Origin: a virus
Length of the DNA stretch: 64,000 bases
Virus record (IMG/VR): IMGVR_UViG_3300037087_000181
Location: 1-64,000 of that record
Direction: 5' to 3' (one strand)
In this document: positions 1-64,000 of the stretch, one piece after another
Layout of the letters: each line of letters opens with the position of its first letter
Position numbering within the stretch: position 1 is the stretch's first letter
The notes under the pieces: model-generated
Told to the model about the DNA's origin: nothing
What the model saw: the letters and a program-made list of their open reading frames with translations, nothing else
Databases searched by the model: none
Program-made: the position numbers and the translations under genes

Positions 1-360
1 AATGTTAGCCCCAATGTTAGCCTCAATGTTAGCCCGAAGGTTATCCACAATGTTAGCCCCAATGTTAGCCACAATGTTAGCCCCAATGTTAGCCCCAATG
101 TTAGCCCGAATGTTAGCCCGAATGTTATCCCCAATGTTAGCCACAATGTTATCCACAATGTTATCCACAATGTTAGCCCGAATGTTAGCCCCAATGTTAG
201 CCCGAAGGTTATCCACAATGTTAGCCCGAATGTTAGCCCGAATGTTATCCACAATGTTATCCACAATGTTATCCACAATGTTAGCCCGAATGTTAGCCCG
301 AATGTTAGCCCCAATGTTAGCCTCAATGTTAGCCCGAAGGTTAGCCCGAATGTTATCCCC
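1..360. repeat. 12-bp tandem repeat, 30 units (aatgttagccNN / aatgttatccac)
   Basis: Directly visible; coding on minus strand. Confidence 0.95.
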
Positions 361-594
361 AGTGTTGGGAATATTTTTCAGGATATTAATAACCATTTGA
401 ACCATCATTGGCGAATCGCAATACCAAACGATGGGCTTTTGAAATCCTAATCGCCCATACATCCACTCAATTTGTTTTTCTAATAGTGGCTTATTTAAAA
501 CGCCTTTGTTTTTAAAGAACTGATCGAGCCATTTTTGTCTAACTATTGGAATCAAATCTTCTTGTTCTTTTGTTAATGATTCAAGTTTTTTCAT
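1..594 (-). CDS. DUF6745-like protein with tetrapeptide repeats (partial, runs off left edge)
   Basis: Not in ORF track. ATG at 594 reads MKKLESLTKEQEDLIPIVRQKWLDQFF...KPIVWYCDSP then (R/G/V/E)(A/D)N(I/L) repeats; consensus promoter at 617-648. Confidence 0.8.
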   Translation of the reverse strand, partial: MKKLESLTKEQEDLIPIVRQKWLDQFFKNKGVLNKPLLEKQIEWMYGRLGFQKPIVWYCDSPMMVQMVINILKNIPNTGDNIRANLRANIEANIGANIRANIRANIVDNIVDNIVDNIRANIRANIVDNLRANIGANIRANIVDNIVDNIVANIGDNIRANIRANIGANIGANIVANIGANIVDNLRANIEANIGANI

Positions 595-616
595 AGTTTT
601 ATTTTAAATAATGTTT

Positions 617-648
617 CAAATGTAAATCAAATTATTTTAATAAGCAAA
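617..648 (-). promoter_or_regulatory. Bacteroidota sigma-A promoter (TTTG-N20-TACATTTG)
   Basis: Matches -33/-7 consensus upstream of ATG 594. Confidence 0.75.
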
Positions 649-649
649 T

Positions 650-1177
650 TTATTCGTCTATTTCTTTATCAAAAAGATTTATATTCTTGGTTTGTTTGTT
701 TAATTCTTTATCATATGCTTGTAGGGATTTGTTCTTTAGGCGGATTAAGAAATCCGAATACCAAGAAGTGGCCTTCATTTGTTCGAGTGTTGCCCTATGC
801 CAGAAAAGATGTCCATCATTTTCATTATTCTCTGCGGGGACTAATAAATTTTTATCTAAATAATAGTCACCAGTTCTACCCAGTAAATGATGCCATGTAA
901 CCCGTCCTTTAATCTCAAGCCCCGTAAAAAAATCGAATATTTTCCCATTATTTTTTTCTCTTAATTCCTGTTCGAGCTGTTTACATCCCTTAGAATAATA
1001 AATATGCTCTTTTTTACGTTTAACTGATTCCTTGGGAGGTTTATCTTGTTTTAACCTAGGCGGTTTACGTTTAAACAGATCACCCCCCTGCATATACCTT
1101 GTATACCCATGATACTTGCATATACCCCCGCCAAAGACAGGATTATTACAACCGTCAATTTTACAGGTGTGTGGCAT
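650..1177 (-). CDS. Zn-finger plus HNH-like nuclease protein
   Basis: CKIDGC..GICKYH finger; TWHHLLGR...GH. Confidence 0.5.
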   Translation of the reverse strand: MPHTCKIDGCNNPVFGGGICKYHGYTRYMQGGDLFKRKPPRLKQDKPPKESVKRKKEHIYYSKGCKQLEQELREKNNGKIFDFFTGLEIKGRVTWHHLLGRTGDYYLDKNLLVPAENNENDGHLFWHRATLEQMKATSWYSDFLIRLKNKSLQAYDKELNKQTKNINLFDKEIDE

Positions 1178-1280
1178 TTACCAGGAATGAGTTAACATGG
1201 TATAGACTATCCACCCAAACCAGGCAATAGTTATGGTTAACCAGAACAATAATTCCTTATCTTTAAATAGTATTTTCATA

Positions 1281-1532
1281 TTACCATCTCCCTCCTATTT
1301 TCATATTACGATATAATTCCCAAAAAACAATTCTCTCTGTTTTGGGTATGTCTGCATCAAACATAGCTCTTGCGAGGCTAATTTTACGCCCCGTGTTTTT
1401 ACAAAACCGATCGGTATGGGCTAATAAAGCCTGACCTTCACCTATAATACCGTTATCATCCAATATTTGACATTGAGTGATTTGTTTTGTCGGCGTGTAT
1501 CGCCATTTTATTGAATAACTTCCCGCTTTCAT
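1281..1532 (-). CDS. hypothetical phage protein
   Basis: ORF; DRFCKNTGRKISLARA motif common in phage proteins. Confidence 0.65.
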   Translation of the reverse strand: MKAGSYSIKWRYTPTKQITQCQILDDNGIIGEGQALLAHTDRFCKNTGRKISLARAMFDADIPKTERIVFWELYRNMKIGGRW

Positions 1533-1557
1533 TGTTGTATGAATTTAAATTTTACCA

Positions 1558-1716
1558 CTATGAATTACAAATTAAATATGCCCCTGCTGCGGGGATGGCA
1601 ATAAAGTATGTTAAAAGCCATAAGGAGTTTTCTGTTATCGCAAAAACAATAGCGGGCATTGCCAAAAATATCAACCCGCAGAATAATGTTAAAAAAATTT
1701 TAATAAATTCTTTCAT
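1558..1716 (-). CDS. small two-TM membrane protein (52 aa)
   Basis: Manual translation MKEFIKIFLTLFCGLIFLAMPAIVFA... Confidence 0.55.
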   Translation of the reverse strand: MKEFIKIFLTLFCGLIFLAMPAIVFAITENSLWLLTYFIAIPAAGAYLICNS

Positions 1717-1731
1717 ATTATTGAGTTTTAG

Positions 1732-2061
1732 TTATATGAATTTAAAAGTAAAAAACCCTGTTTCGTTAAAGTAAATCTTTTCTTCTTTATCGAGCACATC
1801 CATTGCCATATCAAAAGCCACCTGTGCAATAAACGTATGAAAATAATCATCACAATCACTTATTTGTGGTTCTGATCCAACCCATATTTTATACCTCCGC
1901 CAAAAAGAAAGCAAAGATATATTAGTGAGTTTTTTACTTGCATGTATTATTGCTTTTTGTCCTTGCTTCTCAAAATTTGTTGGTATATATGAATACAATT
2001 CCCACTTATCCTTATTTTTAAGTAAGGACTTTAGAAGTTTTATGGCTTTATAATCACTCAT
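1732..2061 (-). CDS. hypothetical protein
   Basis: ORF track 1732..2169; start re-called at MSDYK. Confidence 0.55.
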   Translation of the reverse strand: MSDYKAIKLLKSLLKNKDKWELYSYIPTNFEKQGQKAIIHASKKLTNISLLSFWRRYKIWVGSEPQISDCDDYFHTFIAQVAFDMAMDVLDKEEKIYFNETGFFTFKFI

Positions 2062-2177
2062 TATAGTGTTGTTATTATTAATGTACGTCATATATGGCAT
2101 GGTATGTCTTTTGTGGGGGATTACCCCCGAAAGGAACGTTTGTCTGTATATGGGGCATATATGGAACATACGTATCC

Positions 2178-2459
2178 TTAAATATTGTTATACCTCATCT
2201 CCGCATTCTTTTCTTCCCGATAACACCATGCCGTAACACCGAAATCTTCGTTTCCGGGATAGACTTCTCGTCTTGGATAGGTTTTACCAAATACCTGTCC
2301 TTCCCCTTTTATCTTTACCCGAAATACTTCCCATATATTATCCCATCGGTAGTATATCGCCTTATCTTCTGTTCTTTTTATAAGTTTTGCTGTTAATAAG
2401 GGGATACCTGTTCCCGATATTTCTACCAATTCAGGTAGTTTATCATAATTTGTTTTCAT
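2178..2459 (-). CDS. hypothetical protein
   Basis: ORF in tightly packed run. Confidence 0.7.
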   Translation of the reverse strand: MKTNYDKLPELVEISGTGIPLLTAKLIKRTEDKAIYYRWDNIWEVFRVKIKGEGQVFGKTYPRREVYPGNEDFGVTAWCYREEKNAEMRYNNI

Positions 2460-2461
2460 AA

Positions 2462-2650
2462 TTAGTTAATTATTAAATAATATATCCAGTTAACGATGGA
2501 CGTTACCCCAAAGATAAATGTTAAAAACAAGGCAAACCCCACAACGATTATCATCGCCAGGAAAGGACTATCATAATTGTGTGATTCCATGTATTGCTTT
2601 TTAGCCTCCCCATTAATTTCTGAATTATAGAATCCTGTATCTGTTGTCAT
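2462..2650 (-). CDS. small membrane protein
   Basis: C-terminal TM; promoter at 2668-2699. Confidence 0.6.
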   Translation of the reverse strand: MTTDTGFYNSEINGEAKKQYMESHNYDSPFLAMIIVVGFALFLTFIFGVTSIVNWIYYLIIN

Positions 2651-2715
2651 AATGTTGAATTTAAGTTCAAATTTATGTTATTTTTTTGTTAAAAGCAAAT
2701 ATTTGTTAATAATTA

Positions 2716-3222
2716 TTATTTATAATCATTAATAGGTAAAAATATTCCCACTGTCAGGCTTATACCTTTTGTAAAAGTTCTAAAATTTGCTGGCGCTTTA
2801 TGAAATATTATATCAGTGCCTGCCGTAGTACCAATATAATTATATCTTTGTCCATTCGCTATATTATAACTTACATCAAATAAACTATACCTTAAAAAAG
2901 CATAATCGAGTATATAACCATACCATTTATGTTTATTATAGGTCATTATAAACGGACTTACAACCAACGTACCAATACTTAAAGCATTACAGGCGTGTCC
3001 TAACTGTTTATGGTGATTATTATTTAAACCGTCACCGACACCATTAAGAATTATTGAGGTACTATAAATGAGTATTGTCTTTAATGCCTCGTTATTATGT
3101 ACTTTAGCCGGTTTGTAATCAGATTTGAATTTAGTCTGGTAATCTAACCCGACTGTTGAAGATTGTCCAAATATTGCTATCGTAAATAACAATATTAATA
3201 ACATTGTAATTAATGTTTTCAT
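2716..3222 (-). CDS. exported/membrane protein
   Basis: Signal peptide MKTLITMLLILLFTIAIFG. Confidence 0.65.
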   Translation of the reverse strand: MKTLITMLLILLFTIAIFGQSSTVGLDYQTKFKSDYKPAKVHNNEALKTILIYSTSIILNGVGDGLNNNHHKQLGHACNALSIGTLVVSPFIMTYNKHKWYGYILDYAFLRYSLFDVSYNIANGQRYNYIGTTAGTDIIFHKAPANFRTFTKGISLTVGIFLPINDYK

Positions 3223-3255
3223 AATTCTTGTTTTTAGTTAAAATTAAAATGCTTT

Positions 3256-3426
3256 TTATACGTCCTTTTCAAGTTTTTCAATCAATTTTTCAAGGATACA
3301 TTGACTGGGATACGGGCAATCAGTTTTTACATGCTGTCTCTTGTTATTAATAACATCAACAACCCATTTTTCAATATCGGCTGCAATTTTATCCAGTTCT
3401 GGATATTCATCTTCTGAAAGTTTCAT
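3256..3426 (-). CDS. small hypothetical protein (56 aa)
   Basis: Manual translation MKLSEDEYPELDKIAADIEKW... Confidence 0.55.
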   Translation of the reverse strand: MKLSEDEYPELDKIAADIEKWVVDVINNKRQHVKTDCPYPSQCILEKLIEKLEKDV

Positions 3427-3463
3427 AATAATAAATATTAAAAGGTTAATAAATAATTTTTAG

Positions 3464-3610
3464 TTATGCTGTTTGTTTAAAACAACGTGCCTGTAATTTT
3501 ATGGCCAATGCCGCACGAAAGTCCAAAACTTCCCTTAAGGATAGGCCGTAATTATATTCAATCCAATTGTCTGATACTTTCATTGTGATATTTAACTTAA
3601 AAGTTTTCAT
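3464..3610 (-). CDS. small hypothetical protein (48 aa)
   Basis: Manual translation MKTFKLNITMK..., preceded by repeated leader. Confidence 0.5.
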   Translation of the reverse strand: MKTFKLNITMKVSDNWIEYNYGLSLREVLDFRAALAIKLQARCFKQTA

Positions 3611-3645
3611 GGTTTATAGTGTTAATTGGTTAATAAATTGGTTCA

Positions 3646-3834
3646 CTAAAAAACTGATACAATAATACAATACAAAACAGAAATAGACAGGTAAGTAATT
3701 AAGATTACTGTACCCGACTGTTTTTTATTTAATCTGATCTTTGGTAAATTGAGCATTTTAATGAATGCCCGGCAAAGTTCAAAAATACAATAGATAACAA
3801 ACAAAACTAAAATAGTAATAAAAATTGTTTTCAT
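3646..3834 (-). CDS. two-TM membrane protein
   Basis: ORF, hydrophobic segments. Confidence 0.6.
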   Translation of the reverse strand: MKTIFITILVLFVIYCIFELCRAFIKMLNLPKIRLNKKQSGTVILITYLSISVLYCIIVSVF

Positions 3835-3930
3835 GGTTAATTGTTTTTATGGTTATAATAATTAATGTTATCTTTGTGCCGACATACTCACACCGCTTCC
3901 CGGTAGAACAGCGCGCTCAGTGTGAGTTTT

Positions 3931-4206
3931 TTATTCTTCAAATTTCAAACTCCATTTTTCAAATAATATCATAAGTTTCTTATTTGCGGGTGCAAAGGTT
4001 TTCGATGAATGAATTAATTTTCCGTTAAACCATATTTTAAAACCATCAACATAAGATGGATGAAAAAAAGAATTTGTGCTAGTATAGTAAATTTCCCCGC
4101 CTCTGTAGTCATCATGCTGGTTCTTAATACAATCAACATCATTATCAAATTTAATTGTTTCACCTTGTAAAAGTCTTTTTTTAATATCGCCCTGTAAAGT
4201 TTTCAT
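3931..4206 (-). CDS. hypothetical early protein
   Basis: ORF with repeated leader. Confidence 0.7.
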   Translation of the reverse strand: MKTLQGDIKKRLLQGETIKFDNDVDCIKNQHDDYRGGEIYYTSTNSFFHPSYVDGFKIWFNGKLIHSSKTFAPANKKLMILFEKWSLKFEE

Positions 4207-4231
4207 GGTTTATAGTGTTAATTGGTTAATA

Positions 4232-4456
4232 TTAGAGTAAATATGTTCTATTGGTTGACTCGGTTTCAATGCGTGCAACTCTTAAATCAATACATACGGC
4301 CTTATTTCTACCATAGTATGACTCGAATGCGGTCCCAATAGAACTAAATGTATTAATATACTTCTCATTTTTACATAGTCTAACTGTGCCGTCTGTATTC
4401 TGATCAAAATAAAAACTATCATTTCCTGATTGAATAGTTAATACTGTTGTTTCCAT
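4232..4456 (-). CDS. hypothetical early protein
   Basis: Start re-called at METTVL; promoter TTTG-N20-TATCTTTA at 4488-4519. Confidence 0.65.
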   Translation of the reverse strand: METTVLTIQSGNDSFYFDQNTDGTVRLCKNEKYINTFSSIGTAFESYYGRNKAVCIDLRVARIETESTNRTYLL

Positions 4457-4774
4457 TGCTTTATAATTTTGGTTAATAATTATAGAGTAAAGATAAACCA
4501 CAAAACAAGGCAATGCAAACAAATAGCAATAAATAAGTAATGCAATTAAGCATTATCACAAAATAATAACAGGAAATGCCCGCAAATGTTAAAAAGGTCT
4601 TAAACCGAATAAAAACCTTATCATTAAATCAATCAGGTTAAACGATTACACACAAGACAATAGTAAACTATAGGGATAAAATAGACTGTCTTAAAACGCA
4701 CATAATTACGTTAGGCACATATAATGGACGTTTGCGAATGCTAAAAAAGGGTAATATTCAGGTAATTATGCCCG

Positions 4775-5134
4775 CTAAAGCTCAATATTATACTTACTAC
4801 AAAACAAAACTAACTCCTTATCATAACTTTCATTGAGTTCTTTAATAACCCGTAAGCCCGCTAAAGATATACTATATCTTAAATATTTATTATAACTATC
4901 AACCTGTACTAAATAACCCCTATCAATCAATACCCTTATATAGTACTTCATTCGCTTATCATTAAAGAAAGGAATAAACCTTAATAGATTAGTGCCTGTG
5001 AAAGGTTTATTAATTGCCTGACTGTAGCAATATGCACCTACAAGGCAAAGAAGAGAATTAACTGATAGTTTGTACTTATAGCGTGCAGGCCTGCACACTT
5101 TGAACCAAAGAACATGATTGTAGTATTGTAACAT
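4775..5134 (-). CDS. winged-helix DNA-binding protein (MarR-like)
   Basis: YIRVLIDRGYL...YSISLAGLRVIKEL wing pattern. Confidence 0.55.
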   Translation of the reverse strand: MLQYYNHVLWFKVCRPARYKYKLSVNSLLCLVGAYCYSQAINKPFTGTNLLRFIPFFNDKRMKYYIRVLIDRGYLVQVDSYNKYLRYSISLAGLRVIKELNESYDKELVLFCSKYNIEL

Positions 5135-5499
5135 ACATATATAAGATGCTTATATATACAAGGAGATTATACGTGGTTCGTTATTAATATGCCTGTCTGT
5201 TTGTTTATACATTGTATATACATACACCCATGCACATGGCACAGTCTTACATATGGCATGTTATTATACTCTACTATATGCCTTATTGTTATGCTTTTTA
5301 ATGTATTATTCATGCCTTATTGATATTCAGCCTATTATATTGTATTATATAGTTGCGTCTGTAATGACTCAACAGTTTTTATCTTAACTGACATAAAAAC
5401 AATACTTTCCGAGTGCCGGTGGGGTCGACAAAACAAGACAAACCACAGGAGGATAGCCCCCTTAAATTATCGTTGACTCCCATCATACTTTTTTGTTTG

Positions 5500-5685
5500 T
5501 CATTTGTGTGCTGATTCTATTGGTGTTGCTACAATCAGGTAACCATTAAAGACCGCACGTTCTTTTAATGAAGCGAGTGTGTTTCTATTCACGCCTACGA
5601 TCTTTGCCACTGTTGTTTTACAAGAGCAAAGGCGTATTTTGAAGTCATTTAAGTTAATCACAATATAATAGTTTTTGTTTTTCAT
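5500..5685 (-). CDS. small HTH protein
   Basis: TTVAKIVGVNRNTL. Confidence 0.6.
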   Translation of the reverse strand: MKNKNYYIVINLNDFKIRLCSCKTTVAKIVGVNRNTLASLKERAVFNGYLIVATPIESAHK

Positions 5686-5744
5686 TTATATTTGGGCATT
5701 CTTGCGGGAATTCTGCATACCGTACTATGCAAAGGTAGTACTTT

Positions 5745-6503
5745 TTATTTAGTCAATTTGTCACGCATCCATTTATTAAAATAATCAACTGCATCTTTTT
5801 TATTATCTTGAAGAAATTTGAAATTTGCTATAACGCATTTTATTTCTTCACCAGAAACATCCGTCACAGTCTCCTTCTGGAATTGGCTGGCATATCGCTC
5901 TATTGCCTTAATTAATCCTTTTTTATTAGATATTATATATTCAGCATAATCCCTGTTAATTTGAGTACAATACTTATTAAATATTTCCTTTGCCCCGATC
6001 TTTTCAGTAATTGATTGATTAGCATTCTTACGATCATCTTCCTCCTCTTTAAGTAAATCTTCAGCAAAATAATTAACACCAACTATTCGTTCTTCATCCG
6101 TCACTTCTTCCCCGATTTTCCCAGGAGTTGATTGATCAGCATATTTTTTAAGATACTGATTAATTAAATATTCTTTTCCCTGCTCTTCATTGTGATAAAC
6201 AATATCAAGTGTTTCATTTTCTAAAAAGTTCATAAAGTTTTTAAGTATTTCTTCCGCCCCGGGTTTTATAATCTCTGCACAACAAAGATCAGATATTCTA
6301 GTGAAATCAGATTTAACATAATCATTTGGTAAATCTTTTTCCTTCTGTTCTGGCTGAAAGGATACAACAAGTGCTGCAAGTTCGGCATCAAGTTTGTTTT
6401 TTATAGTAATCCATTCTTGCTTATTTTTAGTAGTTGCTTTACTTTCCTTATAATGAGAAAGTAATTCTTTCAGTTTTTCAATTTTCTGTTCAAGTGTGTT
6501 CAT
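5745..6503 (-). CDS. modular hypothetical protein
   Basis: ORF with repeated TDEE/GAEEI modules. Confidence 0.7.
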   Translation of the reverse strand: MNTLEQKIEKLKELLSHYKESKATTKNKQEWITIKNKLDAELAALVVSFQPEQKEKDLPNDYVKSDFTRISDLCCAEIIKPGAEEILKNFMNFLENETLDIVYHNEEQGKEYLINQYLKKYADQSTPGKIGEEVTDEERIVGVNYFAEDLLKEEEDDRKNANQSITEKIGAKEIFNKYCTQINRDYAEYIISNKKGLIKAIERYASQFQKETVTDVSGEEIKCVIANFKFLQDNKKDAVDYFNKWMRDKLTK

Positions 6504-6505
6504 GG

Positions 6506-6841
6506 TTATTTAATTTTAGTCAATTTGTCACGCATCCATTTTGCGCCTTGACAAAATCCGAATACTTTAGGTCTATTTTGTTCATCCCCATATATATTTG
6601 TACTTTTTGCACTTTCAAACGGATAGTATCTTTCAGCCTCTTTTAAAATTTCTTCATCAGTGATCTCCTTTTGACTATCATCAATTGTTTCTGTTACTAT
6701 AACAGTTTTTGCGCCATTACAGACGGGACATGCGATTGTTAAAGGAGCTGTTATTGTACTGCCTTTTATCATCTGATTCGGGACAATTCCTGTTGCTCCG
6801 CACCAAGTACAACAGGATAAATAAGTTCGTGTTGTTTTCAT
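6506..6841 (-). CDS. DnaJ-type Zn-finger-containing hypothetical protein
   Basis: CTWCGATG...CPVCNGAK. Confidence 0.7.
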   Translation of the reverse strand: MKTTRTYLSCCTWCGATGIVPNQMIKGSTITAPLTIACPVCNGAKTVIVTETIDDSQKEITDEEILKEAERYYPFESAKSTNIYGDEQNRPKVFGFCQGAKWMRDKLTKIK

Positions 6842-6856
6842 AGTCTATGAGTTTAC

Positions 6857-7024
6857 TTATTTATCTTTTTCTATTGGACATCCAGATACTTCATTTATAC
6901 GGCAATAGTAATGACCGGGAGTATTACAATCACTAATAACAAGACACTTCCTGTTTTTACATTTAGTCTCAATTGCATAAACTTTTACCATTTTGCCATT
7001 TATTCGTTTTTTAATATATGCCAT
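6857..7024 (-). CDS. small Cys-rich protein (55 aa)
   Basis: Manual translation MAYIKKRINGK...CKNRKC..C..C..C. Confidence 0.55.
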   Translation of the reverse strand: MAYIKKRINGKMVKVYAIETKCKNRKCLVISDCNTPGHYYCRINEVSGCPIEKDK

Positions 7025-7042
7025 AGTCTATGAGTTTATTGG

Positions 7043-7222
7043 TTATTCCTTAAATCTCAAATCCTCATATTCTGGATGAATAAAATAATAACAATTAGTA
7101 TGACTGCCCCTCATTTGCTCAGTACCATTTTCATCTACAACCTTATATGTAGAGATTGCAGTAGTTTGTCCTTGTCCATCGTAAACAGGTTCAATTCTTA
7201 ATTTTTCATAATTTGTTGCCAT
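7043..7222 (-). CDS. small hypothetical protein (59 aa)
   Basis: Manual translation MATNYEKLRIEPVYDG... Confidence 0.6.
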   Translation of the reverse strand: MATNYEKLRIEPVYDGQGQTTAISTYKVVDENGTEQMRGSHTNCYYFIHPEYEDLRFKE

Positions 7223-7292
7223 TTTTAAAATTATTAGTAATATTTATTTATTAATTATCTTCAAACGGAACTTTATCCCTAATCTTAGAAAC

Positions 7293-7382
7293 TCACAAAC
7301 AAATTGGTCTTGTCAGCGGATCAGCCTTCCCCTATTTACCATATTCCCATGGAGGGTCTATTACTATGGTTTTATATTTCAT
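7293..7382 (-). pseudogene. remnant of MT-A70-type N6-adenine methyltransferase
   Basis: MKYKTIVIDPPWEYGK then in-frame TAG (7332-7334); rest of domain absent. Confidence 0.65.
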
Positions 7383-7387
7383 AATAA

Positions 7388-7672
7388 TTAATCAGGAACA
7401 TAATCCATAACTCGACCAACTGATTGTGTCCCCTCTACTAATTCACATGTTGAGTTAGTAGTAATAACCATATGATGAGGATGATATTTCAATCCATTAC
7501 CTAAATGTTTCATCATAACACGAGCAACCTCTTCAAAATCTGCCTCTTTTTCAAGTTTTCTAATTAAATCAAGTGCAAAATCAATTCCTGCTAAATACTC
7601 ATCTCCATCAGAAATCTTCTTGTCAAACTCGATTTCTAATTCGTCAATAATTTTGTCTGTTAATGCTTTCAT
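7388..7672 (-). CDS. hypothetical protein
   Basis: ORF. Confidence 0.7.
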   Translation of the reverse strand: MKALTDKIIDELEIEFDKKISDGDEYLAGIDFALDLIRKLEKEADFEEVARVMMKHLGNGLKYHPHHMVITTNSTCELVEGTQSVGRVMDYVPD

Positions 7673-7773
7673 TTTTAATTGTTTTAAATGTTAATACTTC
7701 AAACAAGTCAGTTTATGACAAACCATCTTTGATTTCCTGGTTATCAGATTCATAGTCTTGCTTTTAAATATTT

Positions 7774-7983
7774 TCATTGTAAGCAAATATAGGGCAGGCA
7801 ATGGCAATTATTAGACTTTTCAAAATCATGTATCTGATCATAGGTTGCATCATTAAGCACATAGGTAATCTCTAATACAATGGGACAGGGGACATAAATA
7901 GTCACATATCCTGTGCAGGCAAAATCATACTTGTCTTTTTGACAAGCGTAGAAAATAAGTAAAAGGAAGATCAGTTTTTTCAT
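7774..7983 (-). CDS. small lipoprotein
   Basis: MKKLIFLLLIFYA-CQKDK lipobox-like; own promoter at 7999-8030. Confidence 0.65.
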   Translation of the reverse strand: MKKLIFLLLIFYACQKDKYDFACTGYVTIYVPCPIVLEITYVLNDATYDQIHDFEKSNNCHCLPYICLQ

Positions 7984-8061
7984 AGTTCTAATTTCTGCCA
8001 AAGATAAATCGAATAAGTGAGAAAAACAAATTTATAGGGATTATTTTTACTTTACCGGGCG

Positions 8062-8892
8062 TTATGTGTAATAAACATCTTTTAAACTATCCGAGAAAAA
8101 CATTGCGGCAGATGATACCCCGCATTGTTTACAGATAAGATAATCACACTTACTAAGGAGTAATGCTTGTATAAGACATTCCTCACCAAGTAGTTGTCTA
8201 TGGTTTGGCCTTCTGTCTGCAATGATGGCCCAGAGATTATACTTATTCATATACTCAAGTGTCTCGTCTGTGCGCCTGAATACGTTCTTTAGATAGAATA
8301 TGTTGTTGAACCACGTGTCAAACGATGGTAAGTAATGACTATCCTCCGTTACCACAAATATCTTGTCAATTTCTTTGTTGTCGTATAATACTTCTTTTGT
8401 CTTGCGTAACCAATCGTCCAATTGCTGATTGCCATATTCAGGATGTCCTGCATTAAGCTCACAACCCCTTGCCATAACACCAAGAACCGTCCTACCTTTA
8501 AACTCTTTTTCGTATATTTCGTCTACCTTATCAAGTATATGTTGTTTGATCTTTACGTGGTTTTTAAATACATCCCTGAACTCCGGCACGTCTGCCCTTT
8601 TCCATATCTTAGTGTGGTGCATGAATATTAGATGATCAAGTTCTACTTTAGCTACATTGTCATCTTTTGCTATCGGACGTTGATCGAACCACCAGTCCCA
8701 TGGGTTTTCTGCGTTACGGGGTGCTCTTGCATCCGTGAATGGATTATACCTATTAGCCCATGCGGTATGAGTGCAGTCAACGTAGGGTTCTAATCCTTGT
8801 TCCGTCGCCACCTTAATGTGGTCAAGAATACGAAAAAAGTTACTGAAGAACCCATAACCATAACTCGGTAGTCTTATGTAACCTCTGTTCAT
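8062..8892 (-). CDS. NodZ/GT23-like fucosyltransferase
   Basis: GFFSNF, LGVMARG, IFVVTED, ALLLSKCDYLI motifs. Confidence 0.75.
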   Translation of the reverse strand: MNRGYIRLPSYGYGFFSNFFRILDHIKVATEQGLEPYVDCTHTAWANRYNPFTDARAPRNAENPWDWWFDQRPIAKDDNVAKVELDHLIFMHHTKIWKRADVPEFRDVFKNHVKIKQHILDKVDEIYEKEFKGRTVLGVMARGCELNAGHPEYGNQQLDDWLRKTKEVLYDNKEIDKIFVVTEDSHYLPSFDTWFNNIFYLKNVFRRTDETLEYMNKYNLWAIIADRRPNHRQLLGEECLIQALLLSKCDYLICKQCGVSSAAMFFSDSLKDVYYT

Positions 8893-9689
8893 AATAGTTT
8901 AAGTATTGTTTCCTTTAGCAAGTTTTCCCAGTTAACATATTGCAATGCTCTTTGAAAATTTTCTTCGATTGCGATAGTGTATGCAAAATATGAGTTGGGG
9001 GTGCTTTGATTACACCATTTTATTACTTCATCAACCGTATCTGCAATACAAATTCCATTTGCGTTAAAATATCTATCAATATTAGGACAGCCAATATAGA
9101 CCGGAATCGTTCTTGTTAAAAAGCAATCGAGTATCTTCTCGGAAAAGTAGTTTGGAATGCTTGTGTTTTCTATGCAGACGTGGAACATACAATCGAACAT
9201 ATCATTTTTTGAGTATCTTTCATCACCCAAGATTAGTTCATGGCTTATATCGACTCCCGTGGGTCTATACGTATGACTTAAATAGAAGTCTTTAGGTATT
9301 GCTATTTCTTCTCTGCGTCTCCAGAGTTCATGTCGCTTGGTATATCCTTCAAAAACAAGATTATTTTTTGCACCCACCACCGTAGATACCGCAAATTTCT
9401 TCTCATAAGGTTTGTCGTATGTCACCCATGCGTATATTCCACGAAAGAATACAGCCTTCGGATTAATGTTAAGAACGTCCTGCAAAAAAGTAAATACATA
9501 AGTATAACACTCAGGATGATCTCTTACATCATCATAGATACAACAGATAGGTTCATCCATAACAACTATACGAATCGTATTATCAGGAACCCGACTAAAA
9601 TCAAACTTATCTATAAGTATCTCTATCCTTTTGTCGGATTCAATCTCAATCGGAAATCCCCACGGTGCTTCGTTGCGTACTACTGGCAT
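8889..9689 (-). CDS. GT10 alpha-1,3-fucosyltransferase-like
   Basis: FHVCIENTSIPNYFSEKILDCFLTRTIPVYIG signature. Confidence 0.85.
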   Translation of the reverse strand: MPVVRNEAPWGFPIEIESDKRIEILIDKFDFSRVPDNTIRIVVMDEPICCIYDDVRDHPECYTYVFTFLQDVLNINPKAVFFRGIYAWVTYDKPYEKKFAVSTVVGAKNNLVFEGYTKRHELWRRREEIAIPKDFYLSHTYRPTGVDISHELILGDERYSKNDMFDCMFHVCIENTSIPNYFSEKILDCFLTRTIPVYIGCPNIDRYFNANGICIADTVDEVIKWCNQSTPNSYFAYTIAIEENFQRALQYVNWENLLKETILKLL

Positions 9690-9691
9690 AA

Positions 9692-10297
9692 TTATTTTGT
9701 ATAAACAAATAAAAGATCATCATAACTATTATCCCAAATAACCGCACTATTGTGATCAAACTTGGTTAGGTTATCAAGTAGACTATACCCGGCATCGGTA
9801 AAGATACCCATGATAGTATCCTTAAATTTATTGGCTACCTCAATAACTACATAAGTTGGATGATAAAACTTCAAATCAAAACCCTGCAATACCTCAAGTT
9901 CATATCCCTCAACATCTAAACTTAACAAATCAATCGTTGTGATGTTATGTTGTTTTAAAATAGAATTAAGAGTTCTTCCTGTAACTGTGGTGTATGGGGG
10001 TCTATTGAGCATAACACCACCGACCGAAGCCATAGGAGACCCATCAAAGTCGCCACTTATCTCCTTTATGTCATCCGATACGACCAAAGCACAGTGCATA
10101 AAAATATTTTCAATTGATCTATTATCCATTAGCGTGGGGAAAATATACTCTGATGGCTCTATTAATAACCCCTTCCACCCTATTTTTTCAAGTTCATAGG
10201 TATAACTAAACGAGATACCATCATTAGCACCAGCTTCTATATAAAAGCCATTAGATTCTTTGACGTGATTAAGTAGGGTTTTAATGTAATATTCCAT
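9692..10297 (-). CDS. FkbM-family methyltransferase
   Basis: YIEAGANDG, GWKGLLIEP, IDLLSLDVEGYELEVLQG. Confidence 0.9.
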   Translation of the reverse strand: MEYYIKTLLNHVKESNGFYIEAGANDGISFSYTYELEKIGWKGLLIEPSEYIFPTLMDNRSIENIFMHCALVVSDDIKEISGDFDGSPMASVGGVMLNRPPYTTVTGRTLNSILKQHNITTIDLLSLDVEGYELEVLQGFDLKFYHPTYVVIEVANKFKDTIMGIFTDAGYSLLDNLTKFDHNSAVIWDNSYDDLLFVYTK

Positions 10298-10987
10298 CTA
10301 TTGGGTTTTAACTGCTAATACCCAAGTAATAACAGGACAGTCTATTTCGTTCTTTCCGGGGTTATGACTATAAGTATAGTCCGGCCAAAGACTCTCGTAG
10401 GATTTCATAAGGTATTCTCTGTTGCCCCATTGACCAATCTTTAGAATGTCAAATCCCGCCAAAGTAACCATACAACCAAGTCCAACAGGAGTGATCCCCG
10501 TATAAAAATGATAAGGAGTACTATGTGGTATGTTGTTTGTGGGTACATTTGCGTAGAACATTCCACCTATCTTAAGATGATTATAAATGTTTTTAAGACA
10601 AAGGATTGGGTCATATAGATGTTCTATTATCTGATTACACATAGCAAAATCGTAGTCTTTCTTCGGGAGGCTTAGGGTATGTAAGTCATAACCTTCTGTG
10701 ACACCATATTCAAGATTAGTTACCTCATCTGGCCAAAGAAATTCCATTTCTGGATCGTCTTTTCCATCAAGAGTTAATATTTTATTAATATTTCTGACGT
10801 TTATGTGGGGGAGATAATTTTCAAACTCTAATAAAGCAATAACCCTCGGAAAGTCCTTGTTTTCCCATTTCCAAACCATGCCGTTAAGTTCAAAAGGCAT
10901 CGACACATACCTATTCCAGTACTCCTTTGTGTAATTGATTGCCACATGCTTCTCATAAATATCGTATATCTGCTCTTTACTTAGCAT
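10298..10987 (-). CDS. class I SAM-dependent methyltransferase
   Basis: YDFAMCNQIIEHLYDP...LKIGG...VP. Confidence 0.8.
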   Translation of the reverse strand: MLSKEQIYDIYEKHVAINYTKEYWNRYVSMPFELNGMVWKWENKDFPRVIALLEFENYLPHINVRNINKILTLDGKDDPEMEFLWPDEVTNLEYGVTEGYDLHTLSLPKKDYDFAMCNQIIEHLYDPILCLKNIYNHLKIGGMFYANVPTNNIPHSTPYHFYTGITPVGLGCMVTLAGFDILKIGQWGNREYLMKSYESLWPDYTYSHNPGKNEIDCPVITWVLAVKTQ

Positions 10988-11867
10988 AACTCAGTATTTT
11001 ATCTTTCCAATATTGAAAATTAAGTTGGCTCATATTAGGCTCAACCTCATTAAATTGATCAAGAGTCCTTGCGAGGATTTCAACAGTGACGTCACTCCAT
11101 TGCTTTGGTAAATAAATAGGTAGGTCGCTCCAGAAGCGATTATTATTATTGCCTAACTCTATCGGCACTGACCCCAAATAAAGTGTTTCCCATGTCCTGT
11201 GCGTGTCCATACCATTACCCTCTGGACAAAGAACAAACTTATGGTTGTAGATATTATCAATATAGCTATCAAAGTCACTTCCGTTGGCTTTCATATCTAC
11301 CGTAACCCACGGAAAATCTTTAAAATAGTCGTAACATTCTTGTCTTTTTTTAAGGTTTGTGTTGATATTAAAGTTCATATAGACAAGATTCTTCCATTGG
11401 TGGGGTTCTTTCAATTTCTCTTTGATTTTCTTCTTTTTGTTTATCTCAGGAAACCACATATCGTTCTCTAAACCGATGGGGATTGCTGAAATCCGCTTAT
11501 GAAAGCAATTGATGTTCTTTGAAAACCAATGAATGACGTTATCCGGTAAACTAAACCAATCCACATTCTGCCCAAACCCGTCAAATGTGCTAAAAAATCC
11601 ATCACCCATACTTGTACTTGTTTCATTAATCAAATTGTCAGAGTTATGAGTTATTATAACAAACTGATACCGTTCCAACTGACGCAAAAGTCCAAACAAA
11701 CTCCCTGCATACATCGTATGTGTATATACAATGTAGATACTTTTTTCACGCAAGAATAATGGTCTGAATGTATTTGCAAGATTATCGTAATCTCCCGGTA
11801 GTTTTTTTTCTGGGGAGAAAGTAAAATCCGCAAGTTCTTTAAATTTATCTCCAGTTATGACGTCCAT
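10977..11867 (-). CDS. exostosin/GT47-like glycosyltransferase
   Basis: IITHNSD, IPIGL, KFVLCPEGNGMDTHRTWETLYLGSVPI. Confidence 0.8.
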   Translation of the reverse strand: MDVITGDKFKELADFTFSPEKKLPGDYDNLANTFRPLFLREKSIYIVYTHTMYAGSLFGLLRQLERYQFVIITHNSDNLINETSTSMGDGFFSTFDGFGQNVDWFSLPDNVIHWFSKNINCFHKRISAIPIGLENDMWFPEINKKKKIKEKLKEPHQWKNLVYMNFNINTNLKKRQECYDYFKDFPWVTVDMKANGSDFDSYIDNIYNHKFVLCPEGNGMDTHRTWETLYLGSVPIELGNNNNRFWSDLPIYLPKQWSDVTVEILARTLDQFNEVEPNMSQLNFQYWKDKILSYAK

Positions 11868-12601
11868 AAATAAATTGCATTATGTGGTGCGGTAAGTGGA
11901 ACTTCGGGGACAAAAAACCCATCCTTCTTTAAAACCCAAATTTCCTTTGATGTCATTGCACGCTCCTTAATCCGTTGATCTAAGTAATTACAGGTCATAT
12001 ATCCTTTGGCGGAATGTTCAATGATATTTTTTGCATAGAAATTTTGATCCTGACGGCTTATCTCCGTGAAACAGTAGTTTGATATGCACAAATCATAGTC
12101 TCGATGTAAAAGGCTTCTATGACTCCGTAGGACTATGTTTTCTATGCCATGACAAATAAGGTATTTCTTTGCGAGGGCCAATACCTCTGGTAAATCAATT
12201 AAAGTGTAACTCTTTGGAACGAAATAATCATTGATGATTTTACATTGCCCACCATAGCCTATACCTATCTCTACTATATCCAAATCATCCAAAGAGCCAA
12301 AATGAGTCACTAAGTCTGCAAGAACCTTGACATAACGTAATGTGGATGGTGAAATTTCCATGTTAAGTTCATCATACCAAAACATTTGTGGTGTTCCGAG
12401 ACTGTCGTTAGTCGCAAAACACTCAATATGCTTCAGCAGTTTCGGTTGTAGTCGTTTAATCTCGCTAAGATACCCCAACCCCTGCTCATACGTCACATGT
12501 TCGAGCATATAGGTACAGGCAGTATTACCCTTGAAGGTTTTGAAGACTTCTTCGTCTTTTACCGCTTGTAGGCAAAGGTCGGTGTATTTATCATAAATCA
12601 T
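11855..12601 (-). CDS. putative sugar O-methyltransferase
   Basis: VEIGIGYGG, YTLIDLPEVL, DLCISNYCFTE. Confidence 0.8.
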   Translation of the reverse strand: MIYDKYTDLCLQAVKDEEVFKTFKGNTACTYMLEHVTYEQGLGYLSEIKRLQPKLLKHIECFATNDSLGTPQMFWYDELNMEISPSTLRYVKVLADLVTHFGSLDDLDIVEIGIGYGGQCKIINDYFVPKSYTLIDLPEVLALAKKYLICHGIENIVLRSHRSLLHRDYDLCISNYCFTEISRQDQNFYAKNIIEHSAKGYMTCNYLDQRIKERAMTSKEIWVLKKDGFFVPEVPLTAPHNAIYLWTS

Positions 12602-12648
12602 GATTCAAATATATAACTTAATTATTTAATTTCCAAATATTTTGTTAT

Positions 12649-13143
12649 TTATTTTTCGTCAGGGAAATTTAAGTTGGCAAATTCACCAAATAATTCTTTG
12701 GCTTTCTTATCATAGGAACGAGCAGCATCTTCGGCAGTATAATAGACACCCAAACAAATTTCTTTATAGTTAACATGGATTCTGGCACGAAACTTCTTTG
12801 TCCTTCTCTCCCCCTGTTTAAGACTAACACCATTATAAGGGATTTCTCCTCTAATTGCAGAATTCTTGTGATTATCTGTTTCTGTACAGTTCCTTAGATT
12901 TGATTTTTGATTATTCAATCCATTATGATCAATATGGTCAACTTCAAGTTCAGGAGGCGTGTGCATTATTTCTCTGTGCATATTAATCATTTTCCTACTT
13001 CTGTTTTCAGAAATAGTGCCCCATCTTTGAGCATAATAATGACCATTGTTACCATGAGCGAACCATTTCCATTTGCTTAACCAAACAAAGTCATCATCGT
13101 CTACCAATGCAACTTGCCCCCTTGTTAATTGAATCTCTTTCAT
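12649..13143 (-). CDS. HNH endonuclease with AP2 domain
   Basis: VDHIDHNGLNNQKSNLR; LGVYYTAEDAARSYD..LFGEFANLNF; start re-called at MKEIQLT. Confidence 0.9.
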   Translation of the reverse strand: MKEIQLTRGQVALVDDDDFVWLSKWKWFAHGNNGHYYAQRWGTISENRSRKMINMHREIMHTPPELEVDHIDHNGLNNQKSNLRNCTETDNHKNSAIRGEIPYNGVSLKQGERRTKKFRARIHVNYKEICLGVYYTAEDAARSYDKKAKELFGEFANLNFPDEK

Positions 13144-13244
13144 CTTGTGTCGTTTTTTGATATGTGTCGAAAAAAATGGAGGAAAGGACTCGACACTCGT
13201 CTGCTTCATCGGGTAGCTATATCCGACTATTCCTCCACAAAGAT
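13144..13244 (-). promoter_or_regulatory. TATCTTTG promoter plus structured 5' leader of HNH-AP2 gene
   Basis: Three-stem junction; loop GTGTCGA complementary to two downstream CGACAC boxes. Confidence 0.6.
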
Positions 13245-13251
13245 AGTAAAT

Positions 13252-13986
13252 TTATTTATTATCTTGCCAGCTAACTGTCCAGTAGTGAATGCCATAACTA
13301 CACTCTTTAATGTACCTTTTAGGATTAGAGATAGCACGCTGAGTATTGGGAAGACAATAAAAAAAGTCAAAAGGAAAGACAACCACTCCCGATGTGTCAG
13401 TATCTATCGTTTTTAAAAAACATTTCGTAAAATGATAGGGGCCTGATCCATGCATAATTTCCATTGCATCATGCCCACGATAGGGTGTATCAAGATCGTC
13501 TATACATGTCTGAATAATAGGATGATTGGGGATGCTTGCAATGATGCCTATATAAAGAACGAATACGTCTCCATATCCAAGACCACAGAAGAACTTAAGA
13601 TTAAGGAGATCATCAAGTGGTCTTATACATTCAAAATCAACATCGATATATACTCCGCCATACTGTTTAAGTATTTCATATCTTAACAAATCACTTTTCA
13701 TTCCTTGGTTGGGACACGCCTCCAAAATACTTCTTTTGGTAATGAAAATATCATTGACATCTTTATCTGTCCAAAGTTTATATTTGTAGTCAGGATTATA
13801 AAACTTCCATGATTGCATGAATTTTTCATATTTTTCAGGCACGTTGCCCCCTAACCAAATTTGGTGTATGATCTTCGGAATATGTTGTTCTGTATCGGTA
13901 GCCTCGGTATAGTTCAAAGCAAACAAATCACTTACTATCTTCCATGTAGGACTATTATCTTCTTCTATCAAGTATTTCATAATCAA
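13252..13986 (-). CDS. GT32 (DXD, OCH1-like) glycosyltransferase
   Basis: IPKIIHQIWLG, KSDLLRYEILKQYGGVYIDVD. Confidence 0.9.
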   Translation of the reverse strand: MIMKYLIEEDNSPTWKIVSDLFALNYTEATDTEQHIPKIIHQIWLGGNVPEKYEKFMQSWKFYNPDYKYKLWTDKDVNDIFITKRSILEACPNQGMKSDLLRYEILKQYGGVYIDVDFECIRPLDDLLNLKFFCGLGYGDVFVLYIGIIASIPNHPIIQTCIDDLDTPYRGHDAMEIMHGSGPYHFTKCFLKTIDTDTSGVVVFPFDFFYCLPNTQRAISNPKRYIKECSYGIHYWTVSWQDNK

Positions 13987-14423
13987 ATATTTTTATTTCT
14001 CCCATCAAAGACCACAATCATACTATCGTGCATAGGACTTTTATTGGTAACAAAATTACCCCAAGAATCATATCCCTTAAACTTAATTCGCCCTTTCCAA
14101 AAACGAATTGGTTCTGTAATGTTTTGCAAAATTACATCATGGAATAATCGAGTGCTTGTGGATACAGGAAGCAATAACACACAAAGTTTTCCCTTATTCT
14201 TTTCTTCCACGGCTTTCAAAACAAACTTCTTTTTTAAATCAACACTATATGGAGGATTTACAAAATTACTTGTCCCCCATTCTACCTCAAGTCCATTCCA
14301 TTTAGAAACATCATGTTCAATAGGACAGGGATCAAAATCAAAATGAAATCGTTCATTAAGTTCATCATAAACATACAAGGGTGTTGCCCAATTATCACTA
14401 TGTGGTAAATTTCTATTTTTCAT
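13983..14423 (-). CDS. phage DNA N6-adenine methyltransferase
   Basis: WATP, FDFDPC, FVNPPYS, LLLPVSTST, GRIKF. Confidence 0.9.
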   Translation of the reverse strand: MKNRNLPHSDNWATPLYVYDELNERFHFDFDPCPIEHDVSKWNGLEVEWGTSNFVNPPYSVDLKKKFVLKAVEEKNKGKLCVLLLPVSTSTRLFHDVILQNITEPIRFWKGRIKFKGYDSWGNFVTNKSPMHDSMIVVFDGRNKNI

Positions 14424-14601
14424 CTAAAAACCTTTCATTATGCCAACCATCGTCAGCGTAGTTACGAGAATATTTTTGTTGCAATGTAACCCACTCCATC
14501 CATCTCATTTCGGAGAGGGTACAGATAGGGAATAGGGCAAACCTTCTGATGGTTCTTATTTCTCCGTCTTGCGGGTTTTCAAAGAAAACGTGGTATTTCA
14601 T
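14413..14601 (-). CDS. hypothetical protein
   Basis: ORF overlapping both neighbours. Confidence 0.65.
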   Translation of the reverse strand: MKYHVFFENPQDGEIRTIRRFALFPICTLSEMRWMEWVTLQQKYSRNYADDGWHNERFLDEK

Positions 14602-15170
14602 TTTGTAAACTTATTATAACTCTCAATAATATAGTCGTAAAACTTCATCTCTTGTCCGCTTACGTCTGAATAACCATCACTCTGCGTGGCACAGATAGGG
14701 TTCGTAATGAAACAATTAAACTCTTTTTGAACATGCAGGAAATAGAATATGTCAAGGTTAATTCCTGATGGCACGTTAAGGTTAAGTATATAGTCAACCA
14801 TTCTCTTTGAATAATAAATAATTGCATGTGTTGTGTATGCTCTCTTTAACCGGAATAAATACTCGGAATATTTCTCAAGTGGTTGCGTGAGTGTTGCGCC
14901 AAGCCAAAGGGCATCTGCATCATCAGGTAACTCCGCCATTGCTCTTTGAACAACCATCCAGTTTTCTAACATTACACAATCATCTTCGCAAATTAGAACA
15001 GGAAATTCTGTTATTTGAGATAAAAGAGTTCGTGTAGATAACGTAAAACCATCCTGCCCTGATTCCATTTTAAAAGCACTAAATCTTTCTACCTCAAAAG
15101 GAAACTCATTCTTTTTGAACTGCTCCATTCTGTCGGTTCTTTCATCCAAATTTATGACTATTGCTTTCAA
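14598..15170 (-). CDS. GT25-like glycosyltransferase
   Basis: INLDERTDR, RFSA, LICEDD, THAIIY. Confidence 0.85.
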   Translation of the reverse strand: MKAIVINLDERTDRMEQFKKNEFPFEVERFSAFKMESGQDGFTLSTRTLLSQITEFPVLICEDDCVMLENWMVVQRAMAELPDDADALWLGATLTQPLEKYSEYLFRLKRAYTTHAIIYYSKRMVDYILNLNVPSGINLDIFYFLHVQKEFNCFITNPICATQSDGYSDVSGQEMKFYDYIIESYNKFTK

Positions 15171-16498
15171 GTTTGTTTAAATTTAAGTGGTATTTCTTGA
15201 TGACAACTTGTATTATTAATCCCTATAAAATTACTTAATTCGATAACCTGTCCGTTTAAAAATCTTTCATTTAAAAATTCAGCATCTATCTTCCCATGAA
15301 CGTTATTCCAATCGTTTTGGACAATATTAATAGGATTATTGATTATCATAGATTTATCGTAACATATCATCTTTGGAGGGAATCCCTTTGTATTTTTTGC
15401 CATGCTTGATTCGAGTGTATTTGGACTTGTGTAATCCAGTTTTATTAAGAAAGAGAGTATCTCTTTGGTGCGAAAGATATGCCCATCGAGGCTCATGGGA
15501 TAGCCGTAGTCACCATCCTGTCCCTTCCAATTGAATGTATTATCCCCGAAGAAGGGTGGCTGTTTCATTGGTGTCTGTTTAGAATAGCAATATGTTAATG
15601 ATTTGTTAAGTCTTAGACTCCGGCAAATGATACTATCATCCCATTCAAAAGCGTCCATCTGTTTGTCATAGAAGTCAAAATTATTAATGAATACATCATC
15701 ATCTGTGAAGAATACGGTGTGTGGGTAATTTTCCCCGATAAGACAAATTAAATCAGATCTAAAGTCTGTTTCTTTATGAAAGATTACATTGGGAGGAATT
15801 GTTTCGCATAATTTGACATATCCTTGCATAAATTCATCTAAGGAATAGGCATAGAGGATATTAATGACATATTGATCAGCATTTTTTACAAAAACATTAA
15901 AACTTCTGATAAATAGTTCCAGTTGCATAGCTCTATCCTTACTAAAAACAACGATATTAATGGGCTTAACCTTTTTTATCTCTGCTACAAGTATATCACC
16001 TGCAATATGTCCGTCCGCAAAAGAGAAAATATAATCAGGACTAATCTCTAAAATCTTATTTTTAATATCTTCAACATTAAAGCCTATTGCAGGAAAATCC
16101 CTGCTCCACTCTCTTAAATCATCAATGATAATAGTGTGTGTTTTGATAAAATGACTCTTGATTATTCCGAGTTCTTTCATTAGCGGGGTCAGATTGTTAG
16201 TAAAATCCGTGTCCCCACCAGAGTAATGAGCATCTAACCAAAAAGTAGCAGGTTCATTCAGTTTTTTAAGAACATTCGGTAGTTCGACAAGACTATCCCC
16301 ATGTAGTAAGTTGACGTTGTCATTATATTTGAAATAACTCTTGCAATAATTGTAGTGTTTTTCTGCAAGTTCAATCGAGTAAATGATTTTATACCCAGCG
16401 AAGATAGCGTTTTTAATACCTTCTCCTGCATAACTACCTGTCTCTATGAATATGGGATTATAGTTATGTCTTCTGAATAATTGAATATTACTCGGCAT
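15167..16498 (-). CDS. methyltransferase-like domain fused to GT-A glycosyltransferase
   Basis: FIETGSYAG..FWLDAH..IIIDD; then IVVFSKDRAMQL..FFTDDD; start re-called at MPSNIQ. Confidence 0.75.
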   Translation of the reverse strand: MPSNIQLFRRHNYNPIFIETGSYAGEGIKNAIFAGYKIIYSIELAEKHYNYCKSYFKYNDNVNLLHGDSLVELPNVLKKLNEPATFWLDAHYSGGDTDFTNNLTPLMKELGIIKSHFIKTHTIIIDDLREWSRDFPAIGFNVEDIKNKILEISPDYIFSFADGHIAGDILVAEIKKVKPINIVVFSKDRAMQLELFIRSFNVFVKNADQYVINILYAYSLDEFMQGYVKLCETIPPNVIFHKETDFRSDLICLIGENYPHTVFFTDDDVFINNFDFYDKQMDAFEWDDSIICRSLRLNKSLTYCYSKQTPMKQPPFFGDNTFNWKGQDGDYGYPMSLDGHIFRTKEILSFLIKLDYTSPNTLESSMAKNTKGFPPKMICYDKSMIINNPINIVQNDWNNVHGKIDAEFLNERFLNGQVIELSNFIGINNTSCHQEIPLKFKQT

Positions 16499-17088
16499 TA
16501 GATACAATATTTTTGATAATTTTTCAAAATAGTTGCACAATCACTTCTTTTTGAGACATTTGATGCTGATTGTTTTTGTGTCACGAGCATTGGATAAACA
16601 CAAAATATATTGAATTTCGGTTGGATGACCTCGTAAAGATACCTATCAATCTTACCTATGTCGGTTTTATGCGTCATTATGTATTGAAGTGCACTACCAG
16701 AATGGTTATGCCAGAATATCGAATGGGTGGTCTTGGCGTTTCTCAACCTAAAAAGGTTATTAGAATAGCGTTCCTGCGGTTCTTGCGGACTTGCTCCAAG
16801 ATACAGGGCATCCCAATCTGTTGGTAATTGGCTAAAAGCTACCCTCATAACAATATCAGTGTTTAACTTTGGGTGCAAAAACTCGGCATCGTCTTCAAGT
16901 ATAATAAAGACATTCTCTTTTTTACACTTCTCCATTATCGAAAGGTGTGACTTTGTGCACCCGATATAACCTACAGGATCAATAATGGCAGAAAAAAGAT
17001 GAGCGTTCATGCCCTGATTTTCTAATTCAATTCTGACGTCATGGAGGCGGTCGGGTCTATCTGATCTGTTGATTAAATAAGTTTCCAT
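16498..17088 (-). CDS. GT25-like glycosyltransferase
   Basis: LINRSDRPDR, GCTKSH, ILEDD, DWDALYLG. Confidence 0.85.
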   Translation of the reverse strand: METYLINRSDRPDRLHDVRIELENQGMNAHLFSAIIDPVGYIGCTKSHLSIMEKCKKENVFIILEDDAEFLHPKLNTDIVMRVAFSQLPTDWDALYLGASPQEPQERYSNNLFRLRNAKTTHSIFWHNHSGSALQYIMTHKTDIGKIDRYLYEVIQPKFNIFCVYPMLVTQKQSASNVSKRSDCATILKNYQKYCI

Positions 17089-17092
17089 AGGA

Positions 17093-17155
17093 CAAATGTA
17101 AAACTTATAAACGAGACTTCCAAATAATTAGAAAGAAAAATTTCAACTATCTTTG
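17093..17155. promoter_or_regulatory. divergent promoters (glycan operon on minus, groES on plus)
   Basis: TTTG-N20-TACATTTG on minus (17093-17124); TATCTTTG on plus (17148-17155). Confidence 0.7.
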
Positions 17156-17178
17156 CAGTGAAACAAAAAACAAGAAAA

Positions 17179-17475
17179 ATGAGACAAGGACTTATTAATA
17201 GTACAAAAGTACTTCTAAAAGAAATTCCCAAAACCGAAAAGAAAACTGAAAGTGGGCTTATCATACCAAATGTGGGCAAGGGTGATCCGCAGATTTCTGG
17301 AATAGTTCTTCAGGTAGGGAAGGGATTGCCGTCAATACCCATGGAAATTGAAGTGGGACAAACTGTATTGTTTTTTCCCCATGCTGTCCAACGGTTTAAT
17401 ATAGATGACGAACCTGTTATGTTATTAGATTGTAGGGACTGTTTGTTCCGATACTTCCCGGAATCCAACCTGTAA
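17179..17475 (+). CDS. groES: GroES/Cpn10 co-chaperonin
   Basis: KTESGLIIP mobile loop, GIVLQVGKG, EVGQTVLF. Confidence 0.85.
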   Translation: MRQGLINSTKVLLKEIPKTEKKTESGLIIPNVGKGDPQISGIVLQVGKGLPSIPMEIEVGQTVLFFPHAVQRFNIDDEPVMLLDCRDCLFRYFPESNL

Positions 17476-17712
17476 ATATTGTAACCTTTTTTCGAGTTGA
17501 ACTATTTGTGCAAGCAGGTTTATGGCTTTGCCATATTTCATTTGAATTGCACTATCAGGGTGGATACCTTCTTTAAGTAGTTGTAAGTCTTTGGCGACAA
17601 TAGCACTAAAAACCTCATTCTTTAATGCCTCTGTATAGACCCTGTGAGTTTTGATATTTTTGAGTTCCCTGATTATCTGTCTGATTTCAAAACGTCTTGA
17701 TTTACGATCCAT
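17425..17712 (-). CDS. hypothetical protein
   Basis: ORF. Confidence 0.6.
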   Translation of the reverse strand: MDRKSRRFEIRQIIRELKNIKTHRVYTEALKNEVFSAIVAKDLQLLKEGIHPDSAIQMKYGKAINLLAQIVQLEKRLQYLQVGFREVSEQTVPTI

Positions 17713-17800
17713 AATAAATGATTTAAAATAAAAAAGGAGAGACGTTTTAATGACTCTCCTCGTCTGTTTACTGGTTCTTGTTTAAAACCGTTTCTGTCAA

Positions 17801-18094
17801 CTAACCTTTTTTGTTTATTTGTTGTTTAAGTTCTTCAATTTCTCCCTGTATTTTTTTATGTTGTTCTTCATAATGCTTTTGGATGCCTTCAAGATTTGAT
17901 AGTTGTTGTTCCTTTTCCTTTAGGCGGTTTTCAATATGATGTTTGCTCGGAATTAGATCATAATGATCTGGATCATAAACCTTTAGGTTTCTTTGCGAAA
18001 AAAAGGGTTCGCTATAACCAAACCACGATTCAACTGTTGCAAAATCATCATTAATCTCCTTCATCATATCCAAAAACTTCAATCCTCTGTTCAT
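17801..18094 (-). CDS. coiled-coil hypothetical protein
   Basis: ORF. Confidence 0.65.
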   Translation of the reverse strand: MNRGLKFLDMMKEINDDFATVESWFGYSEPFFSQRNLKVYDPDHYDLIPSKHHIENRLKEKEQQLSNLEGIQKHYEEQHKKIQGEIEELKQQINKKG

Positions 18095-18474
18095 TTCCTT
18101 TTCTTTTTTGGTTTTGTAAATGGAATGTCAGAAACCGTGCCGTTTAAGAGTTTGTCTTTTGCATCATAAAACCTGTCAGCAATATTTGTAAAGTCTGTGT
18201 CGGATTCGGACGTTTTGTCAAATAAATTCGGTTGTGTTGCAGATTTTGTCAGGTCGGGCACGGTGAGTGTCTCATAAAAGATATGTCTCCCAAAAAACCA
18301 GTCAGCATGAAGCATCTCTATTACCTGCCAATCTTCTTCTTGCTTAATATCTGTTTTGTTTTTAATACAATCGAGAACAACCATTAATCTCTCGGTAATT
18401 TTGAAAAGCCATTTTTGACATCCCAACTCGTGCTGAATCTCCTTTGTGGGCTGTTCTAATACCTCATCCGCCAT
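18091..18474 (-). CDS. hypothetical protein
   Basis: ORF with promoter at 18495-18526. Confidence 0.7.
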   Translation of the reverse strand: MADEVLEQPTKEIQHELGCQKWLFKITERLMVVLDCIKNKTDIKQEEDWQVIEMLHADWFFGRHIFYETLTVPDLTKSATQPNLFDKTSESDTDFTNIADRFYDAKDKLLNGTVSDIPFTKPKKKRK

Positions 18475-18611
18475 CTTAAATCAAATATTTTTCACAAAGG
18501 TAAATCAAATATATCGTTTTTGCAAGTATTTTTCAATAAAAATAATAAAATAGTAAAATAATTTGGATATGTGATTAAGAATGACTACTTTTGAAGTCTA
18601 AATCATAAAAT

Positions 18612-18881
18612 ATGGAAGAAGAAAAGACTAATAGGGAATATCTGTCTTTTATAGCAGATAGAATCTTTACCGAGCGACCATCCGCAGAGATAATTTTAAA
18701 AACAATGATTGACATGGAGGAACGAGGATACGCACGAGGATATACCGCTTCTTTCATGGATCGCCGAAAGTTTAAAGACGCACAAAACACAAGAAGAACA
18801 TCGAGTTGGAATAATGTAAAAGACGCCATCTCCGACAAATGTTCAAAAGCAGTTGAAGTAACTAACGAAAATAATGAATAA
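18612..18881 (+). CDS. hypothetical protein
   Basis: ORF with promoter at 18562-18593. Confidence 0.7.
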   Translation: MEEEKTNREYLSFIADRIFTERPSAEIILKTMIDMEERGYARGYTASFMDRRKFKDAQNTRRTSSWNNVKDAISDKCSKAVEVTNENNE

Positions 18882-19813
18882 TGGGAGATTTGGGGAAATA
18901 CTTACAAGATGAAAGAATTGATGAAATTTTAACCTATTGTAACGACCACGGTGAACCAGAAACCTGCACTCAATTTAGCATTAACATAGAAACACTACAT
19001 CGTTATCAACGTGAAAGACGATGGCGTGATACACGCAACCCCAAGATACTTTTGCTTGACATTGAAACATCTCTGATTAAAGGAAGGTTTTGGCGTACAG
19101 GGAAACAGTATGTTGGTTGTGACCAGATAATCGACGATTGGTTTATCTTTGGGTACTCTGCCAAGTGGCTCTTTGCTGACGAGGTCATGTCAGATTTTGT
19201 TACCGCAAGGGAGTCCGTTAAAAGAGATGACAAACGAATTATGGTAAGTGCCCATAAATTAATCTCACAGGCTGATATTTTAATCGGGCATAACATCAAA
19301 AAATTTGATATGCCTAAGTTAAAGACGAGATTCTTTATGAATGGACTCAAGCCTCCTATGCCATACCAATTACTCGATACCTTACAGGTTGCCTACAAAG
19401 AGTTTGCTTTCTCATCTGCTAAGTTGAACTACCTTGGAAAGATAATCCTTCATAAAGAGAAACTTCACACAGACTATGATCTATGGCTTAAGTGCGAGAA
19501 AGGAGATCAAGACTCTTTGGATTACATGGAGAAATATTGTAGAATAGATACAGAACTTTTGGAGGAAGTTTACATTGAACTTCGGCCCTGGATCACGAGT
19601 CATCCAAACCTTCCCATTATCATGGATGCCTTTGACTCTGCCTGCCCTAATTGTGGTTCGTTTGAGTTCACCGATGAAGAAGGTTATTATTATACACCTC
19701 AGAATAGATTTGTTGCGGTAAGGTGTGCCTCTTGCGGGGCTGTGAGTCATCGAAAGAAATCAGAGATAACCACTTCCCAACGAAAGGTTATGTCAATTCC
19801 TAATGCAAGATAA
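18881..19813 (+). CDS. RNase H-fold 3'-5' exonuclease with C-terminal Zn ribbon
   Basis: LLDIETS, GHNIKKFD, YCRID; CPNCG...CASCG. Confidence 0.85.
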   Translation: MGDLGKYLQDERIDEILTYCNDHGEPETCTQFSINIETLHRYQRERRWRDTRNPKILLLDIETSLIKGRFWRTGKQYVGCDQIIDDWFIFGYSAKWLFADEVMSDFVTARESVKRDDKRIMVSAHKLISQADILIGHNIKKFDMPKLKTRFFMNGLKPPMPYQLLDTLQVAYKEFAFSSAKLNYLGKIILHKEKLHTDYDLWLKCEKGDQDSLDYMEKYCRIDTELLEEVYIELRPWITSHPNLPIIMDAFDSACPNCGSFEFTDEEGYYYTPQNRFVAVRCASCGAVSHRKKSEITTSQRKVMSIPNAR

Positions 19814-19849
19814 ACCTCAAAAAATGGGGTTCATAGTAATACAAAAAGT

Positions 19850-19876
19850 AAAGGGAGGTTTTCGCCTCCCTTTTTT
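19850..19876. terminator. intrinsic terminator, probably bidirectional
   Basis: aaagggagg-ttttcg-cctccc-tttttt between convergent genes. Confidence 0.8.
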
Positions 19877-20034
19877 AATAAACATTTTTGCTTCGACTAT
19901 CGTGTGTCTTGTCATCGCTTTTCTCGATGATCTCACGAGTTCTGATAACTAACACCAAAAAAGGCTACCAAAAGTCTATGAATAATGTATGGTTCCTTCG
20001 CCCGTTTGCTGGCTCACTTAAGCAAACATTAAAA

Positions 20035-20244
20035 CTAATCTCTTTTAAATCCTGCCCGTTTATTCTCAGGAAACTTCTCAATCTCTACTTCTTGATGCCA
20101 TGATGTTTCAAGTTCTTTGGCTACTTCGTACATTTTACCCGAAGGTCTTAGTATATAACCCGTGACAACTCTTTTTATACCAACATCAGTTTTAAGTTCA
20201 ACTTCTTCTCCCCAATTAAATTTTACAGAAAAACTTTTTTTCAT
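20035..20244 (-). CDS. hypothetical protein (SH3-like)
   Basis: KFNWGEEVELK..RVVTGY. Confidence 0.65.
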   Translation of the reverse strand: MKKSFSVKFNWGEEVELKTDVGIKRVVTGYILRPSGKMYEVAKELETSWHQEVEIEKFPENKRAGFKRD

Positions 20245-20376
20245 GGTATATGTAGCGTTTAAAATATTTACTTTAGCGGGCTTTAACGGCGATGACCGTC
20301 TCTACGATTTCCTTATCCCGTGCCCGCTTTTAGTCCGATTCCTAACTGTAAGGGTCTGTATATCGGCAACCGAATG

Positions 20377-20447
20377 TAGCAAGAGACAGAATTGAACTGT
20401 CGACTAAGGCTTATGGGGCCTTCGAGATACCACTTCTCCATCTTGCA
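20377..20447 (-). tRNA. tRNA-Met(CAT)
   Basis: Cloverleaf TGCAAGA / GAGA-AGTGGTA-TCTC / AAGGC-CCCATAA-GCCTT / GACAG-TTCAATT-CTGTC / TCTTGCT-A. Confidence 0.85.
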
Positions 20448-20564
20448 ATATTTTTGTTTCAATAAACTTCAAGATCCCCTCACCCAATTGAGAAAAATCA
20501 AACTATGAAAACTTAAAATCACCCTGAACGATGAGGGGGCAAAATTTAATCCATAATGTAAACA

Positions 20565-20638
20565 CAAAGATAATTGAAATAAAATTAAGAAGCAAATGTT
20601 TTAATATTTGTTTTTATCAAAAACTTGTTCTATATTTG
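20565..20638. promoter_or_regulatory. divergent consensus promoters (tRNA unit / replication unit)
   Basis: TTTG-N20-TAnnTTTG on both strands (20565-20596 minus; 20607-20638 plus). Confidence 0.75.
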
Positions 20639-20817
20639 TCGTTTCAAAAACGAAGTCAAAAATTTTACTTACCTTTGACCTGTTGTAGTAATTATACAGA
20701 ATGAAAACAACAAACATAAAAAATTAACAATAAACTGAGGCCCCCTCGGTGAACTCTCCTTTTCTGGATAGTTACTACGACACTGGGGGGCAACCTCTTT
20801 CATAATATCGTAGTGTT

Positions 20818-21123
20818 ATGGGAAAAGACCCCGCATTCTTATTTTACACTGCCGACTTTAATGAGGGCACACAAGATTTCACTAACGAAGAGGTAGGTGC
20901 ATATCTTCGTTTACTACTATTTCAATTCTCACGAGGGCATTTACCTTTAGATAGTATACAAAGGAGATTAGGCTCTGATTTTGAAAGACTCTGGTCGGTT
21001 TTATCAATGAAGTTTATTGAGGATTCTAATGGTAATTTTTATAACGAAAGACTCCAAACCGAACAGATAAAAAGATCGAGTTATTGTGACTCAAGGAAAA
21101 CAAATAAACTACGAAAAATCTAA
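20818..21123 (+). CDS. YdaU/DUF1376-like replication initiator N-terminal domain
   Basis: MGKDPAFLFYTADF...EEVGAYLRLL...FYNERL. Confidence 0.8.
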   Translation: MGKDPAFLFYTADFNEGTQDFTNEEVGAYLRLLLFQFSRGHLPLDSIQRRLGSDFERLWSVLSMKFIEDSNGNFYNERLQTEQIKRSSYCDSRKTNKLRKI

Positions 21124-21126
21124 TAT

Positions 21127-21260
21127 CATATGTTAAACATATGTTTTTCTTATGTTCATCATATGATCGGCGTATGGAAAATGAAAATAGAATTGTAGAT
21201 AAAGAAGAGGTTAATAGTAATATATATTATAAGCGAAAATTTAAATTTGAAAATAAATTT
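21127..21260. other. putative replication origin (iterons plus AT-rich tract)
   Basis: CNTATG at 21127, 21138, 21149, 21160, 21171 (exact 11-bp phase). Confidence 0.6.
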
Positions 21261-21430
21261 GGAAATCTCAATTATAAGTTATACTTTTGGTGTATTAAAT
21301 TAAAAACAAGAAACCATGAATGCAATACCAATTTACACTCCAACATTCCTTTATTGGAAATTTAAGCCACTTACTACATTTCTTATTGGTCTTGTACTCG
21401 GATTAGTCATTATGTATTTAATAAAATAAC

Positions 21431-21901
21431 ATGGTCGAAAATCTTCAAACAATAAAAGGAACGCTGTATTCAAAAGATACACGCAAGGTTGATAATAAAA
21501 AAGACCCAACGCAACCACCCTATGAATTTATGTCTATAAAAGTAGAATATAAACTCGACTTTGGAGGAAAAGACAGAACCAATATTGCAGAGATGCAGTT
21601 AGACAGAGGGGTGGGCTTTGAGGAATTTAGTATTGGCGATAGTATCGGCGTTGATTATTATCTCTTTGGAAAAAAGATTTCAGATACTTGGTTTAAAACA
21701 GAAGCAAGGGTAGTTCACATAGGATTTACCGACAGAAATAGTACCTACGATAATCACAAGGGTAAGATAAAGGTTGATGCAATGAGCAATATAGATACCA
21801 TTGCAGAACCACCTAAACATATTGAACAAAGAGAAAAGGTGTTTGTTAATCTTTCTCCAAATGAATATGATGATGAAAACGGTGACCCATTGCCTTTTTA
21901 A
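21431..21901 (+). CDS. single-stranded DNA-binding protein (DUF3127-like)
   Basis: OB-fold-like; acidic tail DDENGDPLPF. Confidence 0.75.
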   Translation: MVENLQTIKGTLYSKDTRKVDNKKDPTQPPYEFMSIKVEYKLDFGGKDRTNIAEMQLDRGVGFEEFSIGDSIGVDYYLFGKKISDTWFKTEARVVHIGFTDRNSTYDNHKGKIKVDAMSNIDTIAEPPKHIEQREKVFVNLSPNEYDDENGDPLPF

Positions 21902-21910
21902 TTACATAAA

Positions 21911-22195
21911 ATGAAAAAGAAAGTATTAACAACCGATGATCTTTATAATGGTTGGCTTGTTAAATACCACGGCATAACAGTACAAGAACTTCTTGAAAAA
22001 GAACCGGAGTTATGCAAGACCTCCGAATGGTATAAGAAATATGCAGTTACTACCGAACAATATGACGAATGGTACAAATGGGCAATCAAAGAGATACAAA
22101 AGTTCTATCATTGTTCCAAGAAGACCGCAATAAGAAATTTTGCTTTTGATTATTTAAATGTTTCACCGAGTATAAAAGATGAACCAGACAATTAA
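21911..22195 (+). CDS. hypothetical phage protein
   Basis: ORF. Confidence 0.7.
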   Translation: MKKKVLTTDDLYNGWLVKYHGITVQELLEKEPELCKTSEWYKKYAVTTEQYDEWYKWAIKEIQKFYHCSKKTAIRNFAFDYLNVSPSIKDEPDN

Positions 22196-22853
22196 TGTGG
22201 GGATAGCAAGTTTACCCGAAAGAAGTGGAAGCCTGCAAAAGGTTTTAGACTCACTTACCAATCAGGCAGACAATATTTATGTTATTTTAAACTATGGTTT
22301 GCAAGAAGCACCGCAGTGGATCAATGATTTTAAAAATGTGTATTGGACTATTAGCGGTAATGAGTTTGGAGCCAACGCAAAATTCACCATGTCTGACAAG
22401 GTAAAAGGGTATTTTTTTAGCTGTGATGATGATTTATTATATCCTAATAATTATGTATCTCTTACAAAAAACATGATTGATTTTTATCATTGTATAATAA
22501 CCTATCATGGAAAACGGTATGACGGGGAAAGGCCAATATCATCTTATAAAAGATCATTTACTACCAATATACGATGCTTAAATTCATGGTATAAAAACAC
22601 TGAAGTTCATGTTGGAGGTACTGGGTGCATGGGTTTTCATACAGACGACTACAAACCATCCTATGATGTACAGGCACAAAAAAACATGGCAGATATATTT
22701 TTGGCACAGGACGCACACATGAAAGGAGTAAAGATAATGGCACTTGCACATGGCAGGGATTTTTTAAGGTATTTGCCGCCTAATGATAAAACAGTTTGGC
22801 AAACATCTTCGGATATAGTACAAACTGAAATACTAAATTCTTTTTTGAAATGA
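22179..22853 (+). CDS. GT-A (GT2-like) glycosyltransferase
   Basis: VGIASLPER, SCDDDLLYP, VGGTG, MADI. Confidence 0.85.
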   Translation: MNQTINVGIASLPERSGSLQKVLDSLTNQADNIYVILNYGLQEAPQWINDFKNVYWTISGNEFGANAKFTMSDKVKGYFFSCDDDLLYPNNYVSLTKNMIDFYHCIITYHGKRYDGERPISSYKRSFTTNIRCLNSWYKNTEVHVGGTGCMGFHTDDYKPSYDVQAQKNMADIFLAQDAHMKGVKIMALAHGRDFLRYLPPNDKTVWQTSSDIVQTEILNSFLK

Positions 22854-23539
22854 AGTTTGGAATTTTAACAATAAGTTTTAAAAGAATTAAAATATTACGT
22901 CTTTTTTTAGCTTCCATAAAAAGATTAAGAAGCGATTGTGGTTATTTTCCCTGCGTGGTGGTTGGTGATGAAGAACACAAGCAACTCTGTGAGCAATACG
23001 AAGTCCATCATATCACACAAACCAATCATCCAGCCACGGCAAAGTTCAACACAGGAGTAGACTATCTTATGAGTATACAATGTAGATACATAATTGTTGC
23101 GGGATCAGATGATATTATTTCCACAACGCTACTAAAAAGGTGCATTACAGAAATGGAATTGGATTACGATCTTGTAGGAATTTCGTCTATATATTTCTAT
23201 GCGGCTGATGGTCAACATAAAGGAAGTCTACGTCACCTAAAAACTAAAGATCAAATTTTGGGCGTGTGTAGGTGTATCAATCGAAGGATCATTGAAAAGG
23301 TTGGTGGAGTACTTTGGAACAAAGAAAGTTCATGGGGCATGGACGGCATAGCACTAAGGAATATTCAACCCCATGTAAAGACATGGAAGATAGTTGAAGG
23401 GGATTGTTTTGATGTTAAGACCAAAGAAAATCTTAATAAGATAACTTTCTGGTTAAGCAAACTTCAAAGCCAAGAAAACCCAGAAAAGTTCTACTCAATA
23501 CTTTCAAAGGAAGAAAAGCAAATACTAAATGAAATATAA
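22850..23539 (+). CDS. GT-A glycosyltransferase
   Basis: AKFNTGV, AGSDDII, LGVCR. Confidence 0.75.
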   Translation: MKFGILTISFKRIKILRLFLASIKRLRSDCGYFPCVVVGDEEHKQLCEQYEVHHITQTNHPATAKFNTGVDYLMSIQCRYIIVAGSDDIISTTLLKRCITEMELDYDLVGISSIYFYAADGQHKGSLRHLKTKDQILGVCRCINRRIIEKVGGVLWNKESSWGMDGIALRNIQPHVKTWKIVEGDCFDVKTKENLNKITFWLSKLQSQENPEKFYSILSKEEKQILNEI

Positions 23540-24099
23540 TGAGACAACAAATCTTACTTGACATGGATGGTGTGCTTGTAGACTTCCTTTCGGGGGCATT
23601 AGAAGCACTTAATAGAGACTTTAACAAGCATATTACCATCGAACAATACGCTTCCGAGTTCGGACAGTGGGGAACTTATGATTACTATGGGATAACCGTA
23701 GAGCAATTCTGGAACTCTATTCACGAGACTCCTGATTTCTGGTATAACCTCAAGCCGATGCCGTGGTATAAGGAACTTTATGCCTTACTGTCGGAAATAG
23801 GAGAAGTAACCATACTTACGACCCCATCGCTCGATCCGTCTTGCGCAATGCAGAAACTTCAATGGCTCGATAATTACATGAACATTAAGTCAGATGCAGT
23901 CTTTCTTGGTTCACGCAAATATCTCATGGCAGGCAATGGAATCCTTATAGACGACTATCAGAAGAACGTAGAAAAATTTAAGTCATCAAGAGGCGATGCT
24001 ATTCTTATTCCATCTAACTGGAACACCAACGGACTCACGTTTAAGAGAATTAAGAGTACAATTGATCCATTTTTTGCAGGAGTAATTTTACCAAGATAA
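23539..24099 (+). CDS. HAD 5'(3')-deoxyribonucleotidase
   Basis: LDMDGVLVDF, KLQWL, ILIDD. Confidence 0.9.
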   Translation: MRQQILLDMDGVLVDFLSGALEALNRDFNKHITIEQYASEFGQWGTYDYYGITVEQFWNSIHETPDFWYNLKPMPWYKELYALLSEIGEVTILTTPSLDPSCAMQKLQWLDNYMNIKSDAVFLGSRKYLMAGNGILIDDYQKNVEKFKSSRGDAILIPSNWNTNGLTFKRIKSTIDPFFAGVILPR

Positions 24100-24101
24100 A
24101 A

Positions 24102-24434
24102 ATGTCAGAAAATAAAGGATTACGGTATAACACAGGTAAGCGGAAATGGTCTTTAGTCCATTTCAAGTCATTAGAGCCGATGATTGAAGTCATGGAGTTC
24201 GGTGCAAAGAAATATGCCGTTGATAATTGGAAACAGGGATTCGACAAGAAAGAGATTCTTGAGTCCCTACAAAGGCATCTTGCAAAACTCTTTGACGGAG
24301 AAGATATAGATCAAGAAAGCGGATTGCATCATATTGGGCATATAATGTGCAATGCAATGTTTTACAGTTTTTACATGAATAAGGAGAAGGAAAGTAATGA
24401 CACCAAAAACCGAAATATACCAAGTTCGATTTAA
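24102..24434 (+). CDS. dATP/dGTP diphosphohydrolase (DUF5664)
   Basis: FGAKKYAVDNWKQG, SLQRHL, DQESGLHHIGHIMCNAMF. Confidence 0.9.
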   Translation: MSENKGLRYNTGKRKWSLVHFKSLEPMIEVMEFGAKKYAVDNWKQGFDKKEILESLQRHLAKLFDGEDIDQESGLHHIGHIMCNAMFYSFYMNKEKESNDTKNRNIPSSI

Positions 24435-24669
24435 CAAGTACACCACGGGTAATGGAGACGTTGCATTTTCCTCCTATACCTTAGATAGTCCATATCTTGT
24501 TGGCATGGCAAAAATAAACCCCATAAAGATTGTATTAATCAAAGATAGGGTACACGTTACCTTTGAAGATGGAGGAAAACATGTATTCGGTTATGGGGCA
24601 GACACGGAATTACTCTATCGCCCGGTAGAGCAAAAGACAGAAGAAACTAAAACAGACACAACAGAATAA
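24397..24669 (+). CDS. hypothetical protein
   Basis: ORF. Confidence 0.65.
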   Translation: MTPKTEIYQVRFNKYTTGNGDVAFSSYTLDSPYLVGMAKINPIKIVLIKDRVHVTFEDGGKHVFGYGADTELLYRPVEQKTEETKTDTTE

Positions 24670-24673
24670 ACTA

Positions 24674-25441
24674 ATGGCTGAACTACTCAAACAGACGGTA
24701 AGTAAAAGGGAACTGGACGAAGGAATCATACCTATCAACATGGTTCTTTGCGAGCAATACTACAGCAATGAAGGACTCACCACAAAGTCAGGTATCATAA
24801 TAGGAGTTAATAAAGAGCTGATTTATGCTGATCCCGATAATCTCGATGATGACTCTACACATGCGGCTGATCTCGCAGAGGTGTCAATGATCGTTTACAA
24901 AACCCCGCAAAAGCTATACTTTAATACTGAAGATAGGGAAAAGAGTATGCCGTGGTTGACCGACATGGCATTAGAAAAAGGATGGGAAATATGGACAAAT
25001 ACCATTGACAGCCTTAACGCAGTTACGCTTGTGTGTGATGGCAAAACCTATAAACTTATTTCATATTCAGATATTTATTGTGCAAGATACCGTATAACAC
25101 TTACTAAAATCATGTTTGCAATCAAAGTTAGAATGCTAAATGGCTACGTTCTTGTCACCCTAAAAAACAAAGAATCTCTTTCCGGGTTTGACGTAATATC
25201 AGAAGAGTGCTTAGATAAAACGAAAGGTGTAATCTCGTATATTGGAAACCCAGTCAAAGAATATCTAAATCCTGATTATAGCCATATAGAAGACCTTCGT
25301 ACAGGAGATACTGTATTATTCAACCCTAAGGCTGGAATTTGGGCTTTGGAAAGGCAAAAGTATGCCAGCCGTTTTGACGACAAACAAATTTACTACGTGG
25401 TACATAGAAAGGATATTAATGCAGTCCTTTCAAGAAAATGA
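24674..25441 (+). CDS. tandem GroES-like domain protein
   Basis: TTKSGIIIG; MLNGYVLV...KGVISYIG...LRTGDTVLF. Confidence 0.65.
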   Translation: MAELLKQTVSKRELDEGIIPINMVLCEQYYSNEGLTTKSGIIIGVNKELIYADPDNLDDDSTHAADLAEVSMIVYKTPQKLYFNTEDREKSMPWLTDMALEKGWEIWTNTIDSLNAVTLVCDGKTYKLISYSDIYCARYRITLTKIMFAIKVRMLNGYVLVTLKNKESLSGFDVISEECLDKTKGVISYIGNPVKEYLNPDYSHIEDLRTGDTVLFNPKAGIWALERQKYASRFDDKQIYYVVHRKDINAVLSRK

Positions 25442-26445
25442 CCATCTCCGTCTGCATACCCGTTCGCAATGAAGACCCCGAACTCTTAATTGAAGTTTTG
25501 TATAATTTTACACGTGATTATCCTTATGATGAACTTGAGATAGTCTTTTATAACGATGGTAGCGTTAACACAGATGGGTCATTTGCGTCACTCCATAACA
25601 TAAATTTTCCGCAAAGGATAAAAAACTACCTAAAAATTATAGAAAGCAAAGAACAGTACGGAGTGGGATATGGCATGGATCGTTGCGTAGAAGCGTCCAG
25701 AGGCACGATCGTTGTTTTAGCAGGCGCCGATACATTTCCGCAGAGATCGTGGTTCTATGACGTTAAATTGCTTGTAAAAGACAATCAAATCGGTTGCTGT
25801 GCAAGTGTGGGGCTTAATTTAGGCAATTATGATATTGATGCACCCGATAGAACTACAAGATATGGGGCAAAATTACTTTATAAAGTGACAGTAGACGATT
25901 TGCCCATAGAGTCTAAGTTAAGAAGTAATCTTGAATATAGGGATATACTTGAAGGCAAATGGGCATCAAAGAAATCAGACGAACCTTATGAGATAAGTTG
26001 TTTAATGGGGGCGTTTTATTTTATGAAGCGTGAGTTCTACGAAAAAACATACGGTTGGGACACTATCGAAGGGCAACGATTAATAGGCCACCAAGGCTGG
26101 GGAAAGTTGGAAAGTTATTTAAGTTTAAAGGCACGTGTCTACGGAGGAAAATGTATAGTTTATCCTAATATCAGGGTAGGGCATGTGTTTGCCAAATTCA
26201 ATGAGGACGAGCCGCCAAGAGCCATAAGAGACGATCTAAAATGGTTCAATGGACTATTTATGGCACATACTATGCTCGAAGAATCTTTCAGAGACGAGTT
26301 AATAAACTTTCCCCACCATAGTCTTAATTTAAGCACAGCACAGGCTTACATAAGGCGCAATTGGAGCAAGGTACAGGAAGTCAGAGATCGAAATGAAAGA
26401 GAAGGTAAATTACTCTCTAGAAATGATGTGGAAAATAATGTGTAA
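25438..26445 (+). CDS. polypeptide GalNAc-transferase-like (GT27/GT2) glycosyltransferase
   Basis: SVCIPVRNE, NDGS, LMGAFYFMKREFY, GWGKLESYLSLKARVYGG, RVGHVF. Confidence 0.75.
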   Translation: MTISVCIPVRNEDPELLIEVLYNFTRDYPYDELEIVFYNDGSVNTDGSFASLHNINFPQRIKNYLKIIESKEQYGVGYGMDRCVEASRGTIVVLAGADTFPQRSWFYDVKLLVKDNQIGCCASVGLNLGNYDIDAPDRTTRYGAKLLYKVTVDDLPIESKLRSNLEYRDILEGKWASKKSDEPYEISCLMGAFYFMKREFYEKTYGWDTIEGQRLIGHQGWGKLESYLSLKARVYGGKCIVYPNIRVGHVFAKFNEDEPPRAIRDDLKWFNGLFMAHTMLEESFRDELINFPHHSLNLSTAQAYIRRNWSKVQEVRDRNEREGKLLSRNDVENNV

Positions 26446-26490
26446 TTTTGTGGCGTTGTAAATATATTGTAAAATTAAATTTTCACGCCA

Positions 26491-27036
26491 ATGATTCTTT
26501 TTATTGCTAAAGTTTACTCTTGGAACGATTTCAGAAACGCCGGAATGAGAAAAACTGCATCTGATGGTGCATCAAGAGAGTTTTTGCTTAATCCGCATTT
26601 TATGACGGACATAACAACCAACGCCACCTATGGTTCAAATTTAAAGTACTCTGACAATTTTCTTGACAGGAGAGAGGGTTTGAGTACGTTGATTATCGAC
26701 AAGACTCCTGCACAAATTATCGTTTATGCTAACACGGCAGCTTATAGTAACACTATTACACTGCCTGTTCATCCTCACAACAATCCTGATAAAGCTGGGG
26801 TTAATACCGTTATACAGTGGGCGAATATAGTCTACGCTAATAGATATAATCCTAATCCGGGTGCTCATTGTTGGGTAGTTTATCTTGAAGGAGCATTTAA
26901 GAGAAAAGAAGTTCTTGTTAACCTTGCTATCGAAGACGTGATGAGCCGGGTAAGAGGGGGAGGAACAACATCAACATTCACTTCAGTTCATAATTTTTTC
27001 TCTCGTATCTACGAATTGACCAATAATATTATCTAA
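26491..27036 (+). CDS. putative virion accessory protein (paralogue of next gene)
   Basis: Aligns by eye with 27040..27543; -7-only promoter at 26443. Confidence 0.55.
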   Translation: MILFIAKVYSWNDFRNAGMRKTASDGASREFLLNPHFMTDITTNATYGSNLKYSDNFLDRREGLSTLIIDKTPAQIIVYANTAAYSNTITLPVHPHNNPDKAGVNTVIQWANIVYANRYNPNPGAHCWVVYLEGAFKRKEVLVNLAIEDVMSRVRGGGTTSTFTSVHNFFSRIYELTNNII

Positions 27037-27039
27037 GCC

Positions 27040-27543
27040 ATGCCAGTAACCACTCACTCATTTATTCCTTCGATGCTCTTTGCGGCAACTGTCACCAAAT
27101 GGCAGACCGTCAAAGCAGATCACAATAGGAGGGTAAGGGATACCACAAGTGGTACTTCGTATCTTCTGAACACCAACAGGCTTACTGGAATCCGGGTAAT
27201 GACCGATACAGCCTACTCAAGTCTCTATTACATTGAGAATCCTTTTGACAACAGGGAGCATAAAGAATATATGGAGTTACACATGACAGTAGCAGACATC
27301 AGTACTCAGATAAACACTACTCCAACTCATCTCGAAATGACATTACCGATCTATCCTAAGATGGATAGTACCAAAAGTACTGTAAACACCATAATCCCTA
27401 TTCAAAACTTCGCATGGGCAGTAGCAGTTGCAGATAGTGGAAGCGCAGCCGATTCTATTGTGTATTATATCGAAAGTGGATATAAACTTGTGCGGGCGAG
27501 AGTTAACTTAACTTTAACTGCTTTACTTGCACTTATAGCATAA
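27040..27543 (+). CDS. putative virion accessory protein, Thr/Ser-rich
   Basis: Paralogue of 26491..27036. Confidence 0.55.
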   Translation: MPVTTHSFIPSMLFAATVTKWQTVKADHNRRVRDTTSGTSYLLNTNRLTGIRVMTDTAYSSLYYIENPFDNREHKEYMELHMTVADISTQINTTPTHLEMTLPIYPKMDSTKSTVNTIIPIQNFAWAVAVADSGSAADSIVYYIESGYKLVRARVNLTLTALLALIA

Positions 27544-27578
27544 TACCATTACGAAACCATTACGAATTTTCAACATCT

Positions 27579-27607
27579 AGGCAGAGTTAAACGCTCTGCC
27601 TTTTTTT
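27579..27607 (+). terminator. intrinsic terminator
   Basis: aggcagag-ttaaacg-ctctgcct plus T-run. Confidence 0.85.
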
Positions 27608-27638
27608 ATTTACCTTTGTGAAAACGAAACAGAAACGA

Positions 27639-30230
27639 ATGCCACGTAAAGCAAAAGAGGCAACATTAAGGGTTGTGCCTAAAGATAATAAACTTTCTTT
27701 TGAAACAGATTTTGAAGAAGAAGAGGCGATTCGCCTAAAGATCAGACCAGAAGATATAGTAAAATACAAAGAAGAAAATAACGGCCTTCCTGATGAATAT
27801 AATCCGTACTATGCAGGATATGTCATTGAAAAATCCAAGTTTATTAATGACGAAGAGCCAGACGATCAGTACGGAGATTGTCCGTACAAAAAATGGGAAG
27901 TAATTAATGAGAACGATCAAAGTCTTATTCCCATTTACTTTAGCTTACCAACCCCGCCCAAATACTTAACTAAAATAGATGGCTATAATCTCCTTAAAGA
28001 TGAACAATATTTTCGAAGGATTGAAGTACCACGTAAATTTAAGTTAATTGAAGCCAAGGCACTCAAAGACCTCGCAGAGATAGAAAAAAAGAACAGACAG
28101 GATACCATACAGGGCTATAAGTTCTACATACGTTTTTGGGAACTCATTGAACAGGAACAAGAAAATCTTACAGAAGAAATCGAGTGGTTAAAAAAGGCGT
28201 GGTGGTGGAGAACGTATGGTTACTGGGTTTACATTGACGGAGAACCAACCTTTATTCCTCCAGATTATTTTGATTTTCTTAATTTCTATTACATTGATGA
28301 GGCTATTACTTATCCAGAATATAGGGATGACGTAAGACGAAAATTTTGCTTTGCAAGGTATCTTGAATCATGCACGGAAACATTTGCAGACTTAGATGAC
28401 ACAGGACTTGCCAAAAAAAATAAGGATGGTAAATATGAAATGATTGACTTGGGTAGGCGTCTCTTCTTTGGGGACTGTGAACCCAAAACACGTAGAACAG
28501 GAGCTACACATGAGGCTGTGCATAAGATACTCATGGGTGCGATGACAAACCTTTCCTATTTTAGTACCATCATTTCTTTTGAGGGGAAAAACGCAGAGAC
28601 ACACTACAAAAAGAAATTACTCCCGGCTTTCGATGCTTATCCTATGGTGTTAAAGCCCATTTGGGAAGGGAATAGACGACCAACGATATTAAGGCTTGAC
28701 GCACCTCCTAATGTCTACAGCATACGAGGATTAAAGAGTGCTATCGCCTACTCGGATTCAGGAGGACTATTTGCTAATGAGGGAGACAGACTTAATGGGG
28801 TGTTGAATGACGAGCAGGGAAAGGGATTTAATTCAACAGCAGACATATTTGAGAGGTGGCATGTCAATAAGTTCACCATGTCAACTGGTATGGGTATCAA
28901 TATTTTAAAAGGTGCGTATGTCAAGAACCCCAGTACGGTTGAGGATTTAGAAAGTGGCTCTGTACCATATTTTAAACTCTGCACCATGTCTAACTTCTAT
29001 CATAGGATACCGATAAAAGGACAGACAACAGAAGGTTTTGCAAGAATATTTCTACCTGCATATTTGAGACTTGAGGGATATATTGACAGGTTTGGTAAGT
29101 CGGTTATAGAAACACCCACAGATAGGCAGATAAGACTATCTCCAATGTCTATTTTTGCAGTGAGTAAGAAAGGGGCAAAAGAAACAATGCAGGCGGAAAG
29201 AGATGCTTTATTAACTACCAACACACCGGAATCACTCGAACTTTATCGAAGTATCAGAAGAAAATCTCCTTTTGAATGGGCGGAGTGTTGGTTAGGAAGT
29301 TCTGGTAATGTTGGATATAATTTAGAGATAGTTGACACAAGGCTTAGTGAACTTAACCGAATGAAATCACTTGGAAAGCCTCCTTATAAAACAGGGTTTT
29401 TTTATAGGGAAACAAGTGATCCCAATAGTAACGTACTCTTTGAACAATCCAATGACATACCCAAGTTCAAAATATCAATGGATTTACCCTCGCAGATGAC
29501 TAATCAAAGAGAGGGTATCGAAATATGGGACGGGTTGAGTCAGAAGATGGTTATGTCATGGAGACCCCGTAATGGTCAGAGATTCACATGTGGTATAGAC
29601 CCCTTTAGAAACCTTAATGCCAACCAGGCGAAAGCAAAAGCCAAGACAGGATTTTCCTTATCAAATTCTCGGCAGTCAAACGGGGGGATGGGCATACTTT
29701 GGGAGTATGATGATAATATAGACCGGGGAAAGGGGATAAGAGAATGGGACAGCTTTAAATGTATCTGTTCTTACTCCTATAGACCTGCAACACAAGAGGA
29801 ATATTTTGAAGATGTCATCATGGCTTGCCAATATTATGGTGCTATGATGTATCCAGAAAAAAATGTAGAACAATTTATTGTCCATGTATATAAGAGGGGT
29901 TATGGGGGCTATTTTTTGTTTGATATGGGATTAGATGGTCGGTTAGCACCACTACCGGGACGATGGACAGACGCAGAGACATTACAAGATTTAGTGAGGG
30001 TTTATAAAGATTATATAGAAAATAGGGGACATAGAGAAAATCACGATGATCTCTTACTTGAAATTAAGTCATTTAAGGGGGTGGAAGATTTCACAAGACT
30101 TGACTTAAAAACAGCATTTGGGTTTGCATTATTAGGCAGTAAGTCTCGATACCGAGAAATTCTATCCCATTCAGATAATTATGGAGCGATGGATTTAAGT
30201 GGTTGGGGATTGCTTGATGGAATATTCTAA
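27639..30230 (+). CDS. terL: terminase large subunit (crAss-like)
   Basis: KTRRTGAT Walker A, LNDEQGK Walker B, STVE, CGIDPF nuclease, YYGAMMYPEKN. Confidence 0.9.
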   Translation: MPRKAKEATLRVVPKDNKLSFETDFEEEEAIRLKIRPEDIVKYKEENNGLPDEYNPYYAGYVIEKSKFINDEEPDDQYGDCPYKKWEVINENDQSLIPIYFSLPTPPKYLTKIDGYNLLKDEQYFRRIEVPRKFKLIEAKALKDLAEIEKKNRQDTIQGYKFYIRFWELIEQEQENLTEEIEWLKKAWWWRTYGYWVYIDGEPTFIPPDYFDFLNFYYIDEAITYPEYRDDVRRKFCFARYLESCTETFADLDDTGLAKKNKDGKYEMIDLGRRLFFGDCEPKTRRTGATHEAVHKILMGAMTNLSYFSTIISFEGKNAETHYKKKLLPAFDAYPMVLKPIWEGNRRPTILRLDAPPNVYSIRGLKSAIAYSDSGGLFANEGDRLNGVLNDEQGKGFNSTADIFERWHVNKFTMSTGMGINILKGAYVKNPSTVEDLESGSVPYFKLCTMSNFYHRIPIKGQTTEGFARIFLPAYLRLEGYIDRFGKSVIETPTDRQIRLSPMSIFAVSKKGAKETMQAERDALLTTNTPESLELYRSIRRKSPFEWAECWLGSSGNVGYNLEIVDTRLSELNRMKSLGKPPYKTGFFYRETSDPNSNVLFEQSNDIPKFKISMDLPSQMTNQREGIEIWDGLSQKMVMSWRPRNGQRFTCGIDPFRNLNANQAKAKAKTGFSLSNSRQSNGGMGILWEYDDNIDRGKGIREWDSFKCICSYSYRPATQEEYFEDVIMACQYYGAMMYPEKNVEQFIVHVYKRGYGGYFLFDMGLDGRLAPLPGRWTDAETLQDLVRVYKDYIENRGHRENHDDLLLEIKSFKGVEDFTRLDLKTAFGFALLGSKSRYREILSHSDNYGAMDLSGWGLLDGIF

Positions 30231-30283
30231 AATAACCATTATTTTAAAACGTAGTATCTTTGTGCTAAATCAATATAGCTACA

Positions 30284-32662
30284 ATGATTCCGAGTTTTAG
30301 CAAATATTCTAATTACGAATTTGCGTTTCCGCATAGAGATCGTAACCCAAAAGAGAAAAATGACGTTTATGACCGTAACAATGCCGAGGCAGTATACAGT
30401 TTGTTTTTAAGAAATAAGTGCGCATTTAATCTTTTTACTATAAATGATTTCTTAATGAATCGACTGTATTCTAACGGAGATCAGCCAGTAGATCAGTATA
30501 AAAGTTTTCTTTTGCATACCGAAAGCAACGATGGCGACCTGATTTCTGTGAGTAGCTTTGATGATACACACATAGGTAAACTAAGCAAAAGACAGGGATG
30601 GGGAAATGTTCTTTTCAAAAATGTTTCACCTGCCCCAATGATACTAAATGCCATACATGGAATGATGGATAAGTATGATTGGGATGTGTATGCGGACACG
30701 ATAGACTCTAATTCTAATGATTTAAAAGAAAATGCAGCATATACAAAACTCTGTGAGGGTATTAACGCTAACTGGCAGGTAGAGTATAAGAAAAATGCAG
30801 GTATCCCCGTTGATGAGGATACGGTTCTCCCAAAGTCCATTGAAGAACTAAAACAGTTTGAGGCCAAGGACGGCTTTAAGTTAAACGTGGCAAGAGCTAT
30901 GCAAAAACTTACAAGACATTCCTTTAACATCTCAGATTGGGATGGTGACATACGCAAGAAGGTAGTAGATGATTTAGTTGTGCTTGGTTATGCGGCCGTT
31001 AGGGATGTTTTCGATAGCAGAGATTCTAAATGGAAGATTGAGTACACTGATCCCGCAAATCTTGTTATACAATTTTCAAACGAGCGTGATTATGATGATG
31101 CCGAATATGCTGGCTATCTTCATAAATGGACAATATCGAATTTAAGAAATAAACTACCAGACGTACCCGAAGAGGAATGGGTTGCACTCGCACACGCAGC
31201 ATATACACTCTACGATAATCCAAGGGATAAAACATGGGGATTTTATTCACAACTCGATCCAACGACAACCACTTATAGATATGATGGATTTAAAGTACCC
31301 GTTTTTGAAGCACAGTGGATGGACACCGATACGCAGAAAAAACTTTATTATAAGTCAGTAAGGGGAAGAAACAGTATTATTGATCTTGATTATGACTCAG
31401 AAGTCAAACCACTCGACAAAGATAAAATTAATGCTAATGCAAATCAAGAAGTAAAAAAAATATTTAAGAGATATACAAGACAAGTTTTTTGGGTGCTTAA
31501 TACAGACTATGTATTTGATGGAGGCCCTGTTAAAATGGCAGAAAGAGAAGGGCTATCTACACCCCATCTTTCTTTTCATGTAGAACAGTTACTCCAACCG
31601 TCCTTAATAAAAAGGATGATTCCCATACTCGATCAGATTTCAATGGAGTTTTTGAGATGGCAGAACTCGCTTGCCATGATGATTGAAAGAGGATATGCCA
31701 TCAACACATCAATGCTTGCCAATGTAACCTATGGAGGCAAGACACTCAAACCAAAAGAAGTCTTGGAGATATGGCAGAAAACAGGAAGATTACTCTATTC
31801 TTATGCAAATACCCCCACCCAACTTTACTCTGGAGGGGCAGCCACTCCTGTTACTCCAATGGAGGGTGGTTTGGGTGCGAGGGTTGAAGAAACAATGAAA
31901 GCTCTTGAGATGCACTTTTGGGAACTTGAAAAAGTCACTGGTATTACAATGGCTAATTTGGGCATGACCCCACTTCCTCAAACGGGCAAAGATACACAGA
32001 AAGATACTCCCATACAAACCCCTAATGTTCTTCAGATAATCATCAATGCTGTAATGGAGATAAAAAAGAGCGTTGCGACAAGCCTATTAAAAAGGATACA
32101 GATTGGACTCAGAAATGACAAGAAAATAAGAGAGGCTTACGAAGGTGTTGTGGGGAAAACCGACATAGACGCCCTCGTTATGATGGAGGGTGAGGGAGTG
32201 CAATATGGTATTGATCTACGACCAAGACCTGATCAGGCACAGAGGGCAACCTTCAGACAGTGGATTCAGGTAGCGTTACAGAACACTAGAGAGCAAAGGC
32301 CGGGTATAGACCTCAACGATGCTATCTATTTTGAATCCAAATTAAATAATGGTGCTGATCTTAATGAACTTGAAAAAGAACTTGAATACGCTATCGAGAA
32401 GAACAAACAGGTGTCACAACAAAATTCACAGGCAATGATTCAGCAACAGGCACAAGCCAATGCACAAGCAGAACAGTCAAAGGCACAGGGTCAGATGGCA
32501 ATAGATAAGAATGTTGCAGATGGCAAAGCACAGGCAGAGGCTCTAAGAGGTAATATAAAAGACTCGCTACTTACAAAAGAATATAACATGCAGTTTTTAC
32601 AGAGTCTTAGAGAAGCGGCAGATGCCGAAAGTGGTATTACTACAAATACTGATGGTAAATAA
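30284..32662 (+). CDS. portal protein
   Basis: 792 aa after TerL; DDLVVLGYAAV, YTDPANLV; Q-rich C-terminal helix. Confidence 0.85.
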   Translation: MIPSFSKYSNYEFAFPHRDRNPKEKNDVYDRNNAEAVYSLFLRNKCAFNLFTINDFLMNRLYSNGDQPVDQYKSFLLHTESNDGDLISVSSFDDTHIGKLSKRQGWGNVLFKNVSPAPMILNAIHGMMDKYDWDVYADTIDSNSNDLKENAAYTKLCEGINANWQVEYKKNAGIPVDEDTVLPKSIEELKQFEAKDGFKLNVARAMQKLTRHSFNISDWDGDIRKKVVDDLVVLGYAAVRDVFDSRDSKWKIEYTDPANLVIQFSNERDYDDAEYAGYLHKWTISNLRNKLPDVPEEEWVALAHAAYTLYDNPRDKTWGFYSQLDPTTTTYRYDGFKVPVFEAQWMDTDTQKKLYYKSVRGRNSIIDLDYDSEVKPLDKDKINANANQEVKKIFKRYTRQVFWVLNTDYVFDGGPVKMAEREGLSTPHLSFHVEQLLQPSLIKRMIPILDQISMEFLRWQNSLAMMIERGYAINTSMLANVTYGGKTLKPKEVLEIWQKTGRLLYSYANTPTQLYSGGAATPVTPMEGGLGARVEETMKALEMHFWELEKVTGITMANLGMTPLPQTGKDTQKDTPIQTPNVLQIIINAVMEIKKSVATSLLKRIQIGLRNDKKIREAYEGVVGKTDIDALVMMEGEGVQYGIDLRPRPDQAQRATFRQWIQVALQNTREQRPGIDLNDAIYFESKLNNGADLNELEKELEYAIEKNKQVSQQNSQAMIQQQAQANAQAEQSKAQGQMAIDKNVADGKAQAEALRGNIKDSLLTKEYNMQFLQSLREAADAESGITTNTDGK

Positions 32663-32677
32663 TTAAACAAAAAGAAT

Positions 32678-32986
32678 ATGTCTTGTGTTGATGATTATAA
32701 AATAGCCTTGAATATTTTAGCTAAACTGGGTATCAATCATCCTGATTTTATAAAGGAATATGCCAAGGCAAAGAACATGTTGCATCAATTTGATAGTTTT
32801 AATGCAGTGCAACATCATAAGAACACTCACGTATCCGTACTACAGTCCCCACAATCGACTCAAGTGGGTCAACCCGATCAAAGTACCGCACAGGAACCGT
32901 TGGGGGCTACGGGACTTCAAAGCGCACCTAATACACCAGCTACATCGCAGGGACAACCCTCGGTAGGGAAATACGATAATATCTAA
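32678..32986 (+). CDS. hypothetical virion-associated protein
   Basis: ORF in structural operon. Confidence 0.6.
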   Translation: MSCVDDYKIALNILAKLGINHPDFIKEYAKAKNMLHQFDSFNAVQHHKNTHVSVLQSPQSTQVGQPDQSTAQEPLGATGLQSAPNTPATSQGQPSVGKYDNI

Positions 32987-33784
32987 ATGCCAAACAAGAA
33001 TAGAGCATTATATGACCAATTAAAGAGTGAGGGCTATTATACTAAGTCCTATGACCAGTTTGTGTCCCAGTTTTCTAATCCCGATAAACTTGCGAGGTTA
33101 CATGACGTAATGCAAAATGACGGATTATACACAAAAACAGTTGATGATTTTAAAAACCAGTTTTTTCAACTTCCCGATTCAGACAAAGTGGATTATGGTG
33201 TAATCCCCGTAAAGGACACAAGAGAAAATGATTCAGTAACAAACATGCCAGTATCAGATAATAATAGATTACACGCCAATATTGATACTGATTCGGCAAA
33301 AGAAATAGTTAGTAAGGCTAAAAAACATGGTGTTGATCCATATACTGCTCTTGCTGTCGCATATCAGGAAACAGGATATTCTAATGAATATGGAGATAAT
33401 CCCTTTTTCGTATTAGTAAAAAACCCGGATGAGCTTACTAAATTTCAAAAAGACCCAGTTGATTATAGTATGCAATTAATGAGTGATAAGAATAAGTATG
33501 CTAAAAAACTAGGGAAGAAATCGGATGAGGATATTATTCAGGCGTGGAACGGCTATGGAAAGGTTGGCGGTAATAATGATCTTTCTATTTCTCCCATAAA
33601 AAAGATGTATGGTGTTGATGTGTCTAAAAATCCGATTGATATGAACAAGAATCCCGTTTACGGGAAGCGAGTAATAGATATACGGGATAATATTCTAAAG
33701 AAGAACCCCGATATAGTTAAATTAGTTAATGAGACAACATCTTCACAAGGCGGAGGTCAGGGAACACTTGATCTACCACAATAA
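32987..33784 (+). CDS. lytic transglycosylase-like virion protein
   Basis: GVDPYTALAVAYQETG, IQAWNGYG. Confidence 0.7.
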   Translation: MPNKNRALYDQLKSEGYYTKSYDQFVSQFSNPDKLARLHDVMQNDGLYTKTVDDFKNQFFQLPDSDKVDYGVIPVKDTRENDSVTNMPVSDNNRLHANIDTDSAKEIVSKAKKHGVDPYTALAVAYQETGYSNEYGDNPFFVLVKNPDELTKFQKDPVDYSMQLMSDKNKYAKKLGKKSDEDIIQAWNGYGKVGGNNDLSISPIKKMYGVDVSKNPIDMNKNPVYGKRVIDIRDNILKKNPDIVKLVNETTSSQGGGQGTLDLPQ

Positions 33785-33795
33785 AATGAAAGCCT

Positions 33796-34095
33796 ATGAT
33801 ATGCAATGTAGAAATATTAACATTTATACTTCTTTTCATTGCATATGTTTTATTTGACTTTTTATATGGGTGGTACATCATCGCAGTTCAAAATCTTAAA
33901 ATAACACTTGCTACATTTCTGAGCCTTATGATAGGCACAATATCTTACGGAGGAGTAATAAAAATAGTAGATAATCCCTATTGCGGAGTTCCAATAATAC
34001 TTGGAGGGGGACTTGGAACATTCTTAATTCTTTGGTGGCAGAAGAAAAAATCAAGGTTTGCTCACGACATTAATGTCCCGACCAAAAATAGTTGA
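33796..34095 (+). CDS. three-TM membrane protein
   Basis: Hydrophobic segments; GGGLGTF. Confidence 0.65.
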   Translation: MICNVEILTFILLFIAYVLFDFLYGWYIIAVQNLKITLATFLSLMIGTISYGGVIKIVDNPYCGVPIILGGGLGTFLILWWQKKKSRFAHDINVPTKNS

Positions 34096-34150
34096 TAAAA
34101 TATTTGGTAGTTTCATTTATTCGTCTTACATTTGGGGAAAATTAAAGATT

Positions 34151-34336
34151 ATGTTTTATTGTAGTAAATGTGCAGAAGAAAATGATTATCCAATAACATT
34201 TATAAATTCTTATGGTGAGTGTGAAATTTGTAGAAAAGTTACTTTATGTAATGAATGTCCAAGTTTACGTCTTCCTGAAAAGGGAAAATATGGGTGTGGA
34301 ATAGATACCATAATAGAAACTCCCGCTAAAGAATGA
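34151..34336 (+). CDS. small Zn-finger moron protein
   Basis: CSKC..CEIC..C; own promoter at 34103-34134. Confidence 0.65.
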   Translation: MFYCSKCAEENDYPITFINSYGECEICRKVTLCNECPSLRLPEKGKYGCGIDTIIETPAKE

Positions 34337-34454
34337 ATTAAATATAAGAAATATGGCATAAAAACAATTGTATAAATTATAGTAATAACACTCCCTAAAA
34401 GAGTGTTATTTTTTTTTATATTAACTTTGTGCCGAAAAACAAAGAAACAGAGAC

Positions 34455-35600
34455 ATGGCAGACCCATTAGAAAGATTTACAAAACCTCCCGTGGAGGCAA
34501 GTGATCAAAATACAGTAACGGTAGGGACGCCTCCTGCTACTGAAACACTAACACCGAGTACAGAAACAAGTACTCCGACAAACCAGACTGCACAGGCACA
34601 GCCGCAGACGCCAACACCAAAGTCAAAGCCTGACGAGTTCATTGAGAATTTTAATAAACGATTTTCTACTCCGTTTAAGAATGATGATGACATTAAGAAC
34701 ATCCTCGGACTTCAGCAAAAGATAGTTGAATATGAGGGGAAGGCCAAACTTAGTGAATCGCAGACTAAAGAGATAGAAGATTACAAAAAGCAAATTGAGA
34801 ATTTTAAGAACAGCACCAACGGTGCGGAGTTACTTGAAAAACCCCTATTAAGGAAGGCTTACATAGCTGACCAATTGCTCGCTAAGTACCCCGACAAAGA
34901 CCCGTACACATTACAAGAGATAGTAATGAGTGACGTAAGTAAGATGTCGGACATTGATGTACTTGTAAAGGCACAGAAGATCAATCACCCCAACATTGCG
35001 GAGAATGATCTAAGAGCCGCCATTTACAAGAAAAATGGTATCGACCCTGACATAAAACCAGAAGATTGGGATAGTGTCACAAGAGCCGAGCTTGCCATGA
35101 GTGCAGATGACGCAAGAGCAACACTAAAAACTTTAACTTCTGGTATCGAGTTTCCAAAGGCGGCAACGAAAGAACAGAGGGATGCAGATGAGGTAATAGC
35201 CCTGCAAAAGAGAATACAGGCAACGGATCCTCTAAAAGCAGAGTTCACCACATTTGATAAGTTTAAATCAGAGAAGGGGAAAATTGATTATGATGTTCCG
35301 GCTGATTTCAAAGCCAAACTCCCGGATATGTTTCAAGCGATGTTTGTAGATGCAGGACTTGATCCAACACCTGAGAATAAGGCAACGGCAATGGAGTTAA
35401 GAGATATGACTTTTCTTTACCAGAATATAGACAAGATAATCGAAGTTAAGGTTAAGGAGGGACAAACCGAAATCCAAAGGAAACTGGACGAGGCGCTCAA
35501 TAACACCACGCCACCTAACACTAAAACAGCCACGGACGAAGGATCACCACAAGATAACCGCAGAGGATTGGGAGCGTTTCTTGAAGATATGAAACACTAA
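34455..35600 (+). CDS. scaffold-like head assembly protein
   Basis: Acidic, helical, disordered N-terminus, directly upstream of capsid gene. Confidence 0.65.
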   Translation: MADPLERFTKPPVEASDQNTVTVGTPPATETLTPSTETSTPTNQTAQAQPQTPTPKSKPDEFIENFNKRFSTPFKNDDDIKNILGLQQKIVEYEGKAKLSESQTKEIEDYKKQIENFKNSTNGAELLEKPLLRKAYIADQLLAKYPDKDPYTLQEIVMSDVSKMSDIDVLVKAQKINHPNIAENDLRAAIYKKNGIDPDIKPEDWDSVTRAELAMSADDARATLKTLTSGIEFPKAATKEQRDADEVIALQKRIQATDPLKAEFTTFDKFKSEKGKIDYDVPADFKAKLPDMFQAMFVDAGLDPTPENKATAMELRDMTFLYQNIDKIIEVKVKEGQTEIQRKLDEALNNTTPPNTKTATDEGSPQDNRRGLGAFLEDMKH

Positions 35601-35630
35601 TAATAACGACTTAAAAACTTTTAAAATAAA

Positions 35631-37100
35631 ATGTCAACAATTTCTTCACCCGCAGTATTAAGTAACACAATTAATACTGGTTATAGCACCGTATGGGCAT
35701 CTCTGTATGATACAGACATGCTTGTACCGCAGATTTGGGGCGAGATCGTAAAACTTTACGGCCCCGGTATTGGACTACTTGAGTTCCTCTATATGGCAGG
35801 TTCTATCGTTCCTATTGCAGGGCCGACAAAGAAACTGTTTGAAGAACTTTCTCTCGTAAGACTTGTTACTACTGAAGGCGCATCTGGCGCAGTAGCCCCA
35901 GCAGCAGCATGGACTCTTCATCTTTCATTAGCAGACTTTAGTGGAACAACTGACAACGCTTATCTTTCAGTGAAGGATATCATTGTAGTTCCCGCTAAAT
36001 ACGTTACCAAAAACAGCGTAAAAGTTACCAAACCTTCATTGTGGCAGGTAACGGCTATAGATACAACCGATACAACTGGTAAGAGCTATACTCTTTATGG
36101 TCTTGACGCTCTTGACCGTATTAATGTAACTATACCAACAGGAACTAAACTGATGGTTACTGGTGGAGCTTATGCCAATGGTGTACAGGGTGGAAGCCCC
36201 AAATCGTCAGGATGGCAGACAAGGCTTTTTTATTGCTCAACAAGACGTCAGAACTGGGCTATAATGGGTAGCCAACAGTCTAATCAGAGATACTACGAAA
36301 CTCTTAGAGGTGGGGGAACTGGTATTTTTACCAAGGCAACCATGGAATGCGACTTCTTACTGAGTAAGTATATTAATGATGACATTATGCTTGGTCAGCT
36401 TTTAACAGCCGCCACAGCCCTTAATCAGACTGATAGGGACGGCAATAGTGTAAAACCTACTAATACTCTTGGTCTTATAGGACACCTTGTAGATGGTGGA
36501 ATGAAACAGTACTACACCACTTCGTATCAGTACAGCGATTTTGACGATATCAAACCTCTCTTGCTCTCACAGGGTATCACTGGTAGAAACGTCAACTTCT
36601 TCATGGGTAGCGAACTCTACAAACAACTTGAGAACTCCGGCTTAGACTTTAAAAAAGAATTTGCTGGCGGAACAACCTACGGAAACATAGGCGAGATTGA
36701 CGCATCACTGAAGTTCATTCACAAGAACGGTGTGCAGACAACCTTCAAAGAGTTACCATCATTCAGTGACCCGACAGCTTATGGAGCAACAGCCTTCGAT
36801 GATTACTTCACAGGCATGGGATTTATTTGTCCCGATGTTGATGTAACCGTCAGAGGAAGCATGGAAGAACCCGCAGCCTTCAAGATGAAAAACCTTGCAC
36901 TCGGATACAAAAACTACAACGGCGAAAATAGAACTCGTATCAATAAAGTTCTTCCGGGTGTAGCAAACATAGGACAAGTTCCTAGTGACATTGCTGTTGA
37001 CACCTACGACGATGTGCGCGGCGAGATGTTATCAGAATACGCATTGATAGTGTTGCACCGCAATCAGATGGTGCTCGTACAGTCTGACGCAATTCTATAG
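35631..37100 (+). CDS. major capsid protein
   Basis: 489 aa; position; ends GEMLSEYALIVLHRNQMVLV; followed by strong terminator. Confidence 0.85.
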   Translation: MSTISSPAVLSNTINTGYSTVWASLYDTDMLVPQIWGEIVKLYGPGIGLLEFLYMAGSIVPIAGPTKKLFEELSLVRLVTTEGASGAVAPAAAWTLHLSLADFSGTTDNAYLSVKDIIVVPAKYVTKNSVKVTKPSLWQVTAIDTTDTTGKSYTLYGLDALDRINVTIPTGTKLMVTGGAYANGVQGGSPKSSGWQTRLFYCSTRRQNWAIMGSQQSNQRYYETLRGGGTGIFTKATMECDFLLSKYINDDIMLGQLLTAATALNQTDRDGNSVKPTNTLGLIGHLVDGGMKQYYTTSYQYSDFDDIKPLLLSQGITGRNVNFFMGSELYKQLENSGLDFKKEFAGGTTYGNIGEIDASLKFIHKNGVQTTFKELPSFSDPTAYGATAFDDYFTGMGFICPDVDVTVRGSMEEPAAFKMKNLALGYKNYNGENRTRINKVLPGVANIGQVPSDIAVDTYDDVRGEMLSEYALIVLHRNQMVLVQSDAIL

Positions 37101-37121
37101 TCTTTAACTCATAAATTTTCA

Positions 37122-37153
37122 AAAGAGGGTGGAGAAATCTTCCCTCTTTTTTT
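37122..37153 (+). terminator. intrinsic terminator
   Basis: aaagaggg...ccctc plus T-run. Confidence 0.8.
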
Positions 37154-37274
37154 GTTTTATCAAATAAAAGCATTATCTTTGTGTAGGATAGATGGGAATA
37201 AGCTCCCCATTGATACGGGTACACCAACGCCCTTCCCTTCTTTTAATGTTGGTAAAATTAAATTAGTTGGTTCA
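37151..37274 (+). promoter_or_regulatory. promoter plus structured 5' leader of HNH gene
   Basis: TATCTTTG 37174-81; loop ACCAAC complementary to two GTTGGT boxes. Confidence 0.6.
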
Positions 37275-38015
37275 ATGGCACATAAAATTTGTACAAAATG
37301 TAAACAAGACAAAGAATTGTCTGAGTTTAATAAATGTAGCAGGGTTAAAGATGGACACAAGGCTGAGTGTCGGGATTGTCAGAAAAAAGGGAAGAAGGTC
37401 TATGACGATAATCATCCTAATCACAATCACGATTATTATACTGAAAATACTGAAAAAATATTAAAGCAAAATAAAGAATGGGCAATAAACCATAGAGAAC
37501 AATCTAATCAGATTAAAAATAATTATGTAATAAGACATCCCAAGGAAAGACTTGAACAAAGTAACCGCTATTACCATAACAATACAGATAGGGTTAAAAT
37601 ATATGTTAATAATAATAGAGAGGAAATTAATAAAAAGAGAAGGATATACATGCAAACTCATCCACAAGCAAGAATGGCGCACAATCTCAGATCAAGGCTT
37701 GGTGCTGTATTGTCCGGGAGAAGTAAAGGTGGGCGATTATATTCACTTGTAGGATGTGATATGGATTACTTTAAAAACTATATTGAAAAGTTTTGGACGG
37801 AAGGAATGTTTTGGAGTAATTACGGAAAAGATCATGGTAGGTGGAGTCTGGATCATACCATTCCACTTGAATCATTTGATTTAACAAACGAAGAAGAGCA
37901 AAAGGAAGCGTTCCATTATACCAACATGAGACCGATGTGGTATCCTGAGAACTCATCAAAAGGCAGTCTTCATAATGGGAAACGACACAACAAGAAGAAT
38001 AAGTATGAGTATTAA
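37275..38015 (+). CDS. HNH homing endonuclease (Zn-finger N-terminus)
   Basis: KICTKCK..ECRDC; WSLDHTIPL..FHYTNMRPMW..N. Confidence 0.85.
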   Translation: MAHKICTKCKQDKELSEFNKCSRVKDGHKAECRDCQKKGKKVYDDNHPNHNHDYYTENTEKILKQNKEWAINHREQSNQIKNNYVIRHPKERLEQSNRYYHNNTDRVKIYVNNNREEINKKRRIYMQTHPQARMAHNLRSRLGAVLSGRSKGGRLYSLVGCDMDYFKNYIEKFWTEGMFWSNYGKDHGRWSLDHTIPLESFDLTNEEEQKEAFHYTNMRPMWYPENSSKGSLHNGKRHNKKNKYEY

Positions 38016-38688
38016 AGAACAATATTCCATAAAACCTATTCCTTTTGATGACTGTAAGGAATGGCTGCTCTATAAACATTATGCCCACCGAATGTGTCCT
38101 ATTTCTTTTTCCTTTGGTCTTTTTGATATTAATAATATAATAATTGGTTGTTGTGTGTTTGGTGGTTCAGCCAACAGAAATAATGTAAGGATAGGCAATT
38201 TTGATGTATTAGAACTTAATAGGTTAGTCGTTAATGAAGGACTTAAGAAAAACGTGTTATCTTTTTTTGTGTCGCAATGTTTACGACAACTACCAATCCC
38301 ATTAATTATAATTTCTTATGCAGACCCCGGCAAGGGACATTACGGTTATATATATCAAGCCACAAACTGGTTATATTTTGGACAAGGGCAAAGGAAAGAT
38401 GGTGGATGGGATTCAGGTGTAACTTCATTTATTAAAGACAATAAAGAGTATCATGGAAAAACAGTTTCTACTCTTATTGGTTCGGCATCAAAAGAGGAGG
38501 CAGAAAAATACGGATTTACTCGGTTATTTTCTAAACCCAAACATAAATATATCTATTTATTAGGAACAAAACAAGATAAAAAACGTATGATGGCGGATAT
38601 TCCTTATCATATTATGCCATATCCCAAAGGTGACAATATAAGATATGACACTAACTTCAAACTAACTACCCAAGGAATGTTATTTTAA
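38005..38688 (+). CDS. mom: Mom-like DNA adenine-modification acetyltransferase
   Basis: KHYAHR, LELNRL, IISYAD..GHYGYIYQATNW, KHKYIY, PYPK. Confidence 0.85.
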   Translation: MSIKEQYSIKPIPFDDCKEWLLYKHYAHRMCPISFSFGLFDINNIIIGCCVFGGSANRNNVRIGNFDVLELNRLVVNEGLKKNVLSFFVSQCLRQLPIPLIIISYADPGKGHYGYIYQATNWLYFGQGQRKDGGWDSGVTSFIKDNKEYHGKTVSTLIGSASKEEAEKYGFTRLFSKPKHKYIYLLGTKQDKKRMMADIPYHIMPYPKGDNIRYDTNFKLTTQGMLF

Positions 38689-38730
38689 TTTTACCTATCT
38701 TTGCATCCGAAACAAGTAAAACAGAAACAG

Positions 38731-39882
38731 ATGATCATTATTAACAATCAGCGTCTATTAAATATAGACAGGGCTTACGAAGACGAAAACGACCCTCTTC
38801 ATGTTTATGCGAAGGAGTATAAGAATGGGCTCAAAGAACTTCGTAGAAAATACCCCGAAGGAACAATAACTTTTAAACCCACAAAAGAAGAACCCACCAT
38901 TGATCGCTATGACGGCAAGGGAAACGAGTTTAGGGATGTGCCTGAAGACCCCAAACCAATTGCTATTCCACTAAGAGCAAACGTAGTAAACCCATCAAGA
39001 GGAACTGAATATTGGGGCGTATGTCAGGGTGCTCCTTATGAGGTTCGTAATAATGTTTGGGATATCGGAGATAAACTATCAAGTAAATCTAAGTTAGTTA
39101 CAGGTAGTCTTATCGTAAACCTCAAGACAGAACCCGACCTTGCTTTCTTTATGTATTTCAAAAGTCCGCTTGTCACTGGAGGTCATTGGAAGATTGATGA
39201 TCCTAAAGCTGATGTAAGGGCAAAAGGTGACGAAGAAAGGGCAGCTCTTTCTTTAAGAACGGCTATCTGGCAGACACTCGGAGACGAAGATACGCTTAAA
39301 CTTGTAGCCTCCGCCTATGGTATAGACAATGTAGAAACAAAGGAAGCTGATGAAATAAGATTTGAGCTACGGGACACCCTCGATAGAAACAACAAACTCA
39401 AACTGTCAGACCCTACCTATAAGGGCACGGAAGAGTTCATGGAAGACTTAAAGATTACAGACTATATTCTCCTTTGTGCTTTTATTAAACATTTTCTTAA
39501 CTTGAAGGCTATCACTTGGAGACCGGACGGTAGATATAAGATCGGAGACAAAACTATTGCACAGGTTCCCGCAGACTGGGTAAAACGCAAGTTTGAATGG
39601 CTATGCAATTATTTTACATCACCTAATAACCTTGAAAAACTTCAGTCTTTGATGATTGATGTTGTCAATGAGGAATATCTTGACTCTATAAAAGAGGATA
39701 AAATCTTCCGTTGGATCGCTAAGGTAAAAGACATTCAGGGTTTCTATAATAAAAAAACAGACGAGGTACGTGAGATGGTTTATGTGGACTTCGGCATACA
39801 CGAGCCAATAGTCGAGGAATCCTTGACAGTTAACACAGAACCGCCCGCAAAAGTAAAAACAAATAAAACAAAGGGAACTTAA
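38731..39882 (+). CDS. conserved head-module protein
   Basis: ORF after capsid gene with -7 promoter at 38696. Confidence 0.6.
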   Translation: MIIINNQRLLNIDRAYEDENDPLHVYAKEYKNGLKELRRKYPEGTITFKPTKEEPTIDRYDGKGNEFRDVPEDPKPIAIPLRANVVNPSRGTEYWGVCQGAPYEVRNNVWDIGDKLSSKSKLVTGSLIVNLKTEPDLAFFMYFKSPLVTGGHWKIDDPKADVRAKGDEERAALSLRTAIWQTLGDEDTLKLVASAYGIDNVETKEADEIRFELRDTLDRNNKLKLSDPTYKGTEEFMEDLKITDYILLCAFIKHFLNLKAITWRPDGRYKIGDKTIAQVPADWVKRKFEWLCNYFTSPNNLEKLQSLMIDVVNEEYLDSIKEDKIFRWIAKVKDIQGFYNKKTDEVREMVYVDFGIHEPIVEESLTVNTEPPAKVKTNKTKGT

Positions 39883-39922
39883 AAATTCTGTTTCTGGTTT
39901 CCCTTCGGGGAAATTTCTTGTT

Positions 39923-39957
39923 CTTTGCCCCCTTACGTGTATCGGGGCAAAGTTTTT
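39923..39957 (+). terminator. intrinsic terminator
   Basis: ctttgcccc...ggggcaaag-ttttt. Confidence 0.8.
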
Positions 39958-40073
39958 ATAAAATAGTTGGTGGATTCAAATATTTGACTTATCTTTGTTG
40001 TCACTATTCGACAGATAAGTATTAATAATTAAAAACGGAGGTCGCCATGAAGTAAAACCAATACTTCAGTTAA

Positions 40074-40214
40074 ATGGCAAAGAAAAAAGACGGTAAGGGC
40101 AAAGGGACAAAGAAATATGGTCGCAACAAACGCCCTGTAAATTCCGCAATGAGTTCTTACGTCAGAGGGAAAATAACCTTTGAGAGTTATCAAAAACAAA
40201 ACAAGTCTACCTAG
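40074..40214 (+). CDS. small basic protein (46 aa)
   Basis: Manual translation MAKKKDGKGKGTKKYGRNKRP...; own promoter (39990) and terminator (40244-40273). Confidence 0.7.
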   Translation: MAKKKDGKGKGTKKYGRNKRPVNSAMSSYVRGKITFESYQKQNKST

Positions 40215-40327
40215 CCAATACCGCTTGTGTTAGTTGGCTCGTAAAAAGTCCTCGGTTTTGAACCGGGGCTTTTGCATTTCAAGACATTCCTAAAATCTGA
40301 CTATCTTTGTGAAAATAATCATAGAGC

Positions 40328-41074
40328 ATGATTTATACTTCACAAATCTACGATACCTTATTAACGGCAATCCGTAAGGATAAAAGGGGTTTATCCTTTT
40401 CGCCTGATGACTTTAACAACATTATAGTACAGGTAAATCAACGCATTTTCAGACTCAATTATGCGGGATTTGAAAGTTCCAAGTTGTCAATGGACGAGAT
40501 GGATAGTTTTAAAAAAGTTAATGTTCCGATTAATCTTGATACCAATGGCATAGGAATATTACCATCTGATTACTATCACTTAGTCGGCGATCCTTATTAT
40601 ATGCACCCCACATTCGGCAGACGTAGAGTAGACTTAATCACGTCACTTGAACACGGGCAGAGAGAAATGGACTATCTTACTAAGGCATCTATTACTTATC
40701 CTACTACTTTTATGGCTTATGGTGCAACAAGTGAAGACATGTCGTTATATGTTACCCCAACAACCTGTACCCCCATTTACATAGATTATCTCAGAAAGGT
40801 AACTACACCATTTTTGGATTATTATGTTGATACAAATCTTAATATTATTTATATGGCAGAAGGCGCAACGGTAGCGATACCACTTGGTAGTACATCGAGG
40901 AGTGGCGTGTCAGGAATGGCAAATGTCGTTTCACTGACCAAAAACTTTGAGTGGCACGAACATGATATTCCTCAAATAATTAACCTATTACTTGGTACTG
41001 TGGGAATAGCGTTGCCGGACGAAGGACTTGTGCAAATTGCAGAGGCAGACGAACCGAAGATAGAACGTGGCTAA
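40328..41074 (+). CDS. head-tail ring/adaptor protein
   Basis: Position; LPSDYYH, IDYLRK motifs of P22 gp4-like/crAss ring proteins. Confidence 0.7.
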   Translation: MIYTSQIYDTLLTAIRKDKRGLSFSPDDFNNIIVQVNQRIFRLNYAGFESSKLSMDEMDSFKKVNVPINLDTNGIGILPSDYYHLVGDPYYMHPTFGRRRVDLITSLEHGQREMDYLTKASITYPTTFMAYGATSEDMSLYVTPTTCTPIYIDYLRKVTTPFLDYYVDTNLNIIYMAEGATVAIPLGSTSRSGVSGMANVVSLTKNFEWHEHDIPQIINLLLGTVGIALPDEGLVQIAEADEPKIERG

Positions 41075-41076
41075 AT

Positions 41077-41721
41077 ATGATAAAACAGGAAATAAGATCG
41101 CTCGTAAGGAATTCACTCCCCAAAATTGACAAAACAAATAGATTTGCAGATCGTTACATAGATGCTGTTATAGAGAAGGCTCTTGCCTCACTTTATCATG
41201 ATGTCTTTTTAACTAATCCATTAAGTCTTCAGAATTATACAAAAGTTTATTATACTATAGGATTTGATTATAATACAACAGGAGTTACTTACTGCACACT
41301 TCCTGAGAGTATAATCCCCCTTGAGCGGAAAGGGTCAGGTGTCATTAGGGTTTCAGCGCCAGCACAAGGTCAACTTATATTCTTTCCTACAGATTTTAGG
41401 GAGATGGATTTAATTGCTAATGGTAGTTTTTTTAATTCAGTCAACACTAAGGTAGGCTACGCAGTTAATCAAACACGTATGGAGTTATATAATTTATCTA
41501 TGTCCATAAAAGGTCTTAGATTGGATTTACTCATTCCATTTAGCAAATATGCAGAGGATGAAGAGGTAAAAATTCCAGAGATAACGGATGTAATAGGAAC
41601 AAACTATCGGCAGGTAGCACAAACTTTTATGGATAGGGTAATGGCGATTTTGGGTGTTGTGGCTCCCGTGGACACAAAGGATGACAACGCTAGTGTAATG
41701 ACTAACGCTAAAGACAATTAA
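41077..41721 (+). CDS. ring/tail tubular protein
   Basis: Position; YCTLPESII. Confidence 0.65.
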   Translation: MIKQEIRSLVRNSLPKIDKTNRFADRYIDAVIEKALASLYHDVFLTNPLSLQNYTKVYYTIGFDYNTTGVTYCTLPESIIPLERKGSGVIRVSAPAQGQLIFFPTDFREMDLIANGSFFNSVNTKVGYAVNQTRMELYNLSMSIKGLRLDLLIPFSKYAEDEEVKIPEITDVIGTNYRQVAQTFMDRVMAILGVVAPVDTKDDNASVMTNAKDN

Positions 41722-41723
41722 TT

Positions 41724-42446
41724 ATGACAGATACAAGTGCTCTCATTCCAATTGAACAGATAGTAACACGATGGCTCTTTAAATATCGTAAGTCGGTTGA
41801 TGATTATGGTCTTTACGTGGAACATGCCGCCCAATGTTACCAGGATTTCAATCTTTATGATGGTGAAATATTAACCACAGCAAAGGTCACTCTCAATCCA
41901 ACTTTGAAGTGTATTGAGATGCCAGACGACCTACTTAAGTTCATTAATTTAGTAACCCCAATCAAAGGTGGGTATTGGAGTTTCACACAAAATGATAACA
42001 TTGTCAACACAACAACAACGGTAGGTGGCGTAGAGACAAGGGACGACACACAAGGGGAAGGTGTTAAAATGGACGTGGACAGGGTTGTGAGTTATGGTGC
42101 AAAGGGAGGATATAATAAGTTCAGATGTACTGTTGATATGGCGGCAAGACGAATCTACACGGATAACACCTACACCGCCAATGATTATATGGTTCTTTTG
42201 TACGTGTCGTCAGGTATCAATGCCACAGGAGAGACCAAAGTTCCCTCATTCCTAATACCTGTTTTTGATGCTTATCTGCTTTGGAAAGAAACAATCATTG
42301 AGTTAAACCTCGCAAAGTTACACGACCAAAGATTTGATCAATACTGGAAAGAAAAGATGAAGGTCAGAAATCTCATCAATGCTATGTCGAAGGATGAGTG
42401 GCTTGACATATTTTATTCACAATTTACACAGGCTCCACAGCGTTAG
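41724..42446 (+). CDS. ring/tail tubular protein
   Basis: MPDDLLK, VLLYVSSG..VP..AYLLWK. Confidence 0.7.
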   Translation: MTDTSALIPIEQIVTRWLFKYRKSVDDYGLYVEHAAQCYQDFNLYDGEILTTAKVTLNPTLKCIEMPDDLLKFINLVTPIKGGYWSFTQNDNIVNTTTTVGGVETRDDTQGEGVKMDVDRVVSYGAKGGYNKFRCTVDMAARRIYTDNTYTANDYMVLLYVSSGINATGETKVPSFLIPVFDAYLLWKETIIELNLAKLHDQRFDQYWKEKMKVRNLINAMSKDEWLDIFYSQFTQAPQR

Positions 42447-42533
42447 AAAAATAATTGTAAATTTATTTGCATAATTCATTTATCTGGTTTATCTTTGGTT
42501 CGTAATTAATTATGAATTTTAAAAACAAGAGAA

Positions 42534-43049
42534 ATGAAAAAGACATTCTTTATTATTCTGACAATTATTGTGGTTTTTATATCCACAAGTACGTCAAGTT
42601 GTGACGACAAAAGCAGCAATACTGTTTTAGCACAGAAACAGGAAGCAATTATGCAGGAAGCCAACAGACAGGTTGGTATGCCTAATATCGTAAATTTTAC
42701 ACAAAGGAAACAGTTAAAAATGATTCAAGAACTTTGTGATCAGGAAAATCTCATTTGCTATGCTTATATTGTACCTGAATTAACAGGGAAACCTGTTTTT
42801 CTTGGCAAATGTATAGGATTTGGAATACCATTTTCTACTCAATACACAAATCCCGAAGCATACGTTCGTGTTTATTCTGGGAATTATGTTACACTACCAC
42901 AAGCCGATCCTAATGGTTTATTCATGCCAGCAAGTGCAGAAGGAACATGGCTTATGTTAATTGACCCAAAAACAAATGAACCACATCCTGTATATATTGA
43001 ACCAAGGGTTTTAGTATCTCCGTTTCCATTACCAACCGCAGTAAATTAA
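42534..43049 (+). CDS. phage lipoprotein (moron)
   Basis: Signal plus SSC; QADPNGLFMPASAEGTW; promoter at 42466-42497. Confidence 0.7.
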   Translation: MKKTFFIILTIIVVFISTSTSSCDDKSSNTVLAQKQEAIMQEANRQVGMPNIVNFTQRKQLKMIQELCDQENLICYAYIVPELTGKPVFLGKCIGFGIPFSTQYTNPEAYVRVYSGNYVTLPQADPNGLFMPASAEGTWLMLIDPKTNEPHPVYIEPRVLVSPFPLPTAVN

Positions 43050-43054
43050 ACAAC

Positions 43055-43387
43055 ATGAAGACAAGTAAAATAGTTTTATTATCAGTTGCCGGATTTGTTT
43101 TTCTTTTACTCCTTGGTTTAGGGTTGGGATATTATGGAGTATTTGCCACAAAAACAGTAGGCAAGGCACAGCAGAACGCCAACAGGGAGGTCTTTGAACA
43201 GACACAGAGTTATGTTGAAGGGAAAAGGCAAGAACTACAAAAGGATTATCACGAATGGTTGAATACGAAACCAGAAGATAAGGTGGCAATTGAAGGAATT
43301 ATAAGATCAAGTTTCGCAAGTTTTGATGAAGATAAATATTTAACTGGCGATTTATATAACTTCCTTCATAAAATAAAAAATAAATAA
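43055..43387 (+). CDS. membrane-anchored protein (moron partner)
   Basis: N-terminal TM; REVFEQTQSYVEG. Confidence 0.7.
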   Translation: MKTSKIVLLSVAGFVFLLLLGLGLGYYGVFATKTVGKAQQNANREVFEQTQSYVEGKRQELQKDYHEWLNTKPEDKVAIEGIIRSSFASFDEDKYLTGDLYNFLHKIKNK

Positions 43388-43474
43388 TTACTAAACCTTA
43401 TGTATCAATGAGAGGGGACGGTCAAAAACGACTGTCCCTTTTTCTTGCTATCTTTGCAGAAGAATAAGATAATC

Positions 43475-44146
43475 ATGTGTGATATTCCAACAAAAGTTTG
43501 TTCTAAGTGTAAAATAGAGAAGCCTATTGATTGTTTTCATAAGAAAACAGCCAACAGGGACGGGCATAAGGCGGAATGTAAGGAGTGTATTGCAAAAGAC
43601 GCCACTGTTTTTTATAAAAAAAACAAAGAAAGGGTTAATAAGGTTAAGAAAATATATTATAACGCTCATAAGGAACAGTATTTTAAATATGGGAAAAAAG
43701 AAGGAAAGGTTGAGTATCAAAGGGATTATCGTAAAAGACATAAAGAATCATTAAAGGAATATAGTAGGGAGTATCGTAATAAAAATCGGATTCCCTTGAA
43801 TGCAAAAAGACTTGCCAAGAAAAAAACAAATATTAATTTTATGCTGGCATGTACGCTCCGAAATGAGATATACAATGCTGTTAAAAAAAGCAAAAAGATA
43901 TATAAGATGAAGGAGGTTCTTGGTTGTTCTCTTGATTTCTTAAAACAACACATTGAATCTCAGTTCACAGAGGGTATGACATGGGAAAACCACGGAAGGT
44001 TTGGCTGGCATATTGATCATGTTCTTCCATGTAAGTCGTTTGACTTATCTGACTCAGAACAGCAGAAAAGGTGTTTCAATTGGAGTAATTTACAACCGCT
44101 TTGGTGGTATGACAATATATCTAAAGGTGCAAAGATAGTCGCATGA
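43475..44146 (+). CDS. HNH homing endonuclease
   Basis: KVCSKCK; GMTWENHG..WHIDHVLP..FNWSNLQPLW; paralogue of 37275. Confidence 0.85.
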   Translation: MCDIPTKVCSKCKIEKPIDCFHKKTANRDGHKAECKECIAKDATVFYKKNKERVNKVKKIYYNAHKEQYFKYGKKEGKVEYQRDYRKRHKESLKEYSREYRNKNRIPLNAKRLAKKKTNINFMLACTLRNEIYNAVKKSKKIYKMKEVLGCSLDFLKQHIESQFTEGMTWENHGRFGWHIDHVLPCKSFDLSDSEQQKRCFNWSNLQPLWWYDNISKGAKIVA

Positions 44147-47100
44147 GCAACGTAACGCAGGAAATTTTATTCAATGGGAGTGGCTTAAATACCGATGATA
44201 ATCAGAACTTTATCGCCAACGGGGATTCCCCTTGGAGGTTGAATGTGATGGTTTCAGGAAACGAGGCGGCTGGTATTTTGACGAATATTTTAGGTAATAG
44301 TTTGTCTGTGGATATAACTGACCACAAACTTAGTCTATCACACACCTATACAACTATTGGAAGTTATTATAATCGGCTAACCCGTAAGGTTTATTATTTT
44401 GTATGGTCAACTCCTTATGATAGTGGGGGTGGGGTGTATATTTATGATAATAGACTTTTTGAGTTTGATGAAGACAAGAAGACCCTTGAATTAATTTTTT
44501 TAGATTCTCATAATTATTTTGGTTTGTCCTTAAGTACACCTTTTAAGGATTCTTCGATGCTCGGTGATTGGCTATATTTCAACCCAAGAGTATCAGAACC
44601 AAAGATGATTGATGTGGTTCGTGCCTTCAATTACACAAACTACGTTACATATTCTACGTCATCAATATATGTCTTCGGAGACAAGGTTACATTCTATGGT
44701 GGGTTATTTGTAGCTTTAGCGGGCGTATCAACAGGACAGACACCGATAACTCATCCTGAAAAATGGAACAGGATAGGAGATTCTTATCGAGATAAGTCAG
44801 ACTTAGTTTTTGACAGTGAGTTTGACTACGCTTTCAATGTACTTAAGATGCCACCTGTTATAAGACCAAAGGTGTCTTACGGTAATGATACACACATTCA
44901 GGTAAATAATGTAAGAGGAAAATTATTCAGATTTTCTTATAGGTATAAATACTTCGACAATACATATTCTAAATATTCTGCATTTTCAGACATCACACTA
45001 CCTGAGGAAAGTGAAATTTATAATGGAGAGGTACTCAATAGCACCGTTACTAATAATTACATTAAGATTTCTATCAACGCTCATTCCCCCGCATTGGTTA
45101 AGGAGATAGAGATCGTTGCGCAAGAAACTACTGGTGACTGGAAAAGGGTTAAGATAATAAATAGACAAGAACAGGCAGAACTCACTACCTTTGACATGTC
45201 TTTTAACTTCTATAATAATGAAAGTTATTTAACAGTAACAAACATAGAAGTAGCCACGGTAAGTGATTATGTTCCACAGAGAGCAAACTCTATGGAGATA
45301 ATAAATAAAAACATTCTGACCTATGGTGGGTGCTTAGAAGGGTTTGATAACATACCGAAAGATGAGATAAGGGTTGGACTGACACCCGTGTTGCAAAGTA
45401 TATACTCACCCCCTATAATAGGTGCTACGAGAAGGAATAATATACCTTGGGATATTACTGATGTTGTTGTTCTTTATGATGGCAATCCAATAGAATACGG
45501 GAAAGGAATTGATATAGGCTCTTGGTGGCCCGGAACGGTTGTGGCAGGAGATGTTTATGTTGTCACTATTGATGGAAAGACAAACATCTATACAGTAACC
45601 GCAAATGATGTAGCACATACGAACGTTGCTATGGCTAGTCTGATAGCCTTTTTAAGTGATAATTATAGTACCTATGGCATAAGGATTCAATCCGACCCTA
45701 ATTTAATAGACATATTGTCTCTCTATGGTAATCCGATAGTGGCAGACATCACACAGTCATTGTTTTGTGTAAATGGTGGTGCGAGTAATCTACTCACAAA
45801 GAAAAGTGGATTTAAGACAGGAGCTAACCACCCGTTCTGTATCTTCTATTATGACGATAACCTACGCAGGTGGGATGCACAAGTCTCGAAAGAAAATGTA
45901 CATATCTTCGGTTTAGAGATGCACGGGACAACTGTATATGTTCCCATGCTTAATGAGGTAAGCCCTCCTCCTGATGACACCTCATATAAATGGACTATTG
46001 ATTGGGAAGTTTATCATCAACCCCCAGTAGGCGCAAGATATTGGAGATGGGGTTATGCCGGGAATAGCCTATGTTCAAAAATGGTTCAGTACATAGTATC
46101 TGATGTTACCGATGGTGATCCCGCCACGGATGGAGCCAACCTATGTAAGGTAAATATTACTCCGCTGCAAACGCTTAAGAGTACAATAACGGCAGATTGG
46201 AATCAGTACCCTAATTCAATCATTGATACCTATACATGGAAGACGGGAGATAGGATACGTTTTATAACCAAAAAGGTTGTCTCTGCGGGGTCAGCAGTAC
46301 TTGGGGATATTATTGATGGTGTTTATGAATATGAAATATTAAAGCAATCTGGTGATGATTCTGAATTTATATTTATTCAGGGATTAATTGCATCAAATGG
46401 TATAACGGCAGCCGATATAGGAGAAAATTCATTAGCAGAGATATATTCCCCTCTTGCGACTATTAGTGAGACACAGACGGTATATTATGAGTTTGGCGAT
46501 ATGATGCCTATTCGTGAAGATTCGGCAGGAGTAATGGTACATTATGGGCAGAACGGCATTCATAACCAAGATACAGTACTTTCTCATACTGCAATGGGTA
46601 GTTTTGATAGTGGAGATGTCTATCATATAATGAGGACACCATCAAAGCCTATTGATACTGACAACCCACTCGTGGGGTTCTTTCATGAGTCACAATGGTA
46701 TTCAGATTTTTATGAAAGTACCGATTTTAATAAAGGGAAAATAGGCTTTGAAACTAATTTTGGGCAGAGATTTCTAAATATAGTCAGATACTCACGACCC
46801 TACTTTCAGAACACAGAGATTAATGGGCTATCTACTTTTGAGGAAGACGATGCTAATAACTGGCCGGGTTATAAAGAATATAACGACATCTTTGGGGATA
46901 TTGTGGCTATTTATGAGTTTGGGGACACGCTAAAGGTTTATCAGGAAAGAAAACCATCATCGACACTTGTCGGGAGGCAGGAATGGCTCGGTGCAAATGG
47001 AGAACCAACAGTAGCCGTTAGTGACGTTGTGCTCGGAGCAATAAGATATGATAAATCTAATTATTCGACTATATTTCCCGAATCATTATCAAGAAATAAT

Positions 47101-49023
47101 AACTTCATATATGGGTTTGATATTTATAATGGTGCAGCATGGAGGGACGGGAATAATGGTATATTTCCTATAAGTGGTCGTTATACTACGGAAGATAATA
47201 ATAACGATTACAAGATGCAGACCTATTTCAAACTAAAGGCAAAGGCACTTATGGAATCTGGCATAAGTCATGTTAGCGTGCTTACTGTTTGGGATGAAGA
47301 ATATAAGTTACTTTATGTTATTTTTAAAGATTCAGTTATCCAAGATAATAATGAAACGATAGTTTTTCACGAACCGAGTAATAGGTGGATCACTTTCACG
47401 GAATTTGACCAAACATCCATCAATGGTTTCAACACACCCCTTGAATTTTTTAAAGAGTGTTATATAATAGTTAAGGGATTTGAAAATGGGATAGGGTTTT
47501 CTTTCGATTATGATACAAGATTTGCTCATTTTAATCTCGGAGGAGGACTTGGTACTACGGCACTTACGCTCGTTAACCCGGAAATGTTACCTATTGAGAT
47601 AACAATGCCTACTCCACAAATAAGTTCTTCCCCTTTATTATCTACGATGCCTCTTAACATAGTATTAACACTTCCATTACCAGATATTGGAGTTTCGTGG
47701 GTTCATAATAGTAATCCAGTCATGATATTTGCTGCCGAAGACCACACATCGGATATAGCACAGATCACTTATATGGATATTATAGGAAATGTTCGTGTAT
47801 TCATTGGCGAAATTCCCAATTGGATTACCGTGTGGAACTATTCTGGGAGATATGCTTTCAGTGCGGGTGATGATATTTTTGAGGGAGAGGATATAAGTAT
47901 TTTCCCCAATAGTGTCAATACATCTTTTCAACGCACGGTATCGGTTATTTTTGCCGATTTATTGGGTAATATAAGCACAGTTTCAGTAACGCAGGAAGCA
48001 TCGGTTATTGAACCCTTAGTCGTTATTTCTAAGAATCCACTCGACACCACAGACTTTTTGATATATCCTAATATAACTTCAGGGTCATGTTATGTCGGGG
48101 ATAATACTGTTTCGATTACATTTTCAGTACATAAATCATCTCTTGGAACGGGGATGCCGCTGATTGTTTATTATGTTATAACAAGAGATGGTGTTTATGA
48201 TGAACAAGGTGAGTTATCTGCGAGGGACGGGATACAAACAGCTAAAATTATTTCTTTAAGCAGTAATGCTATTGCCAGTGAGGTAATAATAGTTTACTTA
48301 AGTGGTATTCCGGTAGGTTCTCCAACGGGGATTATGGATGTTAATATAAGTGCGGGTATATTGCCATTGGTTATTACACTACCAACCCCTATTGTTAGCG
48401 TATCATGGATTACGGTTAGTAATGACACCATGAATTGGACGGCATTACAGTATGGTTCGTCCCAAAAAAGAATTTCTATTGTTTCTGTAGTCGGAACATG
48501 GGCAACATTACAGTCATTTCCATCATGGATTACTATTGTCGAAAATAGTGAGGGAAGTATTATCGAAATAGGTGATACAATATCTGATGGAGAAACAATA
48601 GCATTATATCCAAAGAATATAAATACCCTCCCAACGATAATATCAGGTTTTGTTAGCATTATTGATAATATTGGAAATATAAGTACAATACAGGTTACAC
48701 AACAGGCGTCCTTAGTTAATCCAGATGTAAGGGTATGGATGAATCCATCGGATACATCAGGAATCACATTATCTGGTGCATTTGGGACGGCTGCAATCGG
48801 GAGTAAGAATATAAATATTACCTTTACGCCTAATGATCCGTATGTAGGTAATGGAGGGGTATTAAATTTGGAATATCAAATATGGAAGAATACCATACAG
48901 GTAGGTGGTGGAAATTTAATGAATCTTTCAAACAAGAAAGTTAACACAAAACTATTAACAATGTCATCTATAGCAAACGCAGGGGATATAATCACAGTAT
49001 ATTTAAACGAATCAAATTTATAA
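44143..49023 (+). CDS. muzzle/tail stabilisation protein (P22 gp10-like), N-terminal part with BACON/Ig-like extension
   Basis: FRFSYRYKYFD..S..SAFS, LTYGGCLEG, FCIFYYD, NGLSTF, FGDI, IVFHEPSNRWITF. Confidence 0.8.
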   Translation: MSNVTQEILFNGSGLNTDDNQNFIANGDSPWRLNVMVSGNEAAGILTNILGNSLSVDITDHKLSLSHTYTTIGSYYNRLTRKVYYFVWSTPYDSGGGVYIYDNRLFEFDEDKKTLELIFLDSHNYFGLSLSTPFKDSSMLGDWLYFNPRVSEPKMIDVVRAFNYTNYVTYSTSSIYVFGDKVTFYGGLFVALAGVSTGQTPITHPEKWNRIGDSYRDKSDLVFDSEFDYAFNVLKMPPVIRPKVSYGNDTHIQVNNVRGKLFRFSYRYKYFDNTYSKYSAFSDITLPEESEIYNGEVLNSTVTNNYIKISINAHSPALVKEIEIVAQETTGDWKRVKIINRQEQAELTTFDMSFNFYNNESYLTVTNIEVATVSDYVPQRANSMEIINKNILTYGGCLEGFDNIPKDEIRVGLTPVLQSIYSPPIIGATRRNNIPWDITDVVVLYDGNPIEYGKGIDIGSWWPGTVVAGDVYVVTIDGKTNIYTVTANDVAHTNVAMASLIAFLSDNYSTYGIRIQSDPNLIDILSLYGNPIVADITQSLFCVNGGASNLLTKKSGFKTGANHPFCIFYYDDNLRRWDAQVSKENVHIFGLEMHGTTVYVPMLNEVSPPPDDTSYKWTIDWEVYHQPPVGARYWRWGYAGNSLCSKMVQYIVSDVTDGDPATDGANLCKVNITPLQTLKSTITADWNQYPNSIIDTYTWKTGDRIRFITKKVVSAGSAVLGDIIDGVYEYEILKQSGDDSEFIFIQGLIASNGITAADIGENSLAEIYSPLATISETQTVYYEFGDMMPIREDSAGVMVHYGQNGIHNQDTVLSHTAMGSFDSGDVYHIMRTPSKPIDTDNPLVGFFHESQWYSDFYESTDFNKGKIGFETNFGQRFLNIVRYSRPYFQNTEINGLSTFEEDDANNWPGYKEYNDIFGDIVAIYEFGDTLKVYQERKPSSTLVGRQEWLGANGEPTVAVSDVVLGAIRYDKSNYSTIFPESLSRNNNFIYGFDIYNGAAWRDGNNGIFPISGRYTTEDNNNDYKMQTYFKLKAKALMESGISHVSVLTVWDEEYKLLYVIFKDSVIQDNNETIVFHEPSNRWITFTEFDQTSINGFNTPLEFFKECYIIVKGFENGIGFSFDYDTRFAHFNLGGGLGTTALTLVNPEMLPIEITMPTPQISSSPLLSTMPLNIVLTLPLPDIGVSWVHNSNPVMIFAAEDHTSDIAQITYMDIIGNVRVFIGEIPNWITVWNYSGRYAFSAGDDIFEGEDISIFPNSVNTSFQRTVSVIFADLLGNISTVSVTQEASVIEPLVVISKNPLDTTDFLIYPNITSGSCYVGDNTVSITFSVHKSSLGTGMPLIVYYVITRDGVYDEQGELSARDGIQTAKIISLSSNAIASEVIIVYLSGIPVGSPTGIMDVNISAGILPLVITLPTPIVSVSWITVSNDTMNWTALQYGSSQKRISIVSVVGTWATLQSFPSWITIVENSEGSIIEIGDTISDGETIALYPKNINTLPTIISGFVSIIDNIGNISTIQVTQQASLVNPDVRVWMNPSDTSGITLSGAFGTAAIGSKNINITFTPNDPYVGNGGVLNLEYQIWKNTIQVGGGNLMNLSNKKVNTKLLTMSSIANAGDIITVYLNESNL

Positions 49024-49027
49024 TAAA

Positions 49028-49444
49028 ATGGCAAGTTCAATTCCAAGAGAGAGAAGAAAAGATTATGCGGTAGCAATGGCAGCTAAAAATTTGAAGATAG
49101 CTTTCTTCACAGAGATGGCAGCTTATGATCCATTAACGGCAACGACATATACAGCGCTTGCCGCTATTTGTACAGAGGTTTCCAGTTCGGGTACTGGCTA
49201 TACTACGGGTGGTTACGCACTCACTGGTAAGACATCAGCATACTTATCCACTAATGGGGCGATAATGACGGCATATCTATTAAGTGTTTCTAATGCCACA
49301 TTTTCAGTGCAATATGGGGTTATTTATGATTCAGCAACAGATAAGATTGAGGGCGTGCAAGATTGGTACACAACTTATGTTGTAACGAATGGAACGATAA
49401 CTATTACTTTCGACAATTCAAATGGGGTATTTAATATTCAATAG
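49028..49444 (+). CDS. tail-associated structural protein
   Basis: EVSSSGTGYTTGGYAL...VTNGTITITF. Confidence 0.7.
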   Translation: MASSIPRERRKDYAVAMAAKNLKIAFFTEMAAYDPLTATTYTALAAICTEVSSSGTGYTTGGYALTGKTSAYLSTNGAIMTAYLLSVSNATFSVQYGVIYDSATDKIEGVQDWYTTYVVTNGTITITFDNSNGVFNIQ

Positions 49445-49449
49445 GTTTA

Positions 49450-51315
49450 ATGAATAAGACCAATCAATTCAAGACGTGTTCGTTTTTTATGGCGAAGAAT
49501 GATGTTCTTCACATGCTTATCTTGGATGAGAATGGCACTCCCGTTACTGTTGAATTGATTGGTGATGAGACTACTCCATCCGCTCCCGGTCAGGTTACTG
49601 CTATTGATGCGACAAATATAACCGATTCTGGATTCACGGCAAACTGGTTACTTACAGAGAACGCAGATGGGTATTATTTTAATCTTGCCACAGACCCCGA
49701 CATGACACCCCATATAAGCGGATATGAAAATCTTGATGTGGAAAATGTAAATCATGTTGATATAACAGGACTCACTCCGGGGGTTGTTTATTACTATCAG
49801 GTGAGTGCTTATAACAATATAGGAGAGGGTCTTGAATCTAATATTATTTCTACACTTATTCTTTCGGCTGTATTACTTGAAGACTTAGATGGAAACGAGT
49901 ATCACACTATTGTCATTGGTAATCAGGAATGGATCGTTGAAAATCTTAAGGTAACGCAATATGCCGATACATCAATAATCCCGAATGTTACTATAGATGC
50001 TGATTGGGCAGCATTAACAGCCATAGATAATAAAGATACTTATGGTGGGATATATAACTGGTATGCTGCAACTGATGCAAGAAATATTGCACCCGTAGGT
50101 TGGCACGTACCAACATTTGCAGAGGCAGTAGTATTACAATATGCTATTGGAGCTATTGATGATCAGGAATATGAAGGGCCGGGTTATGATACAACCATAG
50201 GTCAAGTTCTTAGAGAAATAGGCACTACGTATTGGATAACTGACGATGGTACGGATACGAAAGGATTTCATGCCAGAGGATCGGGAAGAAGAAATTATGA
50301 TAGTGGAAATTTTGAGGCAATTAAGGCTTTATTTGTATTTTGGCTTTCAGATGCTGGCCCATTAGGTGCATTACAATCTGTTAGAATTAGTGATGATAAT
50401 ACATATTATATAGAAGAACTCACCGCTGGAGTTGGTCAAGAAGCACAAGGTTATTCAATTCGTCTTATAAAAGATGATTCTACTGATCCGGGAACAGTAA
50501 CAGGTAATGATGGCAAAGTTTACACAACTGTTAAAATTGGTGATCAAGTATGGATGGCAGAGAACAGTGCAGAAACAAAATATCAAAACGGAGACTTAGT
50601 TACAGTAGTGACAGACGATACAACATGGGCAGCAGAGACAAGCGAAGCAATGTGCTATTACGATAATATCGCCTTATCCGATGGGGATGCCTATTGTTGG
50701 TATAATAATGATTTAGCAACTTATAAGGCTATTTATGGGGCGCTGTATAATGACTATGCTGTTTTAAGTGCAAAAGAACTTGTTTATTTTACAAGAAGTG
50801 CAGTACATGAGTTAGGATGGAGGGTAGCTACAAAAACAGATTGGGATGATCTTATCGCCGTTCTTGACGGATTGACAGTGGCGGGAGGACGGCTAAAAGA
50901 AATAGGGACAACACATTGGACTCCCCCTAATACAGGTGCAATAGATTCAGTGGAATTTAAAGCCGTTGGCGGTGGATATAGACAAGAAACGGGTACATTT
51001 GGTGGCATAAGAGATAGTGCTTTCTTTTGGACGTCTACATCAGAAGGTTTGCTATCGGGAGTTAATTTTTATCTCAATTATGATACCCAGGATATAAACC
51101 ATGTAAATACTGTTAAGGGGGCGGGGTATTCAGTTCGCTGCGTAAGAGATATATATACTTCTACTGTTTATGTAATTTACACAGATGGTATAAGTACTTG
51201 GCGTAAGGGAGTAAGAAGTCATGCTTTTGTTCTTGATAAGACAATAACTCCGTTAGGTTTTAGTGGGGTTGAGGATACAGATTGGGTTAATATAAAATCA
51301 GTTAAATTGGACTAA
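49450..51315 (+). CDS. FN3 plus two Fib_succ_major (C-type lectin-like) domain adhesin
   Basis: GFTANW..GLTPGVVYYYQV; DLDGNEY..IGNQEW; GYSVRCVRD. Confidence 0.85.
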   Translation: MNKTNQFKTCSFFMAKNDVLHMLILDENGTPVTVELIGDETTPSAPGQVTAIDATNITDSGFTANWLLTENADGYYFNLATDPDMTPHISGYENLDVENVNHVDITGLTPGVVYYYQVSAYNNIGEGLESNIISTLILSAVLLEDLDGNEYHTIVIGNQEWIVENLKVTQYADTSIIPNVTIDADWAALTAIDNKDTYGGIYNWYAATDARNIAPVGWHVPTFAEAVVLQYAIGAIDDQEYEGPGYDTTIGQVLREIGTTYWITDDGTDTKGFHARGSGRRNYDSGNFEAIKALFVFWLSDAGPLGALQSVRISDDNTYYIEELTAGVGQEAQGYSIRLIKDDSTDPGTVTGNDGKVYTTVKIGDQVWMAENSAETKYQNGDLVTVVTDDTTWAAETSEAMCYYDNIALSDGDAYCWYNNDLATYKAIYGALYNDYAVLSAKELVYFTRSAVHELGWRVATKTDWDDLIAVLDGLTVAGGRLKEIGTTHWTPPNTGAIDSVEFKAVGGGYRQETGTFGGIRDSAFFWTSTSEGLLSGVNFYLNYDTQDINHVNTVKGAGYSVRCVRDIYTSTVYVIYTDGISTWRKGVRSHAFVLDKTITPLGFSGVEDTDWVNIKSVKLD

Positions 51316-51317
51316 TA

Positions 51318-51623
51318 ATGGCAGTTCAATATATTTATTATACCTCAGGGACAATGGTTGAATACACGGATGGTGTGGATGTGTTTAGGGATGGTTCTTT
51401 AGGGGGTTCATACATAGTGGAGGTTCTTGATGGTGCTTCTTGGGATGATTTGGAAAGTATTGATGCCGAGGGTGCAATAGGTATAGATACATTCCGTGAT
51501 GGTGTTCGTGGGGGAGCATACGTTATAGATAAAACACTTACTCCAATAGGATTTGCAGGAATAGAATCATTAGATGATGGGATTACAGGTGATTGGATAA
51601 ATTTACGAATATCAGATATATAA
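51318..51623 (+). CDS. small acidic structural adaptor
   Basis: Repeats the C-terminal module of the upstream gene. Confidence 0.6.
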   Translation: MAVQYIYYTSGTMVEYTDGVDVFRDGSLGGSYIVEVLDGASWDDLESIDAEGAIGIDTFRDGVRGGAYVIDKTLTPIGFAGIESLDDGITGDWINLRISDI

Positions 51624-54600
51624 TGAAAAAGATTTTAACAATTTTAATTGCACTTGCCATAGCCTTGGTGAGTTGTGCACAACAGACTTTTAATGTAAAT
51701 GTGGTAATTCAAAAGGCCACACCTACATTATCTTTTAATGGAAGTGGAGGGATCATTGACTTTCTTAATGGAAGTGCCCACATAACGCTTACACAGAGTT
51801 TGAATACGTTAACTCTTGCGGGTGGAAACTTATCACTTGGAACAAATAACCTCCTTACAACGGGTTTTATTGGAGTTACGGGGGCAAGAATAACAAAAGG
51901 ATGGTTTATTGATGGAGAGTTCTCTAACATGCCTACTGTTGCGGGAAACTCATTAACATCATATTTCGCTACTTCGGCACAGCTATCGGCAATAACGGCA
52001 ACATCATTGGGGCTTGGAAATGTTAATAATGTTAGTGTTGCGACTATTCTTACAAGTCCTGCACTCACAGGAACCCCAACAGCACCCACGGCAACAGTTG
52101 GTACTAACACCACACAGGTAGCTACAACTGCCTTCGTGTTGGCTAATGGAGGTGGCGGAGGAGGTGCTGGCACATGGGGAAGTATAACAGGAACCCTTTC
52201 TTTACAGTCAGACCTTGAAACCGCACTGAATTTAAAACTTAATACCAATGGGAGTGCTGCAAGTCTGACAAGTTTTCCTACGCTAAACCAAAATACGACA
52301 GGAAGTGCCGCTACGTTAACTACACCAAGGGCAATTTATGGAAATAATTTCAATGGTTCGGTTGCCTTAACACAAATAATCGCATCTACTTATGGCGGAA
52401 CGGGTAACGGATTTACTAAATTTACAGGGGCAACACAAACAGAGAAAACCTACACATTACCTGATGTAAGTACTACTATCTTGACTTCTAATTCTCCAGT
52501 GACGGTAGCACAAGGGGGAACTGGACGAGTAACGTCAACAATTGCATACGGATTATTGGCTGCGGGGACAACGGCAACGGGGGTACAACAGACACTCGCC
52601 ACCGGATCAGGTGGACAGATACTTCGTAGTGGTGGTAGTGGAGCGTTACCTTCATATTCAACAGCAACCTATCCGGCAGTGGCAGGAACAGCACGTAAAA
52701 TGGTGGTTTCTGATGGTACTAATCTTGTCATGTCTACCGAGACTTATGATACACCGGGGGCAGTAGGAAATATGCTTATGTCTGATGGTACAAATCAGGT
52801 TAGCACCACGCCCGTTGACATCGCAACTGTTATGTCTCAATATTATATTGATGCTACAAGTTCTATACAGGGACAGTTAAATGCACTTTCCACACGAATT
52901 ACGGCACTCGAAGGTAATACTCCTTCATATCCAAATTATTATGTTGCAAATGCCGGATCAGATGCAGCAGATGGGTTAACCCCTGCAACTGCATGGCAGA
53001 CAATTTCAAAAATAAATGGATTAACTATATTATCGGGAACAGGGATTAATTTTAACAAAGGGGATACGTGGCATGAGATATTGACAGTTCCTTCTTCTGG
53101 TATTTCAGGCAACCCCATTGTATTTGGTTCTTACGGTACAGGGAATAAGCCTATCATTGATGGATCAGATATTGTTTCTACATGGACGGCTGATAATAGT
53201 GATGTAGAAACAGGAGGGACATTTGTTTCAGGATTAGAGACTGAGACAAGTGCTTTTACAACTGAATGGACAACAAAGACAGTAGCAAATAGTAATACTA
53301 TGACTGTTTCTTCAACTGTAAAAAATCATGGTACTAATTCTGCACTAATTACTTTCAATGGTACTGGACAGGAAGCGTATGCTTATAAGGATCTTTCTAA
53401 CCAAACAGAAATGAATTTTAGGTTTTATTTCTATTTGGCTTCAGATTTTGCAATGCACGCAAATGGTAGTTCTATTGATCTTGGTTTGATGTATGATACT
53501 GGTAATGGTTGGTTATTTGGTGTGGTTTTGGAAGCAGATGCGGGGAGTACAACATCCTTTCATTTGAAAGGAGATAGGATAAAACCAACAGATGCCATTG
53601 TTTACACTGGAGCTAATGGTTCGATTTCAAGAGGCGCTTGGCATTATGTTGAAATAGAGTTCGATAGAGGAACTACAAATGGAGGATGGCAGATGTGGTT
53701 GGATGGTAATTCTGTCGGAAGTGATTTTACATTAAATACAATTATATATAATCCAAACAGGGTTTATATAGGAGATGCTGGTGAATTGGGTTATCCTGCA
53801 AGTACAGCAAAAATATATTTTGATGATATAAAGGTAAGTACTTCTGTTATCGGGGCATTCCCGGCGGGAGTGGCTAATGTTTATGATGCTACAATAGCAG
53901 CAACAACAGTTCAGGTTTTCAGAGACGGGTTAAGAGCAACCAAGGGATCATCAAAAGCGGCACTTAATGATCATGAGTGGTTTTGCAGTGGTACAACATT
54001 ATCATATAGAGATGATTCAGGAACACCACAAGGGGCAGGATATGTTATTGCAGCCTCGGTAAGAAATAGTTGTATTGAAGTTTCAAAAGGATTTGCACAA
54101 ACAGATTATATTACTATTGATGGTCTGGATATAAGAAATTCAAATTTGAATGGAATATTTTTCCCTGCAACTTCAACTGGTGCGATTATAAAAAACTGTG
54201 ATGTGAAGTATAATTATAATGATGGTATTCGTTCATCGGCAGGCGAAGTAGCATCTAATGTATTAGTAACAACTTGTAATTTAAGTTGGAATGGAGGTGG
54301 TGGTGTTGATATAGTTACTCCAAGTCATAACTGGACGATTAGTTATAATAATGTTTTTAGAAACTGTCAATACAATGATAGTTATCAAAATCACAATTGG
54401 AATGCAGGAATACACACATGGTGCGAGGATGCTACAGTTAAATCAATCCAGATAATTCACAATACCATTTATTCTAATGGGAAATTACCTAATAATACTT
54501 ATGTAAGTATATCATCTGGCAGGGGAATACATTTTGATACTGTTGAAGAAACAAATTATACGGATGGATCATTTGTCGGATATAATTTTATTTATGATAA

Positions 54601-55192
54601 TAATCAAGTGGGAATACTTCTTGAACACGCTAGTTATCATACTGTTGCTTACAATCTTGTTTATAATAATATTGGAGCATACGGTATAGCAGTTTCAGAT
54701 TATTCTACTCTTTCAGAAGCAAGCTATAATAAAGTTTATAACAATGTATGTTATGGTAATCTTACAGGTATTGTCATACAGGGCACAAGTAGTTTAACTG
54801 CAAACAGATGTAGGGGGAACATTGTAAAGAATAATATTTCTTTCGGTAATTCAAATAATCAATTAGGATGTTATTATGGTGGTGAGAATGATGGTACGAT
54901 GGGTAGTGGCAACGTGTACCAGAATAACGCATTGGGCGTAGAAGGCACTGGTTTTATTCAGTGGGGTAGCGGTGTGAATAAAAACACTTATGCTGCTTGG
55001 GCTTCGGCCTATGGTAGTTCTACAAATTCAATTCAAACCGATCCTTTACTTGTAAATTCCACAAGTTTAAATTTTCAGTTACAAACAGGATCACCCTGTA
55101 TAAATGCAGGAGTAAATGTGGGATTAACAACCGATTTCTTAGGAAATCCTATAATTGGACTTCCCGATATTGGAGCATACGAAAAACAATAA
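51623..55192 (+). CDS. fibre-like protein with signal peptide, shaft repeats and beta-helix head
   Basis: MKKILTILIALAIALVSC; SPALTGTPTAPT, WGSITGTL, VAQGGTG; pectin-lyase-like head ending PDIGAYE. Confidence 0.8.
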   Translation: MKKILTILIALAIALVSCAQQTFNVNVVIQKATPTLSFNGSGGIIDFLNGSAHITLTQSLNTLTLAGGNLSLGTNNLLTTGFIGVTGARITKGWFIDGEFSNMPTVAGNSLTSYFATSAQLSAITATSLGLGNVNNVSVATILTSPALTGTPTAPTATVGTNTTQVATTAFVLANGGGGGGAGTWGSITGTLSLQSDLETALNLKLNTNGSAASLTSFPTLNQNTTGSAATLTTPRAIYGNNFNGSVALTQIIASTYGGTGNGFTKFTGATQTEKTYTLPDVSTTILTSNSPVTVAQGGTGRVTSTIAYGLLAAGTTATGVQQTLATGSGGQILRSGGSGALPSYSTATYPAVAGTARKMVVSDGTNLVMSTETYDTPGAVGNMLMSDGTNQVSTTPVDIATVMSQYYIDATSSIQGQLNALSTRITALEGNTPSYPNYYVANAGSDAADGLTPATAWQTISKINGLTILSGTGINFNKGDTWHEILTVPSSGISGNPIVFGSYGTGNKPIIDGSDIVSTWTADNSDVETGGTFVSGLETETSAFTTEWTTKTVANSNTMTVSSTVKNHGTNSALITFNGTGQEAYAYKDLSNQTEMNFRFYFYLASDFAMHANGSSIDLGLMYDTGNGWLFGVVLEADAGSTTSFHLKGDRIKPTDAIVYTGANGSISRGAWHYVEIEFDRGTTNGGWQMWLDGNSVGSDFTLNTIIYNPNRVYIGDAGELGYPASTAKIYFDDIKVSTSVIGAFPAGVANVYDATIAATTVQVFRDGLRATKGSSKAALNDHEWFCSGTTLSYRDDSGTPQGAGYVIAASVRNSCIEVSKGFAQTDYITIDGLDIRNSNLNGIFFPATSTGAIIKNCDVKYNYNDGIRSSAGEVASNVLVTTCNLSWNGGGGVDIVTPSHNWTISYNNVFRNCQYNDSYQNHNWNAGIHTWCEDATVKSIQIIHNTIYSNGKLPNNTYVSISSGRGIHFDTVEETNYTDGSFVGYNFIYDNNQVGILLEHASYHTVAYNLVYNNIGAYGIAVSDYSTLSEASYNKVYNNVCYGNLTGIVIQGTSSLTANRCRGNIVKNNISFGNSNNQLGCYYGGENDGTMGSGNVYQNNALGVEGTGFIQWGSGVNKNTYAAWASAYGSSTNSIQTDPLLVNSTSLNFQLQTGSPCINAGVNVGLTTDFLGNPIIGLPDIGAYEKQ

Positions 55193-55204
55193 AATAATAT
55201 AACA

Positions 55205-57502
55205 GTGAAAAAACTATTTTTTCTTTTAACATTTTTAATAGTCACCCTGTCACTTAAGTCAACGACTTATTACATTGATCCGGCGGGCAATAACAGTCAT
55301 ACAGGATTGATTAGTTCTCCGTGGCTAACTTTAGCCTATGCCTGTGCACATACAACATCTGGCGATATTATTCATGTCAATGCCGGGACATTTACCGAGA
55401 CAGTTCAATGTACTAAGGCTGTCGGTGTAAGTATCGAGGGTGTTGGAGTGACTTCTCATATAATAAGTCAGGTTGTCTTTACACGTTCTGGCGACTTAAC
55501 AGGAGCTGCCATCATGTGTTCCAGCGCATCAGAAGGTACAAATGACAATAGTCATATAAGCGGGATTTGGTTAGATGGTAATTACTATGCAGGCAGCACG
55601 GGATCGTCTTCAGCAACAGGGAATGACGGTATTTTTGTACAAAGAAGAAGTAATGTCAAAATATTTAATTGTACAATATCGGGATTCTATCTTAATGGGA
55701 TTGCACTTCACGGATCAACTATTTATGCACAACCATCAATCTATGCTACAGGAAATGAAATACATGATTGCATAATAACAGATAATGGTAATGAAGATTC
55801 TACATGGGGAGGTGGGGGCAATATTGAGATTGGAGGGCAGGGTGACGGAACGCTTATACATGATAATACAATAAGTTGCATAGGCAGGCAAAATCATGGG
55901 TTAATCAATGGGAATAATCTTTCGGGAGCCTACCATAATGAGGGAGTAAAATTTTATAATAATCTCTGTTATAAGAATGAGCAAGAATCTGTATGGAGTT
56001 TCCATATTGAGATGTGGAATACTGATGGTGGCATGGAAGCATATGGTAATACCTTTAACGGAGGAGATACAGGGATAGATATTGCTGGAGATTGGAGTAC
56101 TAAAGGCAGTTACGCTTATTCATGGTATGTCCACGATAATCTATTTACCGGTAATTATTTAACGAGTCATGAGAAAAAGATTGGTATTGATATCGAAAAC
56201 GGAACACAACAAGATATTTGGATTTATCGTAATCATTTTTATCAGAAACATGCTCCCTTTAACATAACTAATGGTGATGATGCAAGTGTAGTTATACAAA
56301 GGGTTTGGATTGCTTATAATATTATGGAGAGTTGTGGATATGGTGTACCGGGTGGCTATCAGGTAATTAACAATATTCACCTACCAGGTGACATGACTCT
56401 TACAGATTTTTATTTCTGTAATAATGTAATTATAGGCGAAGCTGATGCTTACTATATTGGGTTTGATATTGACAATGCTGGTACAATAACCAATATGTAT
56501 TTTAGAAATAACATAATTGTTAATTTTTTACATTCTTTCGGATGGTTGTATGTGGCTAATGCAGGAAGTATGAATGGATTGTATGTTAATAATAATATTC
56601 AATATAATAATTCAAATAGTAATGATCCCTTATTAACAGGCAATTCTGTTAGTAATTATTCATATACGAATGCCACTAAGACAGCACCACCATTTGTTTC
56701 ATCGACTGATTTTCATCTTACGGCTGCAAGAAATGGAGTTGCCGTATCATTTCCTATTACATGGGCTGATTATGATGGCAATACATTAGCGAGTCCTCCC
56801 GAAATGGGTGTTTATGAATATGGGACAATAAGTGCACCCACCGTTACAACAACCGCAGCATCAAATATAGCACAAACAACTACAACCAGCGGGGGAAACG
56901 TAACAGCCGATGGCGGTGCAACGGTTACGGCAAGAGGGGTTTGTTGGGGAACGTCGGCTAATCCTATTACTTCTGGTAGTCATACTTCAGATGGAACTGG
57001 TACGGGAACATTCGCCAGTTCAATTATAGGTTTAACGGCTTATACTATATATCATGTGCGTGCTTATGCAACAAATAGTCAGGGTATTTCTTATGGGTCT
57101 GATGTGCAGTTTACAACATCTGCCGCAATAACCATACCCGTAGTTACCACGACAGCAATAACAAGTATAACAATTACTACGGCAACAAGTGGAGGAACGA
57201 TTTCATCGGATGGAGGATCAACGGTTACGGCAAAGGGTGTTTGCTGGGGGATATCGACTAACCCCACCACATCTGGCAATCATACTTCAGATATTAGTGG
57301 TACCAGTACTTTTACAAGTGCCATAACGGGATTAACGGCAGGAACGGTTTATCATGTAAGAGCATATGCCTCTAACGGTGTAGGGACAGCCTATGGATCA
57401 GACGTACGGTTTACAAGTGCGGTAGTGACGTCTATATCTCCCGTAACACATAATGGAGTTCCTGTGATATCGGGGGGTAAGATATTAATTATAACAAGAT
57501 GA
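55205..57502 (+). CDS. secreted-type right-handed beta-helix protein with two FN3-like repeats
   Basis: Signal peptide; YYIDPAG..PWLTL..GDIIHVNAGTF; 2x PTVTT..GVCWG..YHVRAYA. Confidence 0.8.
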   Translation: MKKLFFLLTFLIVTLSLKSTTYYIDPAGNNSHTGLISSPWLTLAYACAHTTSGDIIHVNAGTFTETVQCTKAVGVSIEGVGVTSHIISQVVFTRSGDLTGAAIMCSSASEGTNDNSHISGIWLDGNYYAGSTGSSSATGNDGIFVQRRSNVKIFNCTISGFYLNGIALHGSTIYAQPSIYATGNEIHDCIITDNGNEDSTWGGGGNIEIGGQGDGTLIHDNTISCIGRQNHGLINGNNLSGAYHNEGVKFYNNLCYKNEQESVWSFHIEMWNTDGGMEAYGNTFNGGDTGIDIAGDWSTKGSYAYSWYVHDNLFTGNYLTSHEKKIGIDIENGTQQDIWIYRNHFYQKHAPFNITNGDDASVVIQRVWIAYNIMESCGYGVPGGYQVINNIHLPGDMTLTDFYFCNNVIIGEADAYYIGFDIDNAGTITNMYFRNNIIVNFLHSFGWLYVANAGSMNGLYVNNNIQYNNSNSNDPLLTGNSVSNYSYTNATKTAPPFVSSTDFHLTAARNGVAVSFPITWADYDGNTLASPPEMGVYEYGTISAPTVTTTAASNIAQTTTTSGGNVTADGGATVTARGVCWGTSANPITSGSHTSDGTGTGTFASSIIGLTAYTIYHVRAYATNSQGISYGSDVQFTTSAAITIPVVTTTAITSITITTATSGGTISSDGGSTVTAKGVCWGISTNPTTSGNHTSDISGTSTFTSAITGLTAGTVYHVRAYASNGVGTAYGSDVRFTSAVVTSISPVTHNGVPVISGGKILIITR

Positions 57503-57756
57503 AGATAATTTTATTTATATTATTTTCATTAGGAGTTTTTGCTCCACAGAGTGGTAGAGCGTGGATCATGTACCCTAATCCCGCTAAAGATCATGTAACA
57601 ATAGAGATGACAGATGGGGTAATGCCTAAGTATGTGAAATTCTATGATATAAATGGGAAAGTGGTTTTAAGGGTGGCAACAGAGGGAAGATTAATTATTA
57701 GAATAAATTTTCATCTCATGTCGGGTAGGTATATTGTAAATCTGGAGGATAACTAA
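57499..57756 (+). CDS. signal peptide plus stand-alone T9SS type-A sorting domain
   Basis: MYPNPAKDHVTIE..VKFYDINGKVV..SGRYIV. Confidence 0.75.
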   Translation: MKIILFILFSLGVFAPQSGRAWIMYPNPAKDHVTIEMTDGVMPKYVKFYDINGKVVLRVATEGRLIIRINFHLMSGRYIVNLEDN

Positions 57757-58349
57757 TGTCACGTCAAATTGATCTCATAGCTTCAAGCAATGGTGAACAC
57801 TACGTTTTATTTGGATTTAATGCCAATGAGTTAAGTTCCTTTAGTATAATGTTTTGGATCACACATTATGGTGTAAGAGCTTTGGATTGGGTACAGGCAT
57901 TAAGCCTCGGATTTTGTTCTTTTCTAGGTGGCGATATATGGGTTCATAATTCCACGGAAGTGCCAAGGAATAATTTATTCGGACAACAGAGAAATTCAGA
58001 GGTCGGAATAGTCGCTAATCAAAATGCAAATGAGATAAAGATTCTTGATGCTATCGGGATACATAGTGATGGGGCTTGGTCGGTGGATTCTATTACCATC
58101 CCAAAAACGCTTAATCAGCCCAATGGTATGTATAGCATGATCCCTAAAGAACGATTTAAGAAAAGAGAAGGCGTTTGGCAAGCAGAATTTTTGAGAAATA
58201 TGAAAACAACTTCAGGAGCGGCATTGGCAATAGAAGCCATTAAGGGAGAAGTCCTTCGTGGATATAGTGCATTTTTGGTGTTAAAGAATACGGATAATAC
58301 TGAGGTTAAGCTTTTTAAGGTTAATCTTGGAATGACCAAATCGAGGTAA
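57756..58349 (+). CDS. C-terminal part of muzzle/stabilisation protein
   Basis: FCSFLGGDIWVHNS..RNNLFG, FKKREGVWQAEFLR, GEVLRGY..VKLFKV. Confidence 0.7.
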   Translation: MSRQIDLIASSNGEHYVLFGFNANELSSFSIMFWITHYGVRALDWVQALSLGFCSFLGGDIWVHNSTEVPRNNLFGQQRNSEVGIVANQNANEIKILDAIGIHSDGAWSVDSITIPKTLNQPNGMYSMIPKERFKKREGVWQAEFLRNMKTTSGAALAIEAIKGEVLRGYSAFLVLKNTDNTEVKLFKVNLGMTKSR

Positions 58350-58385
58350 TGTGCAAAATGAGTAACTTTGTGACAATTTAATAAT

Positions 58386-59141
58386 ATGGCAGGAATAGGT
58401 GATATAGCAGGCAGTACAGTAGGCGGTGCGGGGGCTGGTGCTGCATTGGGCCCCATAGGGGCAGCAATAGGTGGTGGTCTTGGACTAATTAAGGGGATTT
58501 TTGGTGCGGTACAAACTGCCCAAGGTACAAGACAATTAAATTCCCTACTTAATAATAGACCACAATACCAGATATCGCAAGGCTATCAGGACGCATTTAA
58601 AACATATCAGAGCATGGCAAATTCTCAATTGCCGGGATATGACATAATGAAAGGTCAGATAGATCAAAGTGGTGCAAGGACACAAGCCAATCTTGAAAGA
58701 GGGGCAATGAGTTCCAATCAACTCATGAGTGGTGCATTAAGTTCTCAGGATAAAGAGTTAGATGCTATCAAGAATCTTGGGTTAATGTCGGCACAATATC
58801 GTCAACAGCAACAGCAGAATCTCGCAGGGGCGCAGCAAATGATGGGTGGTCAGCAAGATAAGGCGTTTGATTATAATGTTAATCAACCTTGGGAGATAAG
58901 GGCAAATATGGCAGCAGGGAAGGCTGGTGTGGGTCAACAGAATCTCTTTAGTGGGTTACAGGATATAGGATCATCTCTGCAAAATTTTGCGGGAACAAAT
59001 GCCTACATGAAGGTATTCCAAGGTATGCAAGGACAAGGTGGTGGACAATCATCGCAGGGAACTAATGCTTTTGGTATTCCTAATAATACTCCCATTGCTT
59101 CCGATCCGTTCTCTAATCATAATCCTTCAATAAGTATGTAA
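58386..59141 (+). CDS. putative ejection/cargo protein
   Basis: Gly/Ala-rich TM-like N-terminus, Q-rich coil. Confidence 0.65.
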   Translation: MAGIGDIAGSTVGGAGAGAALGPIGAAIGGGLGLIKGIFGAVQTAQGTRQLNSLLNNRPQYQISQGYQDAFKTYQSMANSQLPGYDIMKGQIDQSGARTQANLERGAMSSNQLMSGALSSQDKELDAIKNLGLMSAQYRQQQQQNLAGAQQMMGGQQDKAFDYNVNQPWEIRANMAAGKAGVGQQNLFSGLQDIGSSLQNFAGTNAYMKVFQGMQGQGGGQSSQGTNAFGIPNNTPIASDPFSNHNPSISM

Positions 59142-60499
59142 TGGAATTTAACAACTCATTTACGGGTAAAAATATAATAGCACCTCTCCCGTCAAGCGAG
59201 GGTTTACAGAGGTCACAGGAGAATATGGATAACATGATTCTTGGGGCTGAGAAATTAAAAACAGAAATTTATCAAAGAAACGCTGAACAGTTTCAGAAAG
59301 CATCTAATGTCCCTCCTGAATTTGTACTTGCCGATTCAGCACAGAAAACACAGATGGGCTTGATCAATGCATTTAATCAGAAATGGGGTAAGGCATTCCA
59401 ACAGTCAGGTGGTAATCTTTCGGATGAGCAGAAGATGCAGATGACAACAGACAAAAATGTTCTACTCATGCAACAGCAGCAGATGCAATCAAGCATGGTT
59501 AGGGCAATGAAAGATAGAGAAGATGTTCAGAAAGATGTACAGGGGAATTTAGACCATGAGGATTTTAACAATAGGTGGAATGATTACCTAAAAACAGGAA
59601 ATTATGATCAGTCTCCATTACTTCCTGCATCAATAAGTCCAAATGATTATTTCAATAAAGATGCTAATAAGTTTAAGGGCAATCCTGCTGATGTGACAAC
59701 GGTTGAAAATATTGGTGGTGTTCCTCAAAAGGTAACAAGAACTGCAAGTGGCACTGAAGCACAGGGCAGAACATGGGTACAGGACAGGCTTCATAATGAT
59801 GACAGATTTGCAAGGGGTGTTATTCAAGATTTTCAGAACCTAAAAAACACAAATCCTTCGTTATATAAGCAGTATCTTGACACGGATATCAATGGAACCG
59901 TATCACCAGATGGGGCAAGGGCATCTCAATCGGTAAATAGCAATCCTATTTTAAAATATGCTCAAGATAATTATTGGCAAAATGCATTAAAACTGGGTGA
60001 AAGTAAACCAGTAACGCTTAAAATGGGTAGTGCAACAAAGTTTGATTATAGTAAAGTAAATGCTACTAATAACCAAAACGGATTATATACACCACAGGAC
60101 GGTTTCGCTGCCAAAGACGCAACTGGGAAGGTATTTAACTTACCCTCTTATCAGGACTTAGGTCAGAAAAAGGTAGTCACCGTAGATCAGAATATTAAAC
60201 AGATATACACCAAAGATAAAAACGGGAACGAAACACTTGTTCCTTTTAATCAATCAGCAAAATTTGATATTACCGGGTATAGTAAAGACAAAGATCAGAT
60301 TCTTATAACTCTTGATAGCGGTACAACTGGCGATGGTGATTATAGTAAGGGAGATCAGCTTGTAGTACCAGCAGCAGATTTTGATGATGTGTTGAAAAAT
60401 AAATATGGAATCTTTAGGGGACAACAAACTACAACAGCCACTACAAACTCTATTTTAGAGAGAGCCAAGCAACTTAATTCAAAGCCATCTAAAAAATAA
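59141..60499 (+). CDS. putative ejection/cargo protein
   Basis: Position; Q/N-rich helical composition. Confidence 0.6.
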   Translation: MEFNNSFTGKNIIAPLPSSEGLQRSQENMDNMILGAEKLKTEIYQRNAEQFQKASNVPPEFVLADSAQKTQMGLINAFNQKWGKAFQQSGGNLSDEQKMQMTTDKNVLLMQQQQMQSSMVRAMKDREDVQKDVQGNLDHEDFNNRWNDYLKTGNYDQSPLLPASISPNDYFNKDANKFKGNPADVTTVENIGGVPQKVTRTASGTEAQGRTWVQDRLHNDDRFARGVIQDFQNLKNTNPSLYKQYLDTDINGTVSPDGARASQSVNSNPILKYAQDNYWQNALKLGESKPVTLKMGSATKFDYSKVNATNNQNGLYTPQDGFAAKDATGKVFNLPSYQDLGQKKVVTVDQNIKQIYTKDKNGNETLVPFNQSAKFDITGYSKDKDQILITLDSGTTGDGDYSKGDQLVVPAADFDDVLKNKYGIFRGQQTTTATTNSILERAKQLNSKPSKK

Positions 60500-60557
60500 T
60501 TTTAAAATATTTTAAGATAAATTTGCATAATTGGATTATGTGGTTTATCTTTGGTGA

Positions 60558-60770
60558 ATGGAATATTACGAAGATTTTGAAAAAATTATTGAGTGGACAA
60601 AACTTATGAATAAGATTAAAACTCAAATTTTGGATTTAGCATCTCCTAAAAATTGGATAGAAGATTATCCACACGAGAATGGAAATTATGTTAATAAGTG
60701 TATCCAATGTGGAGAGTTCTTTCTTGGGCATAAAAGAAGGGTGATTTGTAGAGAATGTCAAACATCGTAA
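60558..60770 (+). CDS. small Zn-finger moron protein
   Basis: ENGNY..CIQC..GHKRRVICREC; promoter at 60522-60553. Confidence 0.7.
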   Translation: MEYYEDFEKIIEWTKLMNKIKTQILDLASPKNWIEDYPHENGNYVNKCIQCGEFFLGHKRRVICRECQTS

Positions 60771-60799
60771 ATAGCACCTAATCAATAATAAAGACCATT

Positions 60800-61261
60800 A
60801 TGGACAAATCGGTATTAACTTTATTAAGAGAAAACGGGCATTACATTGTTGAAAATGACGTTTTTTCTGACAGGGAGGGGCGAAATTGGATATTGCATGG
60901 TATGTTGGGAAATAATAATTTCACGCTTTCTTGTTTAGATGATACCTTATGGACGGAAGTTACCTTAAAGGAATTAAGAGAAAAATACACATTCAAATGC
61001 GATGCACTTGTTATTTTAAATTCTCCCGAAATTCAAGGGAATCTTTCACGGGCTAATCCTATAAGGAATCTTCCAATATATATTGAACATCTAAAAGAAC
61101 CATCTATTGTGGCACAAATATTGGATGATTTAAAGGCTGAAATGCAGAAAGATTCTCCGTGGATAGAAGAAGAGGCAATAGATGATTTTTTAAAAACATA
61201 CGGAGATGGTTTTGTGAAATTTGCGGCACTTTATAATGGACATGACCCCGCAAAGAATTAG
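60800..61261 (+). CDS. hypothetical protein
   Basis: ORF. Confidence 0.7.
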   Translation: MDKSVLTLLRENGHYIVENDVFSDREGRNWILHGMLGNNNFTLSCLDDTLWTEVTLKELREKYTFKCDALVILNSPEIQGNLSRANPIRNLPIYIEHLKEPSIVAQILDDLKAEMQKDSPWIEEEAIDDFLKTYGDGFVKFAALYNGHDPAKN

Positions 61262-61299
61262 TGATATTAAAACGCTTTAAATAAAAAGACTTATCTTTG

Positions 61300-61700
61300 C
61301 ACCGGAAAATTAATCCTATGCGAGATAATTTGACACATAATCAAATAAAGATACTGGACTCCGTAGAGAGTTGTGTTGCGTTCTATTCGCATAGGATTCT
61401 ATCAACCAACTTGACACGGAGTTCTTATGACTTATTCTCTCCGATTGCTAATTTCATTTAGCAAAATCAAAGCAACGTAGTGGTTTATGGGATACCCAAT
61501 GCGAAAAGAAGCTGTGTGACAGCCTTGAATGAAAGACAATAGCATTGGGATGGAGTATAAAAGCGGTAGTCGTTGACAACAGGAGGGGAAACAAGTCCGC
61601 ACTGGATTAATAAGAAACAACAGTTAAGGGGTACTCTCTTAAACCACAGTCTTCGGAAGCACCAAGAGAAGGGCATCTCTACATTCAAGGGATTTCATTC
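61300..61700 (+). ncRNA. candidate structured RNA(s)
   Basis: Promoter 61292-99; several 8-12 bp complementary pairs including crossing ones. Confidence 0.5.
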
Positions 61701-61764
61701 TTCTTTTGTGCTATTTAAAGGTTTGCCAAAAGTGACTATCTTTGTAATCTATTAATAATCCTTC

Positions 61765-64000
61765 ATGGAAGATAAAACACAACAACTATTTAATCTTTTA
61801 AATGAGTCTAAGGATTTCAAGGGTGCATTCAAAACCCCTGAAGAGTTAACCGCTACACTTTCTGATGAAACTAAGGTTGGTGCGTTATATTCATTGCTTA
61901 ACGAGAGTGCTGATTTCAAAGGAGCATTTAATTCAATAGATGAGTTTAAAACATCATTTGATATAAAAAAAAAAGTTTCTTCACAAGATGCGCTCACTTC
62001 TGCTTCGGGCAAAGAGGAACTTCCTTTATTAGATCAGTTAGGGCAAAAGCCACAGGATTCCTTAACTCAACCATCACAGTCAACATCGGCTGAACCTGTT
62101 CAAAAAACAGAAGCGTTCACGTTCCCTGAACAAGCACCAATAATTGAACAACCAAGGGATGCCACTAATGTTAATATAGTACAAAGGACATCTTTGCCTA
62201 CACCTCCCGAAACAGTAATGCGCCAAGGTAGAGGTCTTAAACCAGAAAATTTAGGGGAATATATTAAAGCCTTTGGTGGAACTCTTAACAGAGCCTTTGA
62301 AGAAGTACCCAAACTTGCCGATTGGATTCAGTCGACTGCTAATGATGCTGTTCTACAAACTGTATATGGATTACCCGTGGCACAACAAGCACAGAAATTA
62401 AGAGCAGCAGGATTTGATTATTCTACTGCATTATCAACCGATCCAATGCAGCGTCCATTTGGCATGATAGCTGATCTTCTTGAGGGTTGGACAGACAAAA
62501 CCGTTGGGAAACTTGTATTACCACAAGGTAAGGAAAAGGGTGGTGTTATTGGTGACATAGCAACGGGTACGGCAAATGTATTACCCGATATTGCCTACGC
62601 ATCAGTCCTTGCAACAGCAATGCCAGAGGTATTGGCGTTAAAAGCCATAGAGATGGCAACAGGAATAAACCTTGCGAGCAACTTTGGATTTGAACAGGGA
62701 ATCAAAACTGCCGTAAGTAAATCTCAACAATTTGAAAATGGCGGTAATCTACAAAAGGTTCTTGCACCCGCAGTTGGGATGATAGAGGGTTATGCCCAAG
62801 GGTATTTCTTTGCGAATATGAGTACGAAAGGCAATGAGATAGGAAAGTCCATTGCCGATCAGGTTATGCCCAAAGTGACTACTGAAAGTCAGGCAATAAA
62901 CAAAGCCATAATCCAAACAGGGGGGGCTACTGTAAGTACAGCAGGCATGTTTGGTGGATGGGGAGTACTTGATGAGTATAGAAGAACTGGGCAAGTTTCA
63001 GAGGATACTTTCTTATCCAACGCAGGACAGGGAATGGTGTTTGGTACAAAAGACCCATTAAGAATGTTGCTTTCTAAAGGTGTGATGGCTTTTGTGGGCG
63101 CACCAAGACAGATGATTAATGATATAGCCAAGAGCGATATCCCCGCAGAAGAACACGCTAAAAACGCACATGAAAAGTTTGATGCCGTAGCCAATGGAAC
63201 ATCAGCCAATCCCGAATCAGACCTTGCATCAGGTAAATTATCAATAAACACAGCCATTTTAAAGGCTACTACAGAGCAGGTTTTAAATAATAAGGATGGG
63301 TTAATTTTAGCAGTAAAATCATCTACTTTTGAAACAAAAATTAAGGATGCTATTATTGATAAAATTAATGCTATTGATGCCGACAATGACACTAAAATAC
63401 AGGCTACAAAAGATATTACTGATAAAATCTCTAAGATTGATGATGCATTAAGTAATATAAGTGGTAATAATTCATGGGATGATGTCAGGAAAGAGGTTGA
63501 GTCAGCCCCGCTAAAGGAAAGAAAAGAAGAACTCAAACAGGACGCTAAAAAAGTCTACGGTATTGAGCCTAAAGAACAGCCAAAAGGGGAAGATGGAAAG
63601 GTTAAGGAAAAACCGAAGGCAGTACAGACAGAATCGTCACAGAAATTTTTAGATGACCTTGATAATTATAAGTTGGGTGACAAAACCTTCAAAAGTAAAG
63701 AAGACCTTACTAATTGGTTAGATAAAAACTACAATGAGAACGACAGGTTTAGTTCTGTCAACGAAGAAGGTTATCTTGAACCTAATACCATGAAAGTCTT
63801 TAACGAGTGGTATAAGGGTAATAAAGATAGGCTCGCTAAAGAAGAAATGGATCGCATAGATAAAGAAAACCAAATTAATACACAGGAGGGAACACAAAAT
63901 GCCAGTGAAAATAGAACATCAGATAGCCAACTCCCTGACCAAGGCACATCCGAATTGGAGCAAGGAAAAGGTAATGTCGACAATGTGGGCAACAATGAAC
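61765..64000 (+). CDS. giant virion cargo/ejection protein (partial, runs off right edge)
   Basis: Not in ORF track; open frame from MEDKTQQLFNLLNESK to window end; promoter 61737-44. Confidence 0.85.
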   Translation, partial: MEDKTQQLFNLLNESKDFKGAFKTPEELTATLSDETKVGALYSLLNESADFKGAFNSIDEFKTSFDIKKKVSSQDALTSASGKEELPLLDQLGQKPQDSLTQPSQSTSAEPVQKTEAFTFPEQAPIIEQPRDATNVNIVQRTSLPTPPETVMRQGRGLKPENLGEYIKAFGGTLNRAFEEVPKLADWIQSTANDAVLQTVYGLPVAQQAQKLRAAGFDYSTALSTDPMQRPFGMIADLLEGWTDKTVGKLVLPQGKEKGGVIGDIATGTANVLPDIAYASVLATAMPEVLALKAIEMATGINLASNFGFEQGIKTAVSKSQQFENGGNLQKVLAPAVGMIEGYAQGYFFANMSTKGNEIGKSIADQVMPKVTTESQAINKAIIQTGGATVSTAGMFGGWGVLDEYRRTGQVSEDTFLSNAGQGMVFGTKDPLRMLLSKGVMAFVGAPRQMINDIAKSDIPAEEHAKNAHEKFDAVANGTSANPESDLASGKLSINTAILKATTEQVLNNKDGLILAVKSSTFETKIKDAIIDKINAIDADNDTKIQATKDITDKISKIDDALSNISGNNSWDDVRKEVESAPLKERKEELKQDAKKVYGIEPKEQPKGEDGKVKEKPKAVQTESSQKFLDDLDNYKLGDKTFKSKEDLTNWLDKNYNENDRFSSVNEEGYLEPNTMKVFNEWYKGNKDRLAKEEMDRIDKENQINTQEGTQNASENRTSDSQLPDQGTSELEQGKGNVDNVGNNE

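Follow-up and report, generated by a model that had tools for sequence, protein, structure and literature searches.

The uncultured peat phage analysed here, which has a host of the Bacteroidota type, encodes a large set of glycan assembly enzymes. With a probability of about one half, we read this set as a soluble cytoplasmic line that starts a glycan on Ser/Thr residues of head or virion proteins of the phage, lengthens it with fucose and xylose and decorates it with O-methyl groups. The genes are real. Within the window, i.e. the whole 64,000-nucleotide stretch of DNA analysed, which is part of a complete genome of 85,256 bp, they form an operon on the minus strand (8062-17088) and a block on the plus strand (22179-26445). 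Protein glycosylation is favoured over the DNA and host-surface alternatives, and virion glycosylation likewise with less certainty, because of a polypeptide GalNAc-transferase (ppGalNAc-T) fold, a homologue of A075L from chlorovirus PBCV-1, the placement of related cassettes in head and packaging operons, and the missing routes to glycosylatable DNA bases. The earlier note had proposed a branched, fucosylated, O-methylated glycan on the phage's own virion proteins. Its chemistry is reasonable at family level, given the GT10-like, NodZ/GT11-like and GT114 enzymes and four methyltransferase domains, while the acceptor stays at candidate level and the host-surface alternative stands.

We infer acceptor, sugars, order of steps and timing as follows. 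A lineage-specific GT27-like enzyme (25438-26445) would transfer the first sugar to Ser/Thr in disordered Thr/Pro-rich tracts, candidate targets being the N-terminus of the protein encoded at 34455-35600 and the C-terminus of that encoded at 32678-32986. The GT25 pair, the GT32 enzyme, a GT-A domain and two small GT-A proteins would extend the chain, fucose from host GDP-fucose would be added by the GT10-like and NodZ/GT11-like enzymes, and the GT114 enzyme would attach a pentose, for instance xylose, to fucose, like its chlorovirus homologue. The four methyltransferase domains would O-methylate the sugars, all nucleotide sugars being supplied by the host.

The minus-strand operon is a cluster of twelve genes, most of which overlap or abut as previously described (gaps of -4, 2, 0, -11, -13, 47, 42, -4, 174, -4 and -1 bases). 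The genes listed earlier are found at the coordinates given, but a Dam methylase and an HNH endonuclease inside the operon had been missed, and the gene labelled 'GT47-like' (10977-11867) encodes instead a clear homologue of A075L (GT114).

16498-17088, minus strand: GT25-like glycosyltransferase no. 1 with an EDD motif, encoded by the gene that opens the operon (Pfam PF01755, 35.8 bits, cut-off 24)
15167-16498, minus strand: two-domain enzyme, 443 amino acids from ATG (AF2 model, pLDDT 90.4)
14598-15170, minus strand: GT25-like no. 2, paralogue of no. 1 (weak Pfam GT25 match; phrog_24091)
13983-14423, minus strand: Dam-type DNA N6-adenine methyltransferase (Pfam PF05869, 56.2 bits)
13252-13986, minus strand: GT32-type glycosyltransferase, DVD motif (Pfam Gly_transf_sug, 56.6 bits; Caps_synth, 39.8 bits)
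12649-13209, minus strand: HNH endonuclease (Pfam HNH_3, 23.5 bits, slightly under cut-off)
11855-12601, minus strand: class I SAM methyltransferase-like protein, 248 amino acids (profile A3 versus protein-isoaspartate O-methyltransferase, PIMT, E 4.4e-5)
10977-11867, minus strand: GT114 glycosyltransferase, homologue of PBCV-1 A075L (phmmer E 5e-33; profile E 5e-54)
10298-10987, minus strand: class I SAM methyltransferase (Pfam Methyltransf_23, 27.3 bits, cut-off 27; Methyltransf_11, 25.7 bits, cut-off 21.2)
9692-10297, minus strand: FkbM-family methyltransferase (Pfam PF05050, 69.8 bits; methyltransferase phrog_8156)
8889-9689, minus strand: GT10-like (alpha1,3/4-fucosyltransferase-like) protein (profile A1 versus Helicobacter pylori FucT 2nzw, E 1.5e-12)
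8062-8892, minus strand: NodZ/FUT8/GT11-like protein of the fucosyltransferase superfamily, last gene of the operon (Pfam NodZ sub-threshold, 22 versus 28.3 bits)

The two GT25-like proteins share 33% identity (E 2e-22), and that encoded by the first gene matches phrog_24091 as well as glucosyltransferase phrog_2835. The two-domain enzyme has no Pfam match. In its AF2 model (VIA), the N-terminal domain (residues 1-177) adopts the fold of cation-dependent O-methyltransferases (Z 15.1 to 4oa5) and the C-terminal domain (178-434) a GT-A fold with a DDD motif, nearest to POMGnT1 and GnT-I (Z 13.3 and 13.0, respectively). None of the 488 homologues of the C-terminal domain has a Pfam match either, and a Solumvirus protein exhibits the identical two-domain architecture (E 4e-22). 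The GT10-like protein stays below the Pfam GT10 threshold (20.4 versus 23.9 bits); the H. pylori enzyme matched by its profile is an alpha1,3-fucosyltransferase, and the motif CIENTSIPNYFSEK can be made out by eye. In the Atlas, both the feature-based and the structure-based neighbours of the NodZ-like protein are mostly viral; they match NodZ, FUT8_N_cat or O-FucT, or go under the name GT11. The 11855-12601 protein is without match in Pfam or PHROG; the SAM motif VEIGIGYGG is recognizable by eye and a homologue accompanies the cassette in loci L022, L008, L136 and L137. In total, about ten glycosyltransferases and four sugar-type methyltransferase domains had been counted; eight of the former are well supported and two weakly, and all four non-DNA methyltransferase domains are present. 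The enzymes do look soluble, as signal peptides and clear membrane helices are absent from all the glycosyltransferases and methyltransferases, and their catalytic motifs are intact rather than degenerate.

The match of the GT114 enzyme to the A075L structures (phmmer; PDB 8q8i/8avq/8asa) spans residues 82-295, and the donor-binding residues Asn148, Arg158 and Arg208 of A075L (PMC11571054) align with N165, R175 and R224. A075L is the beta-xylosyltransferase that transfers xylose to a fucose of the PBCV-1 capsid-protein glycan (PMC11571054, PMC9614988), and the machinery glycosylating Vp54 further comprises A064R (GT-GT-methyltransferase), the methyltransferase A061L and A111/114R (PMC9614988, PMC11571054). 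Both viruses thus combine soluble, cytoplasmic, virus-encoded transferases with sugar O-methyltransferases and fuse a methyltransferase to a glycosyltransferase, and in the phage fucosyltransferase-like enzymes adjoin the A075L homologue with its conserved donor site. Unlike the chlorovirus, the phage has a bacterial host; its fusion has another domain order and other families, and its likely GT27-like primer implies an O-linkage whereas the chlorovirus glycan is Asn-linked.

Three GT-A genes had been claimed for the plus-strand block at 22.2-26.4 kb. The last of them (25438-26445) is supported, the other two are weak, and the block also holds genes for NT5C and a MazZ-like diphosphohydrolase, which stand between the glycosyltransferase genes, and for a GroES-like protein.

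22179-22853, plus strand: probable GT-A glycosyltransferase, the weakest call (FFSCDDDLLYP motif; viral GT2-like Atlas neighbours)
22850-23539, plus strand: probable GT2-like glycosyltransferase, weak (Pfam PF00535, 19.4 bits versus cut-off 23.3)
24674-25441, plus strand: protein with GroES-like C-terminal domain (Pfam Cpn10, 28.4 bits)
25438-26445, plus strand: GT27-like (polypeptide GalNAc-transferase-like) catalytic domain (Pfam GT2, 41.9 bits; AF2 pLDDT 92.8)

The 22179-22853 protein has no true Pfam match; its nearest Atlas clusters are viral, with PF00535 in 11-13% of their members. The GT27-like enzyme is a candidate for the priming step, as judged from its modelled fold. Among the Foldseek matches listed, all top ones are ppGalNAc-Ts. 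The whole catalytic domain superposes on those of eukaryotic GT27 enzymes (GalNAc-T1 8v9q, T2 2ffu/4d0t, T10 2d7i and Toxoplasma T3 8uhv; Z 27, 284 residues, rmsd 2.9); in VIA, about 280 residues align with GalNAc-T1 and TgGalNAc-T3 (Z 27.0 and 26.7, respectively), the next GT-A protein reaching 17.9. GT27-specific motifs align, the Gal/GalNAc-T motif being kept in part along with the C-terminal metal-binding His. Unlike its eukaryotic counterparts, to which it is 12-17% identical, the phage enzyme is cytoplasmic and devoid of a membrane anchor. It also lacks the ricin-type lectin domain and has G-A-D in place of the Mn-binding DxH, both of which count against the reading proposed here. The acceptors of GT27 enzymes characterised so far are Ser/Thr residues of proteins. 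The gene is located directly upstream of terL, and all 55 homologues stem from phage-sized contigs of at most 85 kb. The GroES-like gene is its conserved neighbour, with homologues adjoining the cassette in L137 and L005.

Alternatively, the phage DNA might contain a modified base on which the transferases assemble an oligosaccharide, as a way to evade restriction. The Dam gene in the operon and the nucleotide enzymes NT5C and MazZ-like protein would fit this, and LPS-enzyme-related GT-A and GT-B enzymes of phages can decorate 5hmC with mono- to trisaccharides (bioRxiv 10.1101/2023.12.21.572611). Such hypermodification is very improbable, however, and DNA glycosylation must be regarded as unlikely in this phage. 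Known routes to a glycosylatable base require a thymidylate synthase homologue or a 5mYOX/TET dioxygenase, plus a C5 methylase if the base is 5hmC (bioRxiv 10.1101/2023.12.21.572611; PMC13326640), and every one of them is missing: a six-frame search of the complete genome gave no match to Thymidylat_synt, Tet_JBP or C5 methylase, the same searches being positive in control genomes for Thymidylat_synt and the C5 methylase family and only sub-threshold for the Tet_JBP controls. No PurZ was found, and relatives of the GT27-like and GT114 enzymes use protein or glycan acceptors. Since the syntenic cassettes in L137 and L022 lack both genes, Dam (13983-14423) and HNH (12649-13209) are insertions into the operon, and Dam stands outside the glycan pathway.

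Two genes may, judging from their sequences, encode acceptors of the glycan.

32678-32986, plus strand: small protein with Ser/Thr/Pro/Gln-rich C-terminal half
34455-35600, plus strand: head-module protein of 381 amino acids with Thr/Pro-rich N-terminal tract (residues about 16-56)

The 381-residue protein, the first candidate, has no family match; among about 60 homologues the composition of its tract is kept while the sequence varies. It has a scaffold-like look and may not be part of the mature virion. The small protein is the second candidate, and 35631-37100 is a putative capsid gene by size and position only. Thr/Pro-rich linkers without glycosylation are common. It is also conceivable that the glycan is destined for host cytoplasmic proteins in the course of takeover, for exported lipoproteins or beta-helix proteins of the phage, or for a small molecule or lipid. 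Exported-looking phage proteins are indeed present, the main cluster is separate from the structural operon, and the GT27-like fold points at most to a protein, without saying which. Known host-takeover glycosyltransferases add single sugars, a pattern unlike a multi-sugar, multiply methylated glycan, and the position within the head module that the cassette has in other lineages suggests structural proteins as targets; we consider a non-virion acceptor doubtful.

Homologous cassettes occur in related phages and in an unrelated lineage; isolates with close homologues were not found. In L137, the GroES-like and GT27-like genes are followed by a GT25-fusion-GT25-GT32-methyltransferase run, all on one strand, and a GT27-like homologue also heads the cassette in L008. 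In L002, L003 and L005 the cassette leads straight into the terL and portal genes. In the unrelated HK97-type phages L007, L022 and L006, the cassette adjoins capsid or connector genes between the two modules, an arrangement shared by 36 of 80 GT114-bearing viral loci. A comparable placement is seen in Corndog, one of three mycobacteriophages (with Che8 and Myrna) for which virion O-glycosylation is reported (PMC12619734, citing Freeman 2023). Corndog, too, is a tailed phage with its own transferase genes. In its record (AY129335) four genes annotated only as hypothetical, gp35-38, reside between portal and protease in the head operon, a placement like that of the cassettes in relatives of our phage. 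In contrast, gp35-38 lack sequence similarity to the phage proteins, the structural proteins of our phage do not have the C-terminal Gly-x-Ser tails that capsid and tube proteins of Corndog carry, and our phage exceeds Corndog by far in its number of enzymes (about 14 catalytic domains), with the main cluster outside the late operon.

This location argues against the virion reading, as does a tyrosine integrase (78656-79567 of the genome), which fits lysogenic conversion. Because the main cluster is transcribed from the strand opposite to the late operon, with its own host-type promoter, and because of the integrase, remodelling of the host envelope is a serious rival. The enzymes would act at the cytoplasmic face on undecaprenyl-linked intermediates of LPS O-antigen, capsule or the general protein O-glycan of Bacteroidota; host machinery would flip and ligate the product, and cells that are infected or lysogenic would carry a methylated, fucosylated surface glycan blocking superinfection or adsorption of progeny. 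Beta-helix (depolymerase-like) proteins encoded by the phage suggest a polysaccharide receptor, the N-termini of several phage proteins resemble signal or lipobox sequences, and an RNA library from peat contains contigs that match the operon. In cyanobacterial chromosomes, moreover, stand-alone homologues of the GT-A domain of 15167-16498 adjoin a homologue of the class I methyltransferase 10298-10987. Still, we judge this reading improbable, if less so than a non-virion acceptor. Genes for a flippase, a polymerase, nucleotide-sugar synthesis or a hydroxymethylase, reported to be lacking from the window, are likewise missing from the entire 85-kb genome, which also lacks GtrA/GtrB-type proteins, Wzx/Wzy, the lipid-carrier transferase Bac_transf and any multi-pass membrane protein. 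Known seroconverting phages employ one to three genes, compared to fourteen catalytic domains here. The same cassette in head operons of unrelated lineages is hard to fit with host-specific glycan chemistry, the enzyme conserved at the head of the cassette belongs to the protein-directed GT27 type, and for the two proteins tested (8062-8892 and 22179-22853) the Atlas clusters that come closest are mainly viral.

The Bacteroidota-type promoter motif TTTG-N-TAnnTTTG is present in 20 copies in the window versus 4 expected, and none of 100 shuffles contained as many.

17093-17124, minus strand: copy shortly before the start codon of the first gene in the operon
12606-12637, minus strand: copy after the HNH insertion
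7999-8030, minus strand: copy after the operon
21258-21289, plus strand: copy ahead of the plus-strand block, closely similar in sequence to that at 17093

The genes between 17088 and 8062 on the minus strand form a tight operon with junctions of -13 to +2 bases apart from those at two insertions, an HNH endonuclease (12649-13209) and a Dam-type DNA methylase (13983-14423). The order is GT25, a fusion protein of 443 aa (15167-16498), a second GT25, Dam, GT32, HNH, a methyltransferase-like protein of 248 aa (11855-12601), a protein first labeled 'GT47-like', a class I methyltransferase, FkbM, GT10-like and NodZ-like. PHROGs offered few matches for the cluster, and single-sequence Pfam matches under threshold were retested by profiles and structure models. 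The first GT25 lies above the Pfam cut-off and the second is its paralogue (33% identical). A single-sequence PDB search with the fusion protein gave no useful match; its model (pLDDT 90) combines an O-methyltransferase domain of the cation-dependent type (Z ~15) with a GT-A domain whose closest match is GnT-I/POMGnT1 (Z 13), a domain architecture also present in a protein from the giant virus Solumvirus. The family profile of the 248-aa protein matches a SAM methyltransferase (E 4e-5), and the glycine-rich SAM motif is present. Further glycosyltransferase genes reside in a block on the opposite strand:

22179-22853, plus strand, GT-A glycosyltransferase, weak call from Atlas neighbors
22850-23539, plus strand, GT-A glycosyltransferase, weak call from Pfam
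25438-26445, plus strand, GT2-clan enzyme, solid call from Pfam GT2

The tally amounts to eight firm and two weak glycosyltransferases, four non-DNA methyltransferase domains and one DNA methylase. This agrees with the earlier note in its count of about ten glycosyltransferases and four sugar-type methyltransferase domains and adds the DNA methylase that it did not list; of the three further GT-A genes it had placed at 22.2-26.4 kb, one stands firmly and two are weak. Signal peptides or clear membrane helices occur in none of the glycosyl- and methyltransferases, in keeping with their description as soluble, and a check for decayed catalytic motifs found a DXD-type sequence or an equivalent in all glycosyltransferases. 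The reported lack of flippase, polymerase and nucleotide-sugar genes was borne out by searches that find none of them, nor any multi-pass membrane protein.

The 'GT47-like' label had to be abandoned, as the protein encoded at 10977-11867 is instead a clear homologue of A075L from chlorovirus PBCV-1 (phmmer E 5e-33 over residues 82-295, profile E 5e-54). CAZy family GT114 was established on A075L, a metal-independent beta-xylosyltransferase that attaches xylose to the O4 position of fucose within the capsid-protein N-glycan of the chlorovirus, with Asn148, Arg158 and Arg208 as donor-binding residues (PMC11571054). These residues align to N165, R175 and R224 (chain numbering offset by +2), which are invariant in three phage homologues. 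The catalytic base of A075L, Asp73 in an H-S-D context, was matched by eye to HNSD at 74-77, because the HMMER alignment starts just past it; H74, N75 and D77 are invariant in the homologue alignment, and the HNSD motif probably holds the catalytic Asp. Homologues of GT114 are present in at least 144 IMG/VR contigs of phages and giant viruses and, in a collection of 50,697 phage records, in uncultured records only. A homologue of GT11 or of the GT10-like enzyme lies no farther than 10 kb away in 46 of the best 80 viral GT114 loci, and capsid or connector genes of the type found in L007, an HK97-type phage contig, are present in 36; both counts are descriptive and uncontrolled.

Two gene products point at fucose. 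The GT10-like protein (8889-9689) as a single sequence stays below the Pfam cut-off (20.4 versus 23.9 bits), and a six-sequence profile matches Helicobacter pylori alpha1,3-fucosyltransferase (E 1.5e-12) and FUT9 (7e-5). The profile aligns at positions 139-227 only, i.e., within the C-terminal, GDP-fucose domain of GT10, upholding the original call for this domain, and the N-terminal acceptor domain lies outside the aligned part. A motif of the ENS...Y..EK type is present in the sequence. The NodZ-like protein (8062-8892) does not reach the Pfam cut-off for NodZ/FUT8 (22 versus 28.3 bits); its nearest Atlas clusters are mostly viral, with NodZ, FUT8 or O-FucT in 10-19% of members, and its structural neighbors include a cluster named GT11 (TM 0.82). 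Of the proposed NodZ/GT23-like assignment the Pfam part is thus sub-threshold, the Atlas neighbors speak for the wider relationship, and we file the protein merely as fucosyltransferase-superfamily-like.

The enzyme encoded at 25438-26445, directly upstream of terL, merits particular attention. Its model (pLDDT 92.8) superimposes on polypeptide GalNAc-transferases with Z scores of 27.0 and 26.7 over about 280 residues, the next GT-A family reaching 17.9, and all top Foldseek matches listed are enzymes of this kind. The Gal/GalNAc-T motif is partly kept, with E225, S229 and K231 aligning to E, S and K of WGGEQYEISFK and the WGG lost, and the C-terminal metal-binding His is retained (VGHIY aligns to vgHvF, H249 invariant). 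The Mn-binding DxH is not kept: in the profile alignment, DSH of GalNAc-T10 aligns to G-A-D with the invariant D98 at the His position. Nor is there a C-terminal ricin-type lectin domain, as the protein of 335 aa stops after the catalytic domain and the model covers GalNAc-T1 residues 116-420 only. We therefore do not file the enzyme as a member of GT27 and describe it as GT27-like in its modeled fold. The known task of GT27 is the initiation of O-glycans on Ser/Thr of proteins. No homologue was found among the 50,697 phage records, and the literature consulted has no account of tailed phages with GT27-like or GT114 enzymes. The product of 24674-25441 has a C-terminal GroES-like domain and is a conserved neighbor of the GT27-like gene or cassette in two uncultured viral contigs, L137 and L005; it may assist capsid folding as a co-chaperonin, like gp31 of T4.

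The IMG/VR virus record of 85,256 bp, whose first 64,000 bases make up the window, is complete according to CheckV. TerL and portal match crAss-related PHROG families and are about 24% identical to those of Flavobacterium 'elemo' and Cellulophaga phages. Beyond the window, the genome encodes a tyrosine integrase, beta-helix proteins, a CHAP lysin and a GIY-YIG endonuclease. Since the integrase is present (Phage_integrase, 57.6 bits, genome 78656-79567, L025:14656-15567, at the end of a plus-strand block), the phage is probably temperate. Pfam matches to a DNA polymerase, primase or helicase did not turn up in the scanned ORFs. DNA of the cluster is found in many peat metagenomes, and a near-identity search of the 50,697 phage records gave no match.

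Our leading reading, held at about even odds, is a soluble, cytoplasmic glycan assembly line that acts on proteins, most likely the phage's own head or virion proteins. A further-going version, tentative at a probability of roughly 0.35, is that a temperate phage of Bacteroidota performs cytoplasmic mucin-type O-glycosylation, in which the GT27-like enzyme primes Thr/Pro tracts of head-associated proteins for a chlorovirus-like, multiply O-methylated fucose-xylose glycan. The GT27-like protein would act on Ser/Thr in disordered tracts of phage proteins, GT-A, GT25 and GT32 enzymes would lengthen the chain, the GT10-like and NodZ/GT11-like enzymes would attach fucose, GT114 would add a pentose to the fucose and the four methyltransferase domains would cap hydroxyls, with all nucleotide sugars and SAM being supplied by the host. 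A candidate acceptor is a protein of 381 aa (34455-35600, plus strand) with a Thr/Pro-rich N-terminal tract (GTPPATETLTPSTETSTPT...) encoded beside the probable capsid gene (35631-37100); in about 60 homologues (38-83% identical) the composition of the tract is kept while its sequence drifts. A second tract is a Ser/Thr/Pro/Gln-rich tail at 32678-32986. As glycan acceptors such tracts are suggestive only, and linkers of the Thr/Pro type also occur without glycans. The 381-aa protein looks scaffold-like; neither it nor the probable capsid protein has a Pfam, PHROG, PDB or phage-record match, and their probable roles follow from position. Glycosylation of other acceptors by the same enzymes is a reading that we hold to be unlikely. 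Two small paralogous genes directly before terL (26491-27543; 181 and 167 aa, 29% identical, E 1e-13) were dropped as conserved acceptors because neither matches a known family and contigs with a 75% identical TerL lack a homologue ahead of that gene.

Comparison with other uncultured viral contigs shows that the families of the O-methyltransferase domain, GT25, GT32, GT114, the GT10-like enzyme and the 248-aa protein travel together in many of them, in line with the co-occurrence check proposed in the earlier note. A scan of IMG/VR by terL brought up short contigs only. In the closer relative L137, with a fusion protein 54% identical, one strand carries GroES-like, GT27-like, a gap of about 1 kb, GT25, fusion, GT25, GT32 and the 248-aa methyltransferase. 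In the more distant contigs L002, L003 and L005 (TerL about 31% identical), the cassette additionally contains a GT11 fucosyltransferase, an FkbM methyltransferase and a sugar dehydratase and continues straight into terL and portal. The cassette of this lineage is therefore normally part of a block ahead of the packaging genes; in our phage its main part is inverted, located at 8-17 kb behind its own promoter, and only three glycosyltransferase genes precede terL. Homologous genes also lie in the interval that separates capsid from head-tail connector genes in L007, L022 and L006, which have HK97-type capsids 56-64% identical to each other and are unrelated to our phage. Their islands comprise GT32, GT25, GT114, the O-methyltransferase domain and FkbM plus GT11, an epimerase, GT2 and a sulfotransferase-like gene. 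The best-conserved member opens the island right behind the capsid gene (L007:7865-8560, with homologues in L022 and L006) and weakly matches MptE-like/Maf-type proteins (PF01973, E 1.7e-5); it may encode the protein-directed priming enzyme of that lineage and has no homologue in our phage.

The Bacteroidota promoter motif TTTG-N17-22-TAnnTTTG was found 20 times versus four expected, a number reached in none of 100 shuffles, and a sigma-70 consensus scan performed no better than shuffles (50 found, 52.9 expected); promoter analysis therefore rests on the former and sets the latter aside. Near-alike promoters TTTGGAA.TCTC..TTATAAGTT.TAC.TTTG are situated at 17093-17124 (minus strand), 21258-21289 (plus) and 34103-34134 (plus), where they precede the minus-strand glycan operon, the plus-strand glycosyltransferase block and the head-protein genes, respectively; their similarity suggests one promoter class for all three. 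A new promoter motif follows the HNH gene (12606-12637, minus strand). In a small peat RNA library, six contigs are at least 99% identical to the window and four of these fall into the minus-strand operon; for these contig data DNA carry-over and selection bias are possible, and parts of the window lacking RNA contigs are uninformative.

An operon behind a self-contained host-type promoter would also suit remodeling of the host surface, and so would the integrase, the depolymerase-like beta-helix proteins and the bacterial homologues of the GT-A domain that adjoin a methyltransferase gene. We nevertheless consider this rather unlikely, as lipid-carrier transferase, flippase, polymerase and multi-pass membrane proteins are all absent, and hydrophobic segments number at most three in any protein and zero in the glycosyltransferases. 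Seroconversion of the GtrABC/Wzy/Oac type lacks its membrane components, the one weak PHROG match to a GtrB-like protein (E 6.5e-4) concerning a soluble N-terminal part. Nucleotide-sugar genes are missing as well, the two proteins tested have mostly viral clusters as their closest Atlas neighbors, the cassette recurs in head operons of unrelated phages and its conserved leading enzyme has a protein-directed fold. Signal-peptide or lipobox-like sequences (e.g., IMKKILTILIALAIALVSC) stand at the start of two beta-helix proteins and one Fib_succ_major protein (window 51593-55192; genome 71082-73325 and 77941-78651, L025), an unexpected trait for virion components put together in the cytoplasm; these proteins may be exported.

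Attachment of the sugars to DNA appears very improbable. Known routes to DNA sugars need either a thymidylate-synthase homologue (for 5hmC, 5hmU, 5hoC) or a 5-methylpyrimidine dioxygenase (5mYOX/TET), the latter together with a C5 methylase where 5hmC is made (bioRxiv 10.1101/2023.12.21.572611; PMC13326640). A six-frame HMM search of the complete genome yielded no match for thymidylate synthase, Tet_JBP or C5 methylase at E <= 1 and no PurZ; control genomes respond for Thymidylat_synt, DNA_methylase (C5) and PurZ, and for Tet_JBP at sub-threshold level only. The Dam gene of the operon, which could be taken as a sign of DNA modification, and the HNH gene are missing at the matching positions of the syntenic cassettes in L137 and L022 and are secondary insertions. 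Between glycosyltransferase genes (23539-24434) lie those for the deoxynucleotidase NT5C and for a MazZ-like diphosphohydrolase of dATP/dGTP. The MazZ-like protein shares 82% identity with its L005 homologue although TerL identity is just 31%, and as the genome lacks PurZ the pair does not constitute a Z-base system.

To our knowledge, proof that viruses glycosylate their own particles exists only for a few giant viruses and mycobacteriophages, and the literature consulted has no account of virion glycosylation in crAss-related or Bacteroidota phages. Were the mucin-type reading true, tailed phages and giant viruses would share one horizontally exchanged toolkit for coating particles. If such cassettes coat particles, glycosylation would be widespread in environmental phages, given the spread of GT114 alone, adsorption, stability, grazing, immune recognition and the modeling of phage surfaces would be affected, and GT27 and GT114, so far characterized only in eukaryotes and eukaryotic viruses, would be placed in bacterial phages. 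The comparison yields a testable set consisting of a candidate priming enzyme, a candidate Thr/Pro tract and a predicted Fuc-Xyl-OMe chemistry, and expressing the small soluble enzymes for glyco-engineering should pose little difficulty. Corndog, a mycobacteriophage that PMC12619734 cites for virion glycosylation, has four small genes between portal and protease that can be likened to the cassette sites beside head genes. A cassette within the head/packaging operon, as in this mycobacteriophage-type system, is seen in L137, L005, L002 and the L007 lineage, whereas the main cluster of our phage is on the other strand. Corndog gp41 and gp49 end in VGS and GDS, and such C-terminal Gly-x-Ser tails occur on no structural protein of our phage nor on L007-type capsids; BLAST with Corndog gp35-38 gave no match in our phage.

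Both record ends fall within a 12-nt tandem repeat (AATGTTAGCCCC and variants; window 1-594, genome 84218-85256, L026:10218-11256). Read as an NVSP-like, sequon-rich protein, this repeat was rejected; in the minus-strand reading it gives repeats of four residues, (x-A-N-I)n, that link the N-terminal part (594 to 1) with a C-terminal DUF6745 domain. The ends lie inside the repeat of one minus-strand gene, which is split by linearization, and the assembly therefore merely opened there, probably with the repeat length collapsed. Finally, a single contig from one peat metagenome, X11, joins 23349 to 25034 (44 bases on the shorter side) and skips 1684 bases with the end of the GT2-like gene, NT5C, the MazZ-like gene and the start of the GroES-like gene, which suggests a strain variant of the plus-strand block.

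Follow-up and report, generated by a model that had tools for sequence, protein, structure and literature searches.

Cargo of the T9SS with a type-A sorting domain (CTD), such as RgpB, RemA/RemZ, and NucA, is recognized by the PF18962 and TIGR04183 models and combines a Sec signal peptide and a passenger with an Ig-like beta-sandwich bearing the YPNP and GxY motifs. Translocation through the T9SS depends on strand beta7 and its lysine (PMC11285876, PMC10994853), and the conserved lysine of RemZ is Lys1110 (PMC10994853). Shorter T9SS signals include the one within the last 22 residues of HBP35 and the three-strand short CTDs of Prevotella intermedia (PMC11969387). In these signals, the last two strands hold the essential targeting information on a single chain, and none has been described as completed by a second protein. 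Phage-encoded T9SS cargo has been reported from Cryophage (Bellas et al. 2020; PMC7468147) and from crAss-BACON cluster 2 phages (de Jonge et al. 2019; PMC6949934); these Bacteroidota phages encode CTD-type glycan-active proteins near structural genes, with a complete CTD covalently joined to the cargo. Small stand-alone proteins with a signal peptide and a CTD (110 to 124 aa) also occur in Bacteroidota, where they form ESM Atlas clusters. Exported Ig-like folds lacking one strand, which a partner supplies in the periplasm, are known from chaperone-usher pili, which use donor-strand complementation, and from the type V pili of Bacteroidota, which use strand exchange.

The window analyzed here comprises 64,000 nucleotides (positions 1 to 64,000) of IMG/VR record IMGVR_UViG_3300037087_000181, which is 85,256 bp long with a CheckV estimate of 100%. 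Its muzzle domain and crass-type virion genes place it in the Crassvirales, and the source virus is a crAss-like phage from peat. The locus contains the following features:

51623..55192, plus strand: ORF A, 1189 aa counted from the ATG, with a signal-peptide-like N-terminus (MKKILTILIALAIALVSCA followed by QQ); a shaft resembling those of phage fibres spans about residues 20-440, and the protein also has a right-handed beta-helix and a C-terminus of the choice-of-anchor-Q type
55205..57502, plus strand: ORF B, 765 aa, start codon GTG and not ATG, with a signal-peptide-like N-terminus; the protein contains a beta-helix (about 520 aa) resembling carbohydrate lyases, hydrolases, and tailspikes, along with two fn3-like repeats and a short tail
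57452..57499, plus strand: C-terminal tail of ORF B, NGVPVISGGKILIITR, which may donate the strand missing from ORF C
57499..57756, plus strand: ORF C, 85 aa
57499..57567, plus strand: residues 1-23 of ORF C, a signal-peptide-like or signal-anchor segment, MKIILFILFSLGVFAPQSGRAWI
57568..57756, plus strand: residues 24-85 of ORF C, the body of a type-A T9SS CTD (strands 1-6), ending after the GxY (motif D) strand
57756..58349, plus strand: next gene, 197 aa, crassvirus muzzle C-terminal domain (PF25729, 47.8 bits)

ORFs A, B, and C are consecutive, translationally coupled genes, present in the sequence as a first-pass annotation of this DNA had described them, including the ATGA overlap between ORFs B and C and the TAATG overlap between ORF C and the next gene. 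The cassette sits in the tail module, flanked on one side by a large muzzle-region protein and on the other by the gene for the muzzle C-terminal domain, which aligns to residues 1199-1294 of crAss001 gp44. The latter gene closes the cassette, which indicates that the operon is structural and late. A 1626-aa ORF matched the virion structural protein phrog_14478, and BLASTP gave no link between this ORF and crAss001 gp44. Contigs from other peat runs span the junction of ORFs B and C without differences, so the junction is not a one-off assembly error, and they contain no variants within ORF C. Megablast of the locus against GenBank phages gave no match.

The first-pass annotation had recognized a T9SS type-A CTD in ORF C, and both curated models bear this out, with 38.4 bits against PF18962 (cut-off, 27) and 30.7 bits against TIGR04183 (cut-off, 23), the HMM named there as a check; the genome scan gave 39.7 bits. 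YPNP and the GxY strand are fully retained, and ORF C has no seventh strand (beta7 with the conserved lysine, motif E/C-t.). Four lines of evidence agree on the loss of the last strand, which had also been noticed at first pass. The PF18962 alignment spans positions 1-64 of the 75 in the model, the profile of the ORF C family aligns to residues 2-63 of the 75-residue NucA CTD, the AF2 model of ORF C has six strands (pLDDT about 90), and the last residue of that model aligns to RemZ 1104, short of the near-invariant Lys1110. The best structural matches of the model are the CTDs of RemA, NucA, and RemZ, with DUF3244 proteins (4g5a, 3sd2, and 3d33) as structural comparators.

Like type-A CTD cargo, ORF C has YPNP, GxY, and an Ig-like beta-sandwich, and its N-terminus may be a Sec signal peptide. 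Unlike such cargo, it consists only of the signal-peptide-like segment and the domain, with no passenger on the same chain, and the body of the tag is a separate gene downstream of a cargo-like gene. It likewise differs from published phage cargo in that its CTD is truncated and stands alone. With the Atlas clusters and the DUF3244 proteins it has in common that it is a small, putatively exported protein with little beyond a CTD-like sandwich, but those proteins are longer, are bacterial, and have no known linkage to a tail-bearing upstream gene. A stand-alone CTD of 105 aa (L067), the single protein on which the C-terminal completeness of small CTDs was judged, is complete. The first-pass annotation had regarded a phage-borne CTD as unusual. 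That phages carry T9SS cargo was already published, and small proteins with a signal peptide and a CTD are known; a split or truncated mini-CTD is, as far as was found, unpublished.

Comparison with its relatives identifies ORF C as a member of a conserved family, not debris. The family contains at least 12 proteins of 84 to 93 aa with identities of 36% to 75%, all ending at the same turn. This end point recurred in 1 of 202 other CTD matches, and that one is itself a mini-CTD family member. Fixed length and fixed ends kept down to 36% identity do not fit an unconserved decaying fragment, the outcome that the first-pass annotation had named as contradicting its proposal. A scan of JGI metagenomes yielded one family member, at locus L001, and the other matches checked were ordinary complete CTDs. 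The L001 mini-CTD is 36% identical to ORF C and has the same layout, in that its upstream gene has a B-like fn3 end terminating in ...SENKILIVQ and overlaps the mini-CTD gene by ATGA. The K-I-L-I codons of L001 and ORF B differ synonymously. The downstream gene differs from that of ORF C, so the conserved linkage of the mini-CTD is to the cargo-like gene upstream of it. The layout is known from two contexts, possibly of common descent. The CTD relatives come from Bacteroidota genomes, and a scan of GTDB genomes returned ordinary CTDs only, with no close mini-CTD family member in cellular genomes. Scans of IMG/VR with ORF C, alignment A2, P0134, and P0132 revealed no family member, and tblastn of ORF C, P0125, and P0137 against GenBank phages gave no match. 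A search with the mini-CTD HMM was likewise negative, both across the IMG/VR loci that contain ORF A relatives and across 15 viral loci that encode B-like proteins.

A simple heuristic rule based on the n-region and h-region flagged signal-peptide-like N-termini on all three ORFs. These N-termini are also kept in homologues of each protein and so are not chance features, in agreement with the signal peptides that the first-pass annotation had assigned to three consecutive genes. The ORF A relatives P0185, P0187, P0188, and P0194 retain an N-terminus of the form MK..hydrophobic..(C/S)AQQ, 87 of 120 ORF B homologues have a signal-peptide-like N-terminus, and so do 12 of the 13 aligned ORF C relatives, the exception (P0133) beginning at MYPNP. 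The description of the ORF A N-terminus as lipobox-like is doubtful, since P0194 has Ser in place of Cys with Ala-Gln retained, a pattern consistent with cleavage by signal peptidase I and with the Bacteroidetes Q-rule (PMC5837995). Bacteroidota-type Ala-Gln sites are found in the conserved N-termini. ORFs A and B thereby lack the cytoplasmic virion-attachment N-terminus, free of an export signal, of a tail fibre. A role of the hydrophobic N-termini as hub-docking peptides was rejected because the crAss001 fibres gp22-gp26 have none. ORF C is annotated in the record from Met24 (62 aa, P0122), and the 85-aa form is favored because the relatives share a conserved N-terminus. In ORF C, the one good candidate for a -1 Ala is followed by Pro, so the protein may remain membrane-anchored.

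ORFs A and B have the shaft repeats or the beta-helix depolymerase-like domain of tail fibres and tailspikes. The beta-helix of ORF A matches PF13229 at residues 826-972, and its C-terminus matches NF041518 at residues 1148-1188. The phage-fibre shaft noted at first pass is genuine, with motifs common to many phage tail fibres at 60 to 80% identity. Relatives of the shaft include a "GDSL lipase and tail fiber [Cryophage ML09]," so that ORF A and the Cryophage tail fibre have shaft motifs in common, and 9 of 31 viral relatives of the shaft carry signal peptides. ORF A had no tblastn match among GenBank phages, and neither ORF A nor ORF B matched PDB sequences.

The beta-helix of ORF B was modelled at a pLDDT above 90 and matches Pel9A, PL6 lyases, GH136, and tailspikes, whereas the fn3 repeats and the tail were modelled below 50. 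ORF B itself has no CTD, but at the site of its tail a complete CTD is present in 54 of its 120 best relatives, which supports its assignment as a T9SS-cargo-type, beta-helix enzyme-like protein. Matches of ORF B among GenBank phages were limited to the fn3 repeats. The protein ends in a short K-I-L-I-I strand. Among 1743 background C-termini, ILI[IV] within the last 9 residues occurs in two, ORF B and the L001 protein, both of which precede mini-CTD genes, and [KR]-hydrophobic tails are found in 13% of CTD tails versus 1.1% of the background. The closest unsplit relative (P0132), which has a signal peptide, the same fn3-like domain, and a full CTD, ends in NIILIIN. However, a canonical beta7-tail profile ranks the ORF B tail 276th and the L001 tail 79th of the 1743, a score that is not significant. 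Short K-hydrophobic strands likewise terminate B-like proteins of other phages, in which no CTD is found anywhere (PF18962 is absent from three complete phages with B-like genes), so the ORF B tail may have another role.

The reading tentatively preferred here is that ORFs B and C form a split T9SS signal that is completed in the periplasm by strand complementation; the first-pass annotation had proposed fibre export or a T9SS decoy and had not considered this third possibility. It is favored by the CTD model scores of ORF C, the exact and family-wide truncation, the CTD-bearing relatives of ORF B, the L001 layout, and the tail motif statistics; the weak beta7-profile rank, the low-confidence model of the ORF B tail, the K-hydrophobic ends in CTD-free phages, and the possible membrane anchor of ORF C speak against it. 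The peat crAss-like phage may have captured exported glycan-active proteins of the Bacteroidota style. ORF B would be a Sec-exported beta-helix enzyme whose cellular relatives have a covalent type-A CTD, of which the last, lysine-bearing strand alone may survive in the phage protein. ORF C, whose translation is coupled to that of ORF B just upstream, would be the separately exported CTD body minus exactly that strand. In the periplasm, the ORF B tail could complete the beta-sandwich of ORF C, and with the tag thus rebuilt, the host T9SS could deliver ORF B to the cell surface or release it into the medium. Acting there on surface glycans, the enzyme may either destroy the receptor or capsule of the infected cell and of its debris or strip neighboring cells. 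ORF A would be a Sec-exported fibre-plus-beta-helix protein of the same class without a T9SS tag. The proposed arrangement resembles chaperone-usher and type V pili in that an exported Ig-like fold missing one strand would meet its partner strand in the periplasm, but ORF C belongs to a different fold family, and no usher, chaperone, or polymer is involved. The ORF B tail occupies the position that holds essential targeting information in the short signals of HBP35 and P. intermedia. It is conceivable, at a lower level of confidence than for strand complementation itself, that a T9SS signal assembled from two polypeptides serves phages as a detachable tag for CTD-less enzymes, without covalent processing. 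The evolutionary route to the split arrangement is not obvious.

An unlikely alternative to the split signal, put forward in the first-pass annotation, is that ORF C, once exported, binds the SprA/PorV pocket or free PorV as a cargo-less CTD and blocks the host T9SS, so that fewer surface phage receptors are displayed, for superinfection exclusion or the protection of progeny from debris. A signal peptide and a CTD body without passenger, conserved as a family, is what such a decoy would look like. Contact between a CTD and the translocon is plastic and largely hydrophobic, with about 40% of the CTD surface buried, and the missing lysine seems to work at a later step (PMC10994853); cargo truncated at its C-terminus stays in the periplasm (PMC11285876). 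However, binding of a six-strand CTD to the translocon is purely conjectural, a late gene with coupled translation within a structural operon should be expressed 1:1 with ORF B and not early or at a high level, and the linkage follows an upstream cargo-like gene and no T9SS-related or exclusion gene.

Less probable still is that ORF C is a periplasmic or membrane-anchored partner with a CTD-derived Ig-like fold in which the T9SS plays no part, serving either to fold or hold the exported beta-helix protein or to tether it at the inner membrane until lysis. In one subgroup, the N-terminal 23 residues are 61% to 74% conserved versus 32% to 45% for the domain in three of the four, and the motif FAPQS, in which Pro comes behind the sole good -1 Ala, suggests an uncleaved anchor. 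The conserved coupling to ORF B is consistent with such a partner, as are the small stand-alone CTD-like proteins (DUF3244) in Bacteroides. Yet YPNP and the GxY strand are fully retained with scores above curated CTD cut-offs, and the loss of precisely the transport-critical strand looks beyond coincidence.

It is also doubtful, somewhat more so than a partner role, that the products of ORFs A, B, and C are virion parts (fibres, spikes, and an Ig-like adaptor) that assemble in the cytoplasm with N-termini not used for export, or, as a variant, that the CTD mimic serves in receptor binding by docking on extracellular PorV loops. The position in the tail module beside the muzzle genes and the phage-fibre shaft of ORF A would suit virion parts, and B-like proteins without a signal peptide (starting MATYYI...) occupy tailspike positions in other phages. 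These variants, however, begin exactly at the predicted cleavage site, which argues that the signal peptide matters where it is retained, and the conserved N-termini with Ala-Gln sites have no counterpart in gp22-gp26 of crAss001. Finally, it is highly improbable and largely refuted that ORF C is a CTD remnant from a captured and since decayed host gene or the -1 frameshifted end of ORF B: relatives of ORF B carry CTDs and ORF C lies in the -1 frame and overlaps the ORF B stop, but the family is conserved, the junction is identical across peat runs, and a frameshift fusion was rejected because no slippery heptamer is present and the ORF C frame does not open until 57481. Such a fusion would also leave a hydrophobic segment in the interior of the chain, with cargo on one side and the tag on the other.

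A split signal, if true, would be an undescribed route for a protein through the T9SS. T9SS targeting is thought to require an intact CTD in cis, and ORFs B and C allow a direct test of a signal in trans, which bears on what the translocon reads and on engineered secretion in Bacteroidota. The same system tests whether phages block the T9SS with a dead tag. The locus also adds to the evidence that Bacteroidota phages export many fibre- or spike-like glycan enzymes instead of, or besides, mounting them on the virion, and the signal peptides on relatives of the ORF A shaft change the reading of "tail fibre" annotations in Bacteroidota phages.

The full IMG/VR record is 85,256 bp long and complete by CheckV, with the first 64 kb in the window. 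The ORF at 57756-58349 encodes a crassvirus muzzle C-terminal domain (PF25729, 47.8 bits) that aligns weakly with residues 1199 to 1294 of crAss001 gp44, and an upstream 1626-aa ORF matches a PHROG virion structural protein. The same sequence was found in many peat metagenome runs, and a DNA-level comparison with GenBank phages gave nothing similar. The muzzle domain, the PHROG match, and the peat occurrence indicate that the source is a distant crAss-like phage from peat. The putative exported-protein cassette, consisting of ORFs A, B, and C, sits between the 1626-aa and muzzle ORFs; the muzzle gene may be split, but BLASTP gave no link between the 1626-aa ORF and crAss001 gp44.

Features in the window, in the full phage record (G000), and in the related contig L001
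44143-49023: 1626-aa virion protein ORF (PHROG match)
51623-55192, plus strand: ORF A, fibre-like protein
55205-57502, plus strand: ORF B, beta-helix protein
57499-57756, plus strand: ORF C, mini-CTD (T9SS type-A C-terminal sorting domain) gene
57756-58349: separate 197-aa muzzle C-terminal domain ORF, 8.7 kb downstream of the 1626-aa ORF
G000 42534-43387: lipoprotein, C-DDK after the lipobox
G000 71082-73325: second signal peptide beta-helix protein, 747 aa, beyond the window
G000 76916-78651: signal peptide proteins at 77205 and 77941, beyond the window
L001 411-1292: caspase-family (Peptidase_C14) gene, after the mini-CTD

The phage has many further genes for signal peptide, lipoprotein, or transmembrane proteins, and its small transmembrane proteins are possible lysis genes. 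A 101-aa ORF (51318-51623) contains two copies of the motif FRDG.(L/R)GG.Y(I/V)(V/I).., the second continuing ...DKTLTPIGFAGIE..W.N; the upstream 621-aa fn3 and FISUMP protein ends in the same motif (WRKGVRSHAFVLDKTITPLGFSGVEDTDWVNIKSV; region 49450-51623), and the 101-aa ORF is a repeat of the C-terminal module of this adjoining protein. An 11-bp unit (AATGTTAGCC[CT]C...), repeated in tandem, fills both termini of the record (window 1-30; record 85227-85256). Linearization probably split an array of these repeats, and the genome itself may have a circular form or terminal redundancy.

The first-pass annotation described ORF C as a CTD apparently lacking its last strand, and both points are borne out. 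ORF C scores above the curated cut-offs of PF18962 and TIGR04183. In a profile-free, exhaustive search of 1.84 billion representatives, its best matches were proteins of 84-93 aa that align end to end with it at 36-75% identity, every one terminating no more than a few residues past the GxYIV strand. AF2 with the family alignment yielded a confident six-strand sandwich (pLDDT about 90 over residues 21-85), which in structure comes closest to the CTDs of RemA, NucA, and RemZ as determined within the SprA-PorV translocon. The family profile covers residues 2-63 of the 75-residue NucA CTD, and the last residue of the model corresponds to RemZ 1104, short of Lys1110, a near-invariant, functionally important lysine (PMC10994853). 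At least 8 further residues (mostly 12-16) are present in all CTD matches (202 matches, 160 metagenome and genome loci) except L001, itself an ORF C family member, and the truncation is not a general CTD property. RgpB lacking two C-terminal residues and PorU with its last six residues replaced are trapped in the periplasm (PMC11285876), and the HBP35 signal is cited as the last 22 residues (in PMC11285876 and PMC11969387). Because the missing piece is needed in these three proteins, ORF C alone should, by analogy, reach the periplasm but not be transported onward.

The previous annotation of the three ORFs, including the overlaps and N-termini, is correct except that ORF B starts with GTG. 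A simple rule combining charge and a hydrophobic core detected signal peptide-like N-termini in ORFs A, B, and C and about eight other plausible genes of the phage; for the three ORFs, conservation is more telling than the rule. In the closest ORF A relatives, MK-hydrophobic-(C/S)AQQ is retained, and the mature N-terminus after it is conserved. Ala-Gln is invariant at this site and Cys is not, a pattern more in line with signal peptidase I and with the Bacteroidetes Q-rule (PMC5837995) than with the earlier lipobox-like reading. Signal peptide-like N-termini occur in 87 of 120 ORF B relatives, and M[KRI] with a hydrophobic core opens 12 of 13 aligned ORF C relatives, P0133 beginning instead with MYPNP. 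ORF C is probably exported, which automatic annotation would miss, since the record's own gene call (P0122, 62 aa, window 57568-57756) starts at Met24 and hides this N-terminus. Residues 1-23 (MKI.LFILF..G.FAPQS; window 57499-57567) are 61-74% identical among P0121, P0123, P0124, and P0126, in three of which domain identity is merely 32-45%. In these relatives, the closest to ORF C, the N-terminus exceeds the domain in conservation, which signal peptides do not usually do. Because of this conservation and a Pro directly after the sole good -1 Ala (the candidate cleavage site), ORF C may be signal-anchored rather than soluble.

The family context was readable for one locus besides this phage, L001, a JGI contig of 2,137 bp; the mini-CTD that it encodes (P0134) shares 36% identity with ORF C. 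The open frame upstream of this mini-CTD ends ...YYVRAYATNSTGTAYGLNVKFTTSFGWFSMNADVKSENKILIVQ, made up of the fn3-like domain also present at the ORF B end and then a short tail, and the stop overlaps the mini-CTD start in ATGA, as between ORFs B and C; ORF B ends ...GGKILIITR. Only synonymous differences separate the K-I-L-I codons of the two loci, which may share ancestry. The gene after the mini-CTD is muzzle-C in this phage and a caspase-family peptidase in L001; thus, the conserved linkage of the mini-CTD is with the upstream gene. L001 probably derives from a related phage because it also has a homologue of the ORF at 77205. A gene caspase-like by eye (...VVMMDSCFSGTG...) lies near lysis-like genes of another phage (L092 12782-13567).

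Among 1743 background C-termini, ILI[IV] occurs in the last nine residues of two, ORF B and the L001 upstream protein. P0132, the closest unsplit mini-CTD relative, combines a signal peptide, the same fn3-like domain, and a full CTD with the last strand NIILIIN. Canonical tails of the last CTD strand (beta7) resemble xxKKLIVK; 13% of these tails, versus 1.1% of the background, have a [KR]-hydrophobic end. With a profile from canonical tails, the ORF B and L001 tails rank 276th and 79th of 1743, respectively. Short K-hydrophobic ends also occur on B-like proteins in phages without any CTD, and the ORF B tail was modelled poorly.

A near-length search retrieved 154 relatives of ORF B. Residues 20-540 were modelled with confidence as a right-handed beta-helix resembling pectate and PL6 lyases, GH136 enzymes, and phage tailspikes. 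A complete CTD terminates 54 of the 120 relatives listed, including P0002, which is 63% identical across the helix. ORF B, P0006, P0012, and others have one to three fn3-like repeats and then a 10-30 aa tail, which ends in a K-hydrophobic strand with no CTD. ORF B appears to be a T9SS-cargo-type enzyme without its own tag. B-like proteins of IMG/VR phages either have a signal peptide or begin with MATYYI (also MATFYI) exactly at the predicted cleavage site, which suggests that the signal peptide is kept or dropped by use. In the IMG/VR loci L081-L095, several B-like genes come immediately ahead of holin- or lysis-like genes, where tailspike genes usually lie.

Our tentative reading, somewhat short of an even chance, is that ORFs B and C make up a split T9SS signal. 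Translational coupling would yield the two proteins in about equal amounts, Sec would carry them separately across the inner membrane, the ORF B tail would complete the ORF C sandwich, and the rebuilt CTD would take ORF B through T9SS. The decoy proposed in the first-pass annotation, jamming or hijacking T9SS, for example for superinfection exclusion, would suit the cargo-less, transport-incompetent design of ORF C; it suits the late, coupled expression and the conserved association with the gene upstream less well, and we regard it as unlikely. Other possible roles for ORF C are as a partner or anchor in the periplasm or as an adaptor on the virion. A decaying remnant is largely excluded by the conserved family with its fixed end and by contigs of other runs that cross the ORF B/ORF C/muzzle-C junctions with zero differences, and an ORF B-ORF C frameshift fusion is largely excluded as well.

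T9SS CTDs, phage-borne T9SS cargo, and small stand-alone CTD proteins, including DUF3244 structures, are already known. The T9SS cargo is complete in Cryophage (PMC7468147) and crAss-BACON phages (PMC6949934), whereas here the tag body, ORF C, is separate and lacks beta7. A further phage-borne example is a 212-aa signal peptide protein in which a small passenger region at the N-terminus is combined with a type-A CTD that is complete, encoded by a 118-kb, about 50% complete phage record (IMGVR_UViG_3300025715_000014, 1465-2103, minus strand). We found no description in the literature of a conserved mini-protein with a signal peptide and a CTD minus beta7 that is coupled to cargo with a beta7-like end.

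The phage-fibre shaft recognized earlier in ORF A is genuine, with segments 60-80% identical to hundreds of fibre proteins, among them the Cryophage "GDSL lipase and tail fiber", and ORF A also bears a beta-helix and a choice-of-anchor-Q end. The crAss001 fibres gp22-gp26 are without signal peptide-like N-termini, and Q-rule signal peptides have been described in Porphyromonas phages (PMC10367356). Such N-termini, often with an Ala/Gln junction, are common to many ORF A relatives (36 of 120; among those of full length in IMG/VR, 9 of 31), so that exported fibre-like proteins look like a recurrent, little-discussed feature in phages of Bacteroidota.
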